Source of the DNA: a virus
Taxonomy: Duplodnaviria > Caudoviricetes
Direction: 5' to 3' (one strand)
Virus record (IMG/VR): IMGVR_UViG_2912874417_000004
Coordinates: 66,194-130,193 of that record
Length of the DNA stretch: 64,000 bases
The translations under genes and the position numbers were made by a program. The notes beneath the pieces are model-generated. The model was not told the DNA's origin. It ran no database searches and worked only from the letters and a program-made list of their open reading frames with translations. This document shows, piece by piece, positions 1-64,000 of the stretch. Every line of letters starts with the position of its first letter. Position 1 is the stretch's first letter.

Positions 1-806
1 TTTTTTTTATCTCTGTCTTTTTCATATTCTAATCCTACAAGTATTTTTGCTTTTTCAATTTCTTCATCATACATTTCATATAAAAACGTAACAATCTGGT
101 TAAAAAGAAGAAGCAGTTTTAAAGAATTTTGTTCGGTTCCAAAATTTTTTAAATAACCGTGAGCGAAAGCATGCCGGCTAATTTCCGAAGCAACTTCTTT
201 CCCGTAAAAACCAACGAGTATATATTTTTTATAGTATTGCATAACTTTATCATTAAATGAATCACCCTCAGCTTTATATGAAGTTAATAATAATTGCTCT
301 AAATAAATTCTCAAATAGTTTTCTTTATATTTATAATTATGATTAAAAAATTCAAATATAATCCCTTCAAATTGAGGTAAAAGTGTTGAAACGGAGGAGT
401 AATATAACCCAAATTTATGGCATTCAACGACTGACTCTAAAATAGACATCCTTTCTCTTAAAAAGGGAACTCTTGACCATTCATCTAAGAAATTGCCTAT
501 TTCCCCACTCTTAAAATAGTTAACAATAATACTGCTTACATCAAAATTATCGAAGTCCTTCTCTTCTTCCATCTTCTTTTGAATTTCTAAAATTATGTCT
601 ATATCCCATATAGGAGGATATCCACTTTCAATAATCATTGCATTGACACTATCTCTTGTATCAAATTCTTCCCGTAATAACAAAAGGCTCTCATATATAG
701 GCTTCATTTCTTTTCTGAAAGTCTCACCTATTTCTTCAATCGTTTGTTTTAGTGACTTTACATTTTCAATTAATATGTTTCTTATTGATGTGGTAATAAA
801 ATCCAT
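1..806 (-). CDS. HEPN-motif protein (3' end runs off window)
   Basis: ATG at 806 after a GGAGG RBS; start and C-terminal segments translated by hand in one frame that runs off position 1; contains SRHAFAHG (Rx4H) at 156-179; absent from the ORF track because no stop is in the window. Confidence 0.7.
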   Translation of the reverse strand, partial: MDFITTSIRNILIENVKSLKQTIEEIGETFRKEMKPIYESLLLLREEFDTRDSVNAMIIESGYPPIWDIDIILEIQKKMEEEKDFDNFDVSSIIVNYFKSGEIGNFLDEWSRVPFLRERMSILESVVECHKFGLYYSSVSTLLPQFEGIIFEFFNHNYKYKENYLRIYLEQLLLTSYKAEGDSFNDKVMQYYKKYILVGFYGKEVASEISRHAFAHGYLKNFGTEQNSLKLLLLFNQIVTFLYEMYDEEIEKAKILVGLEYEKDRDKK

Positions 807-1016
807 TGTTTTGTAAAACCTCCCGATCTCTCAATAAATTGCGGATATTCATCATCTGGCTTATCAAGCTGTATATGAGCTATGTAGTATTTTCTTAGTC
901 TGTGCCAAAAGGTTATACAGCCACCAAAGTGATCTCGATAGTGATTAACAATAAGTTTTGGTTTATAGCCCTTTGATTTTAAGTATTCGGCAATTTCTTC
1001 ATTCCAAATTCTTGTC

Positions 1017-1166
1017 CTATACCTTACTCTGTATACAATTATTATCCTTTAATGCTCTGCTTAATTTTTCACTTTTGTTATTAAGATAAGAGAACCACAA
1101 TAAACTTATGAACCCAGCTGCTCCTATAATTTTAGATATAATGTAAGTCCAATTAAGTACATCCAT
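1017..1166 (-). CDS. small membrane protein (49 aa)
   Basis: Hand-translated MDVLNWTYIISKIIGAAGFISLLWFSYLNNK...; AGGGGAG RBS; one hydrophobic segment. Confidence 0.5.
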   Translation of the reverse strand: MDVLNWTYIISKIIGAAGFISLLWFSYLNNKSEKLSRALKDNNCIQSKV

Positions 1167-1229
1167 AAACTTTCTCCCCTAAGGAATAATGTCTAAATAA
1201 AATGATTATTTCTCGGCCTCACTCATTAG

Positions 1230-1361
1230 TTAAAGACGCTTCCATTCGACATACTCAAATCGCTGCTGATAAAGGTCTTCCAGGATTGCGGCCCATTCAA
1301 CCCAGCCATCCGCAACAATACTTTTCTTCTCCCCATCCTCAATCCATTCAATCCAGTACAC
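1230..1361 (-). CDS. yopG: YopG-like small protein (43 aa)
   Basis: GTG start after GAGGAG; MYWIEWIEDGEKKSIVADGWVEWAAILEDLYQQRFEYVEWKRL; size and position after the yopE/yopF-like genes. Confidence 0.65.
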   Translation of the reverse strand: MYWIEWIEDGEKKSIVADGWVEWAAILEDLYQQRFEYVEWKRL

Positions 1362-1372
1362 CTGAACACTCC

Positions 1373-1588
1373 TCACCTAGTAATAACTTCAATTTGTCTT
1401 ATAGCAGAAGTGGCTTTAAACTCTGCATGTAGCTCGTTTGCAATCACTAAAGCTTCTGACATTGTAGTGAACTTAGAAGCGCCATGAAGCCCCTTAGATG
1501 TCTTATAACCACTTCCATCTAATTTAAATGACTTGAAGTAATCATCATTTTCAAATTGAATAACAAAAAAGGTATCGATAACCGGCAT
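1373..1588 (-). CDS. yopF: YopF-like hypothetical protein
   Basis: 71 aa; RBS AGAGGAG; synteny and size match SPbeta yopF. Confidence 0.65.
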   Translation of the reverse strand: MPVIDTFFVIQFENDDYFKSFKLDGSGYKTSKGLHGASKFTTMSEALVIANELHAEFKATSAIRQIEVITR

Positions 1589-1590
1589 AG

Positions 1591-1842
1591 CTAACTCCTC
1601 TTTAGCAAACCAGCAATTTTTATAGCCAGTGGCAGCAATCCAATTAATATGTAAAACACCATGATATTTATTTTATTCTTAAAGAACAGTTCAATCATAT
1701 TCTGCTCCATACCTGGTGAAAATGAATCAATCAGTTCCTGCTTAAACTCTTCATCATAAACCTGATCAACAAATAAGGCCTTAAATCCTGTCAGAAAGCC
1801 TACACCAAGCCAGACTATTAAGAAATATGCTATTCCAATCAA
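1591..1842 (-). CDS. yopE: YopE-like membrane protein
   Basis: 83 aa; two hydrophobic segments; AAGGAGGG RBS; synteny. Confidence 0.65.
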   Translation of the reverse strand: MIGIAYFLIVWLGVGFLTGFKALFVDQVYDEEFKQELIDSFSPGMEQNMIELFFKNKINIMVFYILIGLLPLAIKIAGLLKRS

Positions 1843-1912
1843 ATTAAAGCCCTCCTTATATACATCGTCTGGTATTATAGTAGTGTTAAATACTTTGTGT
1901 AGGTGAAATTTA

Positions 1913-2095
1913 ATGGAAGAGAAAGATTTTGAGACTAATGGCTACGATGTAACAATTGTATATGATTATAAGGAGTATCCCGATGTTAAATATGGACGCT
2001 GCGACAACTGTGATTATGCTTTATTCAAGAGTTCAGTGAAAAGTGGTGTGTTTTTACGTGAGTGTCGTAGGTGTGGTATGAAGAAGAGCATTTAG
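1913..2095 (+). CDS. small zinc-ribbon protein
   Basis: CDNC...CRRC motif; AGGTGA RBS; followed by a hairpin. Confidence 0.65.
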   Translation: MEEKDFETNGYDVTIVYDYKEYPDVKYGRCDNCDYALFKSSVKSGVFLRECRRCGMKKSI

Positions 2096-2111
2096 TTTAA
2101 TGCTCTTTTTT
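2084..2111. terminator. bidirectional intrinsic terminator
   Basis: AAGAGCATT-loop-AATGCTCTT followed by a T run, between convergent genes. Confidence 0.65.
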
Positions 2112-2334
2112 ATTTCACTGGAATCATGTAGCTTACATATACTTCAATTCCATCTTCAGTTTTATATTCCGCAATTTTGTCTGTATCCGATTCAATCTTT
2201 TCAATAAGCCGCTTTGCACTTTTATTGCCCTTCTCACTATTAGCAGCAACAATCCAAGACCAATAATTCCATTCAGAGATGCAGGACTTAACCTTTTCTG
2301 GTATCGCATGACCTATTGTGTAAACCTTGATCAT
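2110..2334 (-). CDS. hypothetical phage protein
   Basis: 74 aa ORF with GGAGGGGAG RBS. Confidence 0.7.
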   Translation of the reverse strand: MIKVYTIGHAIPEKVKSCISEWNYWSWIVAANSEKGNKSAKRLIEKIESDTDKIAEYKTEDGIEVYVSYMIPVK

Positions 2335-2364
2335 TTACGTACTCCCCTCCCAAGTTTAAGCTCA

Positions 2365-2592
2365 TTATTTAATCCAATTTGCTGGCGGGACGCTCAACAC
2401 TCTGTATTGTTCATCTAGGTAAGCATGTTTCCTTTCCCAATCACTTTTCTTCCATGCTTCTTGATTTGTGAATGACGGATATATTGGCTTTGGATACTCT
2501 TCATTCACCCATCCATCTTCAATATGATTTAGTTTGGCTTCGGTACCTTTATCATCGTATTTGTACCAGACAGTTATCATTTTGGCTGTCAT
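2365..2592 (-). CDS. hypothetical phage protein
   Basis: 75 aa ORF with GAGAGGA RBS. Confidence 0.7.
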   Translation of the reverse strand: MTAKMITVWYKYDDKGTEAKLNHIEDGWVNEEYPKPIYPSFTNQEAWKKSDWERKHAYLDEQYRVLSVPPANWIK

Positions 2593-2634
2593 AAGTCATC
2601 CTCTCCCTCATTGTGCATTTATGATTTTTCACAA

Positions 2635-3186
2635 TTATTTCTTATTGCCAAGCATGAATAATAAGGTACCCTCTGTGCCAATCAATTCATACTTTATTCC
2701 ATTTTTAGAGGCGGAATGTTTTGTTCCTGTCTCAATTACATTATTAAAATTTAATTCATTTAAAATTAATCGTTCCTTATCTTCATCAGAAAGTTTTGAA
2801 TCTGCTACACTACTTAATGCTTTCATTATTTCTTGGTATTGCCCCAAGGAAATTTCATCCATCTGATTTGAAGGAAGGCCAATAACACCATAGGGAAAAA
2901 TGATACGGTCTTTACTATCTACAGATGCCGTAATTGTGAAACCGTTCCATTTGGCCATATAGACAGATGACCCATCATTAACCTTCTCAATTTTCGAATC
3001 ATTAATATCAATAACTCCGTTTGAAACTTTGTATATTTTATCTTGAAACTTCTCCTGTGTTAATCCTGAGCTTCTGCCAAACACGAGGTACCCAACAGTA
3101 GCGATTACAACAATAGCGATTATCAATCTCTTATGTCTATTGATTACCCTCCAAATATTATTAGTTGTATCTGTAAGCTGGTTCAT
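2635..3186 (-). CDS. membrane-anchored extracytoplasmic protein
   Basis: N-terminal basic residues plus TM helix (RLIIAIVVIATVGYLVF); AAGGAGTG RBS. Confidence 0.75.
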   Translation of the reverse strand: MNQLTDTTNNIWRVINRHKRLIIAIVVIATVGYLVFGRSSGLTQEKFQDKIYKVSNGVIDINDSKIEKVNDGSSVYMAKWNGFTITASVDSKDRIIFPYGVIGLPSNQMDEISLGQYQEIMKALSSVADSKLSDEDKERLILNELNFNNVIETGTKHSASKNGIKYELIGTEGTLLFMLGNKK

Positions 3187-3288
3187 TAATTCACTCCTTC
3201 ATATCTACGTTCTAAACACGTTTTCATGTTCTGATGATTGTTTTTCGTTCCACAGTTGTCTTAGTTCCACATAAAAGAATGATTTTAT

Positions 3289-3666
3289 TTAAACATTGCA
3301 TTTATTGTATTCGTCAAAATCCGGAAAGATAAGCCAGTCATTTGTCATCAACTCGTCCACTTTTTGCAAAAATTCTTTTGATCTGGCTTTCAATTTAAAA
3401 TTACCGTCTCCACCATAAAATTCGCTCAAACCTTCATAACCGCCTGATTTGTAGCCTGATCTAAAACATCTCCCATCAAAATTCTTATTGTTACCTGCCT
3501 TTTCTGCATCTATAATTCCACGAGTTTTTTCCTCTATTGCTTCAAAATTGTAACTCTTCGCAATCCGGTTTACCTCTGTCAACCTGGAGATGATTTCATC
3601 TGACCAGTTGCCCCTTACATCTCTTAGAAGTGCTTCCATTAAGATGATTTCTTCTTGTTTTATCAT
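3289..3666 (-). CDS. hypothetical phage protein (start corrected to ATG 3666)
   Basis: GAGGAGG RBS precedes MIKQEE...; the longer ORF overlaps the upstream gene. Confidence 0.7.
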   Translation of the reverse strand: MIKQEEIILMEALLRDVRGNWSDEIISRLTEVNRIAKSYNFEAIEEKTRGIIDAEKAGNNKNFDGRCFRSGYKSGGYEGLSEFYGGDGNFKLKARSKEFLQKVDELMTNDWLIFPDFDEYNKCNV

Positions 3667-3697
3667 GGTCTTTCCTCCTCTAATTAAGTTTGCGTTC

Positions 3698-3889
3698 TTA
3701 CTCCATAACCTTCCCTTCAAGTACAACCTCACTTGCTGTCCAAGTGATCTCATTAACTCCATTCTCATCCATCAAGGTTTTCGCTTTACTATCCGCGCTC
3801 ATTTTTAGGTCTTCCAAACTTTCGGCTTTAATTATATCGGATAATAGCATATAGTCCTGATCGTAAAATTTTACTGAATAATCCTTCAT
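3698..3889 (-). CDS. hypothetical phage protein
   Basis: 63 aa acidic ORF with AGGAGAG RBS. Confidence 0.65.
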   Translation of the reverse strand: MKDYSVKFYDQDYMLLSDIIKAESLEDLKMSADSKAKTLMDENGVNEITWTASEVVLEGKVME

Positions 3890-4000
3890 GTTTTCTCTCT
3901 CCTATTCCATGTGAAAGTACGATTTTATAAAAATAGCCTGCAATTCTCTTTCATGTCTACTGCAGGCTTCTGTAAAATTCTCACTTAGTTCTGCCCTAGT

Positions 4001-4237
4001 TTACTTTACTTTTTCAACGAATCTTGATGCTAACTCCCTGTAAATTACTTCACTAATCATATGTAGTTGAGTGATATTCGTGTTAAAAGTATCATGTAAA
4101 TTTCTAACCTTGCCCTGCTCTAGGACACCAGATTCCCGCCACTGTTTTAATTCATTAAAGCAATCTGCTAAAAAGGCATCCGTTTGCTCTTTTAAATGTT
4201 GTTCTAAATTATTCATTCTCTCCACTCTCTTTTCCAT
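4001..4237 (-). CDS. hypothetical phage protein
   Basis: 78 aa ORF (true start may be the internal MNNLEQ); followed by a hairpin at about 3936-3968. Confidence 0.65.
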   Translation of the reverse strand: MEKRVERMNNLEQHLKEQTDAFLADCFNELKQWRESGVLEQGKVRNLHDTFNTNITQLHMISEVIYRELASRFVEKVK

Positions 4238-4294
4238 TGTTTTTTAATGTTTCCTTAACTTGTAACTTTAGTATATCATGATCCCTAAAACGGA

Positions 4295-4522
4295 TCAATG
4301 ATTTTTTCTATTATTTTCATCTTTTTTAAATTCCATCAGTTCATTAATTGTGACGTCAAAATAAGAGCATATTTTTTCAATAAGGTCTGTTGGAACTCGC
4401 TTTATTTCACCCAGCCACATCAACCGTACGCTTTTATAATCGTGTTCCAGAATCCTCGATAGTTCCCTTATTCCGCTTATTCCTTTTTCTTCAGCTAGTT
4501 GCTTTAATTTGAATTCAATCAT
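4295..4522 (-). CDS. XRE/Cro-type HTH regulator (YopB-like)
   Basis: MIEFKLKQLAEEKGISGIRELSRILEHDYKSVR...IEKICSYFDVTINELM; typical HTH_26/XRE pattern; AAGGGAG RBS. Confidence 0.8.
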   Translation of the reverse strand: MIEFKLKQLAEEKGISGIRELSRILEHDYKSVRLMWLGEIKRVPTDLIEKICSYFDVTINELMEFKKDENNRKNH

Positions 4523-4569
4523 TTTAGAATCTCCCTTTATTTTTAGTAAGGAATCCACATCGGAAACAT

Positions 4570-4815
4570 TTAATCATTTTGATCTCTTTTGTATGTTAGT
4601 AGCTCATGCAACTCAATGTCTAAATATGTACAGACTTTATCCAACAGATCCCTTGGATACCGCTCCATTTCGTCATGATACAGCTTCCTAACTGTGTTAA
4701 AACCATGATCAATATCATTGGACAGCTTTCGAATACTGATATTCTTTTCGTCTAATATCGGCTTTAAATTTGATTTAATCAATTTAACTACCCCACATTC
4801 ATTATGTATGATCAC
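4570..4815 (-). CDS. XRE/Cro-type HTH regulator (YopB-like; likely start TTG 4782)
   Basis: [32 protein letters not shown]...[19 protein letters not shown] pattern. Confidence 0.8.
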
Positions 4816-4875
4816 TTTAAATTATCACCATATGCATAAAAAAGGTCAAGGATATACCTTGACTATGTATTAAGC

Positions 4876-5313
4876 TTACCAATCAAATGAATCTTCATGT
4901 TCAAATCCATAAATACCTTTAATCCACACGTCTCCGCAGCCTGGATTCTTTGTAATCTCTAGCACATGATTACGATTTGCATCTCCCTCTACTCGATCTG
5001 CAGCAGTATAGTCGGCATAGTTCCCTACAAACTGCTTCTCACTACGTGGGAATACCCAGCCAGCAAGAGTTATCCTACTGATTTTCATATTTAGAGTACA
5101 CCCTTCAGCATTGCTAATTGTGAATTTGTAGAAGAGCCAAGTGCGATCATAATTCCGATCAAAATAATCTGCCATGGAAAAGCTCTCTGAATCCTCAGCC
5201 ATGTGAAAATTCACATTTTTGTAGTCTAATGTAAGCTTCGCCTCAGCGCTTGGTGTCGTGAAACACGATATGAACCCAACGCAAATTAAAGTAAGTACAA
5301 TTAACTTCTTCAT
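4876..5313 (-). CDS. secreted protein with signal peptide
   Basis: MKKLIVLTLICVGFISCFTTPSAEA signal peptide; own terminator at about 4837-4863. Confidence 0.75.
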   Translation of the reverse strand: MKKLIVLTLICVGFISCFTTPSAEAKLTLDYKNVNFHMAEDSESFSMADYFDRNYDRTWLFYKFTISNAEGCTLNMKISRITLAGWVFPRSEKQFVGNYADYTAADRVEGDANRNHVLEITKNPGCGDVWIKGIYGFEHEDSFDW

Positions 5314-5392
5314 TTCCCCTACCCCCTTCTTCCAAATTATACTACATCCAAAAAGGGGGCGGTCTATATCATGATGTCATCATTGAGATTTT

Positions 5393-5665
5393 TTATTCTA
5401 CTTCCTCTGCGCCATATTCAATAAAAGACTCAACATCTTCTTCGTACTCTGCAATGGCTACTTCTTCCGTTAAACCTTCTTGCTGCATTCTTTCTTCAAC
5501 ACTTAATACTCTGCAAATCACTTCGTAATCTTCAAACGTTTCAAAGGCTTGCTGCCTGGCAATATTAATAGCCTCGTCATAACTGTCAAAATCAAAAGCT
5601 TCTTCATCTCTTGTGATATCGTTAATTGAACCGCCCACACCATAGAAAAGTTTATATTTTGTCAT
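5393..5665 (-). CDS. acidic hypothetical protein (start ATG 5665)
   Basis: GGAGCGG RBS before MTKYKLF; directly downstream of a sigmaA promoter. Confidence 0.7.
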   Translation of the reverse strand: MTKYKLFYGVGGSINDITRDEEAFDFDSYDEAINIARQQAFETFEDYEVICRVLSVEERMQQEGLTEEVAIAEYEEDVESFIEYGAEEVE

Positions 5666-5685
5666 GTTAACCGCTCCATTCGATA

Positions 5686-5759
5686 ATTTTATTTTTATCT
5701 TGTAAATTAAGTATACACCGAACACTTTAAATAGTCAACCTATTATTTTATATTTATTC
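5686..5759 (-). promoter_or_regulatory. sigmaA promoter flanked by two A-rich operator boxes
   Basis: TTGACT(5738-5733)-17 bp-TATACT(5715-5710); boxes at 5686-5700 and 5745-5759. Confidence 0.7.
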
Positions 5760-6142
5760 CTTTTTTTAAAACTCCTAATTTTTAACGCCTTCTGGCTGCA
5801 ATTAAAATAATTGCATCTTAAAAACCATCCCATTATATTTTTATACATTTGTCCTTAATGCTTCTTTTCCATGGTTAATATCGACACTTAGCCTAGAAAA
5901 TGAAACTTCTTCTTTGTCTTTATTCTTCATGATATAGCTAGATATATATGTATCTATGAATATCTACGTGTATTTATAAGTATCTACATTTCCATATATC
6001 ACACAATTATACCTTATTGAGAACAAAAATATTTATTTTAGTTCATTTTTAAGAACAAATCTTCCATTTTTATGATATAATCATCACTGCTTATAGGCAA
6101 CCTTACTGCTTATTCGCCATATGGTATAGGAAAGAGGTTCTT

Positions 6143-7237
6143 TTGATGAACGTAAAACATTCTAACTGTTTCTTTGTTATCAGGCTGGTTGCTGCTCTTT
6201 GTGTGCTTATTGGTCATGCTACAAGAGATTTAAACATTTCTGTCTTTGGTTATTCCCCAGAGAGTAAAGCAATATTTCACACCGGCATATCAATTTTCTT
6301 TTTTCTAAGCGCATTTTTTCTTTTCACTTCCTATGAAAGATACAAGACCAAAGGAAACAACGTAATCGATTTTTATTGGAGCAGAATTATAAGGATCGCA
6401 CCCGCAATATACACCTATGCTATTGCCTCCACTGTGCTGCTAATTGTTCTGGGAGCTCTTTCATTAACGGTATTCACTGCTAAAGAGTACTGGATATGGC
6501 TTCTGAGCAATCTTGTGCTATACCCTCAATACTTCCCTGACATATTCCATCATATTGGCACAGGTCGCCTTAACGATTCACTTTGGACAATTCCTGTTCA
6601 GATTAGCTTTTATCTTGTGTTACCCGCAATTTATTGGTTTTATAAACGTTTCGGATTTAAAAAAATGATTCTTTGCTCTTTTGCTGTTTCCGCTTTCGGT
6701 GTGTTGGGTTCTTTCATATTATTAAAATTCGCACCGGGAAGTGTGTTCGGTAACCTGTACTTACATTCATTCCTGCCGCAGATGTTTTATTTCACTTTGG
6801 GAATCTTCTGGGCTAAGGTATGGAGCAAGTTACCGCAGCATATCGTTTTATTTTTATGTTCTATTATTTTATTTTTATTCTTTAAATTTGACCTTCTATA
6901 TCTCAGCTCAATAAACAGCACATTATGGAGCTTTTTATGGTTCATTCCCTTGAGCTATGCAATCATTTGGTTCGGGTACAATGGGCCGAAGATATTTTGG
7001 CAGCTGAACCGGTTAGATGATATCAGTATGGGGATTTTCATATGGCACATGGTGATCATCAACATCTTCTTATACACTGGAATTAATGAAACATTGTCTG
7101 ATTACCCGCTGATTATAGTTCTAATTGCTGTTACTGCTGCATCCGCATTTCTTTCTTACAGAATAGTGGAAAAACCCGCTCTTAAATTACGTAATATCAA
7201 GAAAAACAAACCGGTCAAAACAAGGATTGCAAGCTAA
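6143..7237 (+). CDS. acyltransferase family 3 (OafA-like O-acyltransferase), integral membrane
   Basis: IRLVAALCVLIGH, FFFLSAF, RIIRIAP, SLWTIPVQ, ISMGIFIWH and SYRIVEKP motifs; about 10 TM segments. Confidence 0.9.
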   Translation: MMNVKHSNCFFVIRLVAALCVLIGHATRDLNISVFGYSPESKAIFHTGISIFFFLSAFFLFTSYERYKTKGNNVIDFYWSRIIRIAPAIYTYAIASTVLLIVLGALSLTVFTAKEYWIWLLSNLVLYPQYFPDIFHHIGTGRLNDSLWTIPVQISFYLVLPAIYWFYKRFGFKKMILCSFAVSAFGVLGSFILLKFAPGSVFGNLYLHSFLPQMFYFTLGIFWAKVWSKLPQHIVLFLCSIILFLFFKFDLLYLSSINSTLWSFLWFIPLSYAIIWFGYNGPKIFWQLNRLDDISMGIFIWHMVIINIFLYTGINETLSDYPLIIVLIAVTAASAFLSYRIVEKPALKLRNIKKNKPVKTRIAS

Positions 7238-7289
7238 CCGCAAGGGCTGTTCTTATGTAGGCAGCCCGAATCCTGTTTAGCATGAAATG

Positions 7290-7445
7290 GTGTTTTTATT
7301 CAGAGTCTTGGGAACAAGAACTATTTCCCGCTCAATTTCATCTTTGTATAGCTTTTTGACTCTCGGATAATCACGATCAATATATCGGACGCTGGTCTTC
7401 ATTTGTCTAATAGCGGGCTTAAAATTTGTATAGTAATTTCACGCC
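7290..7445 (-). pseudogene. decayed XRE (YopB-like) HTH relic
   Basis: Hand translation NFKPAIRQMKTSVRYIDRDYPRVKKLYKDEIERE aligns by eye with 4570-4815 ([38 protein letters not shown]); no intact N- or C-terminus. Confidence 0.45.
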
Positions 7446-7604
7446 TTAGTTATTTCCGATCACTTTTAACGGTCATTAAGTTTACAATAATGACAAAGGC
7501 TTTTTAATTTCATGACCCTGTTAAAACATTAGATAGAATAATTATCTGAGTCTCAAACCCAATAGTTCATTAGGTTCTCTTATGAACTCCATGGTTGACT
7601 CATC

Positions 7605-8522
7605 CTATTCTTTATACTCTTTTTTAATTACTTCACCTTCAGTACTGAAAGTCCACTTATCTATGTCTTCTTTGAAAATAAGTTTGTCAATAGTGCCATC
7701 AAGCACTTTAAATACCATTAAAGCTATCTTCTCGCCTACACCAATGATATTTTCCTCAACAACTAAACTAAAGGATTGTTCATAATTGAACCCCTTAATC
7801 CCAATGAGATTACCGTCTTGAAGAATATATTTTAAATCATCGAAAGGATGAAAACCCTTAATTTTGCAATTAGAATTTTTGTTTATATTTAAATTTCGAA
7901 AAACAGGCTCTAACACCGTTTTATAATTATCTTTGCGGTTTCCTTCTTTATCATAAAAATATGAATCTTTCGCACTTACACTTTTTGGTTCAGAACAGCT
8001 TTTTGGAGTATGAGCTTTAATCTTGTTACCAGTTGGTACAAATTCTATAAGCGGTGTATTTGGTACTACTATATTCATTTTTAAATGAATATTTTTTATC
8101 CTGCCTCCCCAATCAACTTCGCTAAACTCTCCAAGTAAGGCTAACTTTATTCCTTCATCTTCAGCAAAGTTTCTAGCCTCTCTTGTATACCCAACCGTGG
8201 TAACGATAAACGATTCGTCTGGTTTAATTTGCGAAACCGCTCCAAAGAAATCTCTTACAATACTTATACCCACTTTTTTATTAATATCCTTACATTCAAT
8301 CAGGATTCTTTTAGATTTCTCTGATCCTTTAGATTGGACGGTAACATCTATTTGATGTGTTGTCTTTTTCTCACCCCCTCTTAATTTCAAATCATGGATT
8401 ACTACATCTTTTTGATGCAATATCTTAAATACCATCGCAGCAAGTTTTTCATATTTAGTACCTAGCTTTAGTTTTTCATCTGCTATATGTTCATTATAAA
8501 TAAGTTCCATTCCTTCATCCAT
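7605..8522 (-). CDS. Mrr-like PD-(D/E)xK restriction endonuclease domain protein
   Basis: YEKLAA...QIDV...LIECKD...VGISIVRDFFG...IVTTVGYTREARNFA pattern of Mrr_cat. Confidence 0.8.
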   Translation of the reverse strand: MDEGMELIYNEHIADEKLKLGTKYEKLAAMVFKILHQKDVVIHDLKLRGGEKKTTHQIDVTVQSKGSEKSKRILIECKDINKKVGISIVRDFFGAVSQIKPDESFIVTTVGYTREARNFAEDEGIKLALLGEFSEVDWGGRIKNIHLKMNIVVPNTPLIEFVPTGNKIKAHTPKSCSEPKSVSAKDSYFYDKEGNRKDNYKTVLEPVFRNLNINKNSNCKIKGFHPFDDLKYILQDGNLIGIKGFNYEQSFSLVVEENIIGVGEKIALMVFKVLDGTIDKLIFKEDIDKWTFSTEGEVIKKEYKE

Positions 8523-8898
8523 CTTGATTCATCCCACCCCATGAGTAATTATGTTACATTATATACCAATATCAAACAACTTCAAACACTAATTCCTTGA
8601 GCTTCTAAGCCACCTCTATTATGTTTAAAATTCTTTTCTTTTAAACTGCTGTTTTATTAAAGGTGTTCATCAAAGTTTTCTACTATAAATGCGCTTTCAC
8701 CCTTTTCCTAAACTCAATAACTTATTTAGATAAAAACAACATACTGAACAAGCATTTTATATTAAGATATGTATACCTGTCTTTCGTTATTATATGTAAA
8801 GTTTTAGCTTAAATTAATATTTCCGAATTATAGTTAAAAATAATTTTATAGTATTAAAAGGGAACAGTTGTAGCTGTATCCCTTCGGTCAATAAATCT

Positions 8899-9822
8899 TT
8901 ATGATGGATAAGAAATGAAAGTCCAGAAATTACCTAATATTAACGGGTCATTGCGATCATCGCTCCAATAAATCCAAGCAGCTAGGGTACTATCTTCTCT
9001 TTGCTTCGTATAGGTTAGGTCAAATTTTGTATTTGTATTCCCTACACTAATTGTTTGATTGTTAGACCCAATAATCTGACCTGAAAGATCTTCCTGCAAA
9101 GCAATAATAACTGTTCGAGAGGCACCTTCAGTCCTTATAGTAGGTAAGAATCTATAATTCCCAGTTTTCCCTCCCATCGAGTAGTAAACATAATGATAAT
9201 CTTGTTCTGGTTTTGTACTAATCATGTAAAGATCATAGTCCCATGATTGATTACTTGTTCCTTGTCTATATTCTAATTTTACATCTGCATCTCGATTTTT
9301 CCAGTTTCTGTCGAACACTCGAATATCTGGGACACTTACTCCAGCTAGTATTTTATCGATATATTGTTTTACATCACTAGGTGTTCCAACATATTCTATC
9401 ACTGCCTCCACCGTAATCCGGATGTGTGCACCTGCACCAAATTGTTCTCCTCTAGCTGTTGCATTTCCTACAATTCTTCTTCTCAAGACTTGGTATTCCT
9501 CAACTTGGCGTCTAATATTATTCCATCTAGAATCTAAATCTACTGTTCCCCATATTTTAGCATATCTCCATTCAACATGTGCTTCTAGATTCCCCCTTAT
9601 ATCTTCCGTATTAATTATTCTATAACCTGCAGGTGCTGTCCCAGTGCTCGCTGTTGCGATTCCTCTGTTAACCTCCGTTATTTCTTTATGATTTATTAAA
9701 ATGTATCCTTCTGGCGGTTCATATTCTTTAGAATCCCTATCTGTTGTCGGCTGTGCCCCTCCTCTCGCTTCAGCATCTAAAGTAAAAGCAGTTACAGTTT
9801 CTCGATGTCCAATTTCAGGCAT
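8899..9822 (-). CDS. hypothetical beta-rich protein (307 aa)
   Basis: AAAGGTGA RBS; own terminator at about 8858-8885; no family recognised. Confidence 0.75.
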   Translation of the reverse strand: MPEIGHRETVTAFTLDAEARGGAQPTTDRDSKEYEPPEGYILINHKEITEVNRGIATASTGTAPAGYRIINTEDIRGNLEAHVEWRYAKIWGTVDLDSRWNNIRRQVEEYQVLRRRIVGNATARGEQFGAGAHIRITVEAVIEYVGTPSDVKQYIDKILAGVSVPDIRVFDRNWKNRDADVKLEYRQGTSNQSWDYDLYMISTKPEQDYHYVYYSMGGKTGNYRFLPTIRTEGASRTVIIALQEDLSGQIIGSNNQTISVGNTNTKFDLTYTKQREDSTLAAWIYWSDDRNDPLILGNFWTFISYPS

Positions 9823-10066
9823 ACCTAATCACCTTTCTAAATGTTCTTAGGTATTTTATTCAAATTGAATTCGACTGTTACATTTTTATGTGAATTCCTT
9901 CTCCGTATAATACTTTCTCCAAACCCTTTTCAAATTTATCCTGTATTTTCAGTCTCCACCCACTTATGCTAATTTAAAAATGATTTCATAGCTAAGTCCC
10001 TTTTTACAAAATAAATTCAATTGCTTATTCTGAGTTCATTACCTATCTTGATAAAATATGCATTTT

Positions 10067-10170
10067 ATTTTATTTTTGCTCTTAAAATATGTATACTTCT
10101 CTGTTGTTTTAACTTGATTTAAGTATAGCATGACTATTTTAAATAATCAATAACTATTTTATTTTTATTC
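10067..10170 (-). promoter_or_regulatory. sigmaA promoter module with operator boxes
   Basis: TTGATT(10150-10145)-17 bp-TATACT(10127-10122) with TG extension; boxes at 10067-10081 and 10156-10170. Confidence 0.7.
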
Positions 10171-10187
10171 TCAAAGTGCGTATTTTG

Positions 10188-11792
10188 TTATGATGTAAGC
10201 ATGAGAAGCTTCGATGTATCCAGGATATAATAAGAAGCGTTATTTACCGTTTCATTGTAAGATTGCGCACCCTCAAAATTATTGATTACGTCTTTTTCTT
10301 CTGCTGTCATATCCTGATATTTTACCTTGCCGTATGAAGGAGGAAGCCAATTTTTCTTTTGGCTGCCAAAGATATTAAATTTCTTTAGAATTTCCATATC
10401 TTTAAACTCGATGTGACATGTTCCTTTTTTATAGAAAGTTACATAAAAGTACTTTAATTCTATTTTTTTCGTTTCGCCGTAATGCTCAGCTAGCTTTAAA
10501 GTTTCATCTATGTTTATGTCTTCTGTTAACCCATTGTCAAGGTAATTGAAAACTTTTTCGATATCCTTCAACTTTTCTAAGACCTTGTAGTCTGTTGGAT
10601 TATACCGATCATCTAGCCAACTGCAATACCCGTTTAGTGGAATAATTATTTTTTTATTAATTTTATATGATTTATTTGTTTTCCACCCATTATATAAGTG
10701 CACATTTTTTGATGATTCATCATAGTAATGCTTGTGGCTAAATTCTTCAAAAAGGTTAAGTATTGTATCTTCTACGCCCTGTGTCATCTCTTTGCTCATC
10801 TGAATTCTTAATGTATAGATATTGAACAAAGAAAAGTCATAATCTTTTAATTCCTCAACGTGCTGCAAGTACTTTTGTTTCAGGTTGCTTGTAAAGAGCC
10901 CCATAAACTGATCATTGTTAAATAACGTATTCCAATACTTCGCCCTAATTTGTTTTATATATGCATTCTCTATGTCATTTTCTTCGGCATTCTTATCAAT
11001 CTGCAGCTTCAATATTGGAGCACTGTCTTCATTGAATCTATGCAGCATTAAGGGTTTCAAACTGTTGTATTCATTGATTAATTTTAAACCCGCTTTGATT
11101 TCATAGTTGAACTGTTCTACAATCCCTTTTATAAAGTCTGCATTCACTAACTGTGTTGCTTTATAATCCTCATTAATTCTATGTGACTCATCTTTTTTCA
11201 ATTCTTCTATTAGAACGCTGCTATATTCTTGTTTTTCAATGCTTATGTAAATTAGTGCTGTTTCAACTTCTGTGTTTCGTTCGGAGTTATGGAAAGCATT
11301 TTGAACATATTCAACTTCTGCATTTATTTCCTCTAGCTTACGAATGAGAAATTTCCTGTCATTTGAATACGGATTTTTTAATGTTTCGGCGTTTAACAAG
11401 CAAACAATTTGGCCAGATCTTTGTTGCTTCTCAATTAACTCAATGGCCTTTAATAAGTGTTTAGCACCGTTGCTAAAAGGTGGATTCATAAAAATCAAAT
11501 CGTACCTCTTGTAAGTGTTAAACGTCAGAAAATCATCTGCAATCACTCTGTAATCTTTGCCTTTAAGTATGTGTCGTAAGTTTTCATCTTGTTCAATTGT
11601 ATCAATGTCATATTTCGAATTCATTCTATAGTTGCTGGTGTTTTTAAATTGATTGTGAATAGCTTCTACTAAATTCCCTTTGCCTGCTGAGGGCTCCAGA
11701 ACGGAGTTAATGTACTTCCATTCTACTTTAGATGTCATTTTTCGGATTAACTGTGGTGGTGTCGGATAAAAATCCGGATTATCTTTAAACAT
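10188..11792 (-). CDS. N6-adenine-type DNA methyltransferase with DUF4942-like C-terminus
   Basis: FYPTP, VLEPSAGKG (SAM motif I), MNPPF (motif IV); C-terminal FYKKGTCHIEF. Confidence 0.85.
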   Translation of the reverse strand: MFKDNPDFYPTPPQLIRKMTSKVEWKYINSVLEPSAGKGNLVEAIHNQFKNTSNYRMNSKYDIDTIEQDENLRHILKGKDYRVIADDFLTFNTYKRYDLIFMNPPFSNGAKHLLKAIELIEKQQRSGQIVCLLNAETLKNPYSNDRKFLIRKLEEINAEVEYVQNAFHNSERNTEVETALIYISIEKQEYSSVLIEELKKDESHRINEDYKATQLVNADFIKGIVEQFNYEIKAGLKLINEYNSLKPLMLHRFNEDSAPILKLQIDKNAEENDIENAYIKQIRAKYWNTLFNNDQFMGLFTSNLKQKYLQHVEELKDYDFSLFNIYTLRIQMSKEMTQGVEDTILNLFEEFSHKHYYDESSKNVHLYNGWKTNKSYKINKKIIIPLNGYCSWLDDRYNPTDYKVLEKLKDIEKVFNYLDNGLTEDINIDETLKLAEHYGETKKIELKYFYVTFYKKGTCHIEFKDMEILKKFNIFGSQKKNWLPPSYGKVKYQDMTAEEKDVINNFEGAQSYNETVNNASYYILDTSKLLMLTS

Positions 11793-11838
11793 TTTGTGCT
11801 CCCCTTTTTAGGGAATGAGATGTTTTCCCATCCCCTCA

Positions 11839-13725
11839 TTAGTTTATAGACTTATATGTGTTGATTATTGCTTTGAAGCTTTTTTTATTTAAATAACCTA
11901 AAACCTCATCGAATTGTCTTTTGTCGCAAGAGTGGTACTTACTATGAATTATTTTCATTCCATCTGGTTTAACCTCTACATTATTCAATACTGTTTCGGG
12001 AAGTGAGTGCCACCCTTTGAACATCAATAATTCTGAATAGAAGTGACGATAATATAATTTTCTTTTACTTTCAGGACGGTATGTCAACTTGACTGCATTA
12101 TCATATTGGGCATATTTAGTTGGCCGGTAACTGTCATATGTTATTCTTTCAGTAATTAAAGAGCCAAGATCAGATATGTAAAACAGAGTATATTTTTCAC
12201 CTTTTTCAAGATCAACATTTTTAAATTGTTCTTGAATGCTGTCAACTTCATGGAGAATTCTGTATAACGAAATTTTCAATTCTTCTATATCTACTTGTTG
12301 GATAATTTTTTTCTTCAACTTCAAACTTCTAAACTTCAACTTTTCTTTAAATAAAGATTTATATTTGCTCCAGTCTTCCTTTTTCCAGGTCTTATGTATA
12401 TTTAATTCCTCAATTACCGAAGTTGAAATATCTTCCAACACATCTGCTTGATATTTTAACTCCTCTAATTCTCCTTCTTTTAACGCTTGCTTATGAGAAA
12501 TTGACTTTTCAGTTTTTGCATTGTCCACTAAACCAACATACCTTGCATAAGAATGGCCTTGAGCGTCTACAATAAATTGCAATTTCCCGCCGTAGTACAC
12601 TCCTACGCCATATAAATTCCATTTAACTGTGTTCTTTTCTAAATCGTCCATATTGTAATAATCAATCATTGAGTTGATTCTGTTGTCTTCCGTAAAACTT
12701 CCACCGGTTTCCGCAAGAAAATCAAAATCATTTAAAAGCAAGTTAGAAAAGTTGGTTAAAGCTTCTTCAGTATTGAAATGCACTTCTTTTGTAATTTTCA
12801 CATTTTCAAGTCTGTAGTCACCTTTAACAACCTCGTCTTTATATTGATTAAGTGTTTGATTTTTGTTTAAGTTGGCAAACTGTGCATCAATAACAAAATA
12901 CTCTTGATCTTCATTCAATTGTTTTACTACAACGCTGCTATAGATATTTTCGGCTTGTTTCTTCTCTTCTCCTTGCCGTCTCTTATATTCAGCATTTTTA
13001 AGCTCTTGCTCTTTTAAATATTCCTGAAGTTCTTTTTCTTTTCTCGCTTTCTCGGCTTCTTCGAATTCTTCTGTCTTTGAATCAAACAGTGTCATATCTT
13101 CTTTAATTTCTTCTGTTTGTTCTGTCACTATATATTCCCAATCTAATGAAACACGACCATAGAAATTGTAACTACCTGCGTAATCAGTGTAAGGATCTGC
13201 TGGGCTGTAGCAATGGCGATAATTGTTTAAAAGGCTGTTGCAATAATCATAAATCGCAGTCAAATAAGCTGAGCCTTTTTCATAAGGACTTGATTTGATT
13301 GTGATGTTAATAGTGCTATGTGAATTGCTTCCCCCAGTAGTAACAGAGAATTTGCATTGTGGGAAACGTTGTCTTATATGCTTTCTTATTTCCTTTGCCA
13401 TTTCTTTTACTTCTTGTTCCTTATTTACTTCTACTTCACTCCATTGTGTTGCATCCCACAGACTCATTTTTACGCCCTTAGCTTTCTTTTTGGTTTTAGT
13501 GATTGTTTTAGAAGATGAGATTTCTTGTTTATTGACACCATTAGCGACCTGCATTGATTTTTCTGTCCGCTTGCTCCACCAACATTTTTTGAATCCAGAG
13601 TATCGAAAACCGTTTGATTTAAGATGAGTTAAAACCTCTTGTTCTGGTTTACTATCAAAATAAAGTTCAATTCCGTTTAACTCTTCGTTAATTCTTAAAA
13701 CAGCTGTCATTTTCAATCTCCCCAT
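11839..13725 (-). CDS. large polyvalent-protein-associated (LPD29-like) domain protein
   Basis: N-terminal NGIELYFDSKP...GFRYS..KKCWW module and AKEIRKHIRQRFPQCKFSVT module typical of polyvalent phage/plasmid proteins. Confidence 0.6.
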   Translation of the reverse strand: MGRLKMTAVLRINEELNGIELYFDSKPEQEVLTHLKSNGFRYSGFKKCWWSKRTEKSMQVANGVNKQEISSSKTITKTKKKAKGVKMSLWDATQWSEVEVNKEQEVKEMAKEIRKHIRQRFPQCKFSVTTGGSNSHSTINITIKSSPYEKGSAYLTAIYDYCNSLLNNYRHCYSPADPYTDYAGSYNFYGRVSLDWEYIVTEQTEEIKEDMTLFDSKTEEFEEAEKARKEKELQEYLKEQELKNAEYKRRQGEEKKQAENIYSSVVVKQLNEDQEYFVIDAQFANLNKNQTLNQYKDEVVKGDYRLENVKITKEVHFNTEEALTNFSNLLLNDFDFLAETGGSFTEDNRINSMIDYYNMDDLEKNTVKWNLYGVGVYYGGKLQFIVDAQGHSYARYVGLVDNAKTEKSISHKQALKEGELEELKYQADVLEDISTSVIEELNIHKTWKKEDWSKYKSLFKEKLKFRSLKLKKKIIQQVDIEELKISLYRILHEVDSIQEQFKNVDLEKGEKYTLFYISDLGSLITERITYDSYRPTKYAQYDNAVKLTYRPESKRKLYYRHFYSELLMFKGWHSLPETVLNNVEVKPDGMKIIHSKYHSCDKRQFDEVLGYLNKKSFKAIINTYKSIN

Positions 13726-13736
13726 TCTTTATAATG

Positions 13737-13830
13737 ATTTTATTTTTACTCTAAATGTATGTAATCCTTTGACTTGATTTAATTTTAACATGATCACTAT
13801 AAATATTCAATAGTTATTTTATTTTTATTC
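13737..13830 (-). promoter_or_regulatory. sigmaA promoter module with operator boxes
   Basis: TTGAAT(13810-13805)-17 bp-TAAAAT(13787-13782); boxes at 13737-13751 and 13816-13830. Confidence 0.7.
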
Positions 13831-14017
13831 TAAAAAAGAAAATTATATTATCGAGGTTCAGCTTGCTGAAACGAGACGGCCGTAAAGGCACTTTACGGAC
13901 GAATTTATTATTTTTTTATTTAATTATTACCCCTCTTCCCCTTTAAGGGACACACCCTTCAAACCCTTGGGACAGTTGACTTTTTTTTATGATTTATTGC
14001 TTTATTTGCAATAAGGG

Positions 14018-15250
14018 TTACAAATCATTATTTAACCAATCAATAAACATTAACCTCATTCTTCTTGATGGAATGTAAATTGAAATCGAATCATTATTTC
14101 TTATGCTACTTCTCCATATCCATTGAATCATTTCTGAAAGGGCAAAATAAGTCTCATCAACTTTAACACCCTTAGAGCTAAAATATTCAACTAATAATGG
14201 ATTACAATAACGGTTAATAGCATAAACCAGTGTATTTTTATGACTATGTTCATTTGTAGACCGGATATTACATGGTATGAATCCCTTAGTATATCCCTTG
14301 CCTGAAAGCCTTGGTTTATAATCAATAAACGTTGTCCACATATTAAAGTTTGATTTAGACTTACATATGTTCTGAAAGTAATTCAGGATATTATTCTGCA
14401 GTCGTTTATGTAAAACCCTTTTGTTTCTGTACCATCCTTTTGATAAAGAGTACTTTTCTTCACCGATTTTATTAAGATCACCATCATATACATTTATCTT
14501 GTTTTTAATTTTATTCTTAATATGCTTGTCTGCTGCTGAATCATACGGCACGCACTTATATTTTCCCTTATCTTTTTTAATCATATATTTCTCATAAGGA
14601 ATGTTATTTAAATCATAATAATACTTCTGTAACTGCCCATCGAACAGATATGTTAAGTTGTATACTTCTTTAAACAATTTGAATATGTCAGCAGGAAAGT
14701 TCCATAGTATGACTGAATCATTATGTAATATTAAATTGTTATTCAATGCAAGTTGTTTCAAGTGTTTAAACTCTCCATCATATTCCCTTTGCATATTCTT
14801 TTCTTGTTCCATATTCCAGATTATTCGATCGTCTTTATTTATTATCCAGTTATTTTTAAATAACATATCCAGGTCATCTGCAGATATGTTTAACTGTTTT
14901 ACAACCTCTATTGCCTCGTCCAGTATCAAAGTATAATTACCTGAATAGATGAGTTCTTTTGTTGTCTCATTTGCCATCTTAAAGAGTGCGTGTGTAGTTG
15001 CTATATTCTTATTATCTGAAAGGTGTTTATGTAATGAATCCAGTTTATAAAATGTTTCTCCGTTAACGCTGTGTATCTTAGGTTCAATAAACTTCTTATC
15101 AGGACATGCTTCCTTGATCCTCTTCACCTCATCAAGATAAGGTGTAATAAAAATAAACTTATCATCTGTAGGTGCTTCATTCATCTTTTGAATCATGTAA
15201 CTTGTCTTACCCGATCCCATTATAGAATCAATTATTTTAATTTTATCCAT
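14018..15250 (-). CDS. yonV: YonV-like P-loop helicase-like protein
   Basis: 410 aa; Walker A MGSGKT, Walker B LILDEA, C-terminal QWIWRSSIR; synteny. Confidence 0.8.
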   Translation of the reverse strand: MDKIKIIDSIMGSGKTSYMIQKMNEAPTDDKFIFITPYLDEVKRIKEACPDKKFIEPKIHSVNGETFYKLDSLHKHLSDNKNIATTHALFKMANETTKELIYSGNYTLILDEAIEVVKQLNISADDLDMLFKNNWIINKDDRIIWNMEQEKNMQREYDGEFKHLKQLALNNNLILHNDSVILWNFPADIFKLFKEVYNLTYLFDGQLQKYYYDLNNIPYEKYMIKKDKGKYKCVPYDSAADKHIKNKIKNKINVYDGDLNKIGEEKYSLSKGWYRNKRVLHKRLQNNILNYFQNICKSKSNFNMWTTFIDYKPRLSGKGYTKGFIPCNIRSTNEHSHKNTLVYAINRYCNPLLVEYFSSKGVKVDETYFALSEMIQWIWRSSIRNNDSISIYIPSRRMRLMFIDWLNNDL

Positions 15251-15330
15251 GATATATACAGACTTCCCCCTTTAATATTAAAAATAAAGGAACGGATAAA
15301 TGTTTTACCGCTCCTTCTCATGTATGAAAT

Positions 15331-15579
15331 TCAATTGTTGATTCTTTCTTCAAGATCATGAATACGTCTTTCAAGTCCAGAGAATTTCTTATCATTGTAT
15401 CGGTGGTCACTTTCAATATTCTTGTTAATAATCTTAAGCATGGATACAACCTCTTCAGGTTCATTTTCTTCGATTCGTTTAACCGTTTCTTTAATATCCT
15501 TAACGTCCTGCTTAATTGTGTTAATATCCTTAGAAAGTTGCTGTATCGCTTCAAAGATTTGATTTTCCATTCCGCTCAC
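15331..15579 (-). CDS. YonU-like coiled-coil protein
   Basis: Heptad pattern; AGAGGTGA RBS; position between yoyJ and yonV. Confidence 0.6.
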   Translation of the reverse strand: MSGMENQIFEAIQQLSKDINTIKQDVKDIKETVKRIEENEPEEVVSMLKIINKNIESDHRYNDKKFSGLERRIHDLEERINN

Positions 15580-15620
15580 CTCTAATAAGCTTAGTATAGC
15601 ATGATGTCAGTTAGATTTGT

Positions 15621-15824
15621 TTACCTTCTTTTGGCGTATACAAAGTAAGCGATCCATGACAAAATGACAATGATACACGTTACTATGAAGATAGCCGTAA
15701 TAAGCGACTGTATTCCGCTGCTAAAATAATCTTTGATGAAAAGGAATAATAAGAATAAAACAACAAATGTAATGTTCGTAAACCATAATGAGAATCGTTT
15801 CATGTTTACAATGTGCTTGTCCAT
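15621..15824 (-). CDS. yoyJ: YoyJ-like small hydrophobic protein (second SR6-controlled toxin candidate)
   Basis: Two TM segments; immediately downstream of yonT. Confidence 0.65.
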   Translation of the reverse strand: MDKHIVNMKRFSLWFTNITFVVLFLLFLFIKDYFSSGIQSLITAIFIVTCIIVILSWIAYFVYAKRR

Positions 15825-15837
15825 GTTATAATATGGG

Positions 15838-15938
15838 TAGTGACTAAAGGGGAATTAATCCCCTTTAGCGTGTTATCTGCGTATACGTTTGCGTTGTCTC
15901 TTGCTACGGAGGCGCTTGCGTGTACGCTTTTTATTTTT
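15838..15938 (+). ncRNA. SR6-like antisense antitoxin RNA
   Basis: TTTACA(15805-10) and TGTTATAAT extended -10 (15824-32); 5' hairpin CTAAAGGGGA/TCCCCTTTAG; 3' hairpin GCGTATACG...CGTGTACGC plus T run; antisense to the yonT 3' end; boundaries approximate. Confidence 0.7.
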
Positions 15939-16052
15939 GCTTTTCTTATTCTTCATCAGGTTTTGAATCTTCTCAGCTATCGTTAAACAGTTGATGATTA
16001 AAACCGTGATAGGAATAAGGAAAGCAATTGTTATACCCACTTTCTCAAGCAC
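15873..16052 (-). CDS. yonT: YonT type I toxin
   Basis: GTG start after AGGAGGTG; MLEKVGITIAFLIPITVLIINCLTIAEK plus highly basic tail KKRTRKRLRSKRQRKRIRR, as in SPbeta YonT. Confidence 0.88.
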   Translation of the reverse strand: MLEKVGITIAFLIPITVLIINCLTIAEKIQNLMKNKKSKNKKRTRKRLRSKRQRKRIRR

Positions 16053-16124
16053 TATGTACACCTCCTTTCCTATAACTCTATTATAGCACACTTCCCCTAA
16101 AAAGTCATTTTATTTTTACTCTCA

Positions 16125-17030
16125 AAATGGATTTTATTAAATTATTTTGGACTATTATTCATGGGTGTTTGTAGGCTGTATAAGGCATGTATGTGGATTG
16201 GATACCAATGATACTATGATTAATTTAAAATTGATTCTAGGTGTATTAGAATGCTTCTGATGATGTTATGGTCAGTGTGATATGGGATGGATATATGATG
16301 ATGTGTGGTGAATGGAAACGGATAGAGATGATTAGGTAAGATTCAGGGTGGATGTAATGAGATGAAGGGTGAGAAGAAATATTATTAGAGTGAATATAAA
16401 ATAGGTGTGTGAATTGATGAGTAAATTGTATAGATAACACTTCGATTTGCTCCCTCTCGTTATACACACGATTATTTTTAATGAATGAGTATTCATATTT
16501 TAATTGACCGCTTAATTATTTTTTCAAAAATAAATATTGTTTTTCATTTGAAATTGTGTTAGATTTGCAAATTTATCAGCCAAATCATAAAAACCCTACA
16601 TAACGTATCTTATATAGGGAATTAAATACCAATATATAGGGGGTATATTAACATCTAAAGGCCAAAAAATAGGAACAAATGTACCCCTAGCACTTCCATT
16701 TCCACACCCTACTTATTTTTTCACTTTCCCGTTTTTAGCCTTTTTTCGCATCGTAATCGCTATCGTAAAAGCCTATAATATCAATGTTTTTCCACCCCTT
16801 ATTCTCTCCTTTTTCATCAGATTCTTAAATAAACAACCACTTTTCCTCTCTCCTGTCTACGTTTTACGATCACAAAACACCTATTATCCCCTTTGACATC
16901 TCTAAAACATTGCTATATCAACTAAATAACCCTTTCCAATCTTCATTTACGATAAGCACTTTTTTAGGTCACGATCACCCGGGGGTCATTAAAAATCAAA
17001 ATAAAAAAAGCCACCATAATAGGTAGCTTC
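16125..17030. other. about 900 bp non-coding cis-acting locus with G-rich to C-rich skew switch and ACGAT repeats
   Basis: C-poor tract at about 16240-16435, C-rich tract at about 16690-16980, inverted GGGGTA/TACCCC at 16637-16690; function not determined. Confidence 0.45.
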
Positions 17031-17039
17031 CCTTTAAAA

Positions 17040-18152
17040 TTAACGTTTTAGTCTCTTCAGTGCCTCCATATACGAGGTCTTTTTCGATTCCTTGTTCTCC
17101 AGTTTCTTCGGTTTAAATAAATCCTCTCTACGGCGATTCTTCGCTTTATAAACAGTTGTTTCTTTAACTTCAGTGTTCCCATTTTCAATTAAATCATCTA
17201 ACTGCTTCATTCGCTCATTGATCCAGGTTAATCCACTAAGAATCGTTATCGCCCTATTACCTTTATCATAATGCCCTTTAAATAAGTCTAGGGGCATCTT
17301 GTTATCAAAGACATTAAACAGCTCATTATACGATATATGCTCCGTTAAGAACTCATGAACATCCAGAATAACTCCAGCTCTCATCACATTTGTAAACTCA
17401 ACAGGAGTAAATATCGAATTGTTCCACGACTTCTGTATATCTTCATGTAGCTTATCAAAATACTTGCCCTCATTTGTAAATTCATTGAGGTTTGCTTGGG
17501 CAATAGTCATGATTCCTGGTGTATCAAACAGCTGATTTAAATCCTTCCTGTCTAAGGTGCTGATCTTTGATCCTCTGTCCGTGTAATTAAGTAAGACTTC
17601 AATTAAATCCAGGAACATTTTGTTTGTTTCCTTGTAGAGTCTGCTCTCTGAAATCTTTCCTTCGTATTTGCGAAAAACCATTTGATTATCCAAAGGTAAA
17701 ACACAGGTCTCTGGCAGAGATAATTCATCTAGTAGCTCCAGCGAATTAATCTGATTAACCAATACCTCATTGTTATCAGGAAGGATTGGAACAGCAACTA
17801 TGGTTTTATGAGCAAGGTATTCGTTTAACAATTCTAATAATATAGGAGCTACCCCTGAACCGGTTCCACCAGCTGCAGAGAAAGCAACAAATATGACTTG
17901 TACTGAAGGCTTTTCCATTGTGTTCTTTATAAACTCAATTGAAGATTCCCAGTTGTTTTTCATATGTTTCGCTGCTATGCTTCTGTCTTTACCTACTCCT
18001 TCTGTCCCTACCAGATGAAGCTTATCTTGAATATTGATTAATGAATTAAGGTCTGAAAGTGAATAATTTATTGCAACAGAATGAAATCCTCTCTTCATTG
18101 CTTCATCTGCTACACTTCCACCGGCCTGTCCAACTCCAATAAATCCAAACAT
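17040..18152 (-). CDS. tubZ: tubulin/FtsZ-family GTPase (TubZ/PhuZ-like)
   Basis: GVGQAGG, GVGKD, AAGGTGSG tubulin signature, LDN, T7-like TLDRKD; basic C-terminal tail. Confidence 0.9.
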   Translation of the reverse strand: MFGFIGVGQAGGSVADEAMKRGFHSVAINYSLSDLNSLINIQDKLHLVGTEGVGKDRSIAAKHMKNNWESSIEFIKNTMEKPSVQVIFVAFSAAGGTGSGVAPILLELLNEYLAHKTIVAVPILPDNNEVLVNQINSLELLDELSLPETCVLPLDNQMVFRKYEGKISESRLYKETNKMFLDLIEVLLNYTDRGSKISTLDRKDLNQLFDTPGIMTIAQANLNEFTNEGKYFDKLHEDIQKSWNNSIFTPVEFTNVMRAGVILDVHEFLTEHISYNELFNVFDNKMPLDLFKGHYDKGNRAITILSGLTWINERMKQLDDLIENGNTEVKETTVYKAKNRRREDLFKPKKLENKESKKTSYMEALKRLKR

Positions 18153-18436
18153 TAAACCCTCTCCCCTTCTAATTGATATCGTAAAGCTTCTTGTCCATAT
18201 TGAGTAATAAAAACTGTATGCTCTTTGCTATTTTTCACTATATTAATAAACTGCAAGGCCTCAAGACGATCGATGCTCTTTCTAAAGGTGGCTTCAGTTA
18301 ACTGAGTTTTTGCTTGAATGGTTTTCTTCCTAATTGATTTAAACATTAAATCTGCCCCTTCATCGCTCAATAAGCCTAGAATATACAAATCATTTCGAGT
18401 TAAATTATCAATGACTGAATCAAAATAAGTATCCAT
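18152..18436 (-). CDS. winged-helix DNA-binding protein, TubR-like adaptor (start ATG 18436)
   Basis: AAGGAGGGG RBS; wHTH pattern LTEATFRKSIDRLEALQFI...VFITQYG; TAATG translational coupling to tubZ. Confidence 0.7.
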   Translation of the reverse strand: MDTYFDSVIDNLTRNDLYILGLLSDEGADLMFKSIRKKTIQAKTQLTEATFRKSIDRLEALQFINIVKNSKEHTVFITQYGQEALRYQLEGERV

Positions 18437-18502
18437 GTAACCCCTCCTTAATATCTGATGATTTTGAAGTATCTTGGTTGATATACGATTATTATATTGT
18501 TC

Positions 18503-18545
18503 ATTTGCATTTAAATGCAAATACTTTTGTATCTTAATGCAAATA
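18503..18545. promoter_or_regulatory. 20-bp perfect palindrome plus extra half-site in the tubR/XRE divergent region
   Basis: ATTTGCATTTAAATGCAAAT (18503-18522); AATGCAAATA repeated at 18536-18545. Confidence 0.55.
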
Positions 18546-18614
18546 ATTACACTCTGCTTGTATGTAAACCAGTCATTTTATAAAATTTATTCAAACAGCA
18601 AAAGGATGATTTAA

Positions 18615-18851
18615 ATGGAATATAGGGTTAAAAGTAAGTTGGATTCATTTCTAAGTAGCAAAGGTATTGAAAAAGGCTGGTTAGCAGAGCAAATAAAAGC
18701 TGAAAGAGCAAGTATATCTAGATGGTGTAAAAATGACAGCGAGGGATTTGCTACCGTCCTCCCTAGTACATATAATCTTTTATTAATGGCACATATTCTA
18801 AATTGTAAAGTTGACGATCTTTTTGAATTAATCGAAATTAAATCCAATTAA
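18615..18851 (+). CDS. XRE-family HTH regulator
   Basis: WLAEQIKAERASISRWC...LLMAHILNCKVDDLF pattern. Confidence 0.8.
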   Translation: MEYRVKSKLDSFLSSKGIEKGWLAEQIKAERASISRWCKNDSEGFATVLPSTYNLLLMAHILNCKVDDLFELIEIKSN

Positions 18852-18866
18852 CTTTGGATTTTTATG

Positions 18867-18954
18867 TTTACAAGAGTAAAAATAAAATATATAATAAAGA
18901 TACAACCACATGAAGTGGTCTTTATTTTAATCATTTTAAGAGTAAAAATAAAAT
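18867..18954 (+). promoter_or_regulatory. sigmaA promoter of the yonP-yonO unit with an operator box in the spacer
   Basis: TTTACA(18867-72)-17 bp-TATAAT(18890-95); GAGTAAAAATAAAAT at 18874 and 18940, again at 19160. Confidence 0.75.
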
Positions 18955-18970
18955 AGTATGGAGGTGTAAG

Positions 18971-19150
18971 ATGAAAAAGCAGTATTTATTTAGTCATTTA
19001 ATGGGGTTTATTGAGGGAAAAGTAGTCGATGGGACAGCAACACCCGAAGAAGAATACCTTTATCAGGATTACAAATGGTACGGAAAGATTAATAAGCAAA
19101 GCTTTACATATCGAAGTTTAGTAAATCAATATCTTAATAGCGAATATTAA
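18971..19150 (+). CDS. YonP-like small protein (59 aa)
   Basis: GGAGGTG RBS; MKKQYLFSHLMGFIEGKVVDG...; immediately upstream of yonO. Confidence 0.65.
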   Translation: MKKQYLFSHLMGFIEGKVVDGTATPEEEYLYQDYKWYGKINKQSFTYRSLVNQYLNSEY

Positions 19151-19190
19151 GCACTTTTAGAGTAAAAATAAAATATAAGGAGGGGATTGA

Positions 19191-21716
19191 TTGAAAAGAA
19201 AAAAAGACGGATTGTCTAAGCAAGTTCATATCTACAGTGTGGATACATCCGCATTTTACAATGACAAAGAAAATTCATTACATAATAAGATTTTGAAGTC
19301 TTATAGATACAGAGATTATCTTAAGACATTAGACAATGTAAATAATAAACATAAGAAATACATATCACAAAGAATTACATACCTTAAAGAATGCCTCTAT
19401 TCCGCATTCGAAGAACATAACGACATAAGAGCACTTCGAACTGACAGCTTAAGGGACAATAAAGTGATTTCTTTATTTGATTCAGTGTTGACCCGTACAT
19501 TAGGGATTAAAGAAAACACCCTTTCAGAGGAAATCATGGTTGTCCAGACTTATCATTTTGAAGTATTGAAGGACATTATTGATCAAGGATTTTTACATAA
19601 CAATGAAAAATACGTTTATTTCACAAGCAGCGCCGGTCAAATTCGTACAAAGAAGTCATGTTTCATTAAAAAAAGCACCTACGATAAGTATCAGGATGCT
19701 TTGACATGCGGCTTAAGTATTGAAAAGATCAACTCCCTTGGTGGTAGTAGCATTAATAAATGGAATAGTTATATGGCCTTATCTAACAGCGCCAGTAGCC
19801 CTTGGGAGATTGATATTGATAAAGCTATTGTAGTCAACGACTTAGAAACTGATGTGTCGAGTCTCGTTGACTACATTGATCGAGACACCTACAAGATCAC
19901 ACGAAAAACAATGAACATTCCCATTGAGCATACAGATGGCTGCGGAATGATACTCCCCACTCTAAGTCGTAAAAGCTTCATGGTAAGGCTCCCGTGGGTA
20001 AAGGGTCTATTAGTCCCTTTTGATTTTCGTAAATTTACTGAGGAAAACAAAGCTTTTAAAGTAACTGATATATACGGCAAGGAATGGGACGTAGTGAGAG
20101 ATGATATTCAAATTATCTTCACCAAAAGCCAGTTTAAAATGTGGAAGTATTATTCATCGTGGGAAGAATATCAAGTCAATTATAAAAAATATGGATGCTT
20201 AGGGGCAAAACTCAACGAAGAAGATCCTTCTGTTGAAGGTAAGCTCACTTATCAAATGCTCCAGACGCTTACAGATATCTCGGATAAAGAATTAATTCAA
20301 ATGAGCTCTAAGACTGTAAAAGAGATAAGCACATTGGGCACTGATAAAGAAACCATGTTAAGAGTTCTTGGAGCTACGGAGAAAAAGAAGCATCGAACAG
20401 CTCTTCAGGATGCTTTACTTCTATATCCAGAACTTCTTAACGATGATCACACGAAAGAAATTATTAAAAATAAAAAGAAAAGCATGATTAAAGATGCCAA
20501 ATCAGGAAAATTGCTTGTTGACGGTGCTCGTTATACATACTTATGCCCTGATCTGTATGCTTTCTGCGAAAAATTATTTCTGAACATCCAGAATCCAAAA
20601 GGACTGCTTTTAGGAAGTGATGTCCATTGTTCTTTATATGATGAAGGGTATATTGATATCCTCCGCTCCCCTCACCTATTCAGAGAGCACGGTGTTAGGT
20701 GGAACAAAAAAGATGAAAAATATGAAAAGTGGTTCATTACCCCAGGTGTTTACACAAGCATTCATGATCCGATATCTAAACTGCTACAGTTTGACAATGA
20801 CGGGGATAAGGCCTTAATTATTTCTGATGAGTTAATCGTTAATATTGCAAAGCGTAATATGGAAAACATCGTTCCGTTGTATTATGAAATGTCTGTAGCC
20901 CAGAAACAAGAGATTAATAGCAAGAACATCTATGAAGCACTGACTCTTGCTTATGGAATCAATATCGGGGAGTACAGCAACAACATCACTAAGATATGGA
21001 ACAGTGACAATATAAATCTTGACGTGATCAAATGGTTATGCATGGAAAATAACTTTACTATTGATTTTGCAAAAACCTTATTCATGCCCACCCGTCCTGA
21101 TCATGTTGATGAAAAAATTAAAGATTACATAAAAAATAAAGTACCCCACTTCTTCATCAATGCAAAGGATAAAGAAGAACATAGCGTTGAGTTAATTAAT
21201 GAAAGCACAGTAAATAAGTTAGACTCCATTATCCCTTCTGACCGAATTAATTTCGCATCAGTAGCAGGAAAATTTGATTATCGTTTCCTGCTCAAGAACA
21301 AGGAGATTAAGTTGGACGAGGCAATTATTAGTGAGTACAAACGATTAGACCAAAACAAGAAATGGCTCATGAATGATGAAGACATTAAGCCTGGACAAAA
21401 ACTTTATGTTTATAAGGTCATTAAAGACAGATTGTTAAAAATCCACAATGACGAGCAATATGTTACTGATGTTTTAGTAAAGTACCTATATAAAAAGAAA
21501 AGCAAATTTAAATCAACATTATGGGAGTGCTTTGGAGAGACTTTATTAGAGAATCTAAGACATAACTTAAAGACTTATAGAGGATGCTGTAGTTGCGGAA
21601 AAATGTTTAAGTCGACTTCGCACAAGGCGAAATATTGTCCAACCTGTGCAAAGAAAATAGCACAAAAGCAAAAAAACAAGTGGAAAAGGGATAAGTGGAG
21701 GAAGGAAGAAAAATAG
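19191..21716 (+). CDS. yonO: single-subunit two-barrel phage RNA polymerase YonO
   Basis: 841 aa; HTDGCG, LRSPH, catalytic FDNDGD (DxDGD); C-terminal Zn finger. Confidence 0.93.
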
Positions 21717-21969
21717 AAAGTGCCCTGAGCCTTACTCCCCCAAGGGGTACAGCGATTTTACCGGAAAAAGTTTAACAAAAAAAGTGCCTTGAACCCTTGA
21801 TATGACTGGTCTGAAAGCCCCTTTTGAGATAATCGCCATAAGGGAGAAAGAAAGCTAATTTCCACATATAAGGGTGAGTACGTCTCCCATTTTTTCAAAA
21901 GAAGCACAAACGGTACCGTAATTATATTTTAACACAAAAATAAACAATATCACTAGGAGGAATTAAAAC

Positions 21970-22245
21970 ATGAACAAAACAGAATTTGTTGGAGAAGTTG
22001 CAGAGAAATTAGGAGTTACTAAGAAAGAAGCTACGCCTAAAGTAGAAGCAGTATTTAATGTGATCGTTGAAACACTTACAAAAGGTGAATCAATCAAGAT
22101 TCCTGGAGTTGGAACGTTTGAAGTTCGTGAACGTGCAGCTCGTAAAGGGAGAAATCCAAAATCGGGCGAAGAAATTGATATTCCAGCTACAAAGGCACCT
22201 GCCTTCAAGGCTGCTAAAGCTCTAAAAGACGCAGTGAAAGCTTAA
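21970..22245 (+). CDS. yonN: HU-family DNA-binding protein
   Basis: MNKTE...IPGVGTFEVRERAARKGRNPKSGEEIDIPA..PAFKAAKALKDAVK. Confidence 0.95.
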   Translation: MNKTEFVGEVAEKLGVTKKEATPKVEAVFNVIVETLTKGESIKIPGVGTFEVRERAARKGRNPKSGEEIDIPATKAPAFKAAKALKDAVKA

Positions 22246-22249
22246 TAAA

Positions 22250-22835
22250 AGTTAATGAGGACGACAGGAAAGGCTTCCTGCACGCTTTGTCACATAGAGC
22301 TTATGCTCCTAAAAGTGGCAGAGTTAGATGTTATGGAGGAAATTGTCGCCCTCCCCTCTTTTCGCATGTGTTCATCTCCAGGTTAATCAATTAGAGTTCT
22401 TTTATTGGCGACATGGGGGTGTTGTCAATAATAAGCTGTTTACTGATATGTGGGATATCAGTTCTCCGCTAATATTCATTTGTTTGAGGACTTGGAATGC
22501 CAGGGTTTCGGATAAGTGGATATTAGCGGGGTATTGCCCCATCGTGGATTAAGCTTTTTCTAAACATTGCTATTCTCACTTTCATACGAACAAAAGCATT
22601 AAATTCGACTTTACAGCTACAACTGGTCATTGTAGTTAGTCGGATAATGGTCACTTATGAGGGTTCGAGGTTAACTCGGATGTCTGTATCTAAAAAGAGA
22701 CAGGTAAATGGCTATTATCGGGCTAAAAATGTCGGTAAGACTTAACGCATTAATGCAAATTGCGACTTTATCCCATCAGGGTTTTATTATGGCAGATTTT
22801 TCGTGCTTGCTTAAACAAAACGAAAGGGAGAGTTA
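22250..22835 (+). ncRNA. candidate large structured RNA (about 590 nt)
   Basis: Dense nested stems with G-U pairs on the + strand and no credible ORF; see findings. Confidence 0.6.
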
Positions 22836-22839
22836 AAGG

Positions 22840-23130
22840 ATGGCGAAGAATCGTAGAAAGCCGGCTGTGATTAAAGCAGTAAAATTTGAAAACACGGCGC
22901 ACTCAATCGCTGATATTTCGAACTTGGTCGGCCAAAGGACGATTGTCATCAGTTGTCAGATAGGCTGTCCGACAGTAACAATCCCAACATTACATGGCAA
23001 CAGTATCGCACAAGTAGGTGATTATATAATCCGTGAAGAAGACAAGTTATATTTGTGCAAACAGGATACTTTCGAAAAGACTTACAACAGCCAAGAAGAC
23101 TCTGTAAATTTTAATTGGATGGAATGTTAG
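22840..23130 (+). CDS. hypothetical phage protein
   Basis: RRKPAVIKAVKF...TLHGNSIAQVGDYIIRE...LCKQDTFEKTY pattern common in phages; GGGAG RBS. Confidence 0.7.
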   Translation: MAKNRRKPAVIKAVKFENTAHSIADISNLVGQRTIVISCQIGCPTVTIPTLHGNSIAQVGDYIIREEDKLYLCKQDTFEKTYNSQEDSVNFNWMEC

Positions 23131-23183
23131 AAAAATTACACTTAATACCCTTTTTATCCTATAATGGAATAAGGAGGGGTTAG

Positions 23184-23846
23184 ATGGAGATCAAAAAAGA
23201 AGAACTGATTATTTCGGATTTTGAACATCTGTATATAATAGAGTTGTACTCTTTAGCAGATGCTATCAAAAGAGATTGCGAGGAAGTTTTCAATGAAGTT
23301 AAGATACCTTCAGAGAAAGGATATTATGCAATTGAGTCTTCAGCAAAAATCCATTCGAAGATCAATTCAATAGTTATTAATGCAGCTAATATTAAGAAGT
23401 TAATATATCCCCAAGAATTCAGAAAGAAAAAGGAGTCAGCAAAGGTATATAATGCTCGCATAGCCAGAGCGCAGATTTTCAAAACAATTCTAGGTGATTT
23501 AGATCTAGAGGAAATTAAAAAGACGAATGTCAGAAATCGGCTTGAGCACTTTGATGAGTACTTAGATAAAGCAATTTCAACGTTTCAAGATGAAAATTCA
23601 ACAATAAAACATAAACACGCACTTGTATCGTATAATACTATTCTTTCTCATATGAAAGCTATTGATCCTCCGGTATATCCACTAAGACTTTATGTATCAA
23701 CAGAGAAAGTATTTTATCATCTCGAATCTTCAATAAATATCGGAAAACTATATGAAGAGGCTAAGGGATTACTAGGCATTTTATTAGAATTAGAGGATAT
23801 AAGAGAAGAGATGGGTGGAGTACTTTTGAAATTGTATGACTTTTAA
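23184..23846 (+). CDS. HEPN-like helical protein
   Basis: VRNRLEHFDEYL (Rx4H); own TATAAT (23160) and AAGGAGGGG RBS. Confidence 0.6.
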   Translation: MEIKKEELIISDFEHLYIIELYSLADAIKRDCEEVFNEVKIPSEKGYYAIESSAKIHSKINSIVINAANIKKLIYPQEFRKKKESAKVYNARIARAQIFKTILGDLDLEEIKKTNVRNRLEHFDEYLDKAISTFQDENSTIKHKHALVSYNTILSHMKAIDPPVYPLRLYVSTEKVFYHLESSINIGKLYEEAKGLLGILLELEDIREEMGGVLLKLYDF

Positions 23847-23856
23847 TTCTCTTTAC

Positions 23857-24092
23857 ATAACGCAGTCAGAACAAGGCTTCCGCACCCTACGGTGGAGGTC
23901 TTTTTGTGCTTGCGTTTTACTTTACCGATCAGCCGGAATGCGCTTCCGAGCCTTCTGGTACGCAAGTAATCAATAATCTCCTTCGGGCGTTTCCCCAACG
24001 CCTATCCGACTTATCTTTTCATCTCCTTTATATCCCCTTTTCGGTCGTTACCGATGCTTCGGATCATCGGGCTTCCGAAGGAGCTTATTGTA
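23857..24092 (+). ncRNA. candidate structured RNA/leader upstream of yonK
   Basis: GC-rich multi-stem junction with a cUUCGg loop and a C/U-rich loop; see findings. Confidence 0.55.
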
Positions 24093-24123
24093 CGTAAATA
24101 AAACACATATTGGAGGAATTTAA

Positions 24124-24315
24124 ATGGCAAGCAAAAAAGTACATCAAATTAATGTAAAAGGCTATTTTGATATGGACGTAATGGAAGTTACTGAACAAAC
24201 TAAAGAAGCTGAATACACATATGACTTCAAAGAAATTCTTTCAGAGTTTAATGGAAAGAATGTTTCAATTACTGTAAAAGAAGAAAATGAACTTCCTGTT
24301 AAAGACGTTGAGTAA
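24124..24315 (+). CDS. yonK: YonK family protein
   Basis: 63 aa MASKKVHQINVKG...; synteny. Confidence 0.85.
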   Translation: MASKKVHQINVKGYFDMDVMEVTEQTKEAEYTYDFKEILSEFNGKNVSITVKEENELPVKDVE

Positions 24316-24327
24316 GGCGGTGACTGA

Positions 24328-25545
24328 ATGATCGATCCTGTTCAAACTAAGCGTCACTCAGATGAAAACCTTAAAGAATGGAAAATAAGAATCTGCTCTA
24401 ATAAAGACATTTATAATCTAAACTGGGAAGAAATCAAAGAGTTAATCAACAAGGAAACCGGCGAATCTAAAGGTGAATCAGCTTATAGAAAATGGTTCAA
24501 CAACTTCATTGAAGGAGTTGAATACCAAAAAGAAAAGTCAGCTGAATCAAATAATTCTCTCCTTGAATTGGAACTGAAAAAGGTTGAAATCATGGAAGAG
24601 AGAAAAAAGCTTCAAGCTGTAAAGCATGAAATACATAAAAACACACGTGTCAAAGGTCGAACAGAGCTTCTATATGAAAATGTAACTGAAGCAATTGAGA
24701 AAGTAGGCACTCTCCCTCCCCCTTCCTTCTATCCATTAAATAAGAGCGAAAGAAAAAGAGCTGCTGTTCTAGGGTTTGGAGATGAACACTTCGGGAAGCA
24801 ATTTAAAAGCAACAACAATGAATACAACGAACAGATTTATTTGCAGCGTATGAATCAGATTCTTTCTGAAACTGTTGAGTACATTCAAAAAGAAAATTTA
24901 GATGAGCTGGTCGTGTTAAATGGCGCTGACAGTGTTGAAGGTATGGCATTGCGCGTATCGCAATTAACTGCCCTTCAGTACGGGTTTATTGACCAAGTGA
25001 TTAAATACTCTAGGTACAAAGCTGAATGGCTTTTAGAGCTTTCTAAGCACGTCAAAATTAAGTACATGCATATCCCTTCTGCAAATCATACTGAACTTAG
25101 ATTACATAATACAAATCGCTCGGAAATGCCTAAAGAAGATGTAGAGCGTATTATCGCTACTTATATCCATGACGTACTCAAAGACAATGAGCGAATTGAA
25201 GTTCCTTTATACGACGAAGGAATCGTAGATTTTAAATTACTTGAATTTGAAATTGTTGCTTGTCACGGACACCAGATTAAAAACAAAAAGAACGCTATTC
25301 GTGACATCTCACAGATGAAACGAAAATTCTACGATTACATGTACATCTCTCACTTCCACCACGGGAATATGCTTACTGTAGGTGAAGCAGCCACTCATAA
25401 TATCCAGGTAATACAACTTCCTTCTGTTATGGGTTCCGATGAATACAGTGACAGCTTAATGACAGGTGCAAAAGCTGGAGCAAACCTATCAATTTATGAG
25501 TCTGGCAAAGGTCGGACTATTCAGTACGATTACATATTGAATTAA
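24328..25545 (+). CDS. yonJ: YonJ calcineurin-like metallophosphoesterase
   Basis: 405 aa; GDEHFG, GADSVEG, ANH, HGH and SHFHH metal motifs. Confidence 0.85.
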   Translation: MIDPVQTKRHSDENLKEWKIRICSNKDIYNLNWEEIKELINKETGESKGESAYRKWFNNFIEGVEYQKEKSAESNNSLLELELKKVEIMEERKKLQAVKHEIHKNTRVKGRTELLYENVTEAIEKVGTLPPPSFYPLNKSERKRAAVLGFGDEHFGKQFKSNNNEYNEQIYLQRMNQILSETVEYIQKENLDELVVLNGADSVEGMALRVSQLTALQYGFIDQVIKYSRYKAEWLLELSKHVKIKYMHIPSANHTELRLHNTNRSEMPKEDVERIIATYIHDVLKDNERIEVPLYDEGIVDFKLLEFEIVACHGHQIKNKKNAIRDISQMKRKFYDYMYISHFHHGNMLTVGEAATHNIQVIQLPSVMGSDEYSDSLMTGAKAGANLSIYESGKGRTIQYDYILN

Positions 25546-25559
25546 TAGGAGCTGTGAAT

Positions 25560-25712
25560 ATGAGCAATGAAAAAGAGTTAGCTTTTGGCAATTTAGTAAC
25601 CATGATTTGCAAAGAATGTGTAAAACACGGTTTTACATTAGATGAACTTGAAAATGTTCGTCCTCTTGTGAAAAAGTTCTATCACGACAATGCTGTTCCT
25701 TTTAAACATTAG
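25560..25712 (+). CDS. small hypothetical protein (50 aa)
   Basis: AGGAG RBS; MSNEKELAFGNLVTMICKECVKHGF... Confidence 0.5.
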   Translation: MSNEKELAFGNLVTMICKECVKHGFTLDELENVRPLVKKFYHDNAVPFKH

Positions 25713-26169
25713 AATGACAAAACCTTCTCAAAAATTTATGGTTTTTGATGATGCAGGTATTGAGGATACATACATAATTCGCTTTAAAAATAAAAAGTTA
25801 AAGGAATGATCCTATGTCTGCCAATGAATTTATTGAAATATTAGTAGAACAGTGGGACAATCTGTCCCCTGAAAGCAAGAACGCTCTAGTAAATTTGATT
25901 GTTAATTAATATAAAACTTTAATTTTTAAACAGATCAAAGGGAGATTTTTATGAGCATGATCATGTCTGCAGTTGCACGTTCGAAAAAATCAAATACAAA
26001 GAAATTGACTTTGACAAAGTTAAAACAGTCGAGGATGTAAAGCTTTTGCTCAGTAAATTCAACTTTAATGTCCATGAAAAAGATTGGGACAAATTTAGTC
26101 ATTTAACTAAAGATGAAGTTAAAGAGACTGTTTGGACAAATTATTAAAATTTAAACATTACGATGAGGA

Positions 26170-26709
26170 ATGATGAAGATGAATAAAACAGATTTTGAGT
26201 ATTTAAATAACCATCTAAAAACACTAACGAGACTTAGAGAAGCTGGTCACAAGTGTGATCAGGAAATCAGTCAGGTATTACGCTGTTTACATAAAACTAT
26301 GTTTGGAAGAGAGCTATACTTCCCTTCAGACCGAACATGGTCAATAATAGAGAACGTTGACAAAGATTTACAAAGCAGATTTCACAAAAAAGCTCCTAAG
26401 CTTGTTTTAGTAGGCAATATTGACAGAGCCAAAGGAAAAACAACTCTTCTGATGAAATTATCGCAACAAAATAGCATACCAGTAATTGTAGGTACGAGTA
26501 CAGATGATAAGGTCTATAAACACCTTGCAAAAGAAAAGGGAATTAGCTGTGTTATCGTTCCGGCCGATTGTTTATCAGGCAGACGTTTACCGAATGGTGT
26601 ATATATTGATAGCACTGTTACTAAAGAGCAACTCAAAATGATTAAAGAGCTAGGTATTGAAATTAAGGGAGGATTTCATCAAGATGAGGCTCTCTCTTCT
26701 TTAATTTAA
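26170..26709 (+). CDS. YonH-like protein with degenerate P-loop
   Basis: RAKGKTT motif; position before yonG. Confidence 0.65.
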   Translation: MMKMNKTDFEYLNNHLKTLTRLREAGHKCDQEISQVLRCLHKTMFGRELYFPSDRTWSIIENVDKDLQSRFHKKAPKLVLVGNIDRAKGKTTLLMKLSQQNSIPVIVGTSTDDKVYKHLAKEKGISCVIVPADCLSGRRLPNGVYIDSTVTKEQLKMIKELGIEIKGGFHQDEALSSLI

Positions 26710-26812
26710 ACACCTTTTTAGAACGTCCAGTGATAATTGAGGTACACCACTTCCTCTCTATTGCTGGGCGTTTTATAAAACGTGTTTTTAATAATAATGT
26801 GGGGGTGAATGA

Positions 26813-27820
26813 ATGCCGAGAAAAGCCAAAGAAAAGGAAAAATTGATCTGTGCTGCTTGTCAGAAAGAAAAGGACAAAGAGTCAGGGTTCTATAATTCAC
26901 GAAGTAGTCTGTATGAGAAGACCGGAAAAGTCCCTATTTGTAAGACTTGCTTGAAGAAAAACATTGATTACAACAATATTGAATCAATATATACAGTCTT
27001 ACAACAGATTGATGTTAAATTTGATCCGTTGTACTGGGAACAAGCTGAAAAGAGAAAAACAGATACATTTAGCGCTTATATGACAATGGCTAATTCATTG
27101 AAGCAATTTAACGGTACTGGTTACAAAGATAGTGTTTTTGACAAACACCCAGAGAAGCCACTTATAGAGGAATCTACACCTACAAACAATGCTGGTGTTA
27201 GCCAACCTGAAGTCTCAGATGACCTGATTGATAAATGGGGAATTGGTTACACCCCTGATGAGTACAGTCAATTTGAAAGAAAATACAATAAACTTATTCG
27301 AAATTACGGCGAAAAAACCACACTTCATACTGAAGGATTGCTTTCATATATTCGTTTTCGCGTAAAAGAGGAGTTAGCAACTGCCAAAGGTGATGTAAAA
27401 GAAGCTAAAGAATGGGGTTCATTAGCTTCAAAGGCAGCTACAGATGCAAAAATTAATGTATCTCAGTTAAGTAAGAGCGATATCAGTGGTGGAGTCGATG
27501 TACTTTCTCAATTATTTGAAGCCGTTGAAACAGAATTGGGCATTATACCCCTTCTCCCTCGTTTAGCAGCTCAACCATATGATGACGCCGATCTAATCAT
27601 TTGGGCGATTATAAATTATTACAGAAGGCTTGAAGATAAGGAAAAAGTCGATTACAAGGACATTTACCACTTTTATGATGAAATGCTCGAAGAGGACTTC
27701 AAATCAAAAGGATTGTCGCCTGAAGAAATTGATAAACTGAAGAGTGCTCGTAACAATGTGTTCAGAGATTTAGAGAATGTGTACAAAGAACCCCTTTATG
27801 ACACAGGAGATGAAGAGTAA
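26813..27820 (+). CDS. yonG: YonG-like protein, probable terminase small subunit
   Basis: N-terminal CxxC...CxxC; coupled to the terminase large subunit. Confidence 0.7.
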   Translation: MPRKAKEKEKLICAACQKEKDKESGFYNSRSSLYEKTGKVPICKTCLKKNIDYNNIESIYTVLQQIDVKFDPLYWEQAEKRKTDTFSAYMTMANSLKQFNGTGYKDSVFDKHPEKPLIEESTPTNNAGVSQPEVSDDLIDKWGIGYTPDEYSQFERKYNKLIRNYGEKTTLHTEGLLSYIRFRVKEELATAKGDVKEAKEWGSLASKAATDAKINVSQLSKSDISGGVDVLSQLFEAVETELGIIPLLPRLAAQPYDDADLIIWAIINYYRRLEDKEKVDYKDIYHFYDEMLEEDFKSKGLSPEEIDKLKSARNNVFRDLENVYKEPLYDTGDEE

Positions 27821-29568
27821 TGGCTAGTTATAAAAACTTCACCTCAAAAAACAAGAAGCATACAAAAAACAGAACAGATATTTACGACGCAGCTTTTGAA
27901 ACTCCTCTGAATCCAGATGACAATTCAAACCTCATTAGCAAGAATATCTCCAAGTGGGCTGAGTTCACCTCATTTATTCGTTTTTATCCAGACATTTTTT
28001 ACGATATGTTGAAACCCGAAGTCGGCGGAATTGAGCTAGATTTATACCAAAGAGTTATGATGAGAACACTCAGTCGCTTCCCTCAGAACTACTTCTGTAT
28101 TCCACGTGGTGGATCAAAAACGCTTACCCAGATCATGGTTGCATACCATACAGCTATTTGCTTTCCTAATGTAACGTTAGCCATTACCGCTTCTACAAAG
28201 GAATCAGCGGTGAAAATTTGGAAAGAAAAACACGAGGAAATTTTAAGGTTTTATCCTTCCATTAAAGATGAAATCAAGAGTGAAAACTTTTCAAAAGACA
28301 GCGGTCGGGTCGAATTTCAAAACGGGGCCATCATCGATAACCTGGCAAATGCCCAATCCTCTAAGGGTTTACGTAGAAGACGTGGCTCCTTAGAAGAATC
28401 TGCCTTGATTGATAAAGATTTATACGATGATGCTATCGAGCCGATCTTTAATATCCCTCGCACAACCATGACTGGCGAAATAGATCCTGCTGAATTAAAT
28501 GGCCAGATTAACCGGTTCTCTACATCAGGATATAAAAACTCAGATGAGTACGAAAAAATCCTTACGATGGTTAAGGAAACTGGTGATCTTAAAGGATCCT
28601 TTGTATTTGGATCAGATTGGCGCATTCCTATTCACTTTGGTCGTCAAAAAATGTCTGTTATTAATAAAGCGCGACAAGGAAATGTAACTCGCTTCCGTCA
28701 GAATTACCTTTGTGACTGGATTGGTGCAAGTGACGGCGCATTAATTAATATCAGTAAATTAATCAAAGCCCGGACTATTACCCATCCCGAACTTTCTTGC
28801 CCAAGAGATAAAAATAAGAACTTTTTGCTGCACGAATATGTAATCGGGGTAGACGTTGCCCGCTCAGCAGCTGAATCAAACAATAAAACAGCTATCGTTG
28901 TTTTGAAGATAATCAGAAACAGCAACAACCTCATTAGGCAAGTTCAAGTGGTTAATATTATAGAGCCACCAAACGGATTGAGTTTTAAAGAACAATCAAT
29001 CATGGTAAAAAGAGTTTTCAAAAACTATGGTGGCAATCAAGATACTTCCCTCTCAAGAGTTAAAGCTGTTATTGTCGATGGAAACGGAGTCGGTGGCGGT
29101 TTAATCGACCGGTTATTAGAGGATGTTACGGATCCGGAGACCAATGAAGAACTTGGGTGCTGGGCCACAATAAACACTGATCAAAAGCCAGATGTCCCAA
29201 ATTCGCCGGAAATCGTTTATAACCTAAAATCCCAAGGCATTAACCAAGACATTATCACTCAATTCCTGGATTATGTTGAGTCCGGAAAATTGAAGTTACT
29301 AAAGTCCTATGATGACATCAAGAACCAAAAAAGCATATCTGATGATGTAATGATTGAAGCAGCATGTATTCAAACTCAATTGTTCATTGACGAAGTTGCA
29401 AACCTCAGAATTAAAAAGACACAGAATTCTTTCACTGTTGAGCAAGTTGTAAAAAGAATCGATAAGGATAGGTACAGTGCAATTGCTTATGCGCTGTATT
29501 ACATAGCTTTATTTTTAGAAAAGGAAGAATCCGATGATGAATATTCATTTGGATTCTTTTTTAATTAG
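27820..29568 (+). CDS. yonF: terminase large subunit
   Basis: PRGGSKT Walker A, LEESA Walker B, GVDVAR and VDGNGVG nuclease motifs, KDRYSA. Confidence 0.92.
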   Translation: MASYKNFTSKNKKHTKNRTDIYDAAFETPLNPDDNSNLISKNISKWAEFTSFIRFYPDIFYDMLKPEVGGIELDLYQRVMMRTLSRFPQNYFCIPRGGSKTLTQIMVAYHTAICFPNVTLAITASTKESAVKIWKEKHEEILRFYPSIKDEIKSENFSKDSGRVEFQNGAIIDNLANAQSSKGLRRRRGSLEESALIDKDLYDDAIEPIFNIPRTTMTGEIDPAELNGQINRFSTSGYKNSDEYEKILTMVKETGDLKGSFVFGSDWRIPIHFGRQKMSVINKARQGNVTRFRQNYLCDWIGASDGALINISKLIKARTITHPELSCPRDKNKNFLLHEYVIGVDVARSAAESNNKTAIVVLKIIRNSNNLIRQVQVVNIIEPPNGLSFKEQSIMVKRVFKNYGGNQDTSLSRVKAVIVDGNGVGGGLIDRLLEDVTDPETNEELGCWATINTDQKPDVPNSPEIVYNLKSQGINQDIITQFLDYVESGKLKLLKSYDDIKNQKSISDDVMIEAACIQTQLFIDEVANLRIKKTQNSFTVEQVVKRIDKDRYSAIAYALYYIALFLEKEESDDEYSFGFFFN

Positions 29569-29586
29569 AAATTGAGGAGGTGAATA

Positions 29587-31128
29587 ATGACTACATCTGA
29601 ACCACAGTCATCATATGAATTTAATACAAATTTAGTGCCGCTTGATTCGTTGTTCTTTAATGATTTATTTAACGGCATTTCTTACGACAAAGTTAAATCA
29701 TGGCTGAAAGACCATAATGTTTACAATAAGCAGATTAGGGATGCCTCTAAATTGCTTTATAACGCAAATGGTGTGTATAGAAACGTTATTGACTACATGG
29801 TAGCCCTCCCTACTTTAGACAGAGTTATTTTGGGATCAAGTAAAGTAACTGATTTCAAATTGAACAAACAAAAGTTCAATCTTGCTTTAAGGAAAATCAG
29901 CGACAAAAGTGTTGTCAGGGATGCATTAGGGAAACTCAGCAAATATGGAACTGGTTTTTATTATTTTGATTCTGTAGCCAATGATTCTTTTCCCACCACT
30001 CTAAGTGACAATGAGATCGGATCAATAACTGAATCAAATGCTATTGATGACTTTAATTGTTCCGTCCTCCCTCTTCCTCTGGATTATTGCAAAATTATAG
30101 GCAGGAAAAATTCCTCTTATCAGTTAGCTTTTGATGTCTCCTATTTTGACAAGTTCACAAGTAACGGAAGATCGCTCAAGCTTAGACGATGGCCAGAAGA
30201 AATCAGACAAGGCTATAGGGCTTATAAGAAAGATCAAAATCGAAAATGGCTAGTTCTTGATAACAATAAAACCATTGCTGTTAAAGGAAGTAGCGACATT
30301 GAAGATCAATGGGGACGCCCAATTGGTTTATCTGCATTTATTGATATGGTTTATGATGAATACTTTGTTGACACTAAACGGAACATTTTAGATGAACTTA
30401 ACAGTACTTTAATCTACCAGACCTTCCCTGAAGGTGATCAAAAAGGCAAATCAGCTTTATCTCAAAAGCAACAGGAACAGCAGCATGAGAATATAAAAAA
30501 AGCTTTAGTAGCTAAAGGAAGCGTTAAAGGTGTTAAGTTCTTTTCTTTGGCTTCGGGAACAAAATTAGACAAGTTGGAAACTAATGTAGATTTCTTGAAA
30601 GTTAAAGGTGAAGACGAGCTCATTAAACGAATCACTACAAATTTAGGATTTGCAGGATCTGCTCTCAATGGTCAAGACGGTAACTACTCTTCTCAACAAA
30701 CCAATATCGAGATGGTTTCTTCCCAAATATTCTCCTGGTTAGAACAAATTCAAAGTGAGTTTAACAAGGTGATAAACGCCAATATCATCAAAGATCCTCG
30801 CTCTTATATTGAGGTTTACTACCTCCCTCTTACCCACGTTAACAGGAAAGAAAAAGTCCAAAACATGAAAGACCTTTATACAAGTGGTCGAGGAAGCCTT
30901 ATTGCTTGGATAGCCGCTACTGGATGGAATCCTGATGCTTACTTATCCCTAATGGAATATGAAAAAGACGAAGGTTTTGATGAAAAATTCCCTGTTCATG
31001 CGACCTCTTTCACAATGAGTAAGAATAACGATAAGTCAGCCGGCGCACCTGAGATCGATGATCCGAAAAATGAAAACACGATTAAATCGAAGACAAATAA
31101 CAGTAACGGAACGCCTTCTGGCTCTTGA
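29587..31128 (+). CDS. yonE: portal protein
   Basis: 513 aa directly after the terminase; synteny. Confidence 0.8.
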   Translation: MTTSEPQSSYEFNTNLVPLDSLFFNDLFNGISYDKVKSWLKDHNVYNKQIRDASKLLYNANGVYRNVIDYMVALPTLDRVILGSSKVTDFKLNKQKFNLALRKISDKSVVRDALGKLSKYGTGFYYFDSVANDSFPTTLSDNEIGSITESNAIDDFNCSVLPLPLDYCKIIGRKNSSYQLAFDVSYFDKFTSNGRSLKLRRWPEEIRQGYRAYKKDQNRKWLVLDNNKTIAVKGSSDIEDQWGRPIGLSAFIDMVYDEYFVDTKRNILDELNSTLIYQTFPEGDQKGKSALSQKQQEQQHENIKKALVAKGSVKGVKFFSLASGTKLDKLETNVDFLKVKGEDELIKRITTNLGFAGSALNGQDGNYSSQQTNIEMVSSQIFSWLEQIQSEFNKVINANIIKDPRSYIEVYYLPLTHVNRKEKVQNMKDLYTSGRGSLIAWIAATGWNPDAYLSLMEYEKDEGFDEKFPVHATSFTMSKNNDKSAGAPEIDDPKNENTIKSKTNNSNGTPSGS

Positions 31129-31145
31129 GAGGAGGTGATTAGTAT

Positions 31146-32300
31146 TTGAAAAGCACGATTTTAGAAATTAACAATCAGAAAAAAACCAGTGGTCAAACAT
31201 ACATCAAGTGGGTCGTTCTCGAAATCCATGAAAATAATACTCAGTTTAATAAGAACGGTATTACCTGGCTGGAGAAATACATAAACGCTAACCTTGAATC
31301 AATTAAGTTAATGCCAATTTGCGCAGAATTCTTGGATGATGAAAACAGTGAGCCATTCGGACACGGTTTAACAGAAGTCAAGGACGGCACCCCTCTCTTT
31401 GAAAACAGCGCAGTGGTTGGTACGACTACTAATGCTTACATTGACACTATTGATGTTAATGGTGAGCCAAAAAGAGTGTTAATAGCTGAAGGCTTCCTAT
31501 ACAACCAGCGCTACCCTAAATTTGTTCAATGGTTAAAATCAAAGATGTTTGATGGTGATTTCCCTGAAACCTCGGTTGAGATAGCAGCTGTAGAAGGTTC
31601 AGATGCAATTGAATATGAAGGTGGCTGGAAAGAGCAAGGACGTATACCTATGAAATTCGACTTTACAGGTGATGCAATTTTAGGTATCGATCCAGCAGAT
31701 GACGCTGCCATTTTACTTGAATTAAACAGTAACAAAAAGGAGGATAATTTAATGCCAAAATCTCAAGAAGAAGTAGTCCTTGAGTTAAACAACAAACTTG
31801 ATAATAAGAATAAAGAAATTGGAGAGTTAAATCAAAAAGTTGAGAAACTTACTGAGGATTTAAAGCAAAAAACTGAAGAACTGAATGCCGCTGTTAAAGC
31901 TGCAAAGGATGAAAAAGCTAAGGCTGATGCAAAAGAAAAAGAAGCGCAAAAAGCTAAGGATGAAAAAGCCAAGGCAGATGAAGAGCTTAATTCTTTAAAG
32001 GAGTTCAAAAACAAGGCGGTAGCCGAAAAGATGCAAGGAGAGCTTAACCAAGCTTTAAAGGAATATTCTCCTGAAGAAAAGGATGTCGCAAAAGAGAAAA
32101 TTGAAATGTTCTCTAAGTCCCCTTCTGTCGAGCTTAAAAACGAAATTATTTCTGAAATCAACTCAGCAATCGCTCGATCCTTCATCGCTGAACGCTCAAA
32201 GAAGCAAGCCTCTGAGACTAATAGCACAAATTTCGATATTTATTCAGAAATTCGTGATTCTGGGCAACAAAGTTCAGTGACTATTGATGATCTTTATTAA
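31146..32300 (+). CDS. yonD: prohead protease/scaffold (YonD-like)
   Basis: Protease-like N-terminus (GHG, TSVEI) plus long coiled-coil C-terminus. Confidence 0.7.
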   Translation: MKSTILEINNQKKTSGQTYIKWVVLEIHENNTQFNKNGITWLEKYINANLESIKLMPICAEFLDDENSEPFGHGLTEVKDGTPLFENSAVVGTTTNAYIDTIDVNGEPKRVLIAEGFLYNQRYPKFVQWLKSKMFDGDFPETSVEIAAVEGSDAIEYEGGWKEQGRIPMKFDFTGDAILGIDPADDAAILLELNSNKKEDNLMPKSQEEVVLELNNKLDNKNKEIGELNQKVEKLTEDLKQKTEELNAAVKAAKDEKAKADAKEKEAQKAKDEKAKADEELNSLKEFKNKAVAEKMQGELNQALKEYSPEEKDVAKEKIEMFSKSPSVELKNEIISEINSAIARSFIAERSKKQASETNSTNFDIYSEIRDSGQQSSVTIDDLY

Positions 32301-32340
32301 GATAAAATAACACTTTTATAAAATTTAGGAGGAATACTCA

Positions 32341-32805
32341 ATGTTCAAATTCGGAACAATTGGTGCTTATAAACAAGTACGAAATAATCCACGCTGCAAG
32401 GCTAGTGTCGATTTAGTCCCTGGTCTAGTCGTAATCCCTAACGATTCTTCTGGTAATGCATTCCCTCCAGGCGCATCTTCAACTGCAAAAGGTGATGTAT
32501 ATGTGGTTGGAAACATTATTGATAAACCTGAAATTCGCAATAAAGAAGACTTCAAAGTTCTAAAAGGTGAGTATGTCCTCGCTTTCAATGTAGCAGATTT
32601 AAAAGGACTGCCAGTAGAGCTCAGCGCTGATACTGTAGTAGATTATGATTCTCTTGTGAAAGACGACGTTTTGGTTCCTACAGCAGATAAAAGCGGCAAA
32701 TGGGTTAAAGCTGGCGATGACGTTGCAGAATTTAAAGTGTCTTTAAAAGTTGTAGAGAAAACTTCATTTGGCGGAAAAGGTTTGTACCTAACAGTACAGG
32801 CTTAA
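32341..32805 (+). CDS. head decoration/structural protein (YonC-like)
   Basis: Position between scaffold and capsid. Confidence 0.6.
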   Translation: MFKFGTIGAYKQVRNNPRCKASVDLVPGLVVIPNDSSGNAFPPGASSTAKGDVYVVGNIIDKPEIRNKEDFKVLKGEYVLAFNVADLKGLPVELSADTVVDYDSLVKDDVLVPTADKSGKWVKAGDDVAEFKVSLKVVEKTSFGGKGLYLTVQA

Positions 32806-32829
32806 TTATAATTCTGGAGGTAATTATTA

Positions 32830-33936
32830 ATGTTTACAGTTGAATTAAACAATGTTCAAAAAGACTCAAACCATTATGCAAATGCTAAATTGAATGCTAA
32901 ATCCCCTCTTGTGGAAATCTTTTCTGCAGCTGCAACAGGTCAAGACCTTTCCAAATTTGGTGCAAAAGCCGATGCAGCTATGACCCATGTGAAGGAACTA
33001 GCTTCAAAAGCTATCATGGGCAATCCTGTAGCTAAAGCCGAGATCAACACGATTGTTCGTTATGCTATCGAGCCTAAACTTATTTCAGCAATTAAGCTAT
33101 TTGATTTTATGGGCACATTTAGAACTATTGGCTATGATCAGCAACCGATGATGACAACATACGCGCATGAATCCATCCGAAGCCAATTCCAAGCTTCTCG
33201 TGGTGACGTACCGTTCGCTACTACAACTTGGAGCGAATATCCGATTGGAACTCAAACCATTTCTTCTGGCTATGCTGTTAACTATCGTGAGATTCAAAGT
33301 GGGAATCTTGATAAAGTAGCTGAAGGCATGGAGCAAGTTCAAACAGATATGATGAACAAAGCAATGTACTATGTTGTAAACGAAATGTTCAATGCAATTA
33401 AAAATGCAACAGGCGTTAAATACTTTGCTGAAACTGAAGGTATCACCAAATCATCTGTAGATGATATTATCAAAAAGGTTCGCCGATTTGGACAACCTTC
33501 TATTGTTGGTGACTTTTCTGTTGTTTCTCAGCTAAATGACTTTGCAGGGTTCCAGGCTGTAGCCGGAGAAGCTTCAAGCACTAAACTCCCTCAGTCTGTA
33601 ATGGATGAAATTCGAAGAACAGGATTGCTTAACACTTATAAAGGTTCTTCTGTTGTGGAATTACCTAATGCTTATAATCTTACTGAATTAAATAAAGCCG
33701 GTGACAACTTCAACACATATCTCCCTGAAGGACTTCTCTTCTTCATTCCTCAAGGTAAAAAGTCTCCTCTTCAAGTTTTCCAAAAAGGCGGACTCACATC
33801 AATGAATGGTAACGACATTATTACCGGAACCGAGATCACTCGTTTTGATATGGAAATTGGAGCTGGTGTAGCCAAAGGACAAGAACATCAAATCGGTCTC
33901 ATCAGAGACACAAAATATGAATTACCACAAATTTAA
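32830..33936 (+). CDS. major capsid protein (YonB position)
   Basis: 368 aa; strong RBS; followed by terminator 33950-33973; position in head module. Confidence 0.75.
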   Translation: MFTVELNNVQKDSNHYANAKLNAKSPLVEIFSAAATGQDLSKFGAKADAAMTHVKELASKAIMGNPVAKAEINTIVRYAIEPKLISAIKLFDFMGTFRTIGYDQQPMMTTYAHESIRSQFQASRGDVPFATTTWSEYPIGTQTISSGYAVNYREIQSGNLDKVAEGMEQVQTDMMNKAMYYVVNEMFNAIKNATGVKYFAETEGITKSSVDDIIKKVRRFGQPSIVGDFSVVSQLNDFAGFQAVAGEASSTKLPQSVMDEIRRTGLLNTYKGSSVVELPNAYNLTELNKAGDNFNTYLPEGLLFFIPQGKKSPLQVFQKGGLTSMNGNDIITGTEITRFDMEIGAGVAKGQEHQIGLIRDTKYELPQI

Positions 33937-33990
33937 ACAATTTAAAATTTAGGAGGGCTGTGTCCCTCCTTTTATTTTTGGAGGGATTAC

Positions 33991-34464
33991 ATGTCTTTTA
34001 ATTTAGATAAAAAGATTACAATTAAAAATTTATGTCCATGGGATTTATATTTCCGAAAGATTGACACTCACGGTGACTTCAGATTGCCGGCCAATGGAAT
34101 TAGACAGATCACAGCTGGGGAAGTGCAATCCCAAGTCTATGACAATACCTCACTATTTACTGGAACTGACGGTCAAGGTACTCATGCCAAAATCTATATT
34201 GATGACAAAGAAACCCGTGTGCACTTAGGTTTTGAGACCGAAGATAAAGACGACAAGCAAGAAATTGTTACTGTAGAACGAATTAAACAAATCTTGGGAT
34301 ACAAAACCCAAAAAGCCTTCGAAGAAAATGTTCAAAAGGAAATCTTGCTTGAGTCTGAAAAAGCTCAGCTGTTTGATGTAGCTAAAAAAGAAAAAATTAA
34401 TGATTACGCTAAGATTAAATTTATTGAAGAATACACTGGGTTTAAATTTGATACTCAATCATAA
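33991..34464 (+). CDS. head completion protein (YonA position)
   Basis: Synteny. Confidence 0.55.
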   Translation: MSFNLDKKITIKNLCPWDLYFRKIDTHGDFRLPANGIRQITAGEVQSQVYDNTSLFTGTDGQGTHAKIYIDDKETRVHLGFETEDKDDKQEIVTVERIKQILGYKTQKAFEENVQKEILLESEKAQLFDVAKKEKINDYAKIKFIEEYTGFKFDTQS

Positions 34465-34476
34465 GGGGGTTAAATC

Positions 34477-34863
34477 TTGACTCCTTATGAAAAAATAATT
34501 AACGTTTTCCACTCAATGTTTCAATCAAATGAAATTCTCCCCGATGGTCTTGAGCAGCAGTTTTTCATTAACGCAGTTGGTGAATACGAAACCGAACTGA
34601 CAGAACTTGGTTATGATGACAAGTCCAATACATTTAAAGAACCCCTCACATCTCCTCAAATTCAGATTTTAGGAATGCTCATGTATAAAGGCTATCTTGG
34701 AAGATACCGTGACAGAGCCTTAAAATTAAATAATGTTGTGGGTCGAGATATTCAATTGACGGGGTTAGCAAACACAAAAGCTCAAGTTAACAGGGCATAC
34801 GAAGACCTAATCGATGATATCGAAAAAAAGTTAAGCAAATTAAAAATGAATAACTTTGATTGA
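34477..34863 (+). CDS. head-tail adaptor (YomZ-like)
   Basis: Size and synteny. Confidence 0.55.
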   Translation: MTPYEKIINVFHSMFQSNEILPDGLEQQFFINAVGEYETELTELGYDDKSNTFKEPLTSPQIQILGMLMYKGYLGRYRDRALKLNNVVGRDIQLTGLANTKAQVNRAYEDLIDDIEKKLSKLKMNNFD

Positions 34864-34872
34864 GGTGATTAG

Positions 34873-35538
34873 ATGTCTATAGATTGGTATCTAACCTCTT
34901 CTTCAAATTATTTGAGTGGCTGGGAAAACGAAGAGTTTAATTCAAACAAGTATGAAATTTTCAAAGAAATCTTAGCAAATTCACCTGAAACTTACGACAT
35001 TGAATTGAATGGTAAGCCTGAACAGGTGATAATTCAAACCACTCAGGACAGCGAAACAAAAAAAGTCCTTACAGTTTTAGGCTTATTAAATCGTGGAGAC
35101 TTGATTTTGTATGACGGTAGTTACTGGTTAGTTAATTCACGCCCTACCGATAACAAAATGAATGACAGTGCTACTATGCGGCTTTGTAATTCATCAATTA
35201 GTCTAACATCTTCTGACAAACTAATTGATTCTGGAAAGATTGATGAAGTTACAGGGAGACCGATAAAGATTAAAGTACCCGGTGAGAAGGTTGACATCCC
35301 GTGTGTTTTAGAACGGACAACCTCAACAATTGGGTCAGAATTGGCCATAAACATTCCTGAAGGGCAAGCACATGTCACCATCCCCTTTTTTAAACATGAA
35401 AAATTAAAGAAGGGTCTTTTTCTTTCTTTTTATGGCGAGGAATTCCGTGTTGATGATATAGACTATTCCAAGGTCTATGGAGACACCGGAACAATTAGAC
35501 TTATAGCCAAAAAGAAAGTTGGAGGTGATAGCGAATGA
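34873..35538 (+). CDS. head-tail joining/closure protein (YomX-like)
   Basis: Size and synteny. Confidence 0.55.
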   Translation: MSIDWYLTSSSNYLSGWENEEFNSNKYEIFKEILANSPETYDIELNGKPEQVIIQTTQDSETKKVLTVLGLLNRGDLILYDGSYWLVNSRPTDNKMNDSATMRLCNSSISLTSSDKLIDSGKIDEVTGRPIKIKVPGEKVDIPCVLERTTSTIGSELAINIPEGQAHVTIPFFKHEKLKKGLFLSFYGEEFRVDDIDYSKVYGDTGTIRLIAKKKVGGDSE

Positions 35539-36041
35539 GTATGATGGTCGAAAATATGACAACTGTATTCAGAACCATTATGAATGATACAGAATTGAAT
35601 CGTCTTTTATATTATAAGGATGACCCTCTCTCCTCTTCTCTCCCTGACGTTCAGACGTTGGAAAATTATTATGATTCAGTAGATGATTCCCCATCGATAT
35701 TAAGCTCAATAATTAAACGTGCTCCCAAAACCGATGATTTAACCGATCAACCAATATGCAGACTTTGTGTTTATCTTGGCAATGGAATCCCTAAACCCTC
35801 AACCCAAAGTGTGATGCTACTAGATCAAGATTTGATGATTGATGTTTATACACACATTAACACCTATGAAGAGACTGAATTCAGGAACCTGAAAATTACT
35901 GATCGTATTTGTGACATGCTCTTCAATCAAAATTTTGCTGGTATCGGTAAAAATGTTAAATACACAAGGTTGCTCATATCAAATGCGCCTGAAGGGTACT
36001 TGGGATACAAATTAATATTCACTTTCGGAGCTATGAAATGA
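35535..36041 (+). CDS. tail terminator-like protein (YomW-like)
   Basis: 168 aa; synteny. Confidence 0.55.
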   Translation: MSMMVENMTTVFRTIMNDTELNRLLYYKDDPLSSSLPDVQTLENYYDSVDDSPSILSSIIKRAPKTDDLTDQPICRLCVYLGNGIPKPSTQSVMLLDQDLMIDVYTHINTYEETEFRNLKITDRICDMLFNQNFAGIGKNVKYTRLLISNAPEGYLGYKLIFTFGAMK

Positions 36042-36763
36042 TTGATATGGAGTTTTTCATTACTGGAGAGCCTATCTCTACAGAACTTGGTGAATGCAGA
36101 TTCATTAAAGTTAAAGAGTACGGTCAGTTAGCCAATTATTTAAGGCTAATCAAAATGTCCAAAAAAGAGATCATTTATGTTTATAGCAAAGAAGATGTTA
36201 ATCGTTTTGGGGAACTTGATGAGCTTGTTGCTGAATTAAAAAAAATGACTCTTTATGAAATTTCGGGTACCCTTCCTAATTTTCAAGAAGCCTATAGCAC
36301 AGTGTTTTCTAAAATGTTCAATGGAGAAGAAATACTGGATAAGCTTACTCCAGACAACTTCAATTCCATTAGAGAACTTGTATTAAAAATGTGTTGTTTG
36401 AAGGAAGAAAAAATAAGCTCCAATCCTGAGATTCAAAAAGCTAATGAGCGAAGCAAAAGAGTTAAGAGTCAAGATGTGGATCCAGTTGATATGGCAGATA
36501 TCATTAGCACAGTATCAACTTATACAGGCTATCTTTATAAAGACATTAATGATATGACCCTGTTTCAACTTTATATGACTTATCACCGGATTGCTCAATT
36601 CAAGCAATATGACACTTCTACCCTCTTTGCTACAGTTTCACCAGAAGCAGGTAAAAACATTGTAAACTGGGATAAACACATTGACTTATTTGAGGAAGAG
36701 AAACATTACATAAGCCGAGATAAGTTTATGAAAGAGACCAAAGGTTTTTCTAAGGGCAGCTAA
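36038..36763 (+). CDS. YomV-like tail-associated protein
   Basis: 241 aa; synteny. Confidence 0.55.
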   Translation: MIDMEFFITGEPISTELGECRFIKVKEYGQLANYLRLIKMSKKEIIYVYSKEDVNRFGELDELVAELKKMTLYEISGTLPNFQEAYSTVFSKMFNGEEILDKLTPDNFNSIRELVLKMCCLKEEKISSNPEIQKANERSKRVKSQDVDPVDMADIISTVSTYTGYLYKDINDMTLFQLYMTYHRIAQFKQYDTSTLFATVSPEAGKNIVNWDKHIDLFEEEKHYISRDKFMKETKGFSKGS

Positions 36764-36801
36764 AAGCTGTTCTTTTTTTATTTTAAGGAGGAAATCTATA
36801 G

Positions 36802-37593
36802 ATGAAAACAGTTATTCAAGATACAGCTGATGTTTATTTCAGAAGAAAATCTGATGGTCAGCTTGTATTCACAGCAGAAGCACAAACAGCTTCATTCTCC
36901 CAAGCCATCTCCGAAGACAAGCTTCGTGGCGGTATCGGGAATAAACCACTTTATATCTTAAAGTCTGAAAAAGAAATCAATCTTACTGTCAAGAATGCAT
37001 TTTTCGACCTTGAATGGTTGGCAATGACACAAGGTGAAACAATTGAGGAAGAAGCAAAAGTTCAGGTTTTTGACCGTGAACACGGTCTAATTGTTGATGA
37101 CAAAAATACGGTTACTCTTAAAGGTAAACCGGTAAGTGATGTAACCTTCTTCAACAAAAAAGGATTAACTTATAAGACGCCTGTGTCTACAGATGGCACG
37201 TATTTAATCCCTACTGGATTTGCTGGTACAAAAGAGAAATTAACAGCCGTATATCAGATTAACAAAATCGGCAGACGGCTCGCTATTAAAGCAAGTAAAT
37301 TCTCCGAGCGATATGAAGTTGAGTACCGTACAATTGCGTATAACCCTGATACCGAAGAGGTCTATAGTGATATCTATATTCAATTCCCTAACGTATCCCC
37401 TTCAGGTGAGTTTGAAATGTCCCTCGAAAACGGTAATGCATTAGCTCCAGAAATTAAATTTGAAGCACTGGCCGACACTGACACAGACGAGATGGCAGTT
37501 GTTATTGAAGCGAGCAGAGATGATAATGTAGCCACTCCAGATCCTGACCCTGATACAGAAACTCAAACTAAATCCGTAGACGTTGGCAATTAA
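36802..37593 (+). CDS. major tail tube protein (YomU-like)
   Basis: Beta-rich 263 aa; YIQFPNVSPSGEFEMSL motif; strong RBS. Confidence 0.7.
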   Translation: MKTVIQDTADVYFRRKSDGQLVFTAEAQTASFSQAISEDKLRGGIGNKPLYILKSEKEINLTVKNAFFDLEWLAMTQGETIEEEAKVQVFDREHGLIVDDKNTVTLKGKPVSDVTFFNKKGLTYKTPVSTDGTYLIPTGFAGTKEKLTAVYQINKIGRRLAIKASKFSERYEVEYRTIAYNPDTEEVYSDIYIQFPNVSPSGEFEMSLENGNALAPEIKFEALADTDTDEMAVVIEASRDDNVATPDPDPDTETQTKSVDVGN

Positions 37594-37613
37594 TTTTACA
37601 GGAGTGATTTTTA

Positions 37614-38081
37614 ATGGCAGCAAAACTTAATGATTTCGATGGCGTAAAATCTTCAGCTAGAGATGATGGAAACGGCGGTTTAGTAACTGACATTCATCTC
37701 AAATCACAAGAAAAACCTCTACAAGTTGACTTTCCTCAAACTGGCTTGGACGCTATCAAAGGGATCCAAGTGCAAGCCCCTTCCGTGACCTTGAATGAAA
37801 GAGATCCGGGTTTCTCCTCTTTTAAAACGGATAAATTCACTGTTACTTCAACAGCCCAAAAAGTTACCGCAGGTATCACTGACAGAACAGCACTTACTAT
37901 TTATCCTCCCGCAGAAGGCACGGTTTACATTGGAAACTCTACTGTAACCGCTGATACAGGTATCCCATTGACAGCCGGTGACAAACCTTTTTCGGTGCCT
38001 GTTGCTGCTGGCAAAACACTTTATGTCTATGTGATCAATGACGGTACTGACAGGGATGTAAGAGTATTTGAAGCTAAATAA
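37614..38081 (+). CDS. virion accessory/decoration protein
   Basis: Beta-sandwich-like C-terminus (VYIGNSTVTADTGIPL). Confidence 0.55.
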   Translation: MAAKLNDFDGVKSSARDDGNGGLVTDIHLKSQEKPLQVDFPQTGLDAIKGIQVQAPSVTLNERDPGFSSFKTDKFTVTSTAQKVTAGITDRTALTIYPPAEGTVYIGNSTVTADTGIPLTAGDKPFSVPVAAGKTLYVYVINDGTDRDVRVFEAK

Positions 38082-38143
38082 TTTGAGGGGATCCTTCCCC
38101 TCTCCTTTTTAAATAAAAGTCAGTTTTTAAACAGACTTAGGAG

Positions 38144-38509
38144 GTGGAGTTGTTGACAGAAACCGATGAAAATATTTTAAAAACCATTCCAGATAAAGCA
38201 ACCTTTACATTCCACGAAGCAACAACTGCCCCGTCTGAAGGTGAAGAATTTGTAGTATCACATTATCGGGATATTACTGTTAAGATCTCTGGTTCCTCAA
38301 CTTCAAGAGAAATAAAATTCTTTGCCGTAGATGAAAATGGTGAAAAGACAGAAATTGCTGGAACAAACAAAACTGATTTTCAATTAGGTACGGGCACATT
38401 GAATACAAATGAAAACTGGGATTTTGATATTGCAGGGCTTTTCAAATTCATGGTTGAGGTTGTTTCCGTAAATGGAGATGTAACGATTAAAGGAATTGCG
38501 GTGAGTTAA
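38144..38509 (+). CDS. YomS-like tail-associated protein
   Basis: 121 aa; synteny. Confidence 0.6.
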   Translation: MELLTETDENILKTIPDKATFTFHEATTAPSEGEEFVVSHYRDITVKISGSSTSREIKFFAVDENGEKTEIAGTNKTDFQLGTGTLNTNENWDFDIAGLFKFMVEVVSVNGDVTIKGIAVS

Positions 38510-39840
38510 TGAGTAGTAGTAAATTTGTAGGTCAGCTCAAACAAAACAATGAGCAAATTAATAATCTTAAAGATCAATTTTTCAGAACTGAATCTCATAT
38601 GTCTGATCATGAAAAACGCTTGAATGAAAAAGTTGATGAGTTTATGGAAAAGCAGAATTTTGATTTAAAAATGCATATTCAAAACAGTGAGAATCCACAT
38701 CATGTGACTAAAGAACAAGTCGGATTATCAAATGTAATAAATGAAGAGCAAGCTTCAAAAGTAGATTTTGATAGTCACCTTGACGATAAGGAAAATCCTC
38801 ATGCAGTTACAAAAAGCCAGGTTGGTTTGTCTAAAGTTGATAACATTCAGCAAGCAGCAAAAACTGATTTTGACGCTCACGATGCAGACTTGGAAAGACA
38901 TATCACAAAGGATGAGCGCAGTTATTGGAACAGTTCTGATGAAAGGTCAAAGTCTATTTTAGCTGAACATACCAACGATCAATCAAACCCTCACAAGGTT
39001 ACTGCTGAACAGGTTGGACTTGAGAATGTAGACAATGTAAAACAAGCTACTAAAAGTGACTTTGATAATCATCTGAATGACACTAATGTCCATATCGACA
39101 AATCTGATCGGGATAAATGGAACGCTGCTCAACTCTTCAAACTCACCGCCGATGATGGGAAGGTAATCTACAAAGACAGTTCCGAAAAAACCGAATACAA
39201 CGATTTGATTACCACCGGGTTTTATTTAATCGCCAACCAGGGTCTTCACTCCCCTGCTAACTTGTCCAATGTCTATTTAGTTGTCATGAATTATGGTGAT
39301 ACAGTAGCCCAATTTGCTTTAGAAGCATATTACGGAACACATACTTATTTCCGATTTAGGAAAAGCGATTTAACTTGGACTACGTGGCAAACACATGAAA
39401 CGACCGACGGAGCACAGACCCGAGCTACTGCTGCACTCAACTCAGCTAAAACCTATACTGATACCAAGCTTTCCTCAATAACATGGTACACTCCTACTTT
39501 ACAGAATGGATGGGTTAATTACACAGATGTTAACTCAACAGACCAAACAGTGTTTAAAACTCGGTATACAAAGGATGCAACGGGGGCTGTTTTTGTAGAG
39601 GGAGCTATAGCAAAAGGAACGATTGGTTTTGGAGTGGCAGCATTCACTTTGCCTGAAGGATACAGGCCTGGAAGAGCGTTTCAATGGGTTGGTGTAGCTT
39701 CCCAAGCAGGAATGTCAGGAATACCTCAGACTCACAGAACGCTTGTTGATACTGAAGGAAGAGTTATTATAGAAAGTTGTACAAATACCTCCAAACCCAA
39801 TGATTACATTAGTTTCGGCTTTAGTTTTAAGGCCGTGTAG
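38509..39840 (+). CDS. tail fibre protein (YomR/XkdV-like)
   Basis: Three NPHxVTxxQVGLxxV repeats; C-terminal LQNGW...FTLPEGYRP domain. Confidence 0.8.
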   Translation: MSSSKFVGQLKQNNEQINNLKDQFFRTESHMSDHEKRLNEKVDEFMEKQNFDLKMHIQNSENPHHVTKEQVGLSNVINEEQASKVDFDSHLDDKENPHAVTKSQVGLSKVDNIQQAAKTDFDAHDADLERHITKDERSYWNSSDERSKSILAEHTNDQSNPHKVTAEQVGLENVDNVKQATKSDFDNHLNDTNVHIDKSDRDKWNAAQLFKLTADDGKVIYKDSSEKTEYNDLITTGFYLIANQGLHSPANLSNVYLVVMNYGDTVAQFALEAYYGTHTYFRFRKSDLTWTTWQTHETTDGAQTRATAALNSAKTYTDTKLSSITWYTPTLQNGWVNYTDVNSTDQTVFKTRYTKDATGAVFVEGAIAKGTIGFGVAAFTLPEGYRPGRAFQWVGVASQAGMSGIPQTHRTLVDTEGRVIIESCTNTSKPNDYISFGFSFKAV

Positions 39841-39850
39841 GGAGAATATT

Positions 39851-40129
39851 ATGATGCAAGTATACAAATATGACGAAAATTATATTTATGAATCCCCTGT
39901 TGTGCTTGAAGACGATAGTCCAATTCCTGATAATTGCACTATAATAGCTCCATCCGATGGTCTTTATATTCCCAAATTCAATCCTAAAACAAAAAAATGG
40001 ATTGAGTCAGCATCGAAAGAATACATTGACAGCTTAAAACCACTTGACCCCGAGCCATCGGAAGCTGAAAAGGTTAAAAAACAATTAAGTGACTTAACAT
40101 ATCAACTAATGATGGATGGTGTACTTTAA
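39851..40129 (+). CDS. tail fibre assembly protein (YomQ-like)
   Basis: VYKYDENYIY...CTIIAP.DGLYIPKF...W motif; GGGAG RBS before ATG 39851. Confidence 0.7.
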   Translation: MMQVYKYDENYIYESPVVLEDDSPIPDNCTIIAPSDGLYIPKFNPKTKKWIESASKEYIDSLKPLDPEPSEAEKVKKQLSDLTYQLMMDGVL

Positions 40130-40282
40130 ATGAATTGGTATGAACTTATAAAAGATTATTACAACGACGGTAATGGCGTGTGGGATGAATATCGAGTAGC
40201 GCAAGCTGTAGTAAAAGGAAAAATTACACCAGAACAGTACGAAGAAATTGTTGGAAAGAAATATATTGAACCAACTACCTAA
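40130..40282 (+). CDS. XkdX family protein (YomP-like)
   Basis: MNWYELIKDYY...VVKGKITPEQYEEIVGKKY. Confidence 0.8.
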   Translation: MNWYELIKDYYNDGNGVWDEYRVAQAVVKGKITPEQYEEIVGKKYIEPTT

Positions 40283-40300
40283 TTATGATAATTTTAGATC

Positions 40301-41149
40301 ATGAAAAAAATAAAATTGATAACATTAACTATTGCTTTAGTCATACTAGGAGGATGTTCATTTAACGAAGTTGATTCATCAGCTTTAGGCTATGGGAAAG
40401 GAAGCAGTAAAAAATACGAGCCGCTAATGATTGCACACAGAGGCGCCTCGGAAATTGAGCCAGAACACACCCTACTCTCCTATGAACGAGCAATAAAAGA
40501 CAAAGCAGACTACATTGAAATTGATTTACGACAAACCAAAGACGGTCACCTAGTCGCAAACCATGACAAGACTGTTGATCGAACCACAAACGGTAAAGGG
40601 GAAGTTGAAGATCTTACATTAGATCAGATTAAAAAGCTGCGTACTGGAAAAGGACAAAAGATCTTAGCGATTGAAGAAATCATTAAAAAGTTTGGACAAA
40701 CTACAAACTACTACATCGAGACTAGAACAAACAACAAAGGCGAATTAGTAATGGAGAAAAAGTTAATTGACATACTTTCTAAAAATAAACTAATCGCTAA
40801 TAACAAAGTTGTTTTAGAGTCATTTAGTGACAAAAGTCTAAAGAAGTTACATAAGCTAAACAGTGATGTTCCTCTTGTTCAACTTTTGAAAGATGAAGAC
40901 ATTAAGCCGATGAGCAAATCAAAGCTAAACGAAATAAAAAAATATTCTAATGTTGTTGGCCCTAATGCAAAATTTGTTGGTAAAGGTTTTGTTGATTTAG
41001 TCCACAAAAACAATATGAAAGTACATGTGTTTTTTAACGCTGATAAAGAAAGAGCACTCACATCCAAAATGCTTAAGTTGAAAGTGGATGGACTATTTAC
41101 AAATAACCCAGCTTATACAGAGAAAGTTCTAAAAGAAGATTATAAATAA
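40301..41149 (+). CDS. glycerophosphodiester phosphodiesterase lipoprotein (GlpQ-like)
   Basis: Lipobox LGGC; IAHRGAS, PEHT, IEIDL..TKDG..VANHD, VDGLFTN motifs. Confidence 0.9.
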   Translation: MKKIKLITLTIALVILGGCSFNEVDSSALGYGKGSSKKYEPLMIAHRGASEIEPEHTLLSYERAIKDKADYIEIDLRQTKDGHLVANHDKTVDRTTNGKGEVEDLTLDQIKKLRTGKGQKILAIEEIIKKFGQTTNYYIETRTNNKGELVMEKKLIDILSKNKLIANNKVVLESFSDKSLKKLHKLNSDVPLVQLLKDEDIKPMSKSKLNEIKKYSNVVGPNAKFVGKGFVDLVHKNNMKVHVFFNADKERALTSKMLKLKVDGLFTNNPAYTEKVLKEDYK

Positions 41150-41164
41150 AATACAAGTTTTATT

Positions 41165-41198
41165 TAGACACCTCTCCCCTTTTGAGGTGTCTTTTTTA
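41165..41198 (+). terminator. intrinsic terminator
   Basis: AGACACCTC-loop-GAGGTGTCT plus T run. Confidence 0.75.
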
Positions 41199-41231
41199 AT
41201 GAGTTCAGAGGATATATAAGGAGGAAATGAG

Positions 41232-41717
41232 ATGGCATCGAAAAAATTAAATCTTGGGTTGATCGAAGAAAGTGTAAGCAAATATGACAAGAAAGAACGA
41301 GTGCAACTTACCGATGACGTTCATGTTTATATTTACCCTTACTTCTCCCCTACCCGCTTAACCAAAATGCTTACTGAATTAATTACGGATCAAGAAGAGG
41401 CAAAAGAAGCAGGAATTAAGTTTGAAGATATCAATCCTGTTCATTGGGGGAACTTTTCACTAATAAAAGAATTTACAGACTTAGGCATTCCAAACGATAT
41501 CAAAAATAAGGTTAAGTGGTTTGTTAAATTAATAGACTCCGAATATTTCCCAATGATTATTAAAAGCTTTCCTGAAGAAAGTATAGAGAAACTTGAAAAA
41601 GCAGCAAAAATGATGAAGATGAGTTTAGACAAATTTTCCAACATGTCTAAAAAAGAAATAAATGAACTCATCCTTAATAGGGTCGAAGAGATTGAAAATG
41701 AACAAGAGGCTGAATAA
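41232..41717 (+). CDS. YomO-like protein (possible tail assembly chaperone)
   Basis: Synteny; strong RBS. Confidence 0.55.
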   Translation: MASKKLNLGLIEESVSKYDKKERVQLTDDVHVYIYPYFSPTRLTKMLTELITDQEEAKEAGIKFEDINPVHWGNFSLIKEFTDLGIPNDIKNKVKWFVKLIDSEYFPMIIKSFPEESIEKLEKAAKMMKMSLDKFSNMSKKEINELILNRVEEIENEQEAE

Positions 41718-42133
41718 TGGCCAAGAACATAAAGGAAATAGCAGCACTAATTGAATTTGCCGCGAAGCAAGCCGTTCAAAAACAATCCAGCACAAAAAAT
41801 ACGATGATTAAAACAGGTCAAGAGCATGTGCAATCTGATGTATATGACACATACGATCCTCTTGTATATGAACGTACTTCTCTTTTGAAGGACTCCTTCG
41901 TCATTCAAAATGAATCTAACGGAATTTCATTAGACAATACCCGTGAAGACAACGGTAAGGATGTTGCCACGGTTGTTGAGACTGGTCAAGGGTACACGTA
42001 TCCAGATAAATACGGTTATGGTTATGGAAAACCTCGCCCATTTATGAAGAATACCGCTGAATCGTTAAAAGATGGACGATTAGCTACTGCTATGAAAAAA
42101 GATTTAAATACAAGTGGTATTAAAACAGAATAA
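41717..42133 (+). CDS. YomN-like tail completion protein
   Basis: YERT..L...KPRPFMKNT motif (HK97 gp10-like). Confidence 0.6.
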   Translation: MAKNIKEIAALIEFAAKQAVQKQSSTKNTMIKTGQEHVQSDVYDTYDPLVYERTSLLKDSFVIQNESNGISLDNTREDNGKDVATVVETGQGYTYPDKYGYGYGKPRPFMKNTAESLKDGRLATAMKKDLNTSGIKTE

Positions 42134-42146
42134 CGGTGGTGTATTA

Positions 42147-43166
42147 ATGGCCAAGATCAAAAAAGTGCGCTATTTCACCAAAGAAAGAAAAGCACTTATC
42201 TCAAAAGAAAACAGAAAGAAATACGATAAGTATCTCAATAGCAACATAATCAAAAACAGAGATGTAAAAGACACTACCTATAAGGTTTACAGCAATTATA
42301 TGGATCAGTTTTTGGTTTATCTTGCTGAAAAATGGTCTAATATCGATCTGTATTCTGAAGAATTCATGGAAGATGCAGTGGATATTATGGAGGGATACAT
42401 TAGCTTCTGTCAGGACATCCTTTTCAACAACAAAAAAGTAATCAATACTAAGCTTTCGACAGTTTCGAGTTTTTATCTTTGGAGTCTTAAACGTGGATAT
42501 ATCGATAAACACCCCTTTGATAAAAAACTTGACCGTATGAAAGGTGCAAATGAAGAAAAAATCATCAACTCTTATTACCTCGATGATGAACAGATGAACC
42601 TCATAACTGAAACCCTAAAAACTGACCCGAAATTTGATATCCAAGACAAGCTAATATGGTCTATAATGCTGGATTCAGCTAACCGAATCGGGGCTATTTC
42701 CAAGCTTACTATCCAGGCTCTTGATCTAGATAACATGGTTTTTAACGACATACGAGAAAAACGCGGGTACAAGGTTGAAGTGGCATTTAATGATTACAGT
42801 AAAGAGCTTATACTTGAATGGTTAGAAATGAGAAAAGAAATGGATAACCTCGAAGTCGATTCCCTATTCATTACTAAATACGGTGGTGAATATCGTCAAA
42901 TGTCAAAAGGCACTATTCAAGACCGGGTTACCAAGATCGGAGAAATTCTTGGGCTCGATGATTTTCATGCTCACTGTATCCGAAAAACTGCCCTCAATGA
43001 TATCTACGTTAAAACTGGCGACCTCTCTCTTGCTGCTGAAATGGGAAATCACAAATCCGTTGAAACCACCCGTTCGAGCTACATTAAACCTCAAACAAAA
43101 GCTGAAGTCCGCCAGAAGATCATTAAAATGAAACAGAAAATGCAGGAAAACAAAAAGAAAGATTAA
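42147..43166 (+). CDS. yomM: tyrosine recombinase (YomM-like), catalytic residues intact
   Basis: SANRIGA (R), REKRG (K), HCIR (HxxR), GNH (H), SSY (Y). Confidence 0.85.
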   Translation: MAKIKKVRYFTKERKALISKENRKKYDKYLNSNIIKNRDVKDTTYKVYSNYMDQFLVYLAEKWSNIDLYSEEFMEDAVDIMEGYISFCQDILFNNKKVINTKLSTVSSFYLWSLKRGYIDKHPFDKKLDRMKGANEEKIINSYYLDDEQMNLITETLKTDPKFDIQDKLIWSIMLDSANRIGAISKLTIQALDLDNMVFNDIREKRGYKVEVAFNDYSKELILEWLEMRKEMDNLEVDSLFITKYGGEYRQMSKGTIQDRVTKIGEILGLDDFHAHCIRKTALNDIYVKTGDLSLAAEMGNHKSVETTRSSYIKPQTKAEVRQKIIKMKQKMQENKKKD

Positions 43167-43236
43167 TATCTTTAGAATGGGACTCTTCAATCCTCATCAA
43201 AATTCAGTCGAGAAAATGAAGTAGCAAATCGATGAA

Positions 43237-43431
43237 TTGGCCGAAATTGTTGCTGAATTAACTAGGCAGCTTGATACTAAAGCTGATAAGAACCAATTCG
43301 GATCTAAACAGATTGATGAATCCAAGATCAGTGACGGTAAAGTTCTTGTTTACAACGCAAGCACCGGTAAACTTGAATACGGGAAGATTAAGAAAAGCTT
43401 GTTGGGTGACATATCAATTGATTTGCTTTAG
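43237..43431 (+). CDS. small hypothetical protein
   Basis: 64 aa; DGKVLVYNASTGKLEY motif seen in virion proteins; start uncertain. Confidence 0.5.
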   Translation: MAEIVAELTRQLDTKADKNQFGSKQIDESKISDGKVLVYNASTGKLEYGKIKKSLLGDISIDLL

Positions 43432-43786
43432 CATCACTCTTTATGAAATCCCTCTTTTATGCAGAATCAAGATCCTTCAACCGAGGGATTTTGCTTACGT
43501 GTAAAAACAGCTATATTAACATTAATGATAAATTAAATGGGAGACCTCCTCAATGAGAAGAACAGATGAAGTCATTGAATTTATTGAGAATTTTTTGAAT
43601 TAGAAGAAAGGTAAAAAGTCATTTCCTAAGACCATTTAGCAGGTTTACTTTTTTATGATGAAAAAACGGGTCTATTTTTGAATATTCCGAAGGTAATGCA
43701 ATCAAGCTTGATATGAATGCTAAATAGGCTATTATAGTAACTAATGTGTTATTATGGAATCACATTAGTTACAGGAGTGATTAAAA

Positions 43787-44323
43787 TTGCCCTCAGTTTT
43801 AGAAAATAAAATAAAGAACTTTACAAATGCTGTTGAAAAATCAATTGAAGATGAAAATTGGTACTCTGCCTTGGCTTTAGCTTTAGCACTACCTGACATC
43901 TGTGGAAACCTCCAAGACCCTAAAAGGTCATCCTCAGATAAATATATAGGGTTTTTTAATGATTTTATAAAACAAAAATACACTCGTTTAATTGGGGATC
44001 CTAAAGAACCTCAAGAATTTTTAAATGGAAGAGATATGTATGCTTTAAGATGCTCTTTCCTACATGCCGGCGAAGTGGAAATATCAAAACAAAGGATAAA
44101 AAATGTATTAGACGGTTATATTTTCTTAAAGCCAAATAATATAATTTATGCGCATATGAACAAAGTTAATGATACACTTCAATTACAAATAGATGTTTTT
44201 TGCAAGCATATTATACAAGCTGTTAATGAATGGCTTATATCTTACAAAAATATAAAAGAAATAGAGGAACGTGCAGAGTTAATGATTGATATTGTGGGAT
44301 CGACTGACAATATAAGCTTTTAA
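43787..44323 (+). CDS. HEPN-like protein (moron)
   Basis: WYSALALALALPDICG N-terminal helix; YALRCSFLHAG (Rx4H). Confidence 0.65.
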   Translation: MPSVLENKIKNFTNAVEKSIEDENWYSALALALALPDICGNLQDPKRSSSDKYIGFFNDFIKQKYTRLIGDPKEPQEFLNGRDMYALRCSFLHAGEVEISKQRIKNVLDGYIFLKPNNIIYAHMNKVNDTLQLQIDVFCKHIIQAVNEWLISYKNIKEIEERAELMIDIVGSTDNISF

Positions 44324-44389
44324 AAAAGAATAATAAGAGAAATCAGATCACCTTAACATATTAACACCTTTTGACGATAGTATGGAGAG

Positions 44390-44827
44390 GTGATTTTTAT
44401 GTTCAATAAGAACTATATCAAACGGCAATTTGTTGAACTTCGTGTTAATGAGCTTATAAAATTTATAAAAAAAGAATTCCCATATGAAGGTCAAGATTAC
44501 GTGTCACATAACAATAAAATCCAAGTATTGAAATCTCTCAGCCACTCTGACTTATCAGCAATTATTGCACGCATGTCAAGAATTGAAATTGTTCACGATA
44601 TAACAAAAACAGTTTCATTGATTACTGCGGTTCTTTCTGCAATAACACTTGTAATGAAATTTGTATTTGGTGAAGGAATGTCTTACACTGTGTTATTTGC
44701 GCTTTATGTCTCGTGTATAGCTATAGCAGGATTGCTAGATAGAAGGAAACATATTGCGGCTACTTATTTTAAAGACTTGGTAATACGTATCAAAGAAGAT
44801 AAAGTTAGAGACGAACAAAAAGATTGA
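44390..44827 (+). CDS. YomK-like membrane protein
   Basis: Two C-terminal TM segments; synteny. Confidence 0.6.
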   Translation: MIFMFNKNYIKRQFVELRVNELIKFIKKEFPYEGQDYVSHNNKIQVLKSLSHSDLSAIIARMSRIEIVHDITKTVSLITAVLSAITLVMKFVFGEGMSYTVLFALYVSCIAIAGLLDRRKHIAATYFKDLVIRIKEDKVRDEQKD

Positions 44828-44912
44828 CGCTGTTTCCCTCTTTCTGATGATACAGTTCTAAGCTTCTGGAAACCATGATATAATGTAGGAAAATAATACT
44901 GGTGGTGGTTGG

Positions 44913-45539
44913 ATGATCTGGGCTATCATTCTAATTTTAGTGATTGGCGCTTTCATTATTATCGGGGTTTGCGCTTCAGATAAGCAAAAAGAAATGGATA
45001 AAAAAAGGGCAACCGAGATTGAGATCATCGGGAACTTCCCTTCTAATTACAAGTCGATTATTAATCCCGATAAAAATGCAAAGCTTACATTAGTTGAACC
45101 GGATGATAAGTTTATGATCCACAAATTCAATCAATATGGAACACTGGAAGAAAAAATTATTCCCTTTGAAAAAATCATTGAAGCCGAGGTTTCAATTGAT
45201 GATTGTACAGTTACAAAAGTATCCAAAGGAAGTCAAATAACCGGCGCTGTTGTTGGTGGATTAGCAGCAGGAAGCATTGGGGCATTAGTTGGTGGGCTAT
45301 CTTCCAATAAGACAGAAACAAAACACTTCAAAAAAATTGATTTAAAATTAAAACTCGATGATTTCTCCTCCCCTATTTACAGATTTGATTTCCTGCCGAG
45401 TAAAGATGAATTTGGCCTAGAGAATGTTAAAGGGTTTAAACAGGATGATCCAAAAGTTAAAGATGCTTTATCAAATGCTGAAATATGGCAAGGGATTATG
45501 GAGATTGCAATACGGAAAGCAAACAAAGTCGCTCAATAA
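44913..45539 (+). CDS. YomJ-like membrane protein (putative superinfection immunity)
   Basis: N-terminal TM; glycine zipper GAVVGGLAAGSIGALVGG; own TATAAT and terminator. Confidence 0.6.
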   Translation: MIWAIILILVIGAFIIIGVCASDKQKEMDKKRATEIEIIGNFPSNYKSIINPDKNAKLTLVEPDDKFMIHKFNQYGTLEEKIIPFEKIIEAEVSIDDCTVTKVSKGSQITGAVVGGLAAGSIGALVGGLSSNKTETKHFKKIDLKLKLDDFSSPIYRFDFLPSKDEFGLENVKGFKQDDPKVKDALSNAEIWQGIMEIAIRKANKVAQ

Positions 45540-45602
45540 TGAGTGGCTTTTTTATATGCCCTAAAAATCACTCTCCCCTATTCGAAAGGATGTGACCTAT
45601 AT

Positions 45603-48600
45603 TTGAGTCAAGATTTAAAGATCATACTCACACCCAAAGCTGATACTTCTTCAAAAACTGTCGAACAGTTAAATCAGCAAATTAAATCTTTAGAGAAAAA
45701 GCTAAATTCCCTTAATTTAAAGACCAATATTGATGCCTCTGCTTTAAAGACTCTCAACGATTTCTCCTCTGCAGTCGACACTTATCAAAAACATCTCAAA
45801 TCCTTCAATCAAACAGTTAAAGAAACTACAACTATTACCAGAAGTGCTGATGGCACTGTTGAAAAGCTTACACAGCAGTATAAGAAAAATGGCGAAATCA
45901 TTCAGCGTGAAAAGAAATTCATCGACAATCGTAATCAATCACTACGTGAACAAACGCAAGAAGTTAACAGACTTACTCAAGCGACTGAAAAACTTGGTCA
46001 GGTACAGAAGAAAACAGAACAAAAGAATGCTCAAGGACAAACAACGAGGGTTACTCAAAAGAACCGCAATGGCTTTGACGATATTACCTATACTACTGAC
46101 CCAAAAACAAACGCTACGTCGTCGAAAGTTACAACAAACTATGATCAGCAACGAAAAGCAATTGAACAATTAAAACTGGATTTAGAAAAACTTAGGCAAC
46201 AAGGAATTGTAACTGATACCACCCTCTCCTCCCTTGGGCGGAAATTAAATACTGCTCAGACAGCACAGCAAATTGAAGCATTACAAAACAGAATTAAGAT
46301 GCTCGATGATAAGTCTGCTGCTGTGGCGAAAAATAATGAACTCAGAAAAACTATTGAGTTGTATCAACGTCAAGCGCAGGTAAACGTACAAAACCTTAAT
46401 ACACGTTACGGCGATACTATGGGTACCGGCAATAGACAAGCTGCTCAAGATTATTTAAATGCAGTAAATAGTCTTAATGTAAGTGCCGGCGGTAATAATA
46501 TCAGATCTCAAATGCAAAGCTTGAACATGCAATTTAGGGAATTGGCTTCAAATGCTCAAACAGCGTCTAGTCAAGCCTCCTCTTTTGGCACAGAGTTAAC
46601 TCAAGCTTTCAAAAGTATGTCGACATATTTGATCTCCGGTTCTTTGTTCTATGGTGCTATATCTGGGCTCAAGGAAATGGTTTCCCAGGCTGTTGAAATT
46701 GATACTCTAATGACGAATATCAGACGTGTAATGAATGAGCCTGATTATAAGTATAATGAGCTTCTTCAAGAGTCAATCAACTTAGGTGACACGCTTTCAA
46801 ATAAGATCACTGACATCCTGCAAATGACTGGCGATTTTGGGCGTATGGGTTTCGATGAAAGTGAACTGTCTACGCTTACTAAAACCGCTCAGGTTCTACA
46901 AAACGTCTCTGATTTAACTCCTGATGATACAGTTAACACTTTAACTGCCGCAATGTTAAACTTCAATATTGCTGCGAATGATTCTATTTCAATCGCAGAT
47001 AAGCTTAATGAAGTCGATAACAACTATGCTGTAACTACTCTTGACCTAGCGAATTCAATCCGAAAAGCAGGAAGTACCGCTTCGACTTTTGGCGTTGAAT
47101 TAAACGATCTGATTGGTTATACTACAGCAATTGCAAGTACCACCCGTGAATCAGGAAACATTGTTGGTAACTCACTTAAAACCATTTTCGCACGTATTGG
47201 GAATAATAATAGCTCAATTAAAGCCTTAGAACAGATTGGTATTTCTGTGAAAACTGCCAGTGGCGAGGCAAAATCTGCTACTGATTTAATTAATGAGTTA
47301 GCAGACAAATGGAATACCCTCAGTGATGCTCAAAAACAAAATACCTCAATAGGTGTAGCGGGCATTTATCAGCTTTCAAGATTTAATGCCTTGATGAATA
47401 ATTTCTCCATATCACAAAATGCAGCGACCACTGCATCTAATTCCGCAGGAAGCGCTTGGAGTGAACAGCAGAAGTACGCTGACAGTTTACAGGCAAGATT
47501 AAACAGGCTGTCAAATGCATTTACAGAAATGTCGATTGCCTCAAGTGAAGCCTTCATCTCTAATAGCATTGTTGTTTTTGCAGATGCACTTAAAGGATTA
47601 ATGCAAACTAGTGCTCAAATTACTAAAACAGTCGGACTCCTACCTCAAGTTTTTGGTTCTGCGACAACTGCAATCCTGCTTTTCAACACCTCTCTTCGTA
47701 CAGCTACCATCTCAACTGGAATGTCTGCAATATCAACCCTTAAAAATCTTGTCTTAAACTTTAATGCTGTTGGGATTGGCGCAACCACCGCTTCAGCTAA
47801 AACTGCAGTTTGGACTCGAGTGGTTAATGCTTCAAGCGTTGCGATGAGCAACCTAAAGAAAGTAGCAGTCTCTACAAGCGCGTTTTTAGCCGGTAGTTTT
47901 CTTCCTATGGCAGCCATGGTTGGACTTGGCGTCGTTATTGAGAAGTTAATTTCTTCTTACTCTGAGTTGAAACAAGCTAGAGAAGATTTTGAACAAGCGA
48001 AAACTACAAGCATTGAAGCAATTACAACCAATAAAGATGAAACTGATAAACTGATTAGCCAATACAAAGAACTGCAAAAGGCTAAAGATGGCGGGGCTTT
48101 ATCAGCCAATCAGGAGCAAGAATACTTACAAGTAACGCAGCAGTTGGCGCAAACGTTCCCGAATTTGATCGCCGGGTATGATTCTCAAGGGCAAGCAATC
48201 ATAAAGAAAAACCAAGCACTAAAGGATGCTATAAAGTACACTGAAGACCTTAGTAATTTAAACAAAAAAGACATTCAAACAGGTGCCAATAGTAACTTTA
48301 AGGAAAGCTTAAAAGACATTGATAAACTCAATGATAAGATTAAACAGTATAAGCAGGTTGCCGATTATTATAAAAACGGCAAGAGTTGGGATATTTTCTC
48401 TTCTGAAAATGACAAAAAAAATCAAGGTATTAAAGCTGAACAAGATGCACTACGTACTGAACAAGAGCTATCCAGCTCACAGGCTAAAATTAGAGAGCAA
48501 GTGCAACAGACAATTGATGCCTTTAACTCAATAAAGATAAATCCGAATCTTTCAAGGGAAATATCTAACGCTTTCGATAAAATCGATTTCAGCAAAATGA

Positions 48601-51600
48601 ATGCAGATGAACTTGAGTCATTTTCAATAAATGTTTCAAAATACATGGAAAATATCCAAAAAGCTCTGCAATCGGGAAATAAAAATAATTTTGATTCCGC
48701 CTCTAAAAGCTTAGAACAGCTTGTTAATCAATATATGAGTGGCAAAGATAAAGCTAATGGTTTGGCTTTATCTTATGATGACCTTAAAACTGCCATTGAC
48801 TCTACAAACGATTCTGCACAAACTGCAAAAGTAACATGGGATGAAAATGGTGAAGGTGTAGATGCATTAGGTGAGCAAGTCGGGAATTTATCTGACAAGC
48901 TCAAAGAAGCTAAAGGTGATTTTGAAGCAATTAAAGGAATCATCGATGAATTAGTTGAATCGAAGCAAAATGATGCTGCTATATCTGCTATTCAAAATGA
49001 AGCTTATGACACTATGTCTGACAGCATCTCCCCTTTAAATAACCTCCTTGAAAAAATGTCTGAAGGTAAAAGCATATCTGCAACAGAAGCCATGAAGCTT
49101 ATTCAGAAAGAACATGATCTTGCTGATGCAATTTCTGTTGAAAATGGTGTTGTAAAAATCAACAGAAATGCAGTTGTTAAGCTTCGGGACACAAAACTCA
49201 AAGCTTACAATGATATGCAACAATCTGTAAGACAAGATCTAATTAATCAGGCTAATGCATTAAACAAAAAGATTAATATGTATAAGTCTGAAGTCAAGGC
49301 TATCAAGACTGTTCAAGACGCTTATAAAATGAAGTCTGAGCTTGAAGACAACAAGAAAAAGATATACGACGAACTAAAAAAAGGGAACAGTGGTGCGCTA
49401 CAGTTCCTACCGAAAACACAAGATGATTTAAATCAGGTCACTGATATCACTGATCAGCTTAAAGAGCTTGATAAGCTAGCCGATTTGGCTTCAACTTCCC
49501 TATCTGAAACAGGAACATCACTTGATGACCTTTCTTCCTCAAGTGATAAAGCCTCTGAGGAAATGAAAACATCTATGTATGTGGCTGATAAATACAAGGA
49601 AGCTCTGGAGAAAGTCAACGCTGAAGTTGAAAAGTACAATAAGCAGGTAAACGACTATCCAAAGTATTCCCAAAGTTATCGAAATGCCCTGCAGAAAGAA
49701 ATTAAAGCTCTTCAACAAAAGAAAAAGCTTATGCAGGAGCAAGCCAAACTCCTCAAGGATCAAATTAAGTCAGGGAACATTGCACAATACGGTATAGTTA
49801 CCTCTTCCCTTTCCTCTGGTTCATCTTCTGGTGGTTCTTATTCTTCCGGTGGCGGGTCTTACTCCGGTAAATACTCCAGTTACATTAATTCTGCCGCAAG
49901 CAAATATGGTGTTGATCCAGCTCTAATTGCAGCTGTAATCCAACAAGAATCAGGATTCAATGCAAGGGCTCGTTCTGGAGCAGGCGCAGCAGGATTAATG
50001 CAGTTGATGCCTTCCACTGCCAAAAGCTTAGGTGTAAACAATGTTTATGATCCTTATCAGAGCATTATGGGTGGTACGAAATATTTAGCCCAACAACTAA
50101 GCAAATTTGGTGGCAATGTTGAGAAAGCACTTGCTGCTTATAACGCAGGGCCTGGGAATGTAATCAAATATGGTGGCATCCCTCCTTTCAAGGAAACGCA
50201 GAATTATGTTCAGAAGATCATGTCTAATTACACTAAGTCAATGACTTCTGCTAATTCCTCTATTGCAAGCTACTATACGAAGAACAGTGCGTTTAGAATA
50301 AGTTCTAAGTATGGCGCACAAGATGGCGCTTACCGATCAACTCCACATAAAGGTATCGACTTCGCAGCAAAAGCTGGAACCGCAATTAAATCGGTTCAGA
50401 GTGGAAAAGTTCAAATTGCTGGTTATAGTAAAACTGCCGGTAACTGGGTTGTCATTCAGCAGGATGATGGAAAAGTTGCTAAGTATATGCATATGCTTGA
50501 TACCCCTTCTGTTAAAGCCGGTCAAACTGTTAAAGCTGGCCAGACCATTGGTAAAGTTGGCAGTACGGGTAATTCAACAGGAAATCACCTTCATCTTCAA
50601 ATTGAGGAAAACGGAAAGACGATTGACCCTGAGAAGTATTTAAAAGGTGTCGGTACATCTATTTCAGATGCATCTCAAGCTGAAGCAGAGCGACAGCAAG
50701 CAATCGCACAAGCTAAATCCGACCTCCTCTCCCTCCAAGGCGACATTGACTCAGTAAACGATCAGATCCAAGAACTCAGATATGAAATCGTTCAGTCGAA
50801 ACTTGATGAATATGACAAGCGCATTGGTGATTTTGACGTAAGAATCGCTAAAGACAAAGCCCTCGCTAGTCATTACTTGAGCGACAGTAAAGAATTCCGC
50901 AAGTATACAAACGATCAGAAAAAAGCTTTAACTGAACAACAAAAGATTCAGAGTCAGAAGGTTTCTTTTATTGAAAAAGAAATCAAAACAAACAAAACTC
51001 TGAATGCCGCTCAAAGAGCACAGCTTGCTGAGGAATTAAAACAAGCTAAGATTGATCTCATCAATTTCCAAGAAGAAGTAAGAGAACTTCAGGGACAGCT
51101 AATCCAATCTAAAGTTGATGAAACGCTTAACGGTATAGAGAAATCAACCAAGAAAACTGAATCCAAGCTTAAAGATGTTAACAACAAAATATCCATGACC
51201 GAGGAAGATAAAGACAAGGTTAAATATTATAGCCAACAGATTAAGCTTATTCAGCAACAACAGACTGAAGCGAAGAAGTATATCAAACAGTTGGAAGCAC
51301 AAAAGAAAGCTGCTAAAGGGTTCCCGGATATTCAGAAACAAATTACTGAAGAGATTGAGAACTGGAAAGACAAGCAGAAGGATTACAATCTGGAGCTTTA
51401 CAACACAAAGAAATCAATCAAAGATGTGTACAAATCTCTTGCTGATGAAGTTGTCTCCATCTATAAAGAGATGTACGAAAAGATGCGTGATATTGAATTA
51501 AAAGCGCATCAAAAAGCTACGCAAGACTTGATTGATGAGATTGATAAGACTGATGACGAAGCTAAATTTCAAAGACAGTTAAAAGAGAAACAAGACAGTA

Positions 51601-52481
51601 TCCAAAAACTCACTGACCAAATTAATCAGTATTCTCTTGATGACTCAGAATTTGGCAAGTCAAAGGTTAAGGAATTAACTGAGCAGTTACAAAAGGAACA
51701 GTTAGATTTAGATGAGTTTCTTAAAGATCGTGAAAGTAGCAAACGAAAAGAAGCACTGCAAGATCAGCTTCAAAAAGACGAAGATTCAATTAACAAGAAA
51801 TATGATGATCTCGTTAATGATGAGCGTGGGTTTAAGGAACTTGAGAAAAAGCTAATGGATGGGAAGATTACTGATATTGCTAAGCAACTGAATGAATTCT
51901 CTAAGTTCATTAATGGCAATATGGAGTCCATTGGGAAAAGCATCTCTAATAACCTCATTGATAAGCTTAAAGAAGCTTCTAATGCCCTTAATACTGTGAC
52001 CAAAGGCAATACAACAGGAAAAAAAATATCTTCATTTGAAACAGGAGGATATACAGGAACAGGTTTAGGTGCTGGCAAGCTTGCTATTCTTCATGATAAA
52101 GAGCTTATTCTGAATAAGACTGACACCAAGAATATGCTTGAAACTGTAAAGCAAGTCCGCAATCTGTCTGATAGCGATTTGAATAATGAAACACCTAAAT
52201 GGGGACAAGGTGGAAAATTAGCAGCTTTGATTAACAAAGGGATTACTTCTATTCCATCAATAATTCCGAATATTACCCAATCAAACCTATCTAATAGTTT
52301 GATACCAAACGTTAAAACCACTAACCTGCCCCCTACGACAACCGTTAATTCTAATGGTGATAAAACAATTAATACACCAATTATTTTCAATGTTGATAAA
52401 CTTACTGGTGGGGAAACTGGAGCCAGAACAATGCTCGAAACCATCAAGAAAGAAATTATAAAATTAAATGGAAGTATGTAA
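45603..52481 (+). CDS. cwlP: tape measure protein with lytic transglycosylase (SLT) and M23 peptidase domains
   Basis: About 2290 aa; TP901-type TMP region; SLT QQESGFN...GLMQLMP...AYNAG; M23 HKGID...HLH; TTG start at 45603 after an RBS. Confidence 0.92.
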
Positions 52482-52538
52482 GAGTCTGTATAATGCAGGC
52501 TCTTCAGCTTGCTTTTTAATTGTTAAGGGTGGAATTTT

Positions 52539-53297
52539 ATGATTAGAGAAAGTCAATATTTTATGTTCGATGATATCCCCTCTTATGAAATTGGGGCAGT
52601 GAATGTAAACACCGAGGGCGGACTACTTGAAGAGACATTCATAGCGAATAGAACAGTAAATGAAACATATACACGATCAGCTTCTGAGCCATATGTAGAC
52701 AGTGTTAAACGTGAGCCATATGAAATCCCTTTAAATTTTTACATAGAAGATCATTTAGATGAAGAAAATATTCGAAGAGTTGCACGTTGGCTAAATGTAG
52801 AAGATTACAAGCCTCTTTCATTCAGTAGTAATTTAGATATCATTTATTTTGCTTTGCCAGTGAACGCAACAGACTTGGTACACAACTGCTCTAATGATGG
52901 ATACGTGAAGCTGACAATGAAAGTATTTCCTTATAGGTATGGACGAGAAACAACTACCCATTGGTATGACATATCATCAGGTTCTAATAATATAGAAATT
53001 AAGAATATAGGGGATTTAGATATCCCACTCTCTCTCGAATTCAAAAAAATTGGTGATGGAGACATCACAATTGAAAACTTGACAGCTTATAAAGAACCTC
53101 TAAAATTCACATCGATTAAACATCAGGAAGTTATTAATGTAGATGCTAATAAAGAGCTGATCACCTCCAGTGTTACTGGGTATGAGTGTTATGATCAAGT
53201 CAATGAACAGTATGTTTTTTTAACAAGAGGGATAAACAGAGTTAAAATAACGGGTGAATGTTATATCCGGTTCATATACAGATATAAGTATTTGTAA
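52539..53297 (+). CDS. distal tail protein (YomH-like)
   Basis: 252 aa directly after the TMP; Dit-like. Confidence 0.75.
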   Translation: MIRESQYFMFDDIPSYEIGAVNVNTEGGLLEETFIANRTVNETYTRSASEPYVDSVKREPYEIPLNFYIEDHLDEENIRRVARWLNVEDYKPLSFSSNLDIIYFALPVNATDLVHNCSNDGYVKLTMKVFPYRYGRETTTHWYDISSGSNNIEIKNIGDLDIPLSLEFKKIGDGDITIENLTAYKEPLKFTSIKHQEVINVDANKELITSSVTGYECYDQVNEQYVFLTRGINRVKITGECYIRFIYRYKYL

Positions 53298-53309
53298 GGG
53301 GATGTTTTA

Positions 53310-56300
53310 TTGACTTACGATTTTAAACCAGGTCATCTAAAACTTTCTTTAGCAAAACCAAATAAAAAGAAAGTCGCTAATATAGTAGATTTCTCTAACG
53401 CCTCTCTAAATTTGAATTTTGATGAACTCCACGATCTAACTTTTAATATCCCACTTAAAGCAAGATATAATTTCAAGATGAAGCCAAACCATGTGGCAGA
53501 ACTCATAAAAGGCTGGTATCTCATTAAGGCAGAGTTCTTAAACAGAGTTGAATGGTTTGTAATAACCGGATTGACAAAGTCAGAAAATGAGGAACAAACA
53601 ATACAAGTTAGAGCTCAAGGGCTTCCCTACATTCTTCATAAAAGCAAAATCAAATCATATGAAGGCATCTCTAAAAATCTGTTGGAAGTTGCCACAGATT
53701 GTCTTAAGGGAACTTGTTTTACTGTAGACTTTATTGACCCCTCTTTTAATGAAAAACGCCGCTCATTTGATGTTACCTCTACCCGATATGAGTTTTTAAA
53801 GAACATTGGAGATACTTTTGAGGCTGTGCCTATATTTGATACCGTGAACAACACAGTATCATTTTATAAAAAAGAAACTGTGTCCAAGTATAAAGGTGTC
53901 CAATTCTCTCCTAAAAGGTTCATGATTGATATGGAAGATACCATTGATATTGATGAAGTTGTAACACGATTAGACATTACCGGTAAAGATGGAATTGTTA
54001 TTAATTCAGTCAATCCTACTGGCCAGAGTTACTTGGACGATTTCTCTTATTTCCTCTACCCTTTTGAACGTGATGAAAAAAGAAATGTAATTAAGCATAG
54101 TGATTACATGGATGATGATTTGTGCCATGCAATTTTAGATTACAATGAACTTGTAAATAAAGAAGGCTCTTCTTTTTACCTCCTTTTAAATCAGAAAAAA
54201 GATCTTGAAGCAACAAAAACCGCACAGGAGAATACCCTCTTCACCCTAGAAAAAATTGAATTACAACAAATCTTAGATAAGATCACAGTAGCAAAAAAAG
54301 CTGGAGATGACACGAAAGATCTTATCAAGCAAAGAGATGCCAAACAACTAGAAGTTACATCAAAGAAAGCTGAAATATCCACCACTGCCAATCAGATTTC
54401 CAAGATAACTGAAGAAATAGCAGTGTTAAAAGATCGGTTGTCTATGGATAAGTTTCTCGGTGAAAAGCTAATGAAAAAGTTGTCTTATTTTATCCGTCAA
54501 GATGATTGGTCTAATGACAACATTTTTGATGAAACAGAGCTGTATGAAAAAGGCCTTGAGGAACTTGGAGAGAAAAATACACCTCCGGTAGACATCAGAA
54601 CAAACATTGTGAACCTATTTACTGTCAACAAAGAAAAGGAATTTTGGGATAGAATCTACCTGGGAGATATAATCAGATTAGCTAATGACGATTTTAGAAC
54701 TGATGTCAAAGCAACACTTACAGGAATGAATTTTGATTTTGAGCAGCAAAGTATACAAGTAACACTTTCGAATGGAAAAAGAGCTACTACTATAGAACAA
54801 GACTTTGCACGCTCATTGTATACTGCTAAGAAAGCATCAACTGAATTCAATAGGAAAAAGATTGATTATGATACCCTGCTGACCAATTACAATGCACGAA
54901 ATGATCGTATATCTGCACCCATTGCAAACCCAACTATCCGTAATGATGGGACTGCTATAACTCATGTTGTAAACGATAATGGATCTGTAGATGTATCAAT
55001 CGAATGGGATTTTCCAGACTCCAATGAGGATAAATATAATATCGATGGTTTTCTTATCCATTGCTACTCTGACACATCAGATGATACCTATCTTTTTGGT
55101 TCAAAGATGTCAGCTGAACAATATTTATCAGTTAGTTATGATAAACGAATTGCAACATTAACCGGTCAAGTTTCAAATAAGCACTATACATTTGGAGTCC
55201 AAGCCTATCGCACAGTAGAGACATCTATTGATAGTAGCGGTCGAATATTATCTGATATTATACAGCCTAAATTCCCCTCAGAAAACCCCTACCTCCCCTC
55301 TTCTACTGTAGAAGTCAAAGGTAAGCTTAATGGCTCGAAATACACTGTCTCCTCAACTGAACCCGAAGAGCCAGAAGCAAACGATTTATGGACTAATACG
55401 GTTACCGGTGTTGTTTCCTCTTATGACGGCGAAAAATGGGTTTCCAGTGACCAGAAAACTGCTGAGTTAGTTGAAACCACAGCAGCACAAGTTGACACTA
55501 AACTCTCCGACTATGATAGTCGTGTCCAAAACATTGAGCTCAATAACCTTTTGGTCAATCCATTGAAATGGAAAGGCGGAAATGTTTCTGCATTTGGTCG
55601 TAAATATTATGCCGATGTCAGTTATGACTCAACTGTTTTAAACTTAAATACAATCACTATTCCTATCCTTATTAATGCTGTGGATGCTTCAGACTCAAAT
55701 CCAACTGTTGTAGACTACACTTATAACGAAGCGTGGGATATGATCCCTAAACTCAAGAATGACGGGTACAACATTATTTTAGAACCCTACCCCTTCATCG
55801 CAAATGGAACGATAGCTGAAACCGATTGGATCCCTTCTGATCTAAACCAATGGTTCGCAGCATGGAGCAACATCCTTCAAGACTTCGCTAAAAAATGCGA
55901 ACAATTTAAATTAGACGGTTTATACATTGCTTCAAACTTAGTTCATATGGAAGACTCAACAGAAAAGTGGAAATCAGTTATTACAGGCCTTAGGAGTTTA
56001 TTCAGCGGAAAGATACTCTACCGAACAAACTATTGGGTAACCGCTGATTGGGCTCCTGAAACAATTGCTGCGTACAACAAAAAGCTGAATAATCCTCTAT
56101 TCGGACTAGTCGATATTATTGCAATAGCAGCTTACTTTGAATTGACTGATAATCGAAATCCATCTGTCGATCAGTTAATTGATGCTATTTATAGCGTACC
56201 GCTATACGGGCGAGGACAGAATATATTCAAGGAAATCAAAGCATTTTATGACAAATGGAATAAGCCGATCTTCTTTGGTGAACTTGGCATCCCACCTTAC

Positions 56301-56591
56301 AGTAACTCTCCTGAACAGCCCCATAACGCGTTCGGTGACCTAGGGGAATACAATGAATCAATTCAGGCGAATTGGTTTGAAGCATGGGTTAGAGTTTTTC
56401 AAGCTCAAGATTGGTGGCAAGGATATTCTGTATACGCAATTTCAGATGAGAAGTCTGTGTACAACGTAATTGGTAAGAAAGCTGAATCCATTATTAGAGG
56501 ACAAACATTAGGCGGTACAAAAGGCAGACTACAGAGCTTAGAAGAAAGAGTCGCGCACTTAGAAGAATTGCTCAAATCAATTACACAATAG
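53310..56591 (+). CDS. tail tip/baseplate hub protein (YomG-like) with C-terminal GH113-like TIM barrel
   Basis: Tal-like N-terminus, coiled coil, FN3-like segment; C-terminal ILEPYP...DIIAIAAYFEL...KPIFFGELG. Confidence 0.75.
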   Translation: MTYDFKPGHLKLSLAKPNKKKVANIVDFSNASLNLNFDELHDLTFNIPLKARYNFKMKPNHVAELIKGWYLIKAEFLNRVEWFVITGLTKSENEEQTIQVRAQGLPYILHKSKIKSYEGISKNLLEVATDCLKGTCFTVDFIDPSFNEKRRSFDVTSTRYEFLKNIGDTFEAVPIFDTVNNTVSFYKKETVSKYKGVQFSPKRFMIDMEDTIDIDEVVTRLDITGKDGIVINSVNPTGQSYLDDFSYFLYPFERDEKRNVIKHSDYMDDDLCHAILDYNELVNKEGSSFYLLLNQKKDLEATKTAQENTLFTLEKIELQQILDKITVAKKAGDDTKDLIKQRDAKQLEVTSKKAEISTTANQISKITEEIAVLKDRLSMDKFLGEKLMKKLSYFIRQDDWSNDNIFDETELYEKGLEELGEKNTPPVDIRTNIVNLFTVNKEKEFWDRIYLGDIIRLANDDFRTDVKATLTGMNFDFEQQSIQVTLSNGKRATTIEQDFARSLYTAKKASTEFNRKKIDYDTLLTNYNARNDRISAPIANPTIRNDGTAITHVVNDNGSVDVSIEWDFPDSNEDKYNIDGFLIHCYSDTSDDTYLFGSKMSAEQYLSVSYDKRIATLTGQVSNKHYTFGVQAYRTVETSIDSSGRILSDIIQPKFPSENPYLPSSTVEVKGKLNGSKYTVSSTEPEEPEANDLWTNTVTGVVSSYDGEKWVSSDQKTAELVETTAAQVDTKLSDYDSRVQNIELNNLLVNPLKWKGGNVSAFGRKYYADVSYDSTVLNLNTITIPILINAVDASDSNPTVVDYTYNEAWDMIPKLKNDGYNIILEPYPFIANGTIAETDWIPSDLNQWFAAWSNILQDFAKKCEQFKLDGLYIASNLVHMEDSTEKWKSVITGLRSLFSGKILYRTNYWVTADWAPETIAAYNKKLNNPLFGLVDIIAIAAYFELTDNRNPSVDQLIDAIYSVPLYGRGQNIFKEIKAFYDKWNKPIFFGELGIPPYSNSPEQPHNAFGDLGEYNESIQANWFEAWVRVFQAQDWWQGYSVYAISDEKSVYNVIGKKAESIIRGQTLGGTKGRLQSLEERVAHLEELLKSITQ

Positions 56592-56611
56592 GAAAGGACG
56601 GTGAATTTAGT

Positions 56612-57430
56612 TTGGATTTTCCTCAGCTCTATAACGACCCTACACTTTCTCAAAAAAGGAAGGGTTCAATCGATGACCCTTATTTAAGCTATAGTGAAAC
56701 TTTAACTGTTTACAATGGTCGAGTCTTACTTACAGAAGTGCCTAACCGTGAGTACAGGGTCGAGGTTAGTGGTGACAGTAAAGAATGGCGAGAAATTGAA
56801 GATGGTGAATTAGAAGACAACTACTTTAAGGTTGATTATCTTATGGGAGTTGTCTTTTTCAATGGTTCAAATGAAGGCAAATCACTTACTTTTACATATC
56901 AAGGAGAAGGCGCATCCTTCTTCCCTGCCTCAAGAATTTGGATTAAACGACAAGGAAATATGGTCATTGAAACGCTTCAAGGCTTAATTGATGATGCTGA
57001 AGATGCCATTATTCGTATCAATGAACGTATTGCTGAATGTGAACGTGTCACCAAGCGATGTATTGAAATAACAAATTGGTGCAGACAAGCAACATCAGAT
57101 TATGAATATGTAGTTGAAAACACTAGGAAGATTTACAAACCCTCTGTTTATACATTCGCAGATATACAAACAACTTACCCCAATCCACTTATAGGATGGA
57201 CGGTTGCTGTAAAAGAAAACAAAACCGTGTATAGATGGGATGGTTTTGATTGGATTGATATTGGAACTTCGGAAGCTTACGAAGGTTTCAATATCTTATT
57301 AAGCGCTGTAGAACCTTTCAATACTAATTATGTATGGTATCAGGATGAAGGCTTAATTCCAGAAAAACAAAGAGTTGTTATATCAAACGTTGCTCCAGAA
57401 TCAGGTGCAGTTTGGTATGAAATTGATTAA
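56612..57430 (+). CDS. YomF-like tail/baseplate protein
   Basis: 272 aa; synteny. Confidence 0.6.
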   Translation: MDFPQLYNDPTLSQKRKGSIDDPYLSYSETLTVYNGRVLLTEVPNREYRVEVSGDSKEWREIEDGELEDNYFKVDYLMGVVFFNGSNEGKSLTFTYQGEGASFFPASRIWIKRQGNMVIETLQGLIDDAEDAIIRINERIAECERVTKRCIEITNWCRQATSDYEYVVENTRKIYKPSVYTFADIQTTYPNPLIGWTVAVKENKTVYRWDGFDWIDIGTSEAYEGFNILLSAVEPFNTNYVWYQDEGLIPEKQRVVISNVAPESGAVWYEID

Positions 57431-57471
57431 AGGAGACTTCGATCGGGTCTCTTTTTTATGGAGGTAAATGA

Positions 57472-59997
57472 ATGGGATTTAAATATTACGACAAGAAAAC
57501 AGAGCAGTATGTACCCATGTCGATTGAATTACTCAAATCTGATGGGGTATCGTTCACTGCTCCTGAAATCAAAAAAGCTTTTGATACCGCTTCTCAAGAC
57601 ATTACAAACGTAATAAGTACAGTCAATTCTAGTTTATCAGATATCAAAAACACTATTGGAGACATTTCAAAAATCCCTGCATCCGGTGCAACAATTGTTG
57701 ATAAAGTCTTAAATGAATTTATCAGACGAAGTGTCAATGTTCAGGATTTTGGAGCTAAGGGTGATGGTGTTACTGATGACACTGAAGCTTTCAAAGCTGC
57801 CTTTGCAAGTGGGAAACGAGAGGTTTTTGTACCTGCAGGTATTTATATGGTTCAAGGATTACATATCCCTTCTTATGTCAGACTTTACGGTGTTGGATCA
57901 GGGTCTATTATCAAGCTTCACCCAACTGCCGCCGGAACATCTTGTGTGTTAACCAATAGCGACTACACAAACGGAAACGAATATATCTTAATTGAAGACT
58001 TAGACCTCGATTGGAATTTAGACAAAAAGGATAATACCATTACAAACGGCACAAATGCAAACTGTGTGGGCATTGTTAACTCTAAATTTGTTCGGGTTAG
58101 AAACGTCAATGCTCGAAATCCAGGTGTGCATGGTTTTGATGTAAGCTCCCCTGTTTGGAACTCTTCCTCTGATGGCGCAGATCATTATCAGCCAAATGGT
58201 AGCAAATATGTTTGGATTGAAAATTGTACTGCAACTAATTATGGTGATGACGGCTTCACAACTCACTATTCTGACTACATCTTCTTCACTAACTGTTACG
58301 CCTATGACGCTAACGGATCTGCACACAGCAAAGGAGCTTCAAATTCAAACGGTTTTGAAATTGATGATGGCTCTAAAAATGTGTGGCTTGTGAACTGTTA
58401 CAGCCGAAAAAACTGCAGAGGTTTTGAAGTCAAAGCTCACAACAGAGCACCAGCAGCAAGAAACGTAAACTTAATAAACTGCTATTCCAAAAATGATATC
58501 CGCGCTTTCGACTTTAGACATATTGGCTTCCACCTAGCCTCCGAAAAAATCTCCACAAGTGCATTTGACATTAATGTTGTTAACTGCACTGCGAAGTCTC
58601 CAATCTTTAGTGACCTTTATAAAGAGTTGAGCCCACGGGCACTAGTAATCTCAGCTTACAGAAATGTCAACATTTCAAACTTTAACGCAATTGGAGACCC
58701 TTCTTATGATTACAAAGGAAATCCCGCAATCGCTACGCAATTTAAATCAAGAAACATCAATTTAAACAATCTCTCTATTTCTAACTTCAAAACAGCTGGA
58801 GCTGACATTTATGTATACGGTGGGGATCAAAAATCAGATAATGTAAATATTTCAAATGTAAATTGTTTTGAATCGGCGAGAATCGGTGTGCGTATTGGCA
58901 GTGGCACAGAAAATGTAAAGCTTATTAATGCAAGTTTGATAGGCGACGGGAAAGCTGACAGTATTGGTGTATATTGTTCTAATTCTCAGGTAAGCCTAAT
59001 GGGAATTTCAGTGGAAAAATACAAAAAGGCTGCCAGAATTGCAGGAGTTGATTACACTTTTGTACCAAATAATATAAAAGGCGGGACAAGGATTGCCACC
59101 TCTTCTGGAGTACCCAAATCTAGCACCGGCTTAATAGCAGCGTCTACTGGACAGCCTGAAGTATCAGGTGAAGCTTCTGCTGTTATAGGCACCACTGGTG
59201 GGGCAAAAGCAACTGGTGTTAGAACAGGAGTGTTTTCCTCTTCCGGAGCAAGTTCCGTTAGCGGTTCGCGTAGCACAGTCATGTCTTCAAACGAATCCCA
59301 CATTGAAGGCGATAATGTCTCACGAACTATCTTATCTTCGGGAGGAGTCAAACTCGGTACAAATGATCGCTATATGGTGGTTGGTGGATATGGTTCTACC
59401 CCATCAAGAGCGAATATCAAATGGATGCTAAACTCCATGAACGGAGATATAACATCTACCGGCAAGATGAATGGCGGAGCCACTTTCAGTGATTACGCTG
59501 AATATTTTGAAAGCCTTGACGGAAAAGCAATTCCGACAGGAACAATTGTCACTCTTGAAGGAGCTAAAATTCGCCCAGCGAGAAAAGGTGAAGATGTACA
59601 CGGAGTAATCTCCGAAACTGCAGGAACTATTTTAGGCGGAGCTGATATTCACTGGCAAGGTAGATATTTAAAGAATGAATTTGGTGGATACATATATGAA
59701 GATGTAGTCAACCCAGAAACCGGTGATGTTAAGAAACTGCCTAAAGTAAACCCTGAATGGATTGAAAAAATAGATTACGTCCCCCGTGAAGAACGCCCTG
59801 AATGGAACATAGTCGGCTTACTTGGACAGGTTTATGTGAAAGTGGACAGCACTGTTTCTGTGGGAGATCGTATTGAAGGTAATTATGGCATCGGCACAAA
59901 AACAGAAGACAGGTTTTACTCTTGGAAGGCTATGGAGATTGTAACCCCATATTCAGACAAGCTTGGCTATGGCATTGCCATCTGCTTAATTAAGTAA
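57472..59997 (+). CDS. tail spike/pre-neck appendage: pectate-lyase-like beta-helix with C-terminal autocleaving chaperone (YomE-like)
   Basis: VNVQDFGAKGDGVTDDT; beta-helix repeats; DYAEYFES...YVPREERPEWNIVGLLGQ peptidase G2 motif. Confidence 0.88.
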   Translation: MGFKYYDKKTEQYVPMSIELLKSDGVSFTAPEIKKAFDTASQDITNVISTVNSSLSDIKNTIGDISKIPASGATIVDKVLNEFIRRSVNVQDFGAKGDGVTDDTEAFKAAFASGKREVFVPAGIYMVQGLHIPSYVRLYGVGSGSIIKLHPTAAGTSCVLTNSDYTNGNEYILIEDLDLDWNLDKKDNTITNGTNANCVGIVNSKFVRVRNVNARNPGVHGFDVSSPVWNSSSDGADHYQPNGSKYVWIENCTATNYGDDGFTTHYSDYIFFTNCYAYDANGSAHSKGASNSNGFEIDDGSKNVWLVNCYSRKNCRGFEVKAHNRAPAARNVNLINCYSKNDIRAFDFRHIGFHLASEKISTSAFDINVVNCTAKSPIFSDLYKELSPRALVISAYRNVNISNFNAIGDPSYDYKGNPAIATQFKSRNINLNNLSISNFKTAGADIYVYGGDQKSDNVNISNVNCFESARIGVRIGSGTENVKLINASLIGDGKADSIGVYCSNSQVSLMGISVEKYKKAARIAGVDYTFVPNNIKGGTRIATSSGVPKSSTGLIAASTGQPEVSGEASAVIGTTGGAKATGVRTGVFSSSGASSVSGSRSTVMSSNESHIEGDNVSRTILSSGGVKLGTNDRYMVVGGYGSTPSRANIKWMLNSMNGDITSTGKMNGGATFSDYAEYFESLDGKAIPTGTIVTLEGAKIRPARKGEDVHGVISETAGTILGGADIHWQGRYLKNEFGGYIYEDVVNPETGDVKKLPKVNPEWIEKIDYVPREERPEWNIVGLLGQVYVKVDSTVSVGDRIEGNYGIGTKTEDRFYSWKAMEIVTPYSDKLGYGIAICLIK

Positions 59998-60160
59998 TCC
60001 CTCAAAATTAAAGGAGGTGGTTATGTTCTAGTTAAAATATAAGTTTTATTCAATTTACAGCATTCAAAAACAGAGATAACAAGAGCATACGTGAGATAAA
60101 GAGAGATTGGAATTTACCCCCTTCTCTCTTTTTTGTGCTCAAATTTAATTTTTAGGAGAG

Positions 60161-61213
60161 ATGCTCAATATGACAATTGCAGTGAAAAAGAGATTAGTTC
60201 CAAGTGAAAAATACGCCCTGAAATGTCCGAACCCAATGACACCGGAGTATATCACTATTCATAACACAGCAAACGACGCATCAGCCGCCAATGAAATCAG
60301 TTATATGACGGGAAACAGCGAATCGACAAGCTATCACTTTGCCATCGATGATAAAGAAGTCATTCAGGGGATTCCGCTGGATCGGAACGCTTGGCACTCT
60401 GGCGATGGAAGGAATGGAACCGGTAACCGTAAGTCTATCGCAGTAGAAATCTGCTACAGTAAGTCAGGTGGCGCGCGGTACCGCGCAGCAGAAGCGCTGG
60501 CTATCAAGTTTGTGGCGCAGCTTCTCAAAGAGCGCGGATGGGGCGTTGACAAAATCAGAAAGCATCAGGACTGGAACGGAAAATACTGTCCGCATCGTAT
60601 TCTGTCTGAGGGACGTTGGGATCAAGTGAAAGCGGCCATTACTGCAGAATTAAAAGTACTCGGCGGAAAAACTTCTTCCTCATCTTCAAAGCCAACAAAA
60701 GTCGTTAAAACAAATGGCTCTTATGTTAAGAACACAGTTATCGCAGACAGTCTTAATGTGAGAACTCAGCGCAATGCGAACTCCTCTATTGTACTTGCCC
60801 TTCCTAAAGGCTCCACTGTCCAATACCAAAAAGGATCAACTCAAAATGGTTGGGGTTATATCAAATATACAAACTCCAAAGGTGCTACATACAGCGGATA
60901 TGTAAATGTGAAATACATTAAAAGTGATGCTGAGCTTGGAAAATCAACCCCAAAGCCTAAACCCACTTCTAAGCCTGATAACAGTGGAATCAAATCTGTA
61001 GGCAAGATTAAAGTTGTCGGAGTAAAAAGCGCTGCTATCGTAATGGACAGACCTGATAAAAACAAAGCGAAGAATCTCGGCACTGTGGAGCTAGGTGATA
61101 CCGTCAGCATTTCTGGCTCAGTGAAAGGGTCAAACAATGCTAAGGGTTACTGGGAAGTTATCTACAAAGGTAAACGCGGCTACATTTCAGGACAATTTGG
61201 CTCAAAAATCTAA
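60161..61213 (+). CDS. endolysin: N-acetylmuramoyl-L-alanine amidase (Amidase_2) with SH3-type cell-wall-binding domains
   Basis: ITIHNTAN, SYHFAID, AWHSGDG, HQDWNGKYCPH; SH3b LNVR...GYV. Confidence 0.92.
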   Translation: MLNMTIAVKKRLVPSEKYALKCPNPMTPEYITIHNTANDASAANEISYMTGNSESTSYHFAIDDKEVIQGIPLDRNAWHSGDGRNGTGNRKSIAVEICYSKSGGARYRAAEALAIKFVAQLLKERGWGVDKIRKHQDWNGKYCPHRILSEGRWDQVKAAITAELKVLGGKTSSSSSKPTKVVKTNGSYVKNTVIADSLNVRTQRNANSSIVLALPKGSTVQYQKGSTQNGWGYIKYTNSKGATYSGYVNVKYIKSDAELGKSTPKPKPTSKPDNSGIKSVGKIKVVGVKSAAIVMDRPDKNKAKNLGTVELGDTVSISGSVKGSNNAKGYWEVIYKGKRGYISGQFGSKI

Positions 61214-61319
61214 ATATATTTAAATATCTTTGAGGATGATTGTAGCTCAAAGTGTATCAATGATTATTTAGGAGGTGATGTGACATTACCTCCTATTTTT
61301 TATGGAGGATGATTGCATT

Positions 61320-61691
61320 GTGGCTGAAAAAGAAAACTATGAAGTTTTAAAGACTGAGGTTGCTCATATAAAAGAACGTCTTAAAGAACAAGCAGAAGAT
61401 AGAAAAATCATGTTGGAAACACAAAAAACAACAAGTGAATCACTTATTAGACTTACCACTGTTGTTGAGAACCAAGAAAAAAACCTTGTTGAAACAAAAA
61501 ATTTGTTCACCACTGAGATAGCTGGACTAAGAAATGAATTTCAGCAAGTTAATCAGTCGCAAACAAAGTGGCTTCAAAACTTATTAGAAGGAACATTTGG
61601 CAAGACATTAAAGATTTTAGTTTTAATTATCCTCATACTACTTGGTGCAGAGATCGCTGGTGTTGATATCACCAAATTAGCTAATTTATAA
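61320..61691 (+). CDS. lysis-associated coiled-coil membrane protein (BhlA/XhlA-like position)
   Basis: Coiled coil plus C-terminal TM; GGAGGA RBS before GTG 61320. Confidence 0.6.
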   Translation: MAEKENYEVLKTEVAHIKERLKEQAEDRKIMLETQKTTSESLIRLTTVVENQEKNLVETKNLFTTEIAGLRNEFQQVNQSQTKWLQNLLEGTFGKTLKILVLIILILLGAEIAGVDITKLANL

Positions 61692-61703
61692 GGAGACGAT
61701 TTA

Positions 61704-61955
61704 ATGACTAAAATTAACTGGAAAGTAAGACTAAAAAAGAAAACATTCCTGGTTGCAATCTTCTCTGCAACTCTTTTGTTTGCACAAGCAATTGCATCAG
61801 CTTTTGGATACGATATTTCTGTGTTTAGTGATGATCTCACTGAGAAATTTAATGCACTGCTGACATTTTTAACTGCCATGGGAATTGTAGTGGATCCAAC
61901 CACTACAGGTATCTCAGATAGTGATCAAGCAATGGAATACACAGAACCAAAATAA
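61704..61955 (+). CDS. holin (phiLC3 family)
   Basis: INWKVRLKKKTF...GIVVDPTTTGISDS signature. Confidence 0.92.
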   Translation: MTKINWKVRLKKKTFLVAIFSATLLFAQAIASAFGYDISVFSDDLTEKFNALLTFLTAMGIVVDPTTTGISDSDQAMEYTEPK

Positions 61956-62006
61956 CTCGGGGGAGTTCATCCCCCCTTTTTTCATTTTTAATTAAGAAAG
62001 GAATGA

Positions 62007-62297
62007 TTGTTGGTCATGCAAATAGGATCTGGATATATCGGGAGTCCAATGCTTGAGAAGTCAGAATCTAACCATGAAGTGATCCCTTCCCCACCTGCAA
62101 CCTGGACGATTAAATATTCTTTCTATAAATTCAGCTTTTCGAATGATCAGGAATGCCACGTATCAATCAATGGTGGTGATCCTATCTATTTAAGAGCTGG
62201 ACAAGGCTTTCAAATGGACGCTCATGATTCACCTATCACAAGCTTCAAAATTTCTGAGTCAGGAATAACATATAATTTTTTGGGGGCGCATAAATGA
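62007..62297 (+). CDS. hypothetical protein
   Basis: 96 aa; AAAGGAA RBS; coupled to the next gene. Confidence 0.65.
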   Translation: MLVMQIGSGYIGSPMLEKSESNHEVIPSPPATWTIKYSFYKFSFSNDQECHVSINGGDPIYLRAGQGFQMDAHDSPITSFKISESGITYNFLGAHK

Positions 62298-62572
62298 GTT
62301 TCTTCAATCCAATGGTTAATGTCTCAATTGTCACTGGGAAGTCTGCTTATGATATTGCAGTAGACAATGGTTTTTCAGGAACTATAGAGGAATGGTTAGC
62401 TTCATTAAAAGGTGAAAAAGGCGATACTGGAGCTACTGGTGCAACCGGGGTTAAAGGTGCTACTGGTGCTGCCGGTAAAGATGGAAAATCAGCATATGAA
62501 TTAGCCGTTCAACAAGGTTTCTCAGGAACATTGGATGAGTGGCTTGCCTCACTGAAAGCAACAGCAAACTGA
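62294..62572 (+). CDS. collagen-like repeat protein
   Basis: Gly-X-Y run flanked by a duplicated GKSAY(D/E)xAVxxGFSGTxxEWLASLK. Confidence 0.8.
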   Translation: MSFFNPMVNVSIVTGKSAYDIAVDNGFSGTIEEWLASLKGEKGDTGATGATGVKGATGAAGKDGKSAYELAVQQGFSGTLDEWLASLKATAN

Positions 62573-62578
62573 TAACGT

Positions 62579-62608
62579 ACCCTTCTCTAACGAGGAGGGT
62601 ATTTTTTT
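62579..62608 (+). terminator. intrinsic terminator
   Basis: ACCCTTCTC-loop-GAGGAGGGT plus T run. Confidence 0.7.
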
Positions 62609-62723
62609 CGTTTCGGTCATAAACAAATTATTGATTTGTTTTTAATTTTCACTCAAATCCCCTTTACATTTCTTTCCTCTAATGCAACTATATAATAAAA
62701 TGGATATGAAAGGGGTTTAGGAC

Positions 62724-63884
62724 TTGAAGAGTGAAAAAGTCATTCCTTATGATTTAGTAGCAACAAAGATGAATCATTGGTATGTGGCTATTAAAAAGAA
62801 TTGGGTCGGTAGAGCAGAAGAAATGCGTAAAGAAGTTATGCAGGAAATAAAAGTTATGGAAGAAAATCAAGATGTTTTACTATACTACTCCCTACTTGAG
62901 TTTAGACATAAGCTAATGTTGGCATATATGTATCCTAACGCTATAAAAGATATTGAGAAAAATTATGGCGAGCTAAAAGAATATGAAGGTCATGGAAATT
63001 TAACAGGAATGCTGGAATATTACTATTACTTTTTCATGGGCATGTTCTATTTCAGACAAAAAGAGTTAACATTCTCCCTTAATTACTATAGACAAGCTGA
63101 GAGGTATTTGGATTCAATCGAGAGTGGAGATATTGAAGTTGAAAAAGCTGAATTTTATTTTAAATTGTCAGAAGTGTATTACCACATGAAACAGACTTAT
63201 TTTTCAATGAATTATGCCATGAGGGCTTACGATATATTTAAAAAACAACCTGCTATTGACGGGAACCCTACATACGGGGTACAAAAGGTGCGCTGTCAAT
63301 TCGTCATATTTGGTAATTTGCTGGACAGTATGAAGTTTGATGAAGCTTTAAAGCAAGCATACAAAGCGTATCAGGAGGCAGTAGAGCTAAACAAAAGTGA
63401 AAAGAATCGTGGGCATTTGATGCGTTCAGCACTGTTTAATATTGGATTGTGTTATAATCAAATGGAAGAACTTGATAAAGCATTTTTTCACTTTAATAAG
63501 TCACTTCAAATCATTGAGCCGGAAAATCATGATTACGCTGCTAAGACATTATTTGTTATCTCCTTCTTAAAGGGAAGGCAAAATGACGTTGAAAACGCAA
63601 AAAAATTTTATGAACAGGCCAAACAGCTGGCTGAACGGCATAACAATGAAATGGTACTTGAAAAGTTAAAAATGGTTAAAGGACTTTTCTTGGACTATGA
63701 TTTAGACTTAGTTAGGAAAACATTCGAGTTCTTCAAAGAAAGAGGTATATACCCTGACATGGAAAGTTATGGTGTCTCTGTAGCAGATTTTCTCACTGGA
63801 AAACAGGATGCTTGGGGTGCAGTTGAATTTTATCGTTTGGCAAATGAAGCAAGAAGACAAATCAAAAGGGGAGAAGCAATATGA
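62724..63884 (+). CDS. rap: Rap-family TPR response-regulator phosphatase/inhibitor
   Basis: IPYDLVATKMNHWY, MEENQDVLLYYSLLEFRH, LEYYYYFFMGM, EKAEFYFKLSEVYYHMKQTYFSM Rap motifs. Confidence 0.92.
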   Translation: MKSEKVIPYDLVATKMNHWYVAIKKNWVGRAEEMRKEVMQEIKVMEENQDVLLYYSLLEFRHKLMLAYMYPNAIKDIEKNYGELKEYEGHGNLTGMLEYYYYFFMGMFYFRQKELTFSLNYYRQAERYLDSIESGDIEVEKAEFYFKLSEVYYHMKQTYFSMNYAMRAYDIFKKQPAIDGNPTYGVQKVRCQFVIFGNLLDSMKFDEALKQAYKAYQEAVELNKSEKNRGHLMRSALFNIGLCYNQMEELDKAFFHFNKSLQIIEPENHDYAAKTLFVISFLKGRQNDVENAKKFYEQAKQLAERHNNEMVLEKLKMVKGLFLDYDLDLVRKTFEFFKERGIYPDMESYGVSVADFLTGKQDAWGAVEFYRLANEARRQIKRGEAI

Positions 63885-64000
63885 AAACTAAACTATTTAT
63901 CTGTGCAGTTCTATTATTCGGCGTTGCCGGAACATTGGGTGCTTCCTATCTCCAACAACAAAATGATACGTTCAAGGTTGCTGAAAGAGCCGAAACGTAA
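63881..64000 (+). CDS. phr: Phr signalling propeptide (39 aa; predicted mature ERAET)
   Basis: MKTKLFICAVLLFGVAGTLGASYLQQQNDTFKVAERAET*; ATGA overlap with rap; signal peptide; R at position 2 of the C-terminal pentapeptide. Confidence 0.88.
   Translation: MKTKLFICAVLLFGVAGTLGASYLQQQNDTFKVAERAET

Follow-up and report, generated by a model that had tools for sequence, protein, structure and literature searches.

Among the closest described counterparts of the sites reported here are the pdif (dif) modules of Acinetobacter plasmids, in which dispersed 11-6-11 sites of the XerC/XerD type, with conserved arms and variable 6-bp centers, border accessory modules that differ between related replicons. 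A similar arrangement is found in the 64,000-nucleotide stretch of DNA from an SPbeta-like Bacillus prophage (Caudoviricetes) analyzed here (the window), and in both systems the action of a recombinase is read from comparative genomics. The initial annotation of the window assigned its palindromes to a Xer/dif-like or integron-like system, and neither identity holds. The inner ends of dif sites are ATAA/TTAT, whereas those of the phage sites are TAAAA/TTTTA, and the phage arms are symmetric, with no distinct XerC and XerD arm. Further, the sites here are phage-borne, follow the direction of transcription, and overlap stop codons; their centers are slot-specific and colinear between genomes; and the candidate enzymes are encoded by the phage. 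Integron cassette arrays share with the phage many sites per array, ORFs that often end inside a site, accessory cargo, and a tyrosine recombinase encoded nearby. However, attC sites are 57–141 bp long, recombine in a folded single-stranded form, and conserve structure rather than sequence, whereas the 28-bp phage sites conserve their sequence and show no pairing constraint between arms. The phage also lacks an attI/Pc platform, and each of its cores is common to two neighboring slots instead of belonging to one cassette.

Other systems resemble the phage sites in part. In T4-type phages, PeSL (promoter-early stem-loop) elements reportedly combine a sigma-70 early promoter with a stable stem-loop and probably act via homologous recombination. 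Both PeSLs and the palindromes are short intergenic motifs, repeated beside small accessory ORFs where large phage genomes are plastic, and both mark places of modular shuffling, but the palindromes have neither promoter consensus nor stable hairpin and show strict dyad symmetry and position-specific centers. The stoperators of cluster A mycobacteriophages, asymmetric 13–14-bp sites, are said to be bound by the immunity repressor, and we know of no role for them as exchange points. They number 20–30 and, like the sites here, are short, lie in small intergenic gaps or overlap stop codons, and are oriented with transcription; the phage sites differ in their symmetry and in lying apart from where the known repressor binds. 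Heterospecific lox/FRT sites, used in recombinase-mediated cassette exchange, have identical arms and differing spacers, so that only like-with-like sites recombine; exchange thereby stays in register, and neighboring sites do not give rise to deletions. This is the working model that we propose here, although lox/FRT systems are engineered pairs of sites served by a known enzyme, whereas each phage genome has 30–40 natural sites and only a candidate enzyme. Finally, SPBRE, the MrpR operator, is a dispersed intergenic repeat of the same phage family that is bound by a protein with the tyrosine-recombinase fold (PMC10516654). We rejected SPBRE as the identity of the palindrome: it differs in sequence (core AAAWAATATGTATA, derived de novo from ten ChAP-seq promoters) and has ~10 copies, located at promoters, and the palindromes are not among the targets reported for MrpR by ChAP-seq (Kohm et al. 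2023, PMC10516654). We found no published description of the palindrome family in the literature.

In the window, the core ATAAAA-N6-TTTTAT has four exact copies where 0.13 are expected, and no other 6-mer inverted repeat with a spacer of 0–20 is as over-represented; across spacings of 0–12, the only other exact copy is a single one at N11. The whole provirus has nine exact N6 cores, and 28 with at most one mismatch, compared with 0–1 and 1–6, respectively, at other spacings, and SPbeta has 13 exact N6 cores against 0–1. Each of the 15 further large phage records that we scanned carries 3–21 exact N6 cores (reversed control, 0–2). In a 4.5-Mb Halalkalibacter genome, the prophage contig holds 10 of the 13 cores, and on that basis the motif is specific to phage DNA. 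The arms are relaxed to ATAAWA in a Lysinibacillus prophage with a 68% identical YomM, with the N6 spacing unchanged. The full consensus is TYT-NN-ATAAAA-N6-TTTTAW-NN-ARA (28 bp), and SPbeta has 39 sites in total. With a position matrix trained on SPbeta sites only, eight window sites reach the strong cut-off of 16 bits or more (0.17 expected), beginning at 3266, 7277, 10046, 32297, 38108, 41141, 43438, and 60027.

The 28-bp family is genuine, and the dyad of conserved 11-bp arms around a variable 6-bp spacer described in the initial annotation is upheld by the outer triplets. Across 49 sites, TCT and AGA are kept symmetrically (T at −5 in 38, A at +22 in 44); the triplets were not part of the site-selection criteria and are nevertheless conserved, and therefore the 11-6-11 geometry is real. 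The annotation's literal consensus and list of copies fared less well. At up to three mismatches, the consensus recovers only 3266 and 41141 and none of the other listed copies, and most of the 12 listed have only 6–8 of 11 complementary arm positions. The six copies considered best and 7277 are strong by the matrix, 3906 and 8635 are marginal, and 1192 is a half-site. We rejected 25906 and 26770, which fail the matrix, the SPbeta ortholog of 26770 having no motif; the strong site 43438 was absent from the list.

Two of the strong sites bound a variable slot. Its left boundary (7277–7304, + strand, spacer TGGTGT, 19.3 bits) lies 40 bp past an acyltransferase ORF (6143–7237), and its right boundary is at 10046–10073 (− strand, spacer TGCATA read on that strand, 18.3 bits). 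The cargo between them (7305–10045, − strand), an Mrr-like nuclease (7605–8522, Pfam Mrr_cat match) and a 307-aa protein of unknown family (8899–9822), gives a weak PADLOC PDC-S02 match and resembles nothing that occupies this slot in four ~93% identical relatives (G001, G002, G003, and G005). Blocks shared with G003, G005, and G001 stop within 1–7 bp of the left site, and homology with all four relatives begins inside the core of the right site. The left spacer recurs, identical and colinear, in G002 and G003; the right spacer does so in SPbeta (69423) and phi3T (62422), where the two copies coincide with lab recombination junction 7. A marginal site within the slot (8635–8662, − strand, 10.5 bits) gains no support from the comparison, since this phage alone has the slot.

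A further exchanged block (39466–41144, + strand) contains the C-terminal part of a tail-fiber-like gene, two small ORFs, and a GDPD gene (40301–41149, Pfam), and is replaced by unrelated DNA in L008, L009, and L015, with both sides 93%–94% identical. Its left breakpoint is inside a gene; its right breakpoint is exactly 41145, at the best site (41141–41168, + strand, spacer TACAAG, 23.1 bits, terminator-like hairpin after). Here, the TAA inside ATAAAA is the GDPD stop codon, in relatives an unrelated upstream ORF uses the same TAA as its stop, and homology begins 1 bp before the core in G001, G002, and G005. The earlier proposal that sites border accessory cargo thus stands for this block and for the 7277–10046 slot.

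The site at 3266–3293 (− strand, + strand spacer GAATGA, 24.4 bits) lies between ORFs 3289–3768 and 2635–3186, both on the − strand, with the upstream ORF's stop codon directly adjoining the core. Its spacer is identical at a colinear place in G002 and G003, and a block shared with G005 (3272–3906) begins at its core and ends 5 bp before that of the marginal site 3906–3933 (− strand, 10.8 bits). At 1192–1219 (− strand, matrix score 2.1), one arm is perfect (TCTAAATAAAA on the + strand) and the other degenerate; homology blocks with all four close relatives stop −3 to +18 bp from this half-site, which is probably a decayed or hybrid family member. The site at 60027–60054 (+ strand, 20.8 bits), between a Peptidase_G2 tail-spike-like gene and an amidase, has an SPbeta ortholog at 24122 (spacer identity 4/6), and blocks in all four relatives begin 24 bp upstream of its core. 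No core breakpoints were seen in the homology-block comparison at the remaining strong sites, 32297, 38108, and 43438. The first (32297–32324, + strand, 16.5 bits) separates two late structural ORFs, holds the stop codon of 31146–32300 in its left flank (next start, 32341), shares its spacer with G003, and lies inside conserved blocks of G003 and G005. The second (38108–38135, + strand, 26.6 bits) is at a yomT/yomS-like junction, preceded by a terminator-like hairpin, and its positional ortholog in SPbeta (44411) matches five of six spacer positions. The third (43438–43465, + strand, spacer TCCCTC, 19.0 bits, hairpin after) is 270 bp past yomM; homology islands with L012 and L013 begin exactly at its core (43443), and SPbeta 39880 has the identical spacer.

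Presence/absence breakpoints of genes among relatives coincide with sites, in line with the initial annotation. A homology breakpoint falls in 22 of 26 motif junctions and in 61 of 186 motif-free ones (odds ratio 11, p = 5e-7), a contrast inflated by the location of most motif junctions in accessory regions; with junctions matched for length, the odds ratio is 4.9 (p = 0.01). Relative to the core, block starts cluster between −1 and +1 and block ends between +16 and +18; in many exchanged blocks, only one of the two ends coincides with a site. Every spacer is distinct within its genome in all six genomes, which is not significant in itself, with ~0.3 collisions expected by chance. Between genomes, the 6-bp centers are slot-specific and colinear: same-spacer pairs number 13 with SPbeta, 24 with G002, and 21 with G003 (chance, 0–1), all in fully colinear order (|rho| = 1.0).

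Our preferred reading, which we hold with about even confidence, is that the 28-bp sites are dyad DNA joints for same-center exchange of gene blocks, with a YopP-like or YomM-like protein as candidate catalyst. Dispersed, dyad-symmetric, and most likely bound as double-stranded DNA by a dimeric protein, the sites would form fixed joints of the SPbeta-like phage chromosome, with arms identical everywhere and a center that marks position in the genome. In a cell in which related phages are co-resident, recombination would occur at copies sharing a center, and flanking gene blocks would therefore be exchanged in register with gene order kept. Upstream genes often enter the left arm and take its TAA as their stop, and the next ribosome-binding site follows the right arm. 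On this model, the 6-bp center would be an overlap region in which the two partners have to agree. What we infer is that a protein binds the sites, which enzyme acts there, and that strands are exchanged in the center; the motif, its dyad, the independence of its arms, the slot-specific colinear centers, and the breakpoints and lab recombinants at sites are observed. In favor, SPbeta and phi3T share a 3213-bp block at 99.97% identity bounded by two sites, and only two of 16 lab junctions from SPbeta × phi3Ts lack long homology, J7 (30 bp) and N1 (reported as "non-homologous"), both within 10 bp of same-spacer cores. The likeliest catalyst would be one of two orphan tyrosine recombinases that, judged by their residues, appear catalytically intact in this phage. 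YomM (42114–43166, + strand; PF00589, E = 9e-23), already noted as intact in the initial annotation, has R, HxxR, H, and Y in this phage and nine relatives, down to 56% identity, and YopP has the same set here and in phi3T. In SPbeta, despite its 39 sites, both proteins carry Lys in place of the second catalytic Arg (Arg-II), and two motif-rich phages (G014 and G017) are without a window-type YomM.

Alternatively, the sites may punctuate prophage operons as operators or roadblocks for a DNA-binding regulator, possibly a recombinase-fold protein (e.g., YopP) that, like MrpR, no longer recombines, with gene exchange a side effect of 18–30 bp of identity. We consider this unlikely but a serious contender. 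A dyad with independent half-sites suits any dimeric binder, MrpR is a precedent in the same phage for a tyrosine-recombinase fold acting as repressor (PMC10516654), and both the Lys substitutions in SPbeta and the report of yopP among lysogeny-active genes fit. So does the placement of sites between codirectional genes, just upstream of ribosome-binding sites: at codirectional sites, the upstream stop codon is inside the left arm in 18/49, and the next start codon is 15–45 nt past the core in 53%. Orientation is also mildly biased, 18/49 sites having TTTTAA on their downstream side and 7/49 its mirror form. However, a regulator has no need for centers that agree letter for letter, slot by slot, between phages whose shared genes are 70%–80% identical. 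Moreover, same-spacer pairs whose flanks are conserved only on the left, only on the right, on both sides, or on neither side are about equally common, such that the core moves preferentially with neither upstream nor downstream gene, and in the window's lineage YomM and YopP keep their catalytic residues despite wide divergence. Of the regulator alternative raised in the initial annotation, the general form survives as a rival and MrpR itself does not, its only 10 ChAP-seq peaks all being at SPBRE, a different motif.

An improbable reading is that the sites have no dedicated protein and serve as boundaries or linkers, short conserved stretches between genes at which crossover proceeds by general or phage annealing recombination (RecA, Sak4-like YorG), as proposed for T4-type PeSLs and lambdoid boundary sequences. 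Besides the breakpoints at sites, this draws on the shortness of the identity at the lab junctions J7 and N1. Since motif sites account for six of the 12 isolated SPbeta/phi3T identities of at least 18 bp, which also suits a regulator, annealing-type recombination could explain both junctions, with their 18–30 bp of identity, without a dedicated enzyme; the SPbeta annotation includes a Sak4-like annealing protein and a RecJ-like exonuclease. Yet pure homology requires no dyad symmetry, fixed 6-bp spacing, or conserved outer triplets, nor the same arms in Bacillus, Halalkalibacter, and (relaxed) Lysinibacillus phages.

The position of sites between stop codon and next ribosome-binding site in codirectional operons would also suit an AU-rich intercistronic RNA hairpin for processing, stability, or translation, an option named in the initial annotation that we regard as very improbable. 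There is no arm–arm covariation (at −4/+21, C:G 11, C:A 11, T:A 10, T:G 8), the outer core pair is an A:A mismatch in 18/49 sites, predicted hairpins of −0.6 to −4.8 kcal/mol are mostly no better than shuffles, and convergent and divergent gene junctions also carry sites. Because the arms vary independently and the hairpins are weak, the sites are most likely protein-bound double-stranded DNA. Chance products of AT-rich intergenic DNA, which several weaker listed copies resemble in being no better than background, are a negligible explanation, refuted for the strong sites by the excess of N6 cores over other spacings and the reversed control, the conserved outer positions, and the colinear spacers.

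Returning to same-center exchange, gene exchange at these palindromes between related phages suggests an undescribed form of in-register gene swapping.

The provirus is 130,193 bp long (IMG/VR), and the window, its right half (66194-130193), carries genes in the order found in SPbeta, with blocks in common at ~65-97% nucleotide identity and ORFs that include an 841-aa YonO-like and a 2312-aa tape-measure-like protein. Structural genes occupy the + strand from ~19 kb of the window; the accessory and early genes before that point lie on the - strand. For a temperate SPbeta-like phage, it also encodes a 370-aa tubulin/FtsZ-family GTPase (17040-18152, -; PF00091, E = 1e-19; Tubulin_2), which adjoins a 122-aa ORF and may serve in segregation or positioning in the manner of TubZ/PhuZ. 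The initial annotation described a 28-bp palindrome recurring at gene junctions. Its literal consensus was too strict a search pattern, recovering only two places at up to three mismatches, but the 18-bp core inside it, ATAAAA-N6-TTTTAT, is a clear outlier, and we therefore replaced the consensus with this core and with a position matrix trained on SPbeta sites alone (threshold 16 bits). The exact core occurs four times in the window at a spacing of 6 and, among the other spacings tested, once (at 11); allowing one mismatch gives nine copies at N6 versus one to five at other spacings. In an unbiased count the core ranks first among all 6-mer inverted repeats with spacers of 0-20 in the window (four observed, 0.13 expected). 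The whole provirus contains nine exact and 28 near-exact cores and SPbeta 13 and 38, compared with 0-1 and 1-9 at other spacings.

The matrix scan bears out the proposed site family against background, with eight window sites scoring at least 16 bits versus 0.17 expected in second-order Markov sequences: 3266, 7277, 10046, 32297, 38108, 41141, 60027, and 43438 (sites are named by their start in the window). Most of the copies listed at the outset have mediocre arms. The six judged best there, together with 7277, score as strong; 3906 and 8635 score marginally, neither 25906 nor 26770 passes, and 43438 had been missed. Site 1192 is a half-site, located within 3-18 bp of homology breakpoints in all four close relatives of the provirus.

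Aligned in the direction of the genes, 49 sites give the matrix T[C/T]T-NN-ATAAAA-N6-TTTTA[T/A]-NN-A[G/A]A, with conserved positions running from -5 to +22 around a variable 6-bp centre. The outer positions were not used in picking sites and are nevertheless conserved (T at -5 in 38/49, A at +22 in 44/49), so the 11-6-11 dyad is real; enrichment at N6 only likewise upholds the annotated geometry of 11-bp arms around a 6-bp centre. TCT/AGA and ATAAAA/TTTTAT are equally conserved on both sides, making the arms mirror images. Flanking genes are co-directional at 49 of 66 sites, the upstream stop codon falls inside the left arm in 18/49 (in 10 of these it is the TAA of ATAAAA), the next start codon follows 15-45 nt past the core in 53%, and orientation relative to transcription is only mildly biased.

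The motif is not confined to this provirus. All 15 other large phage records tested, which were reached via YomM homologues down to 59% identity or one exact 28-mer, contain 3-21 exact cores, where the reversed control gives 0-2. Of the 13 cores in a 4.5-Mb Halalkalibacter genome, 10 are on the prophage contig, and the density of the motif in the prophage is ~80 times that in the remainder of the host genome, indicating that it belongs to the phage rather than to the host. The exact core is not enriched in a Lysinibacillus prophage whose YomM is 68% identical, and the same prophage has 41 relaxed ATAAWA-N6-TWTTAT sites versus 4-15 at other spacings. Sites in this prophage (L076-L083; G012:C107) often pair one ATAAAA with one ATAATA arm, in either orientation, with N6 kept.

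To locate exchange points, the provirus was compared with four whole relatives at ~93% identity. Ends of homology blocks lie within 2 bp of a core in 32 of 343 cases, whereas random positions would give 1.7 and an expectation that places all ends at gene boundaries gives 11. The suggestion that breakpoints fall at the sites is supported at the level of junctions: a breakpoint is present in 22 of the 26 with the motif and in 61 of the 186 without it (odds ratio 11, p = 5e-7; odds ratio 4.9, p = 0.01 in a length-matched test). Block starts cluster between -1 and +1 relative to the core and block ends between +16 and +18, so that replacement of either side leaves the entire core in place. For instance, three relatives have a replacement for the block comprising the tail-fibre end and the GDPD gene (39466-41144); the right breakpoint falls precisely at 41145, and the unrelated ORF in the block's place uses the same arm TAA at 41141 as its stop. 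The contents of the 2.7-kb slot between 7277 and 10046, which encodes an Mrr-like nuclease and a 307-aa protein, share no similarity with those of that slot in any of the four relatives. This cargo (7605-9822, -) consists of an Mrr_cat nuclease with a weak PADLOC PDC-S02 match and the 307-aa protein, which matches no family; the two genes may together form a defence module. Some sites coincide with no breakpoint, 32297 and 38108 being enclosed in conserved structural blocks, and for several exchanged blocks a site marks one end only.

The centres are slot-specific, each belonging to its position in the genome. Six genomes have 32-39 sites each, and within each genome all centres differ; this uniqueness is not significant as evidence of selection, given that only ~0.3 collisions are expected by chance. 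Orthologous sites were paired by anchored mapping and same-spacer colinearity. Pairs with the same centre are perfectly colinear in SPbeta (13 pairs, rho = -1.0) and in two of the close relatives, G002 (24 pairs) and G003 (21 pairs; both rho = +1.0), where chance would supply 0-1 pairs. Across such pairs, similarity in the 55-nt flanks is confined to the left, confined to the right, present on both sides, or absent from both in comparable numbers (6, 7, 4, and 7 in G002), from which it follows that the core is not part of either adjacent gene's unit. Even where the centre is identical, the 5-nt outer arms often differ. At seven tightly anchored orthologous sites, 38 of 42 centre positions are identical to SPbeta, with flanking genes ~70-93% identical. 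Before yoqZ, three sites stand in series with centres CAGAGA, ACGATA, and GTAATT, and the intervals between them hold different genes or none in the provirus, G002, and SPbeta.

Recombination between phages of this group has also been followed in the laboratory. Dragos et al. (bioRxiv 10.1101/2020.05.06.055103) mapped 16 SPbeta x phi3Ts junctions in evolved B. subtilis, 14 of them with 1.4-6.9 kb of homology, one (junction 7) with 30 bp, and one (N1) called non-homologous. Junction 7, at phi3Ts 62446, is 7 bp past a core at phi3T 62422-62439 whose centre, TGCATA, is that of SPbeta site 69423 and of window site 10046. N1, at phi3Ts 107382, corresponds to phi3T 107922 (there is a 540-bp difference between these two phages) and stops 9 bp short of a core (107931-107948), all 18 bp of which are identical to SPbeta 116414-116431; for these junctions the phi3T side was checked directly, and the SPbeta side fits only with an inferred offset. 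Another dispersed repeat, the 16-mer TAAAAATAAAATTACT, occurs outside homologous blocks: phi3T has five copies (L065-L067; 76037, 90129, 107654, 107915, and 121048), one of them a short way upstream of the motif copy at 107931, and SPbeta has one (79990). A 3213-bp block common to SPbeta and phi3T at 99.97% identity starts at a core, and its other end lies within a second core.

The main rival to enzymatic exchange is that the palindromes are sites for a regulator, possibly one with a recombinase fold, and that recombination at them is a by-product of short identities. Half (6/12) of the isolated SPbeta-phi3T identities of at least 18 bp are motif sites, and the laboratory junctions hence demonstrate recombination at the sites without distinguishing a site-specific enzyme from short-homology annealing. 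Every exchange point examined, natural or laboratory, is at sites sharing a spacer, an outcome that annealing predicts likewise, with the identical 18 bp setting the limit to which the crossover can be placed. The dyad itself matches the general core-type site of tyrosine recombinases, in which inverted 9-13-bp arms around a 6-8-bp overlap are recognised independently: pair -4/+21 occurs as C:G, C:A, T:A, and T:G in 11, 11, 10, and 8 cases, and no pair of arm positions covaries above shuffled expectation. On the most economical reading, a phage tyrosine recombinase would catalyse the exchange and the centre would be the overlap region.

Two genes of the provirus match PF00589, one YomM-like (window 42114-43166) and one YopP-like (outside the window). 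The tyrosine recombinase annotated at 42147-43166 does have an intact catalytic set, the window YomM retaining R, HxxR, H, and Y, as do nine relatives down to 56% identity; the same residues are intact in YopP of the provirus and of phi3T. In SPbeta YomM (L001:40301-41302), SPbeta YopP (L006:28691-29767), and phi3T YomM, the second of the catalytic Arg residues is a Lys, so that the motif reads HxxK. The YomM of SPbeta falls below PF00589 detection and is only ~22% identical to the window protein. Two site-rich SPbeta-type phages lack a YomM of the window type, and their PF00589 match is of the YopP type alone, which makes YopP the more general candidate. SPbeta integration relies on the serine recombinase SprA (PMC10516654), and the literature searched yielded no function for YopP or YomM.

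Among described systems, the sites are not members of Xer/dif, attC, PeSL, or SPBRE. They share with Xer/dif and pdif two 11-bp arms and a 6-bp centre; however, Xer/dif has distinct XerC- and XerD-side arms, whereas the phage arms are mirror images and do not match dif. The dif side of this comparison is represented by the B. subtilis and E. coli sequences. Xer/dif sites are recombined by host XerC/XerD (CodV/RipX); the observation that bears on these enzymes is the ~80-fold higher motif density in the prophage. Stoperators are asymmetric, lie in one orientation with respect to transcription, and are bound by the immunity repressor; the phage sites show a mild orientation bias, the known repressor binds elsewhere, and another protein may bind them. 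The known repressor is MrpR (YopR), which adopts the fold of a tyrosine recombinase and occupies the SPbeta repeated element (SPBRE), a 15-bp motif under ten ChAP-seq peaks, at ten promoters (PMC10516654). The motif common to these promoters, derived de novo, is AAAWAATATGTATA; it is unrelated to the palindrome, has no copy in the window at up to one mismatch, and leads us to reject the palindrome as the MrpR operator. A decamer identical to the SPbeta SPBRE core, AATATGTATA, lies at 10086-10095 (+), 13 bp from site 10046, with one further copy in the window (49275) and no full SPBRE match anywhere in the window; the operator of the provirus's MrpR homologue may differ from that of SPbeta. Beside the same site are genes for a 534-aa Dam-like methyltransferase-DUF4942 fusion and a 628-aa LPD29-domain protein (10188-13725, -).

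Predicted RNA hairpins at the eight window sites have energies of -0.6 to -4.8 kcal/mol, and most of them do not improve on shuffled sequence. Together with the independent arms, these values lead us to reject an RNA hairpin; the same features argue for a putative dimeric protein that would read two half-sites on duplex DNA. Nor are these the sites of the integron-type system first envisaged, as attC sites are 57-141-bp imperfect inverted repeats, folded as single strands and conserved in structure, whereas the phage sites are 28 bp, conserved in sequence, weakly folding, and under no pairing constraint. A PeSL cassette combines an early promoter with a stable stem-loop, in contrast to these weak folds, and because the sites abut the ribosome-binding site there is no space for a -35/-10 promoter and leader. 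Terminator-like GC-rich hairpins follow sites 41141 (41169-41200) and 43438 (43466-43506), and motif plus hairpin form ~60-bp islands that relatives keep at 86% identity, against 68-74% for their genes on either side; the 43438 spacer, TCCCTC, is able to pair with a downstream GAGGGA. A YonO promoter is rejected, YonO having one reported late transcript start, upstream of yonK, and the sites occurring in early and late regions alike.

There is good support for the motif family, for the dyad structure and slot-specific centres of its sites, and for the coincidence of the family with exchange points. More tentatively, and with a little less than even confidence, we propose that SPbeta-like phages carry a natural system of multi-site recombinase-mediated cassette exchange, with ~30-40 heterospecific sites per genome. 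All sites would carry the same arms, each 6-bp overlap being specific to its slot, and YopP or YomM would act on them, such that co-infecting phages and resident prophages could trade gene blocks in register while deletion between neighbouring sites would be prevented. Full-text literature searches, with Lazarevic et al. 1999 outside their reach, returned no published description of the motif.

It has long been asked how large temperate phages conserve gene order when accessory and defence genes are exchanged so freely among them, and the usual answer is illegitimate recombination followed by selection. Defined, sequence-specific joints are now available in a tractable model, SPbeta and phi3T in B. 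subtilis, along with two orphan recombinases as test candidates and laboratory recombinants that already map to the joints. Confirmation of an enzyme would establish a new class of site-specific recombination system in phages, explain the function of YopP or YomM, and provide a natural multi-site toolkit for in-register DNA exchange. Should the sites instead prove to be regulatory, they would still form a genome-wide set of operators, previously undescribed, in a model phage.
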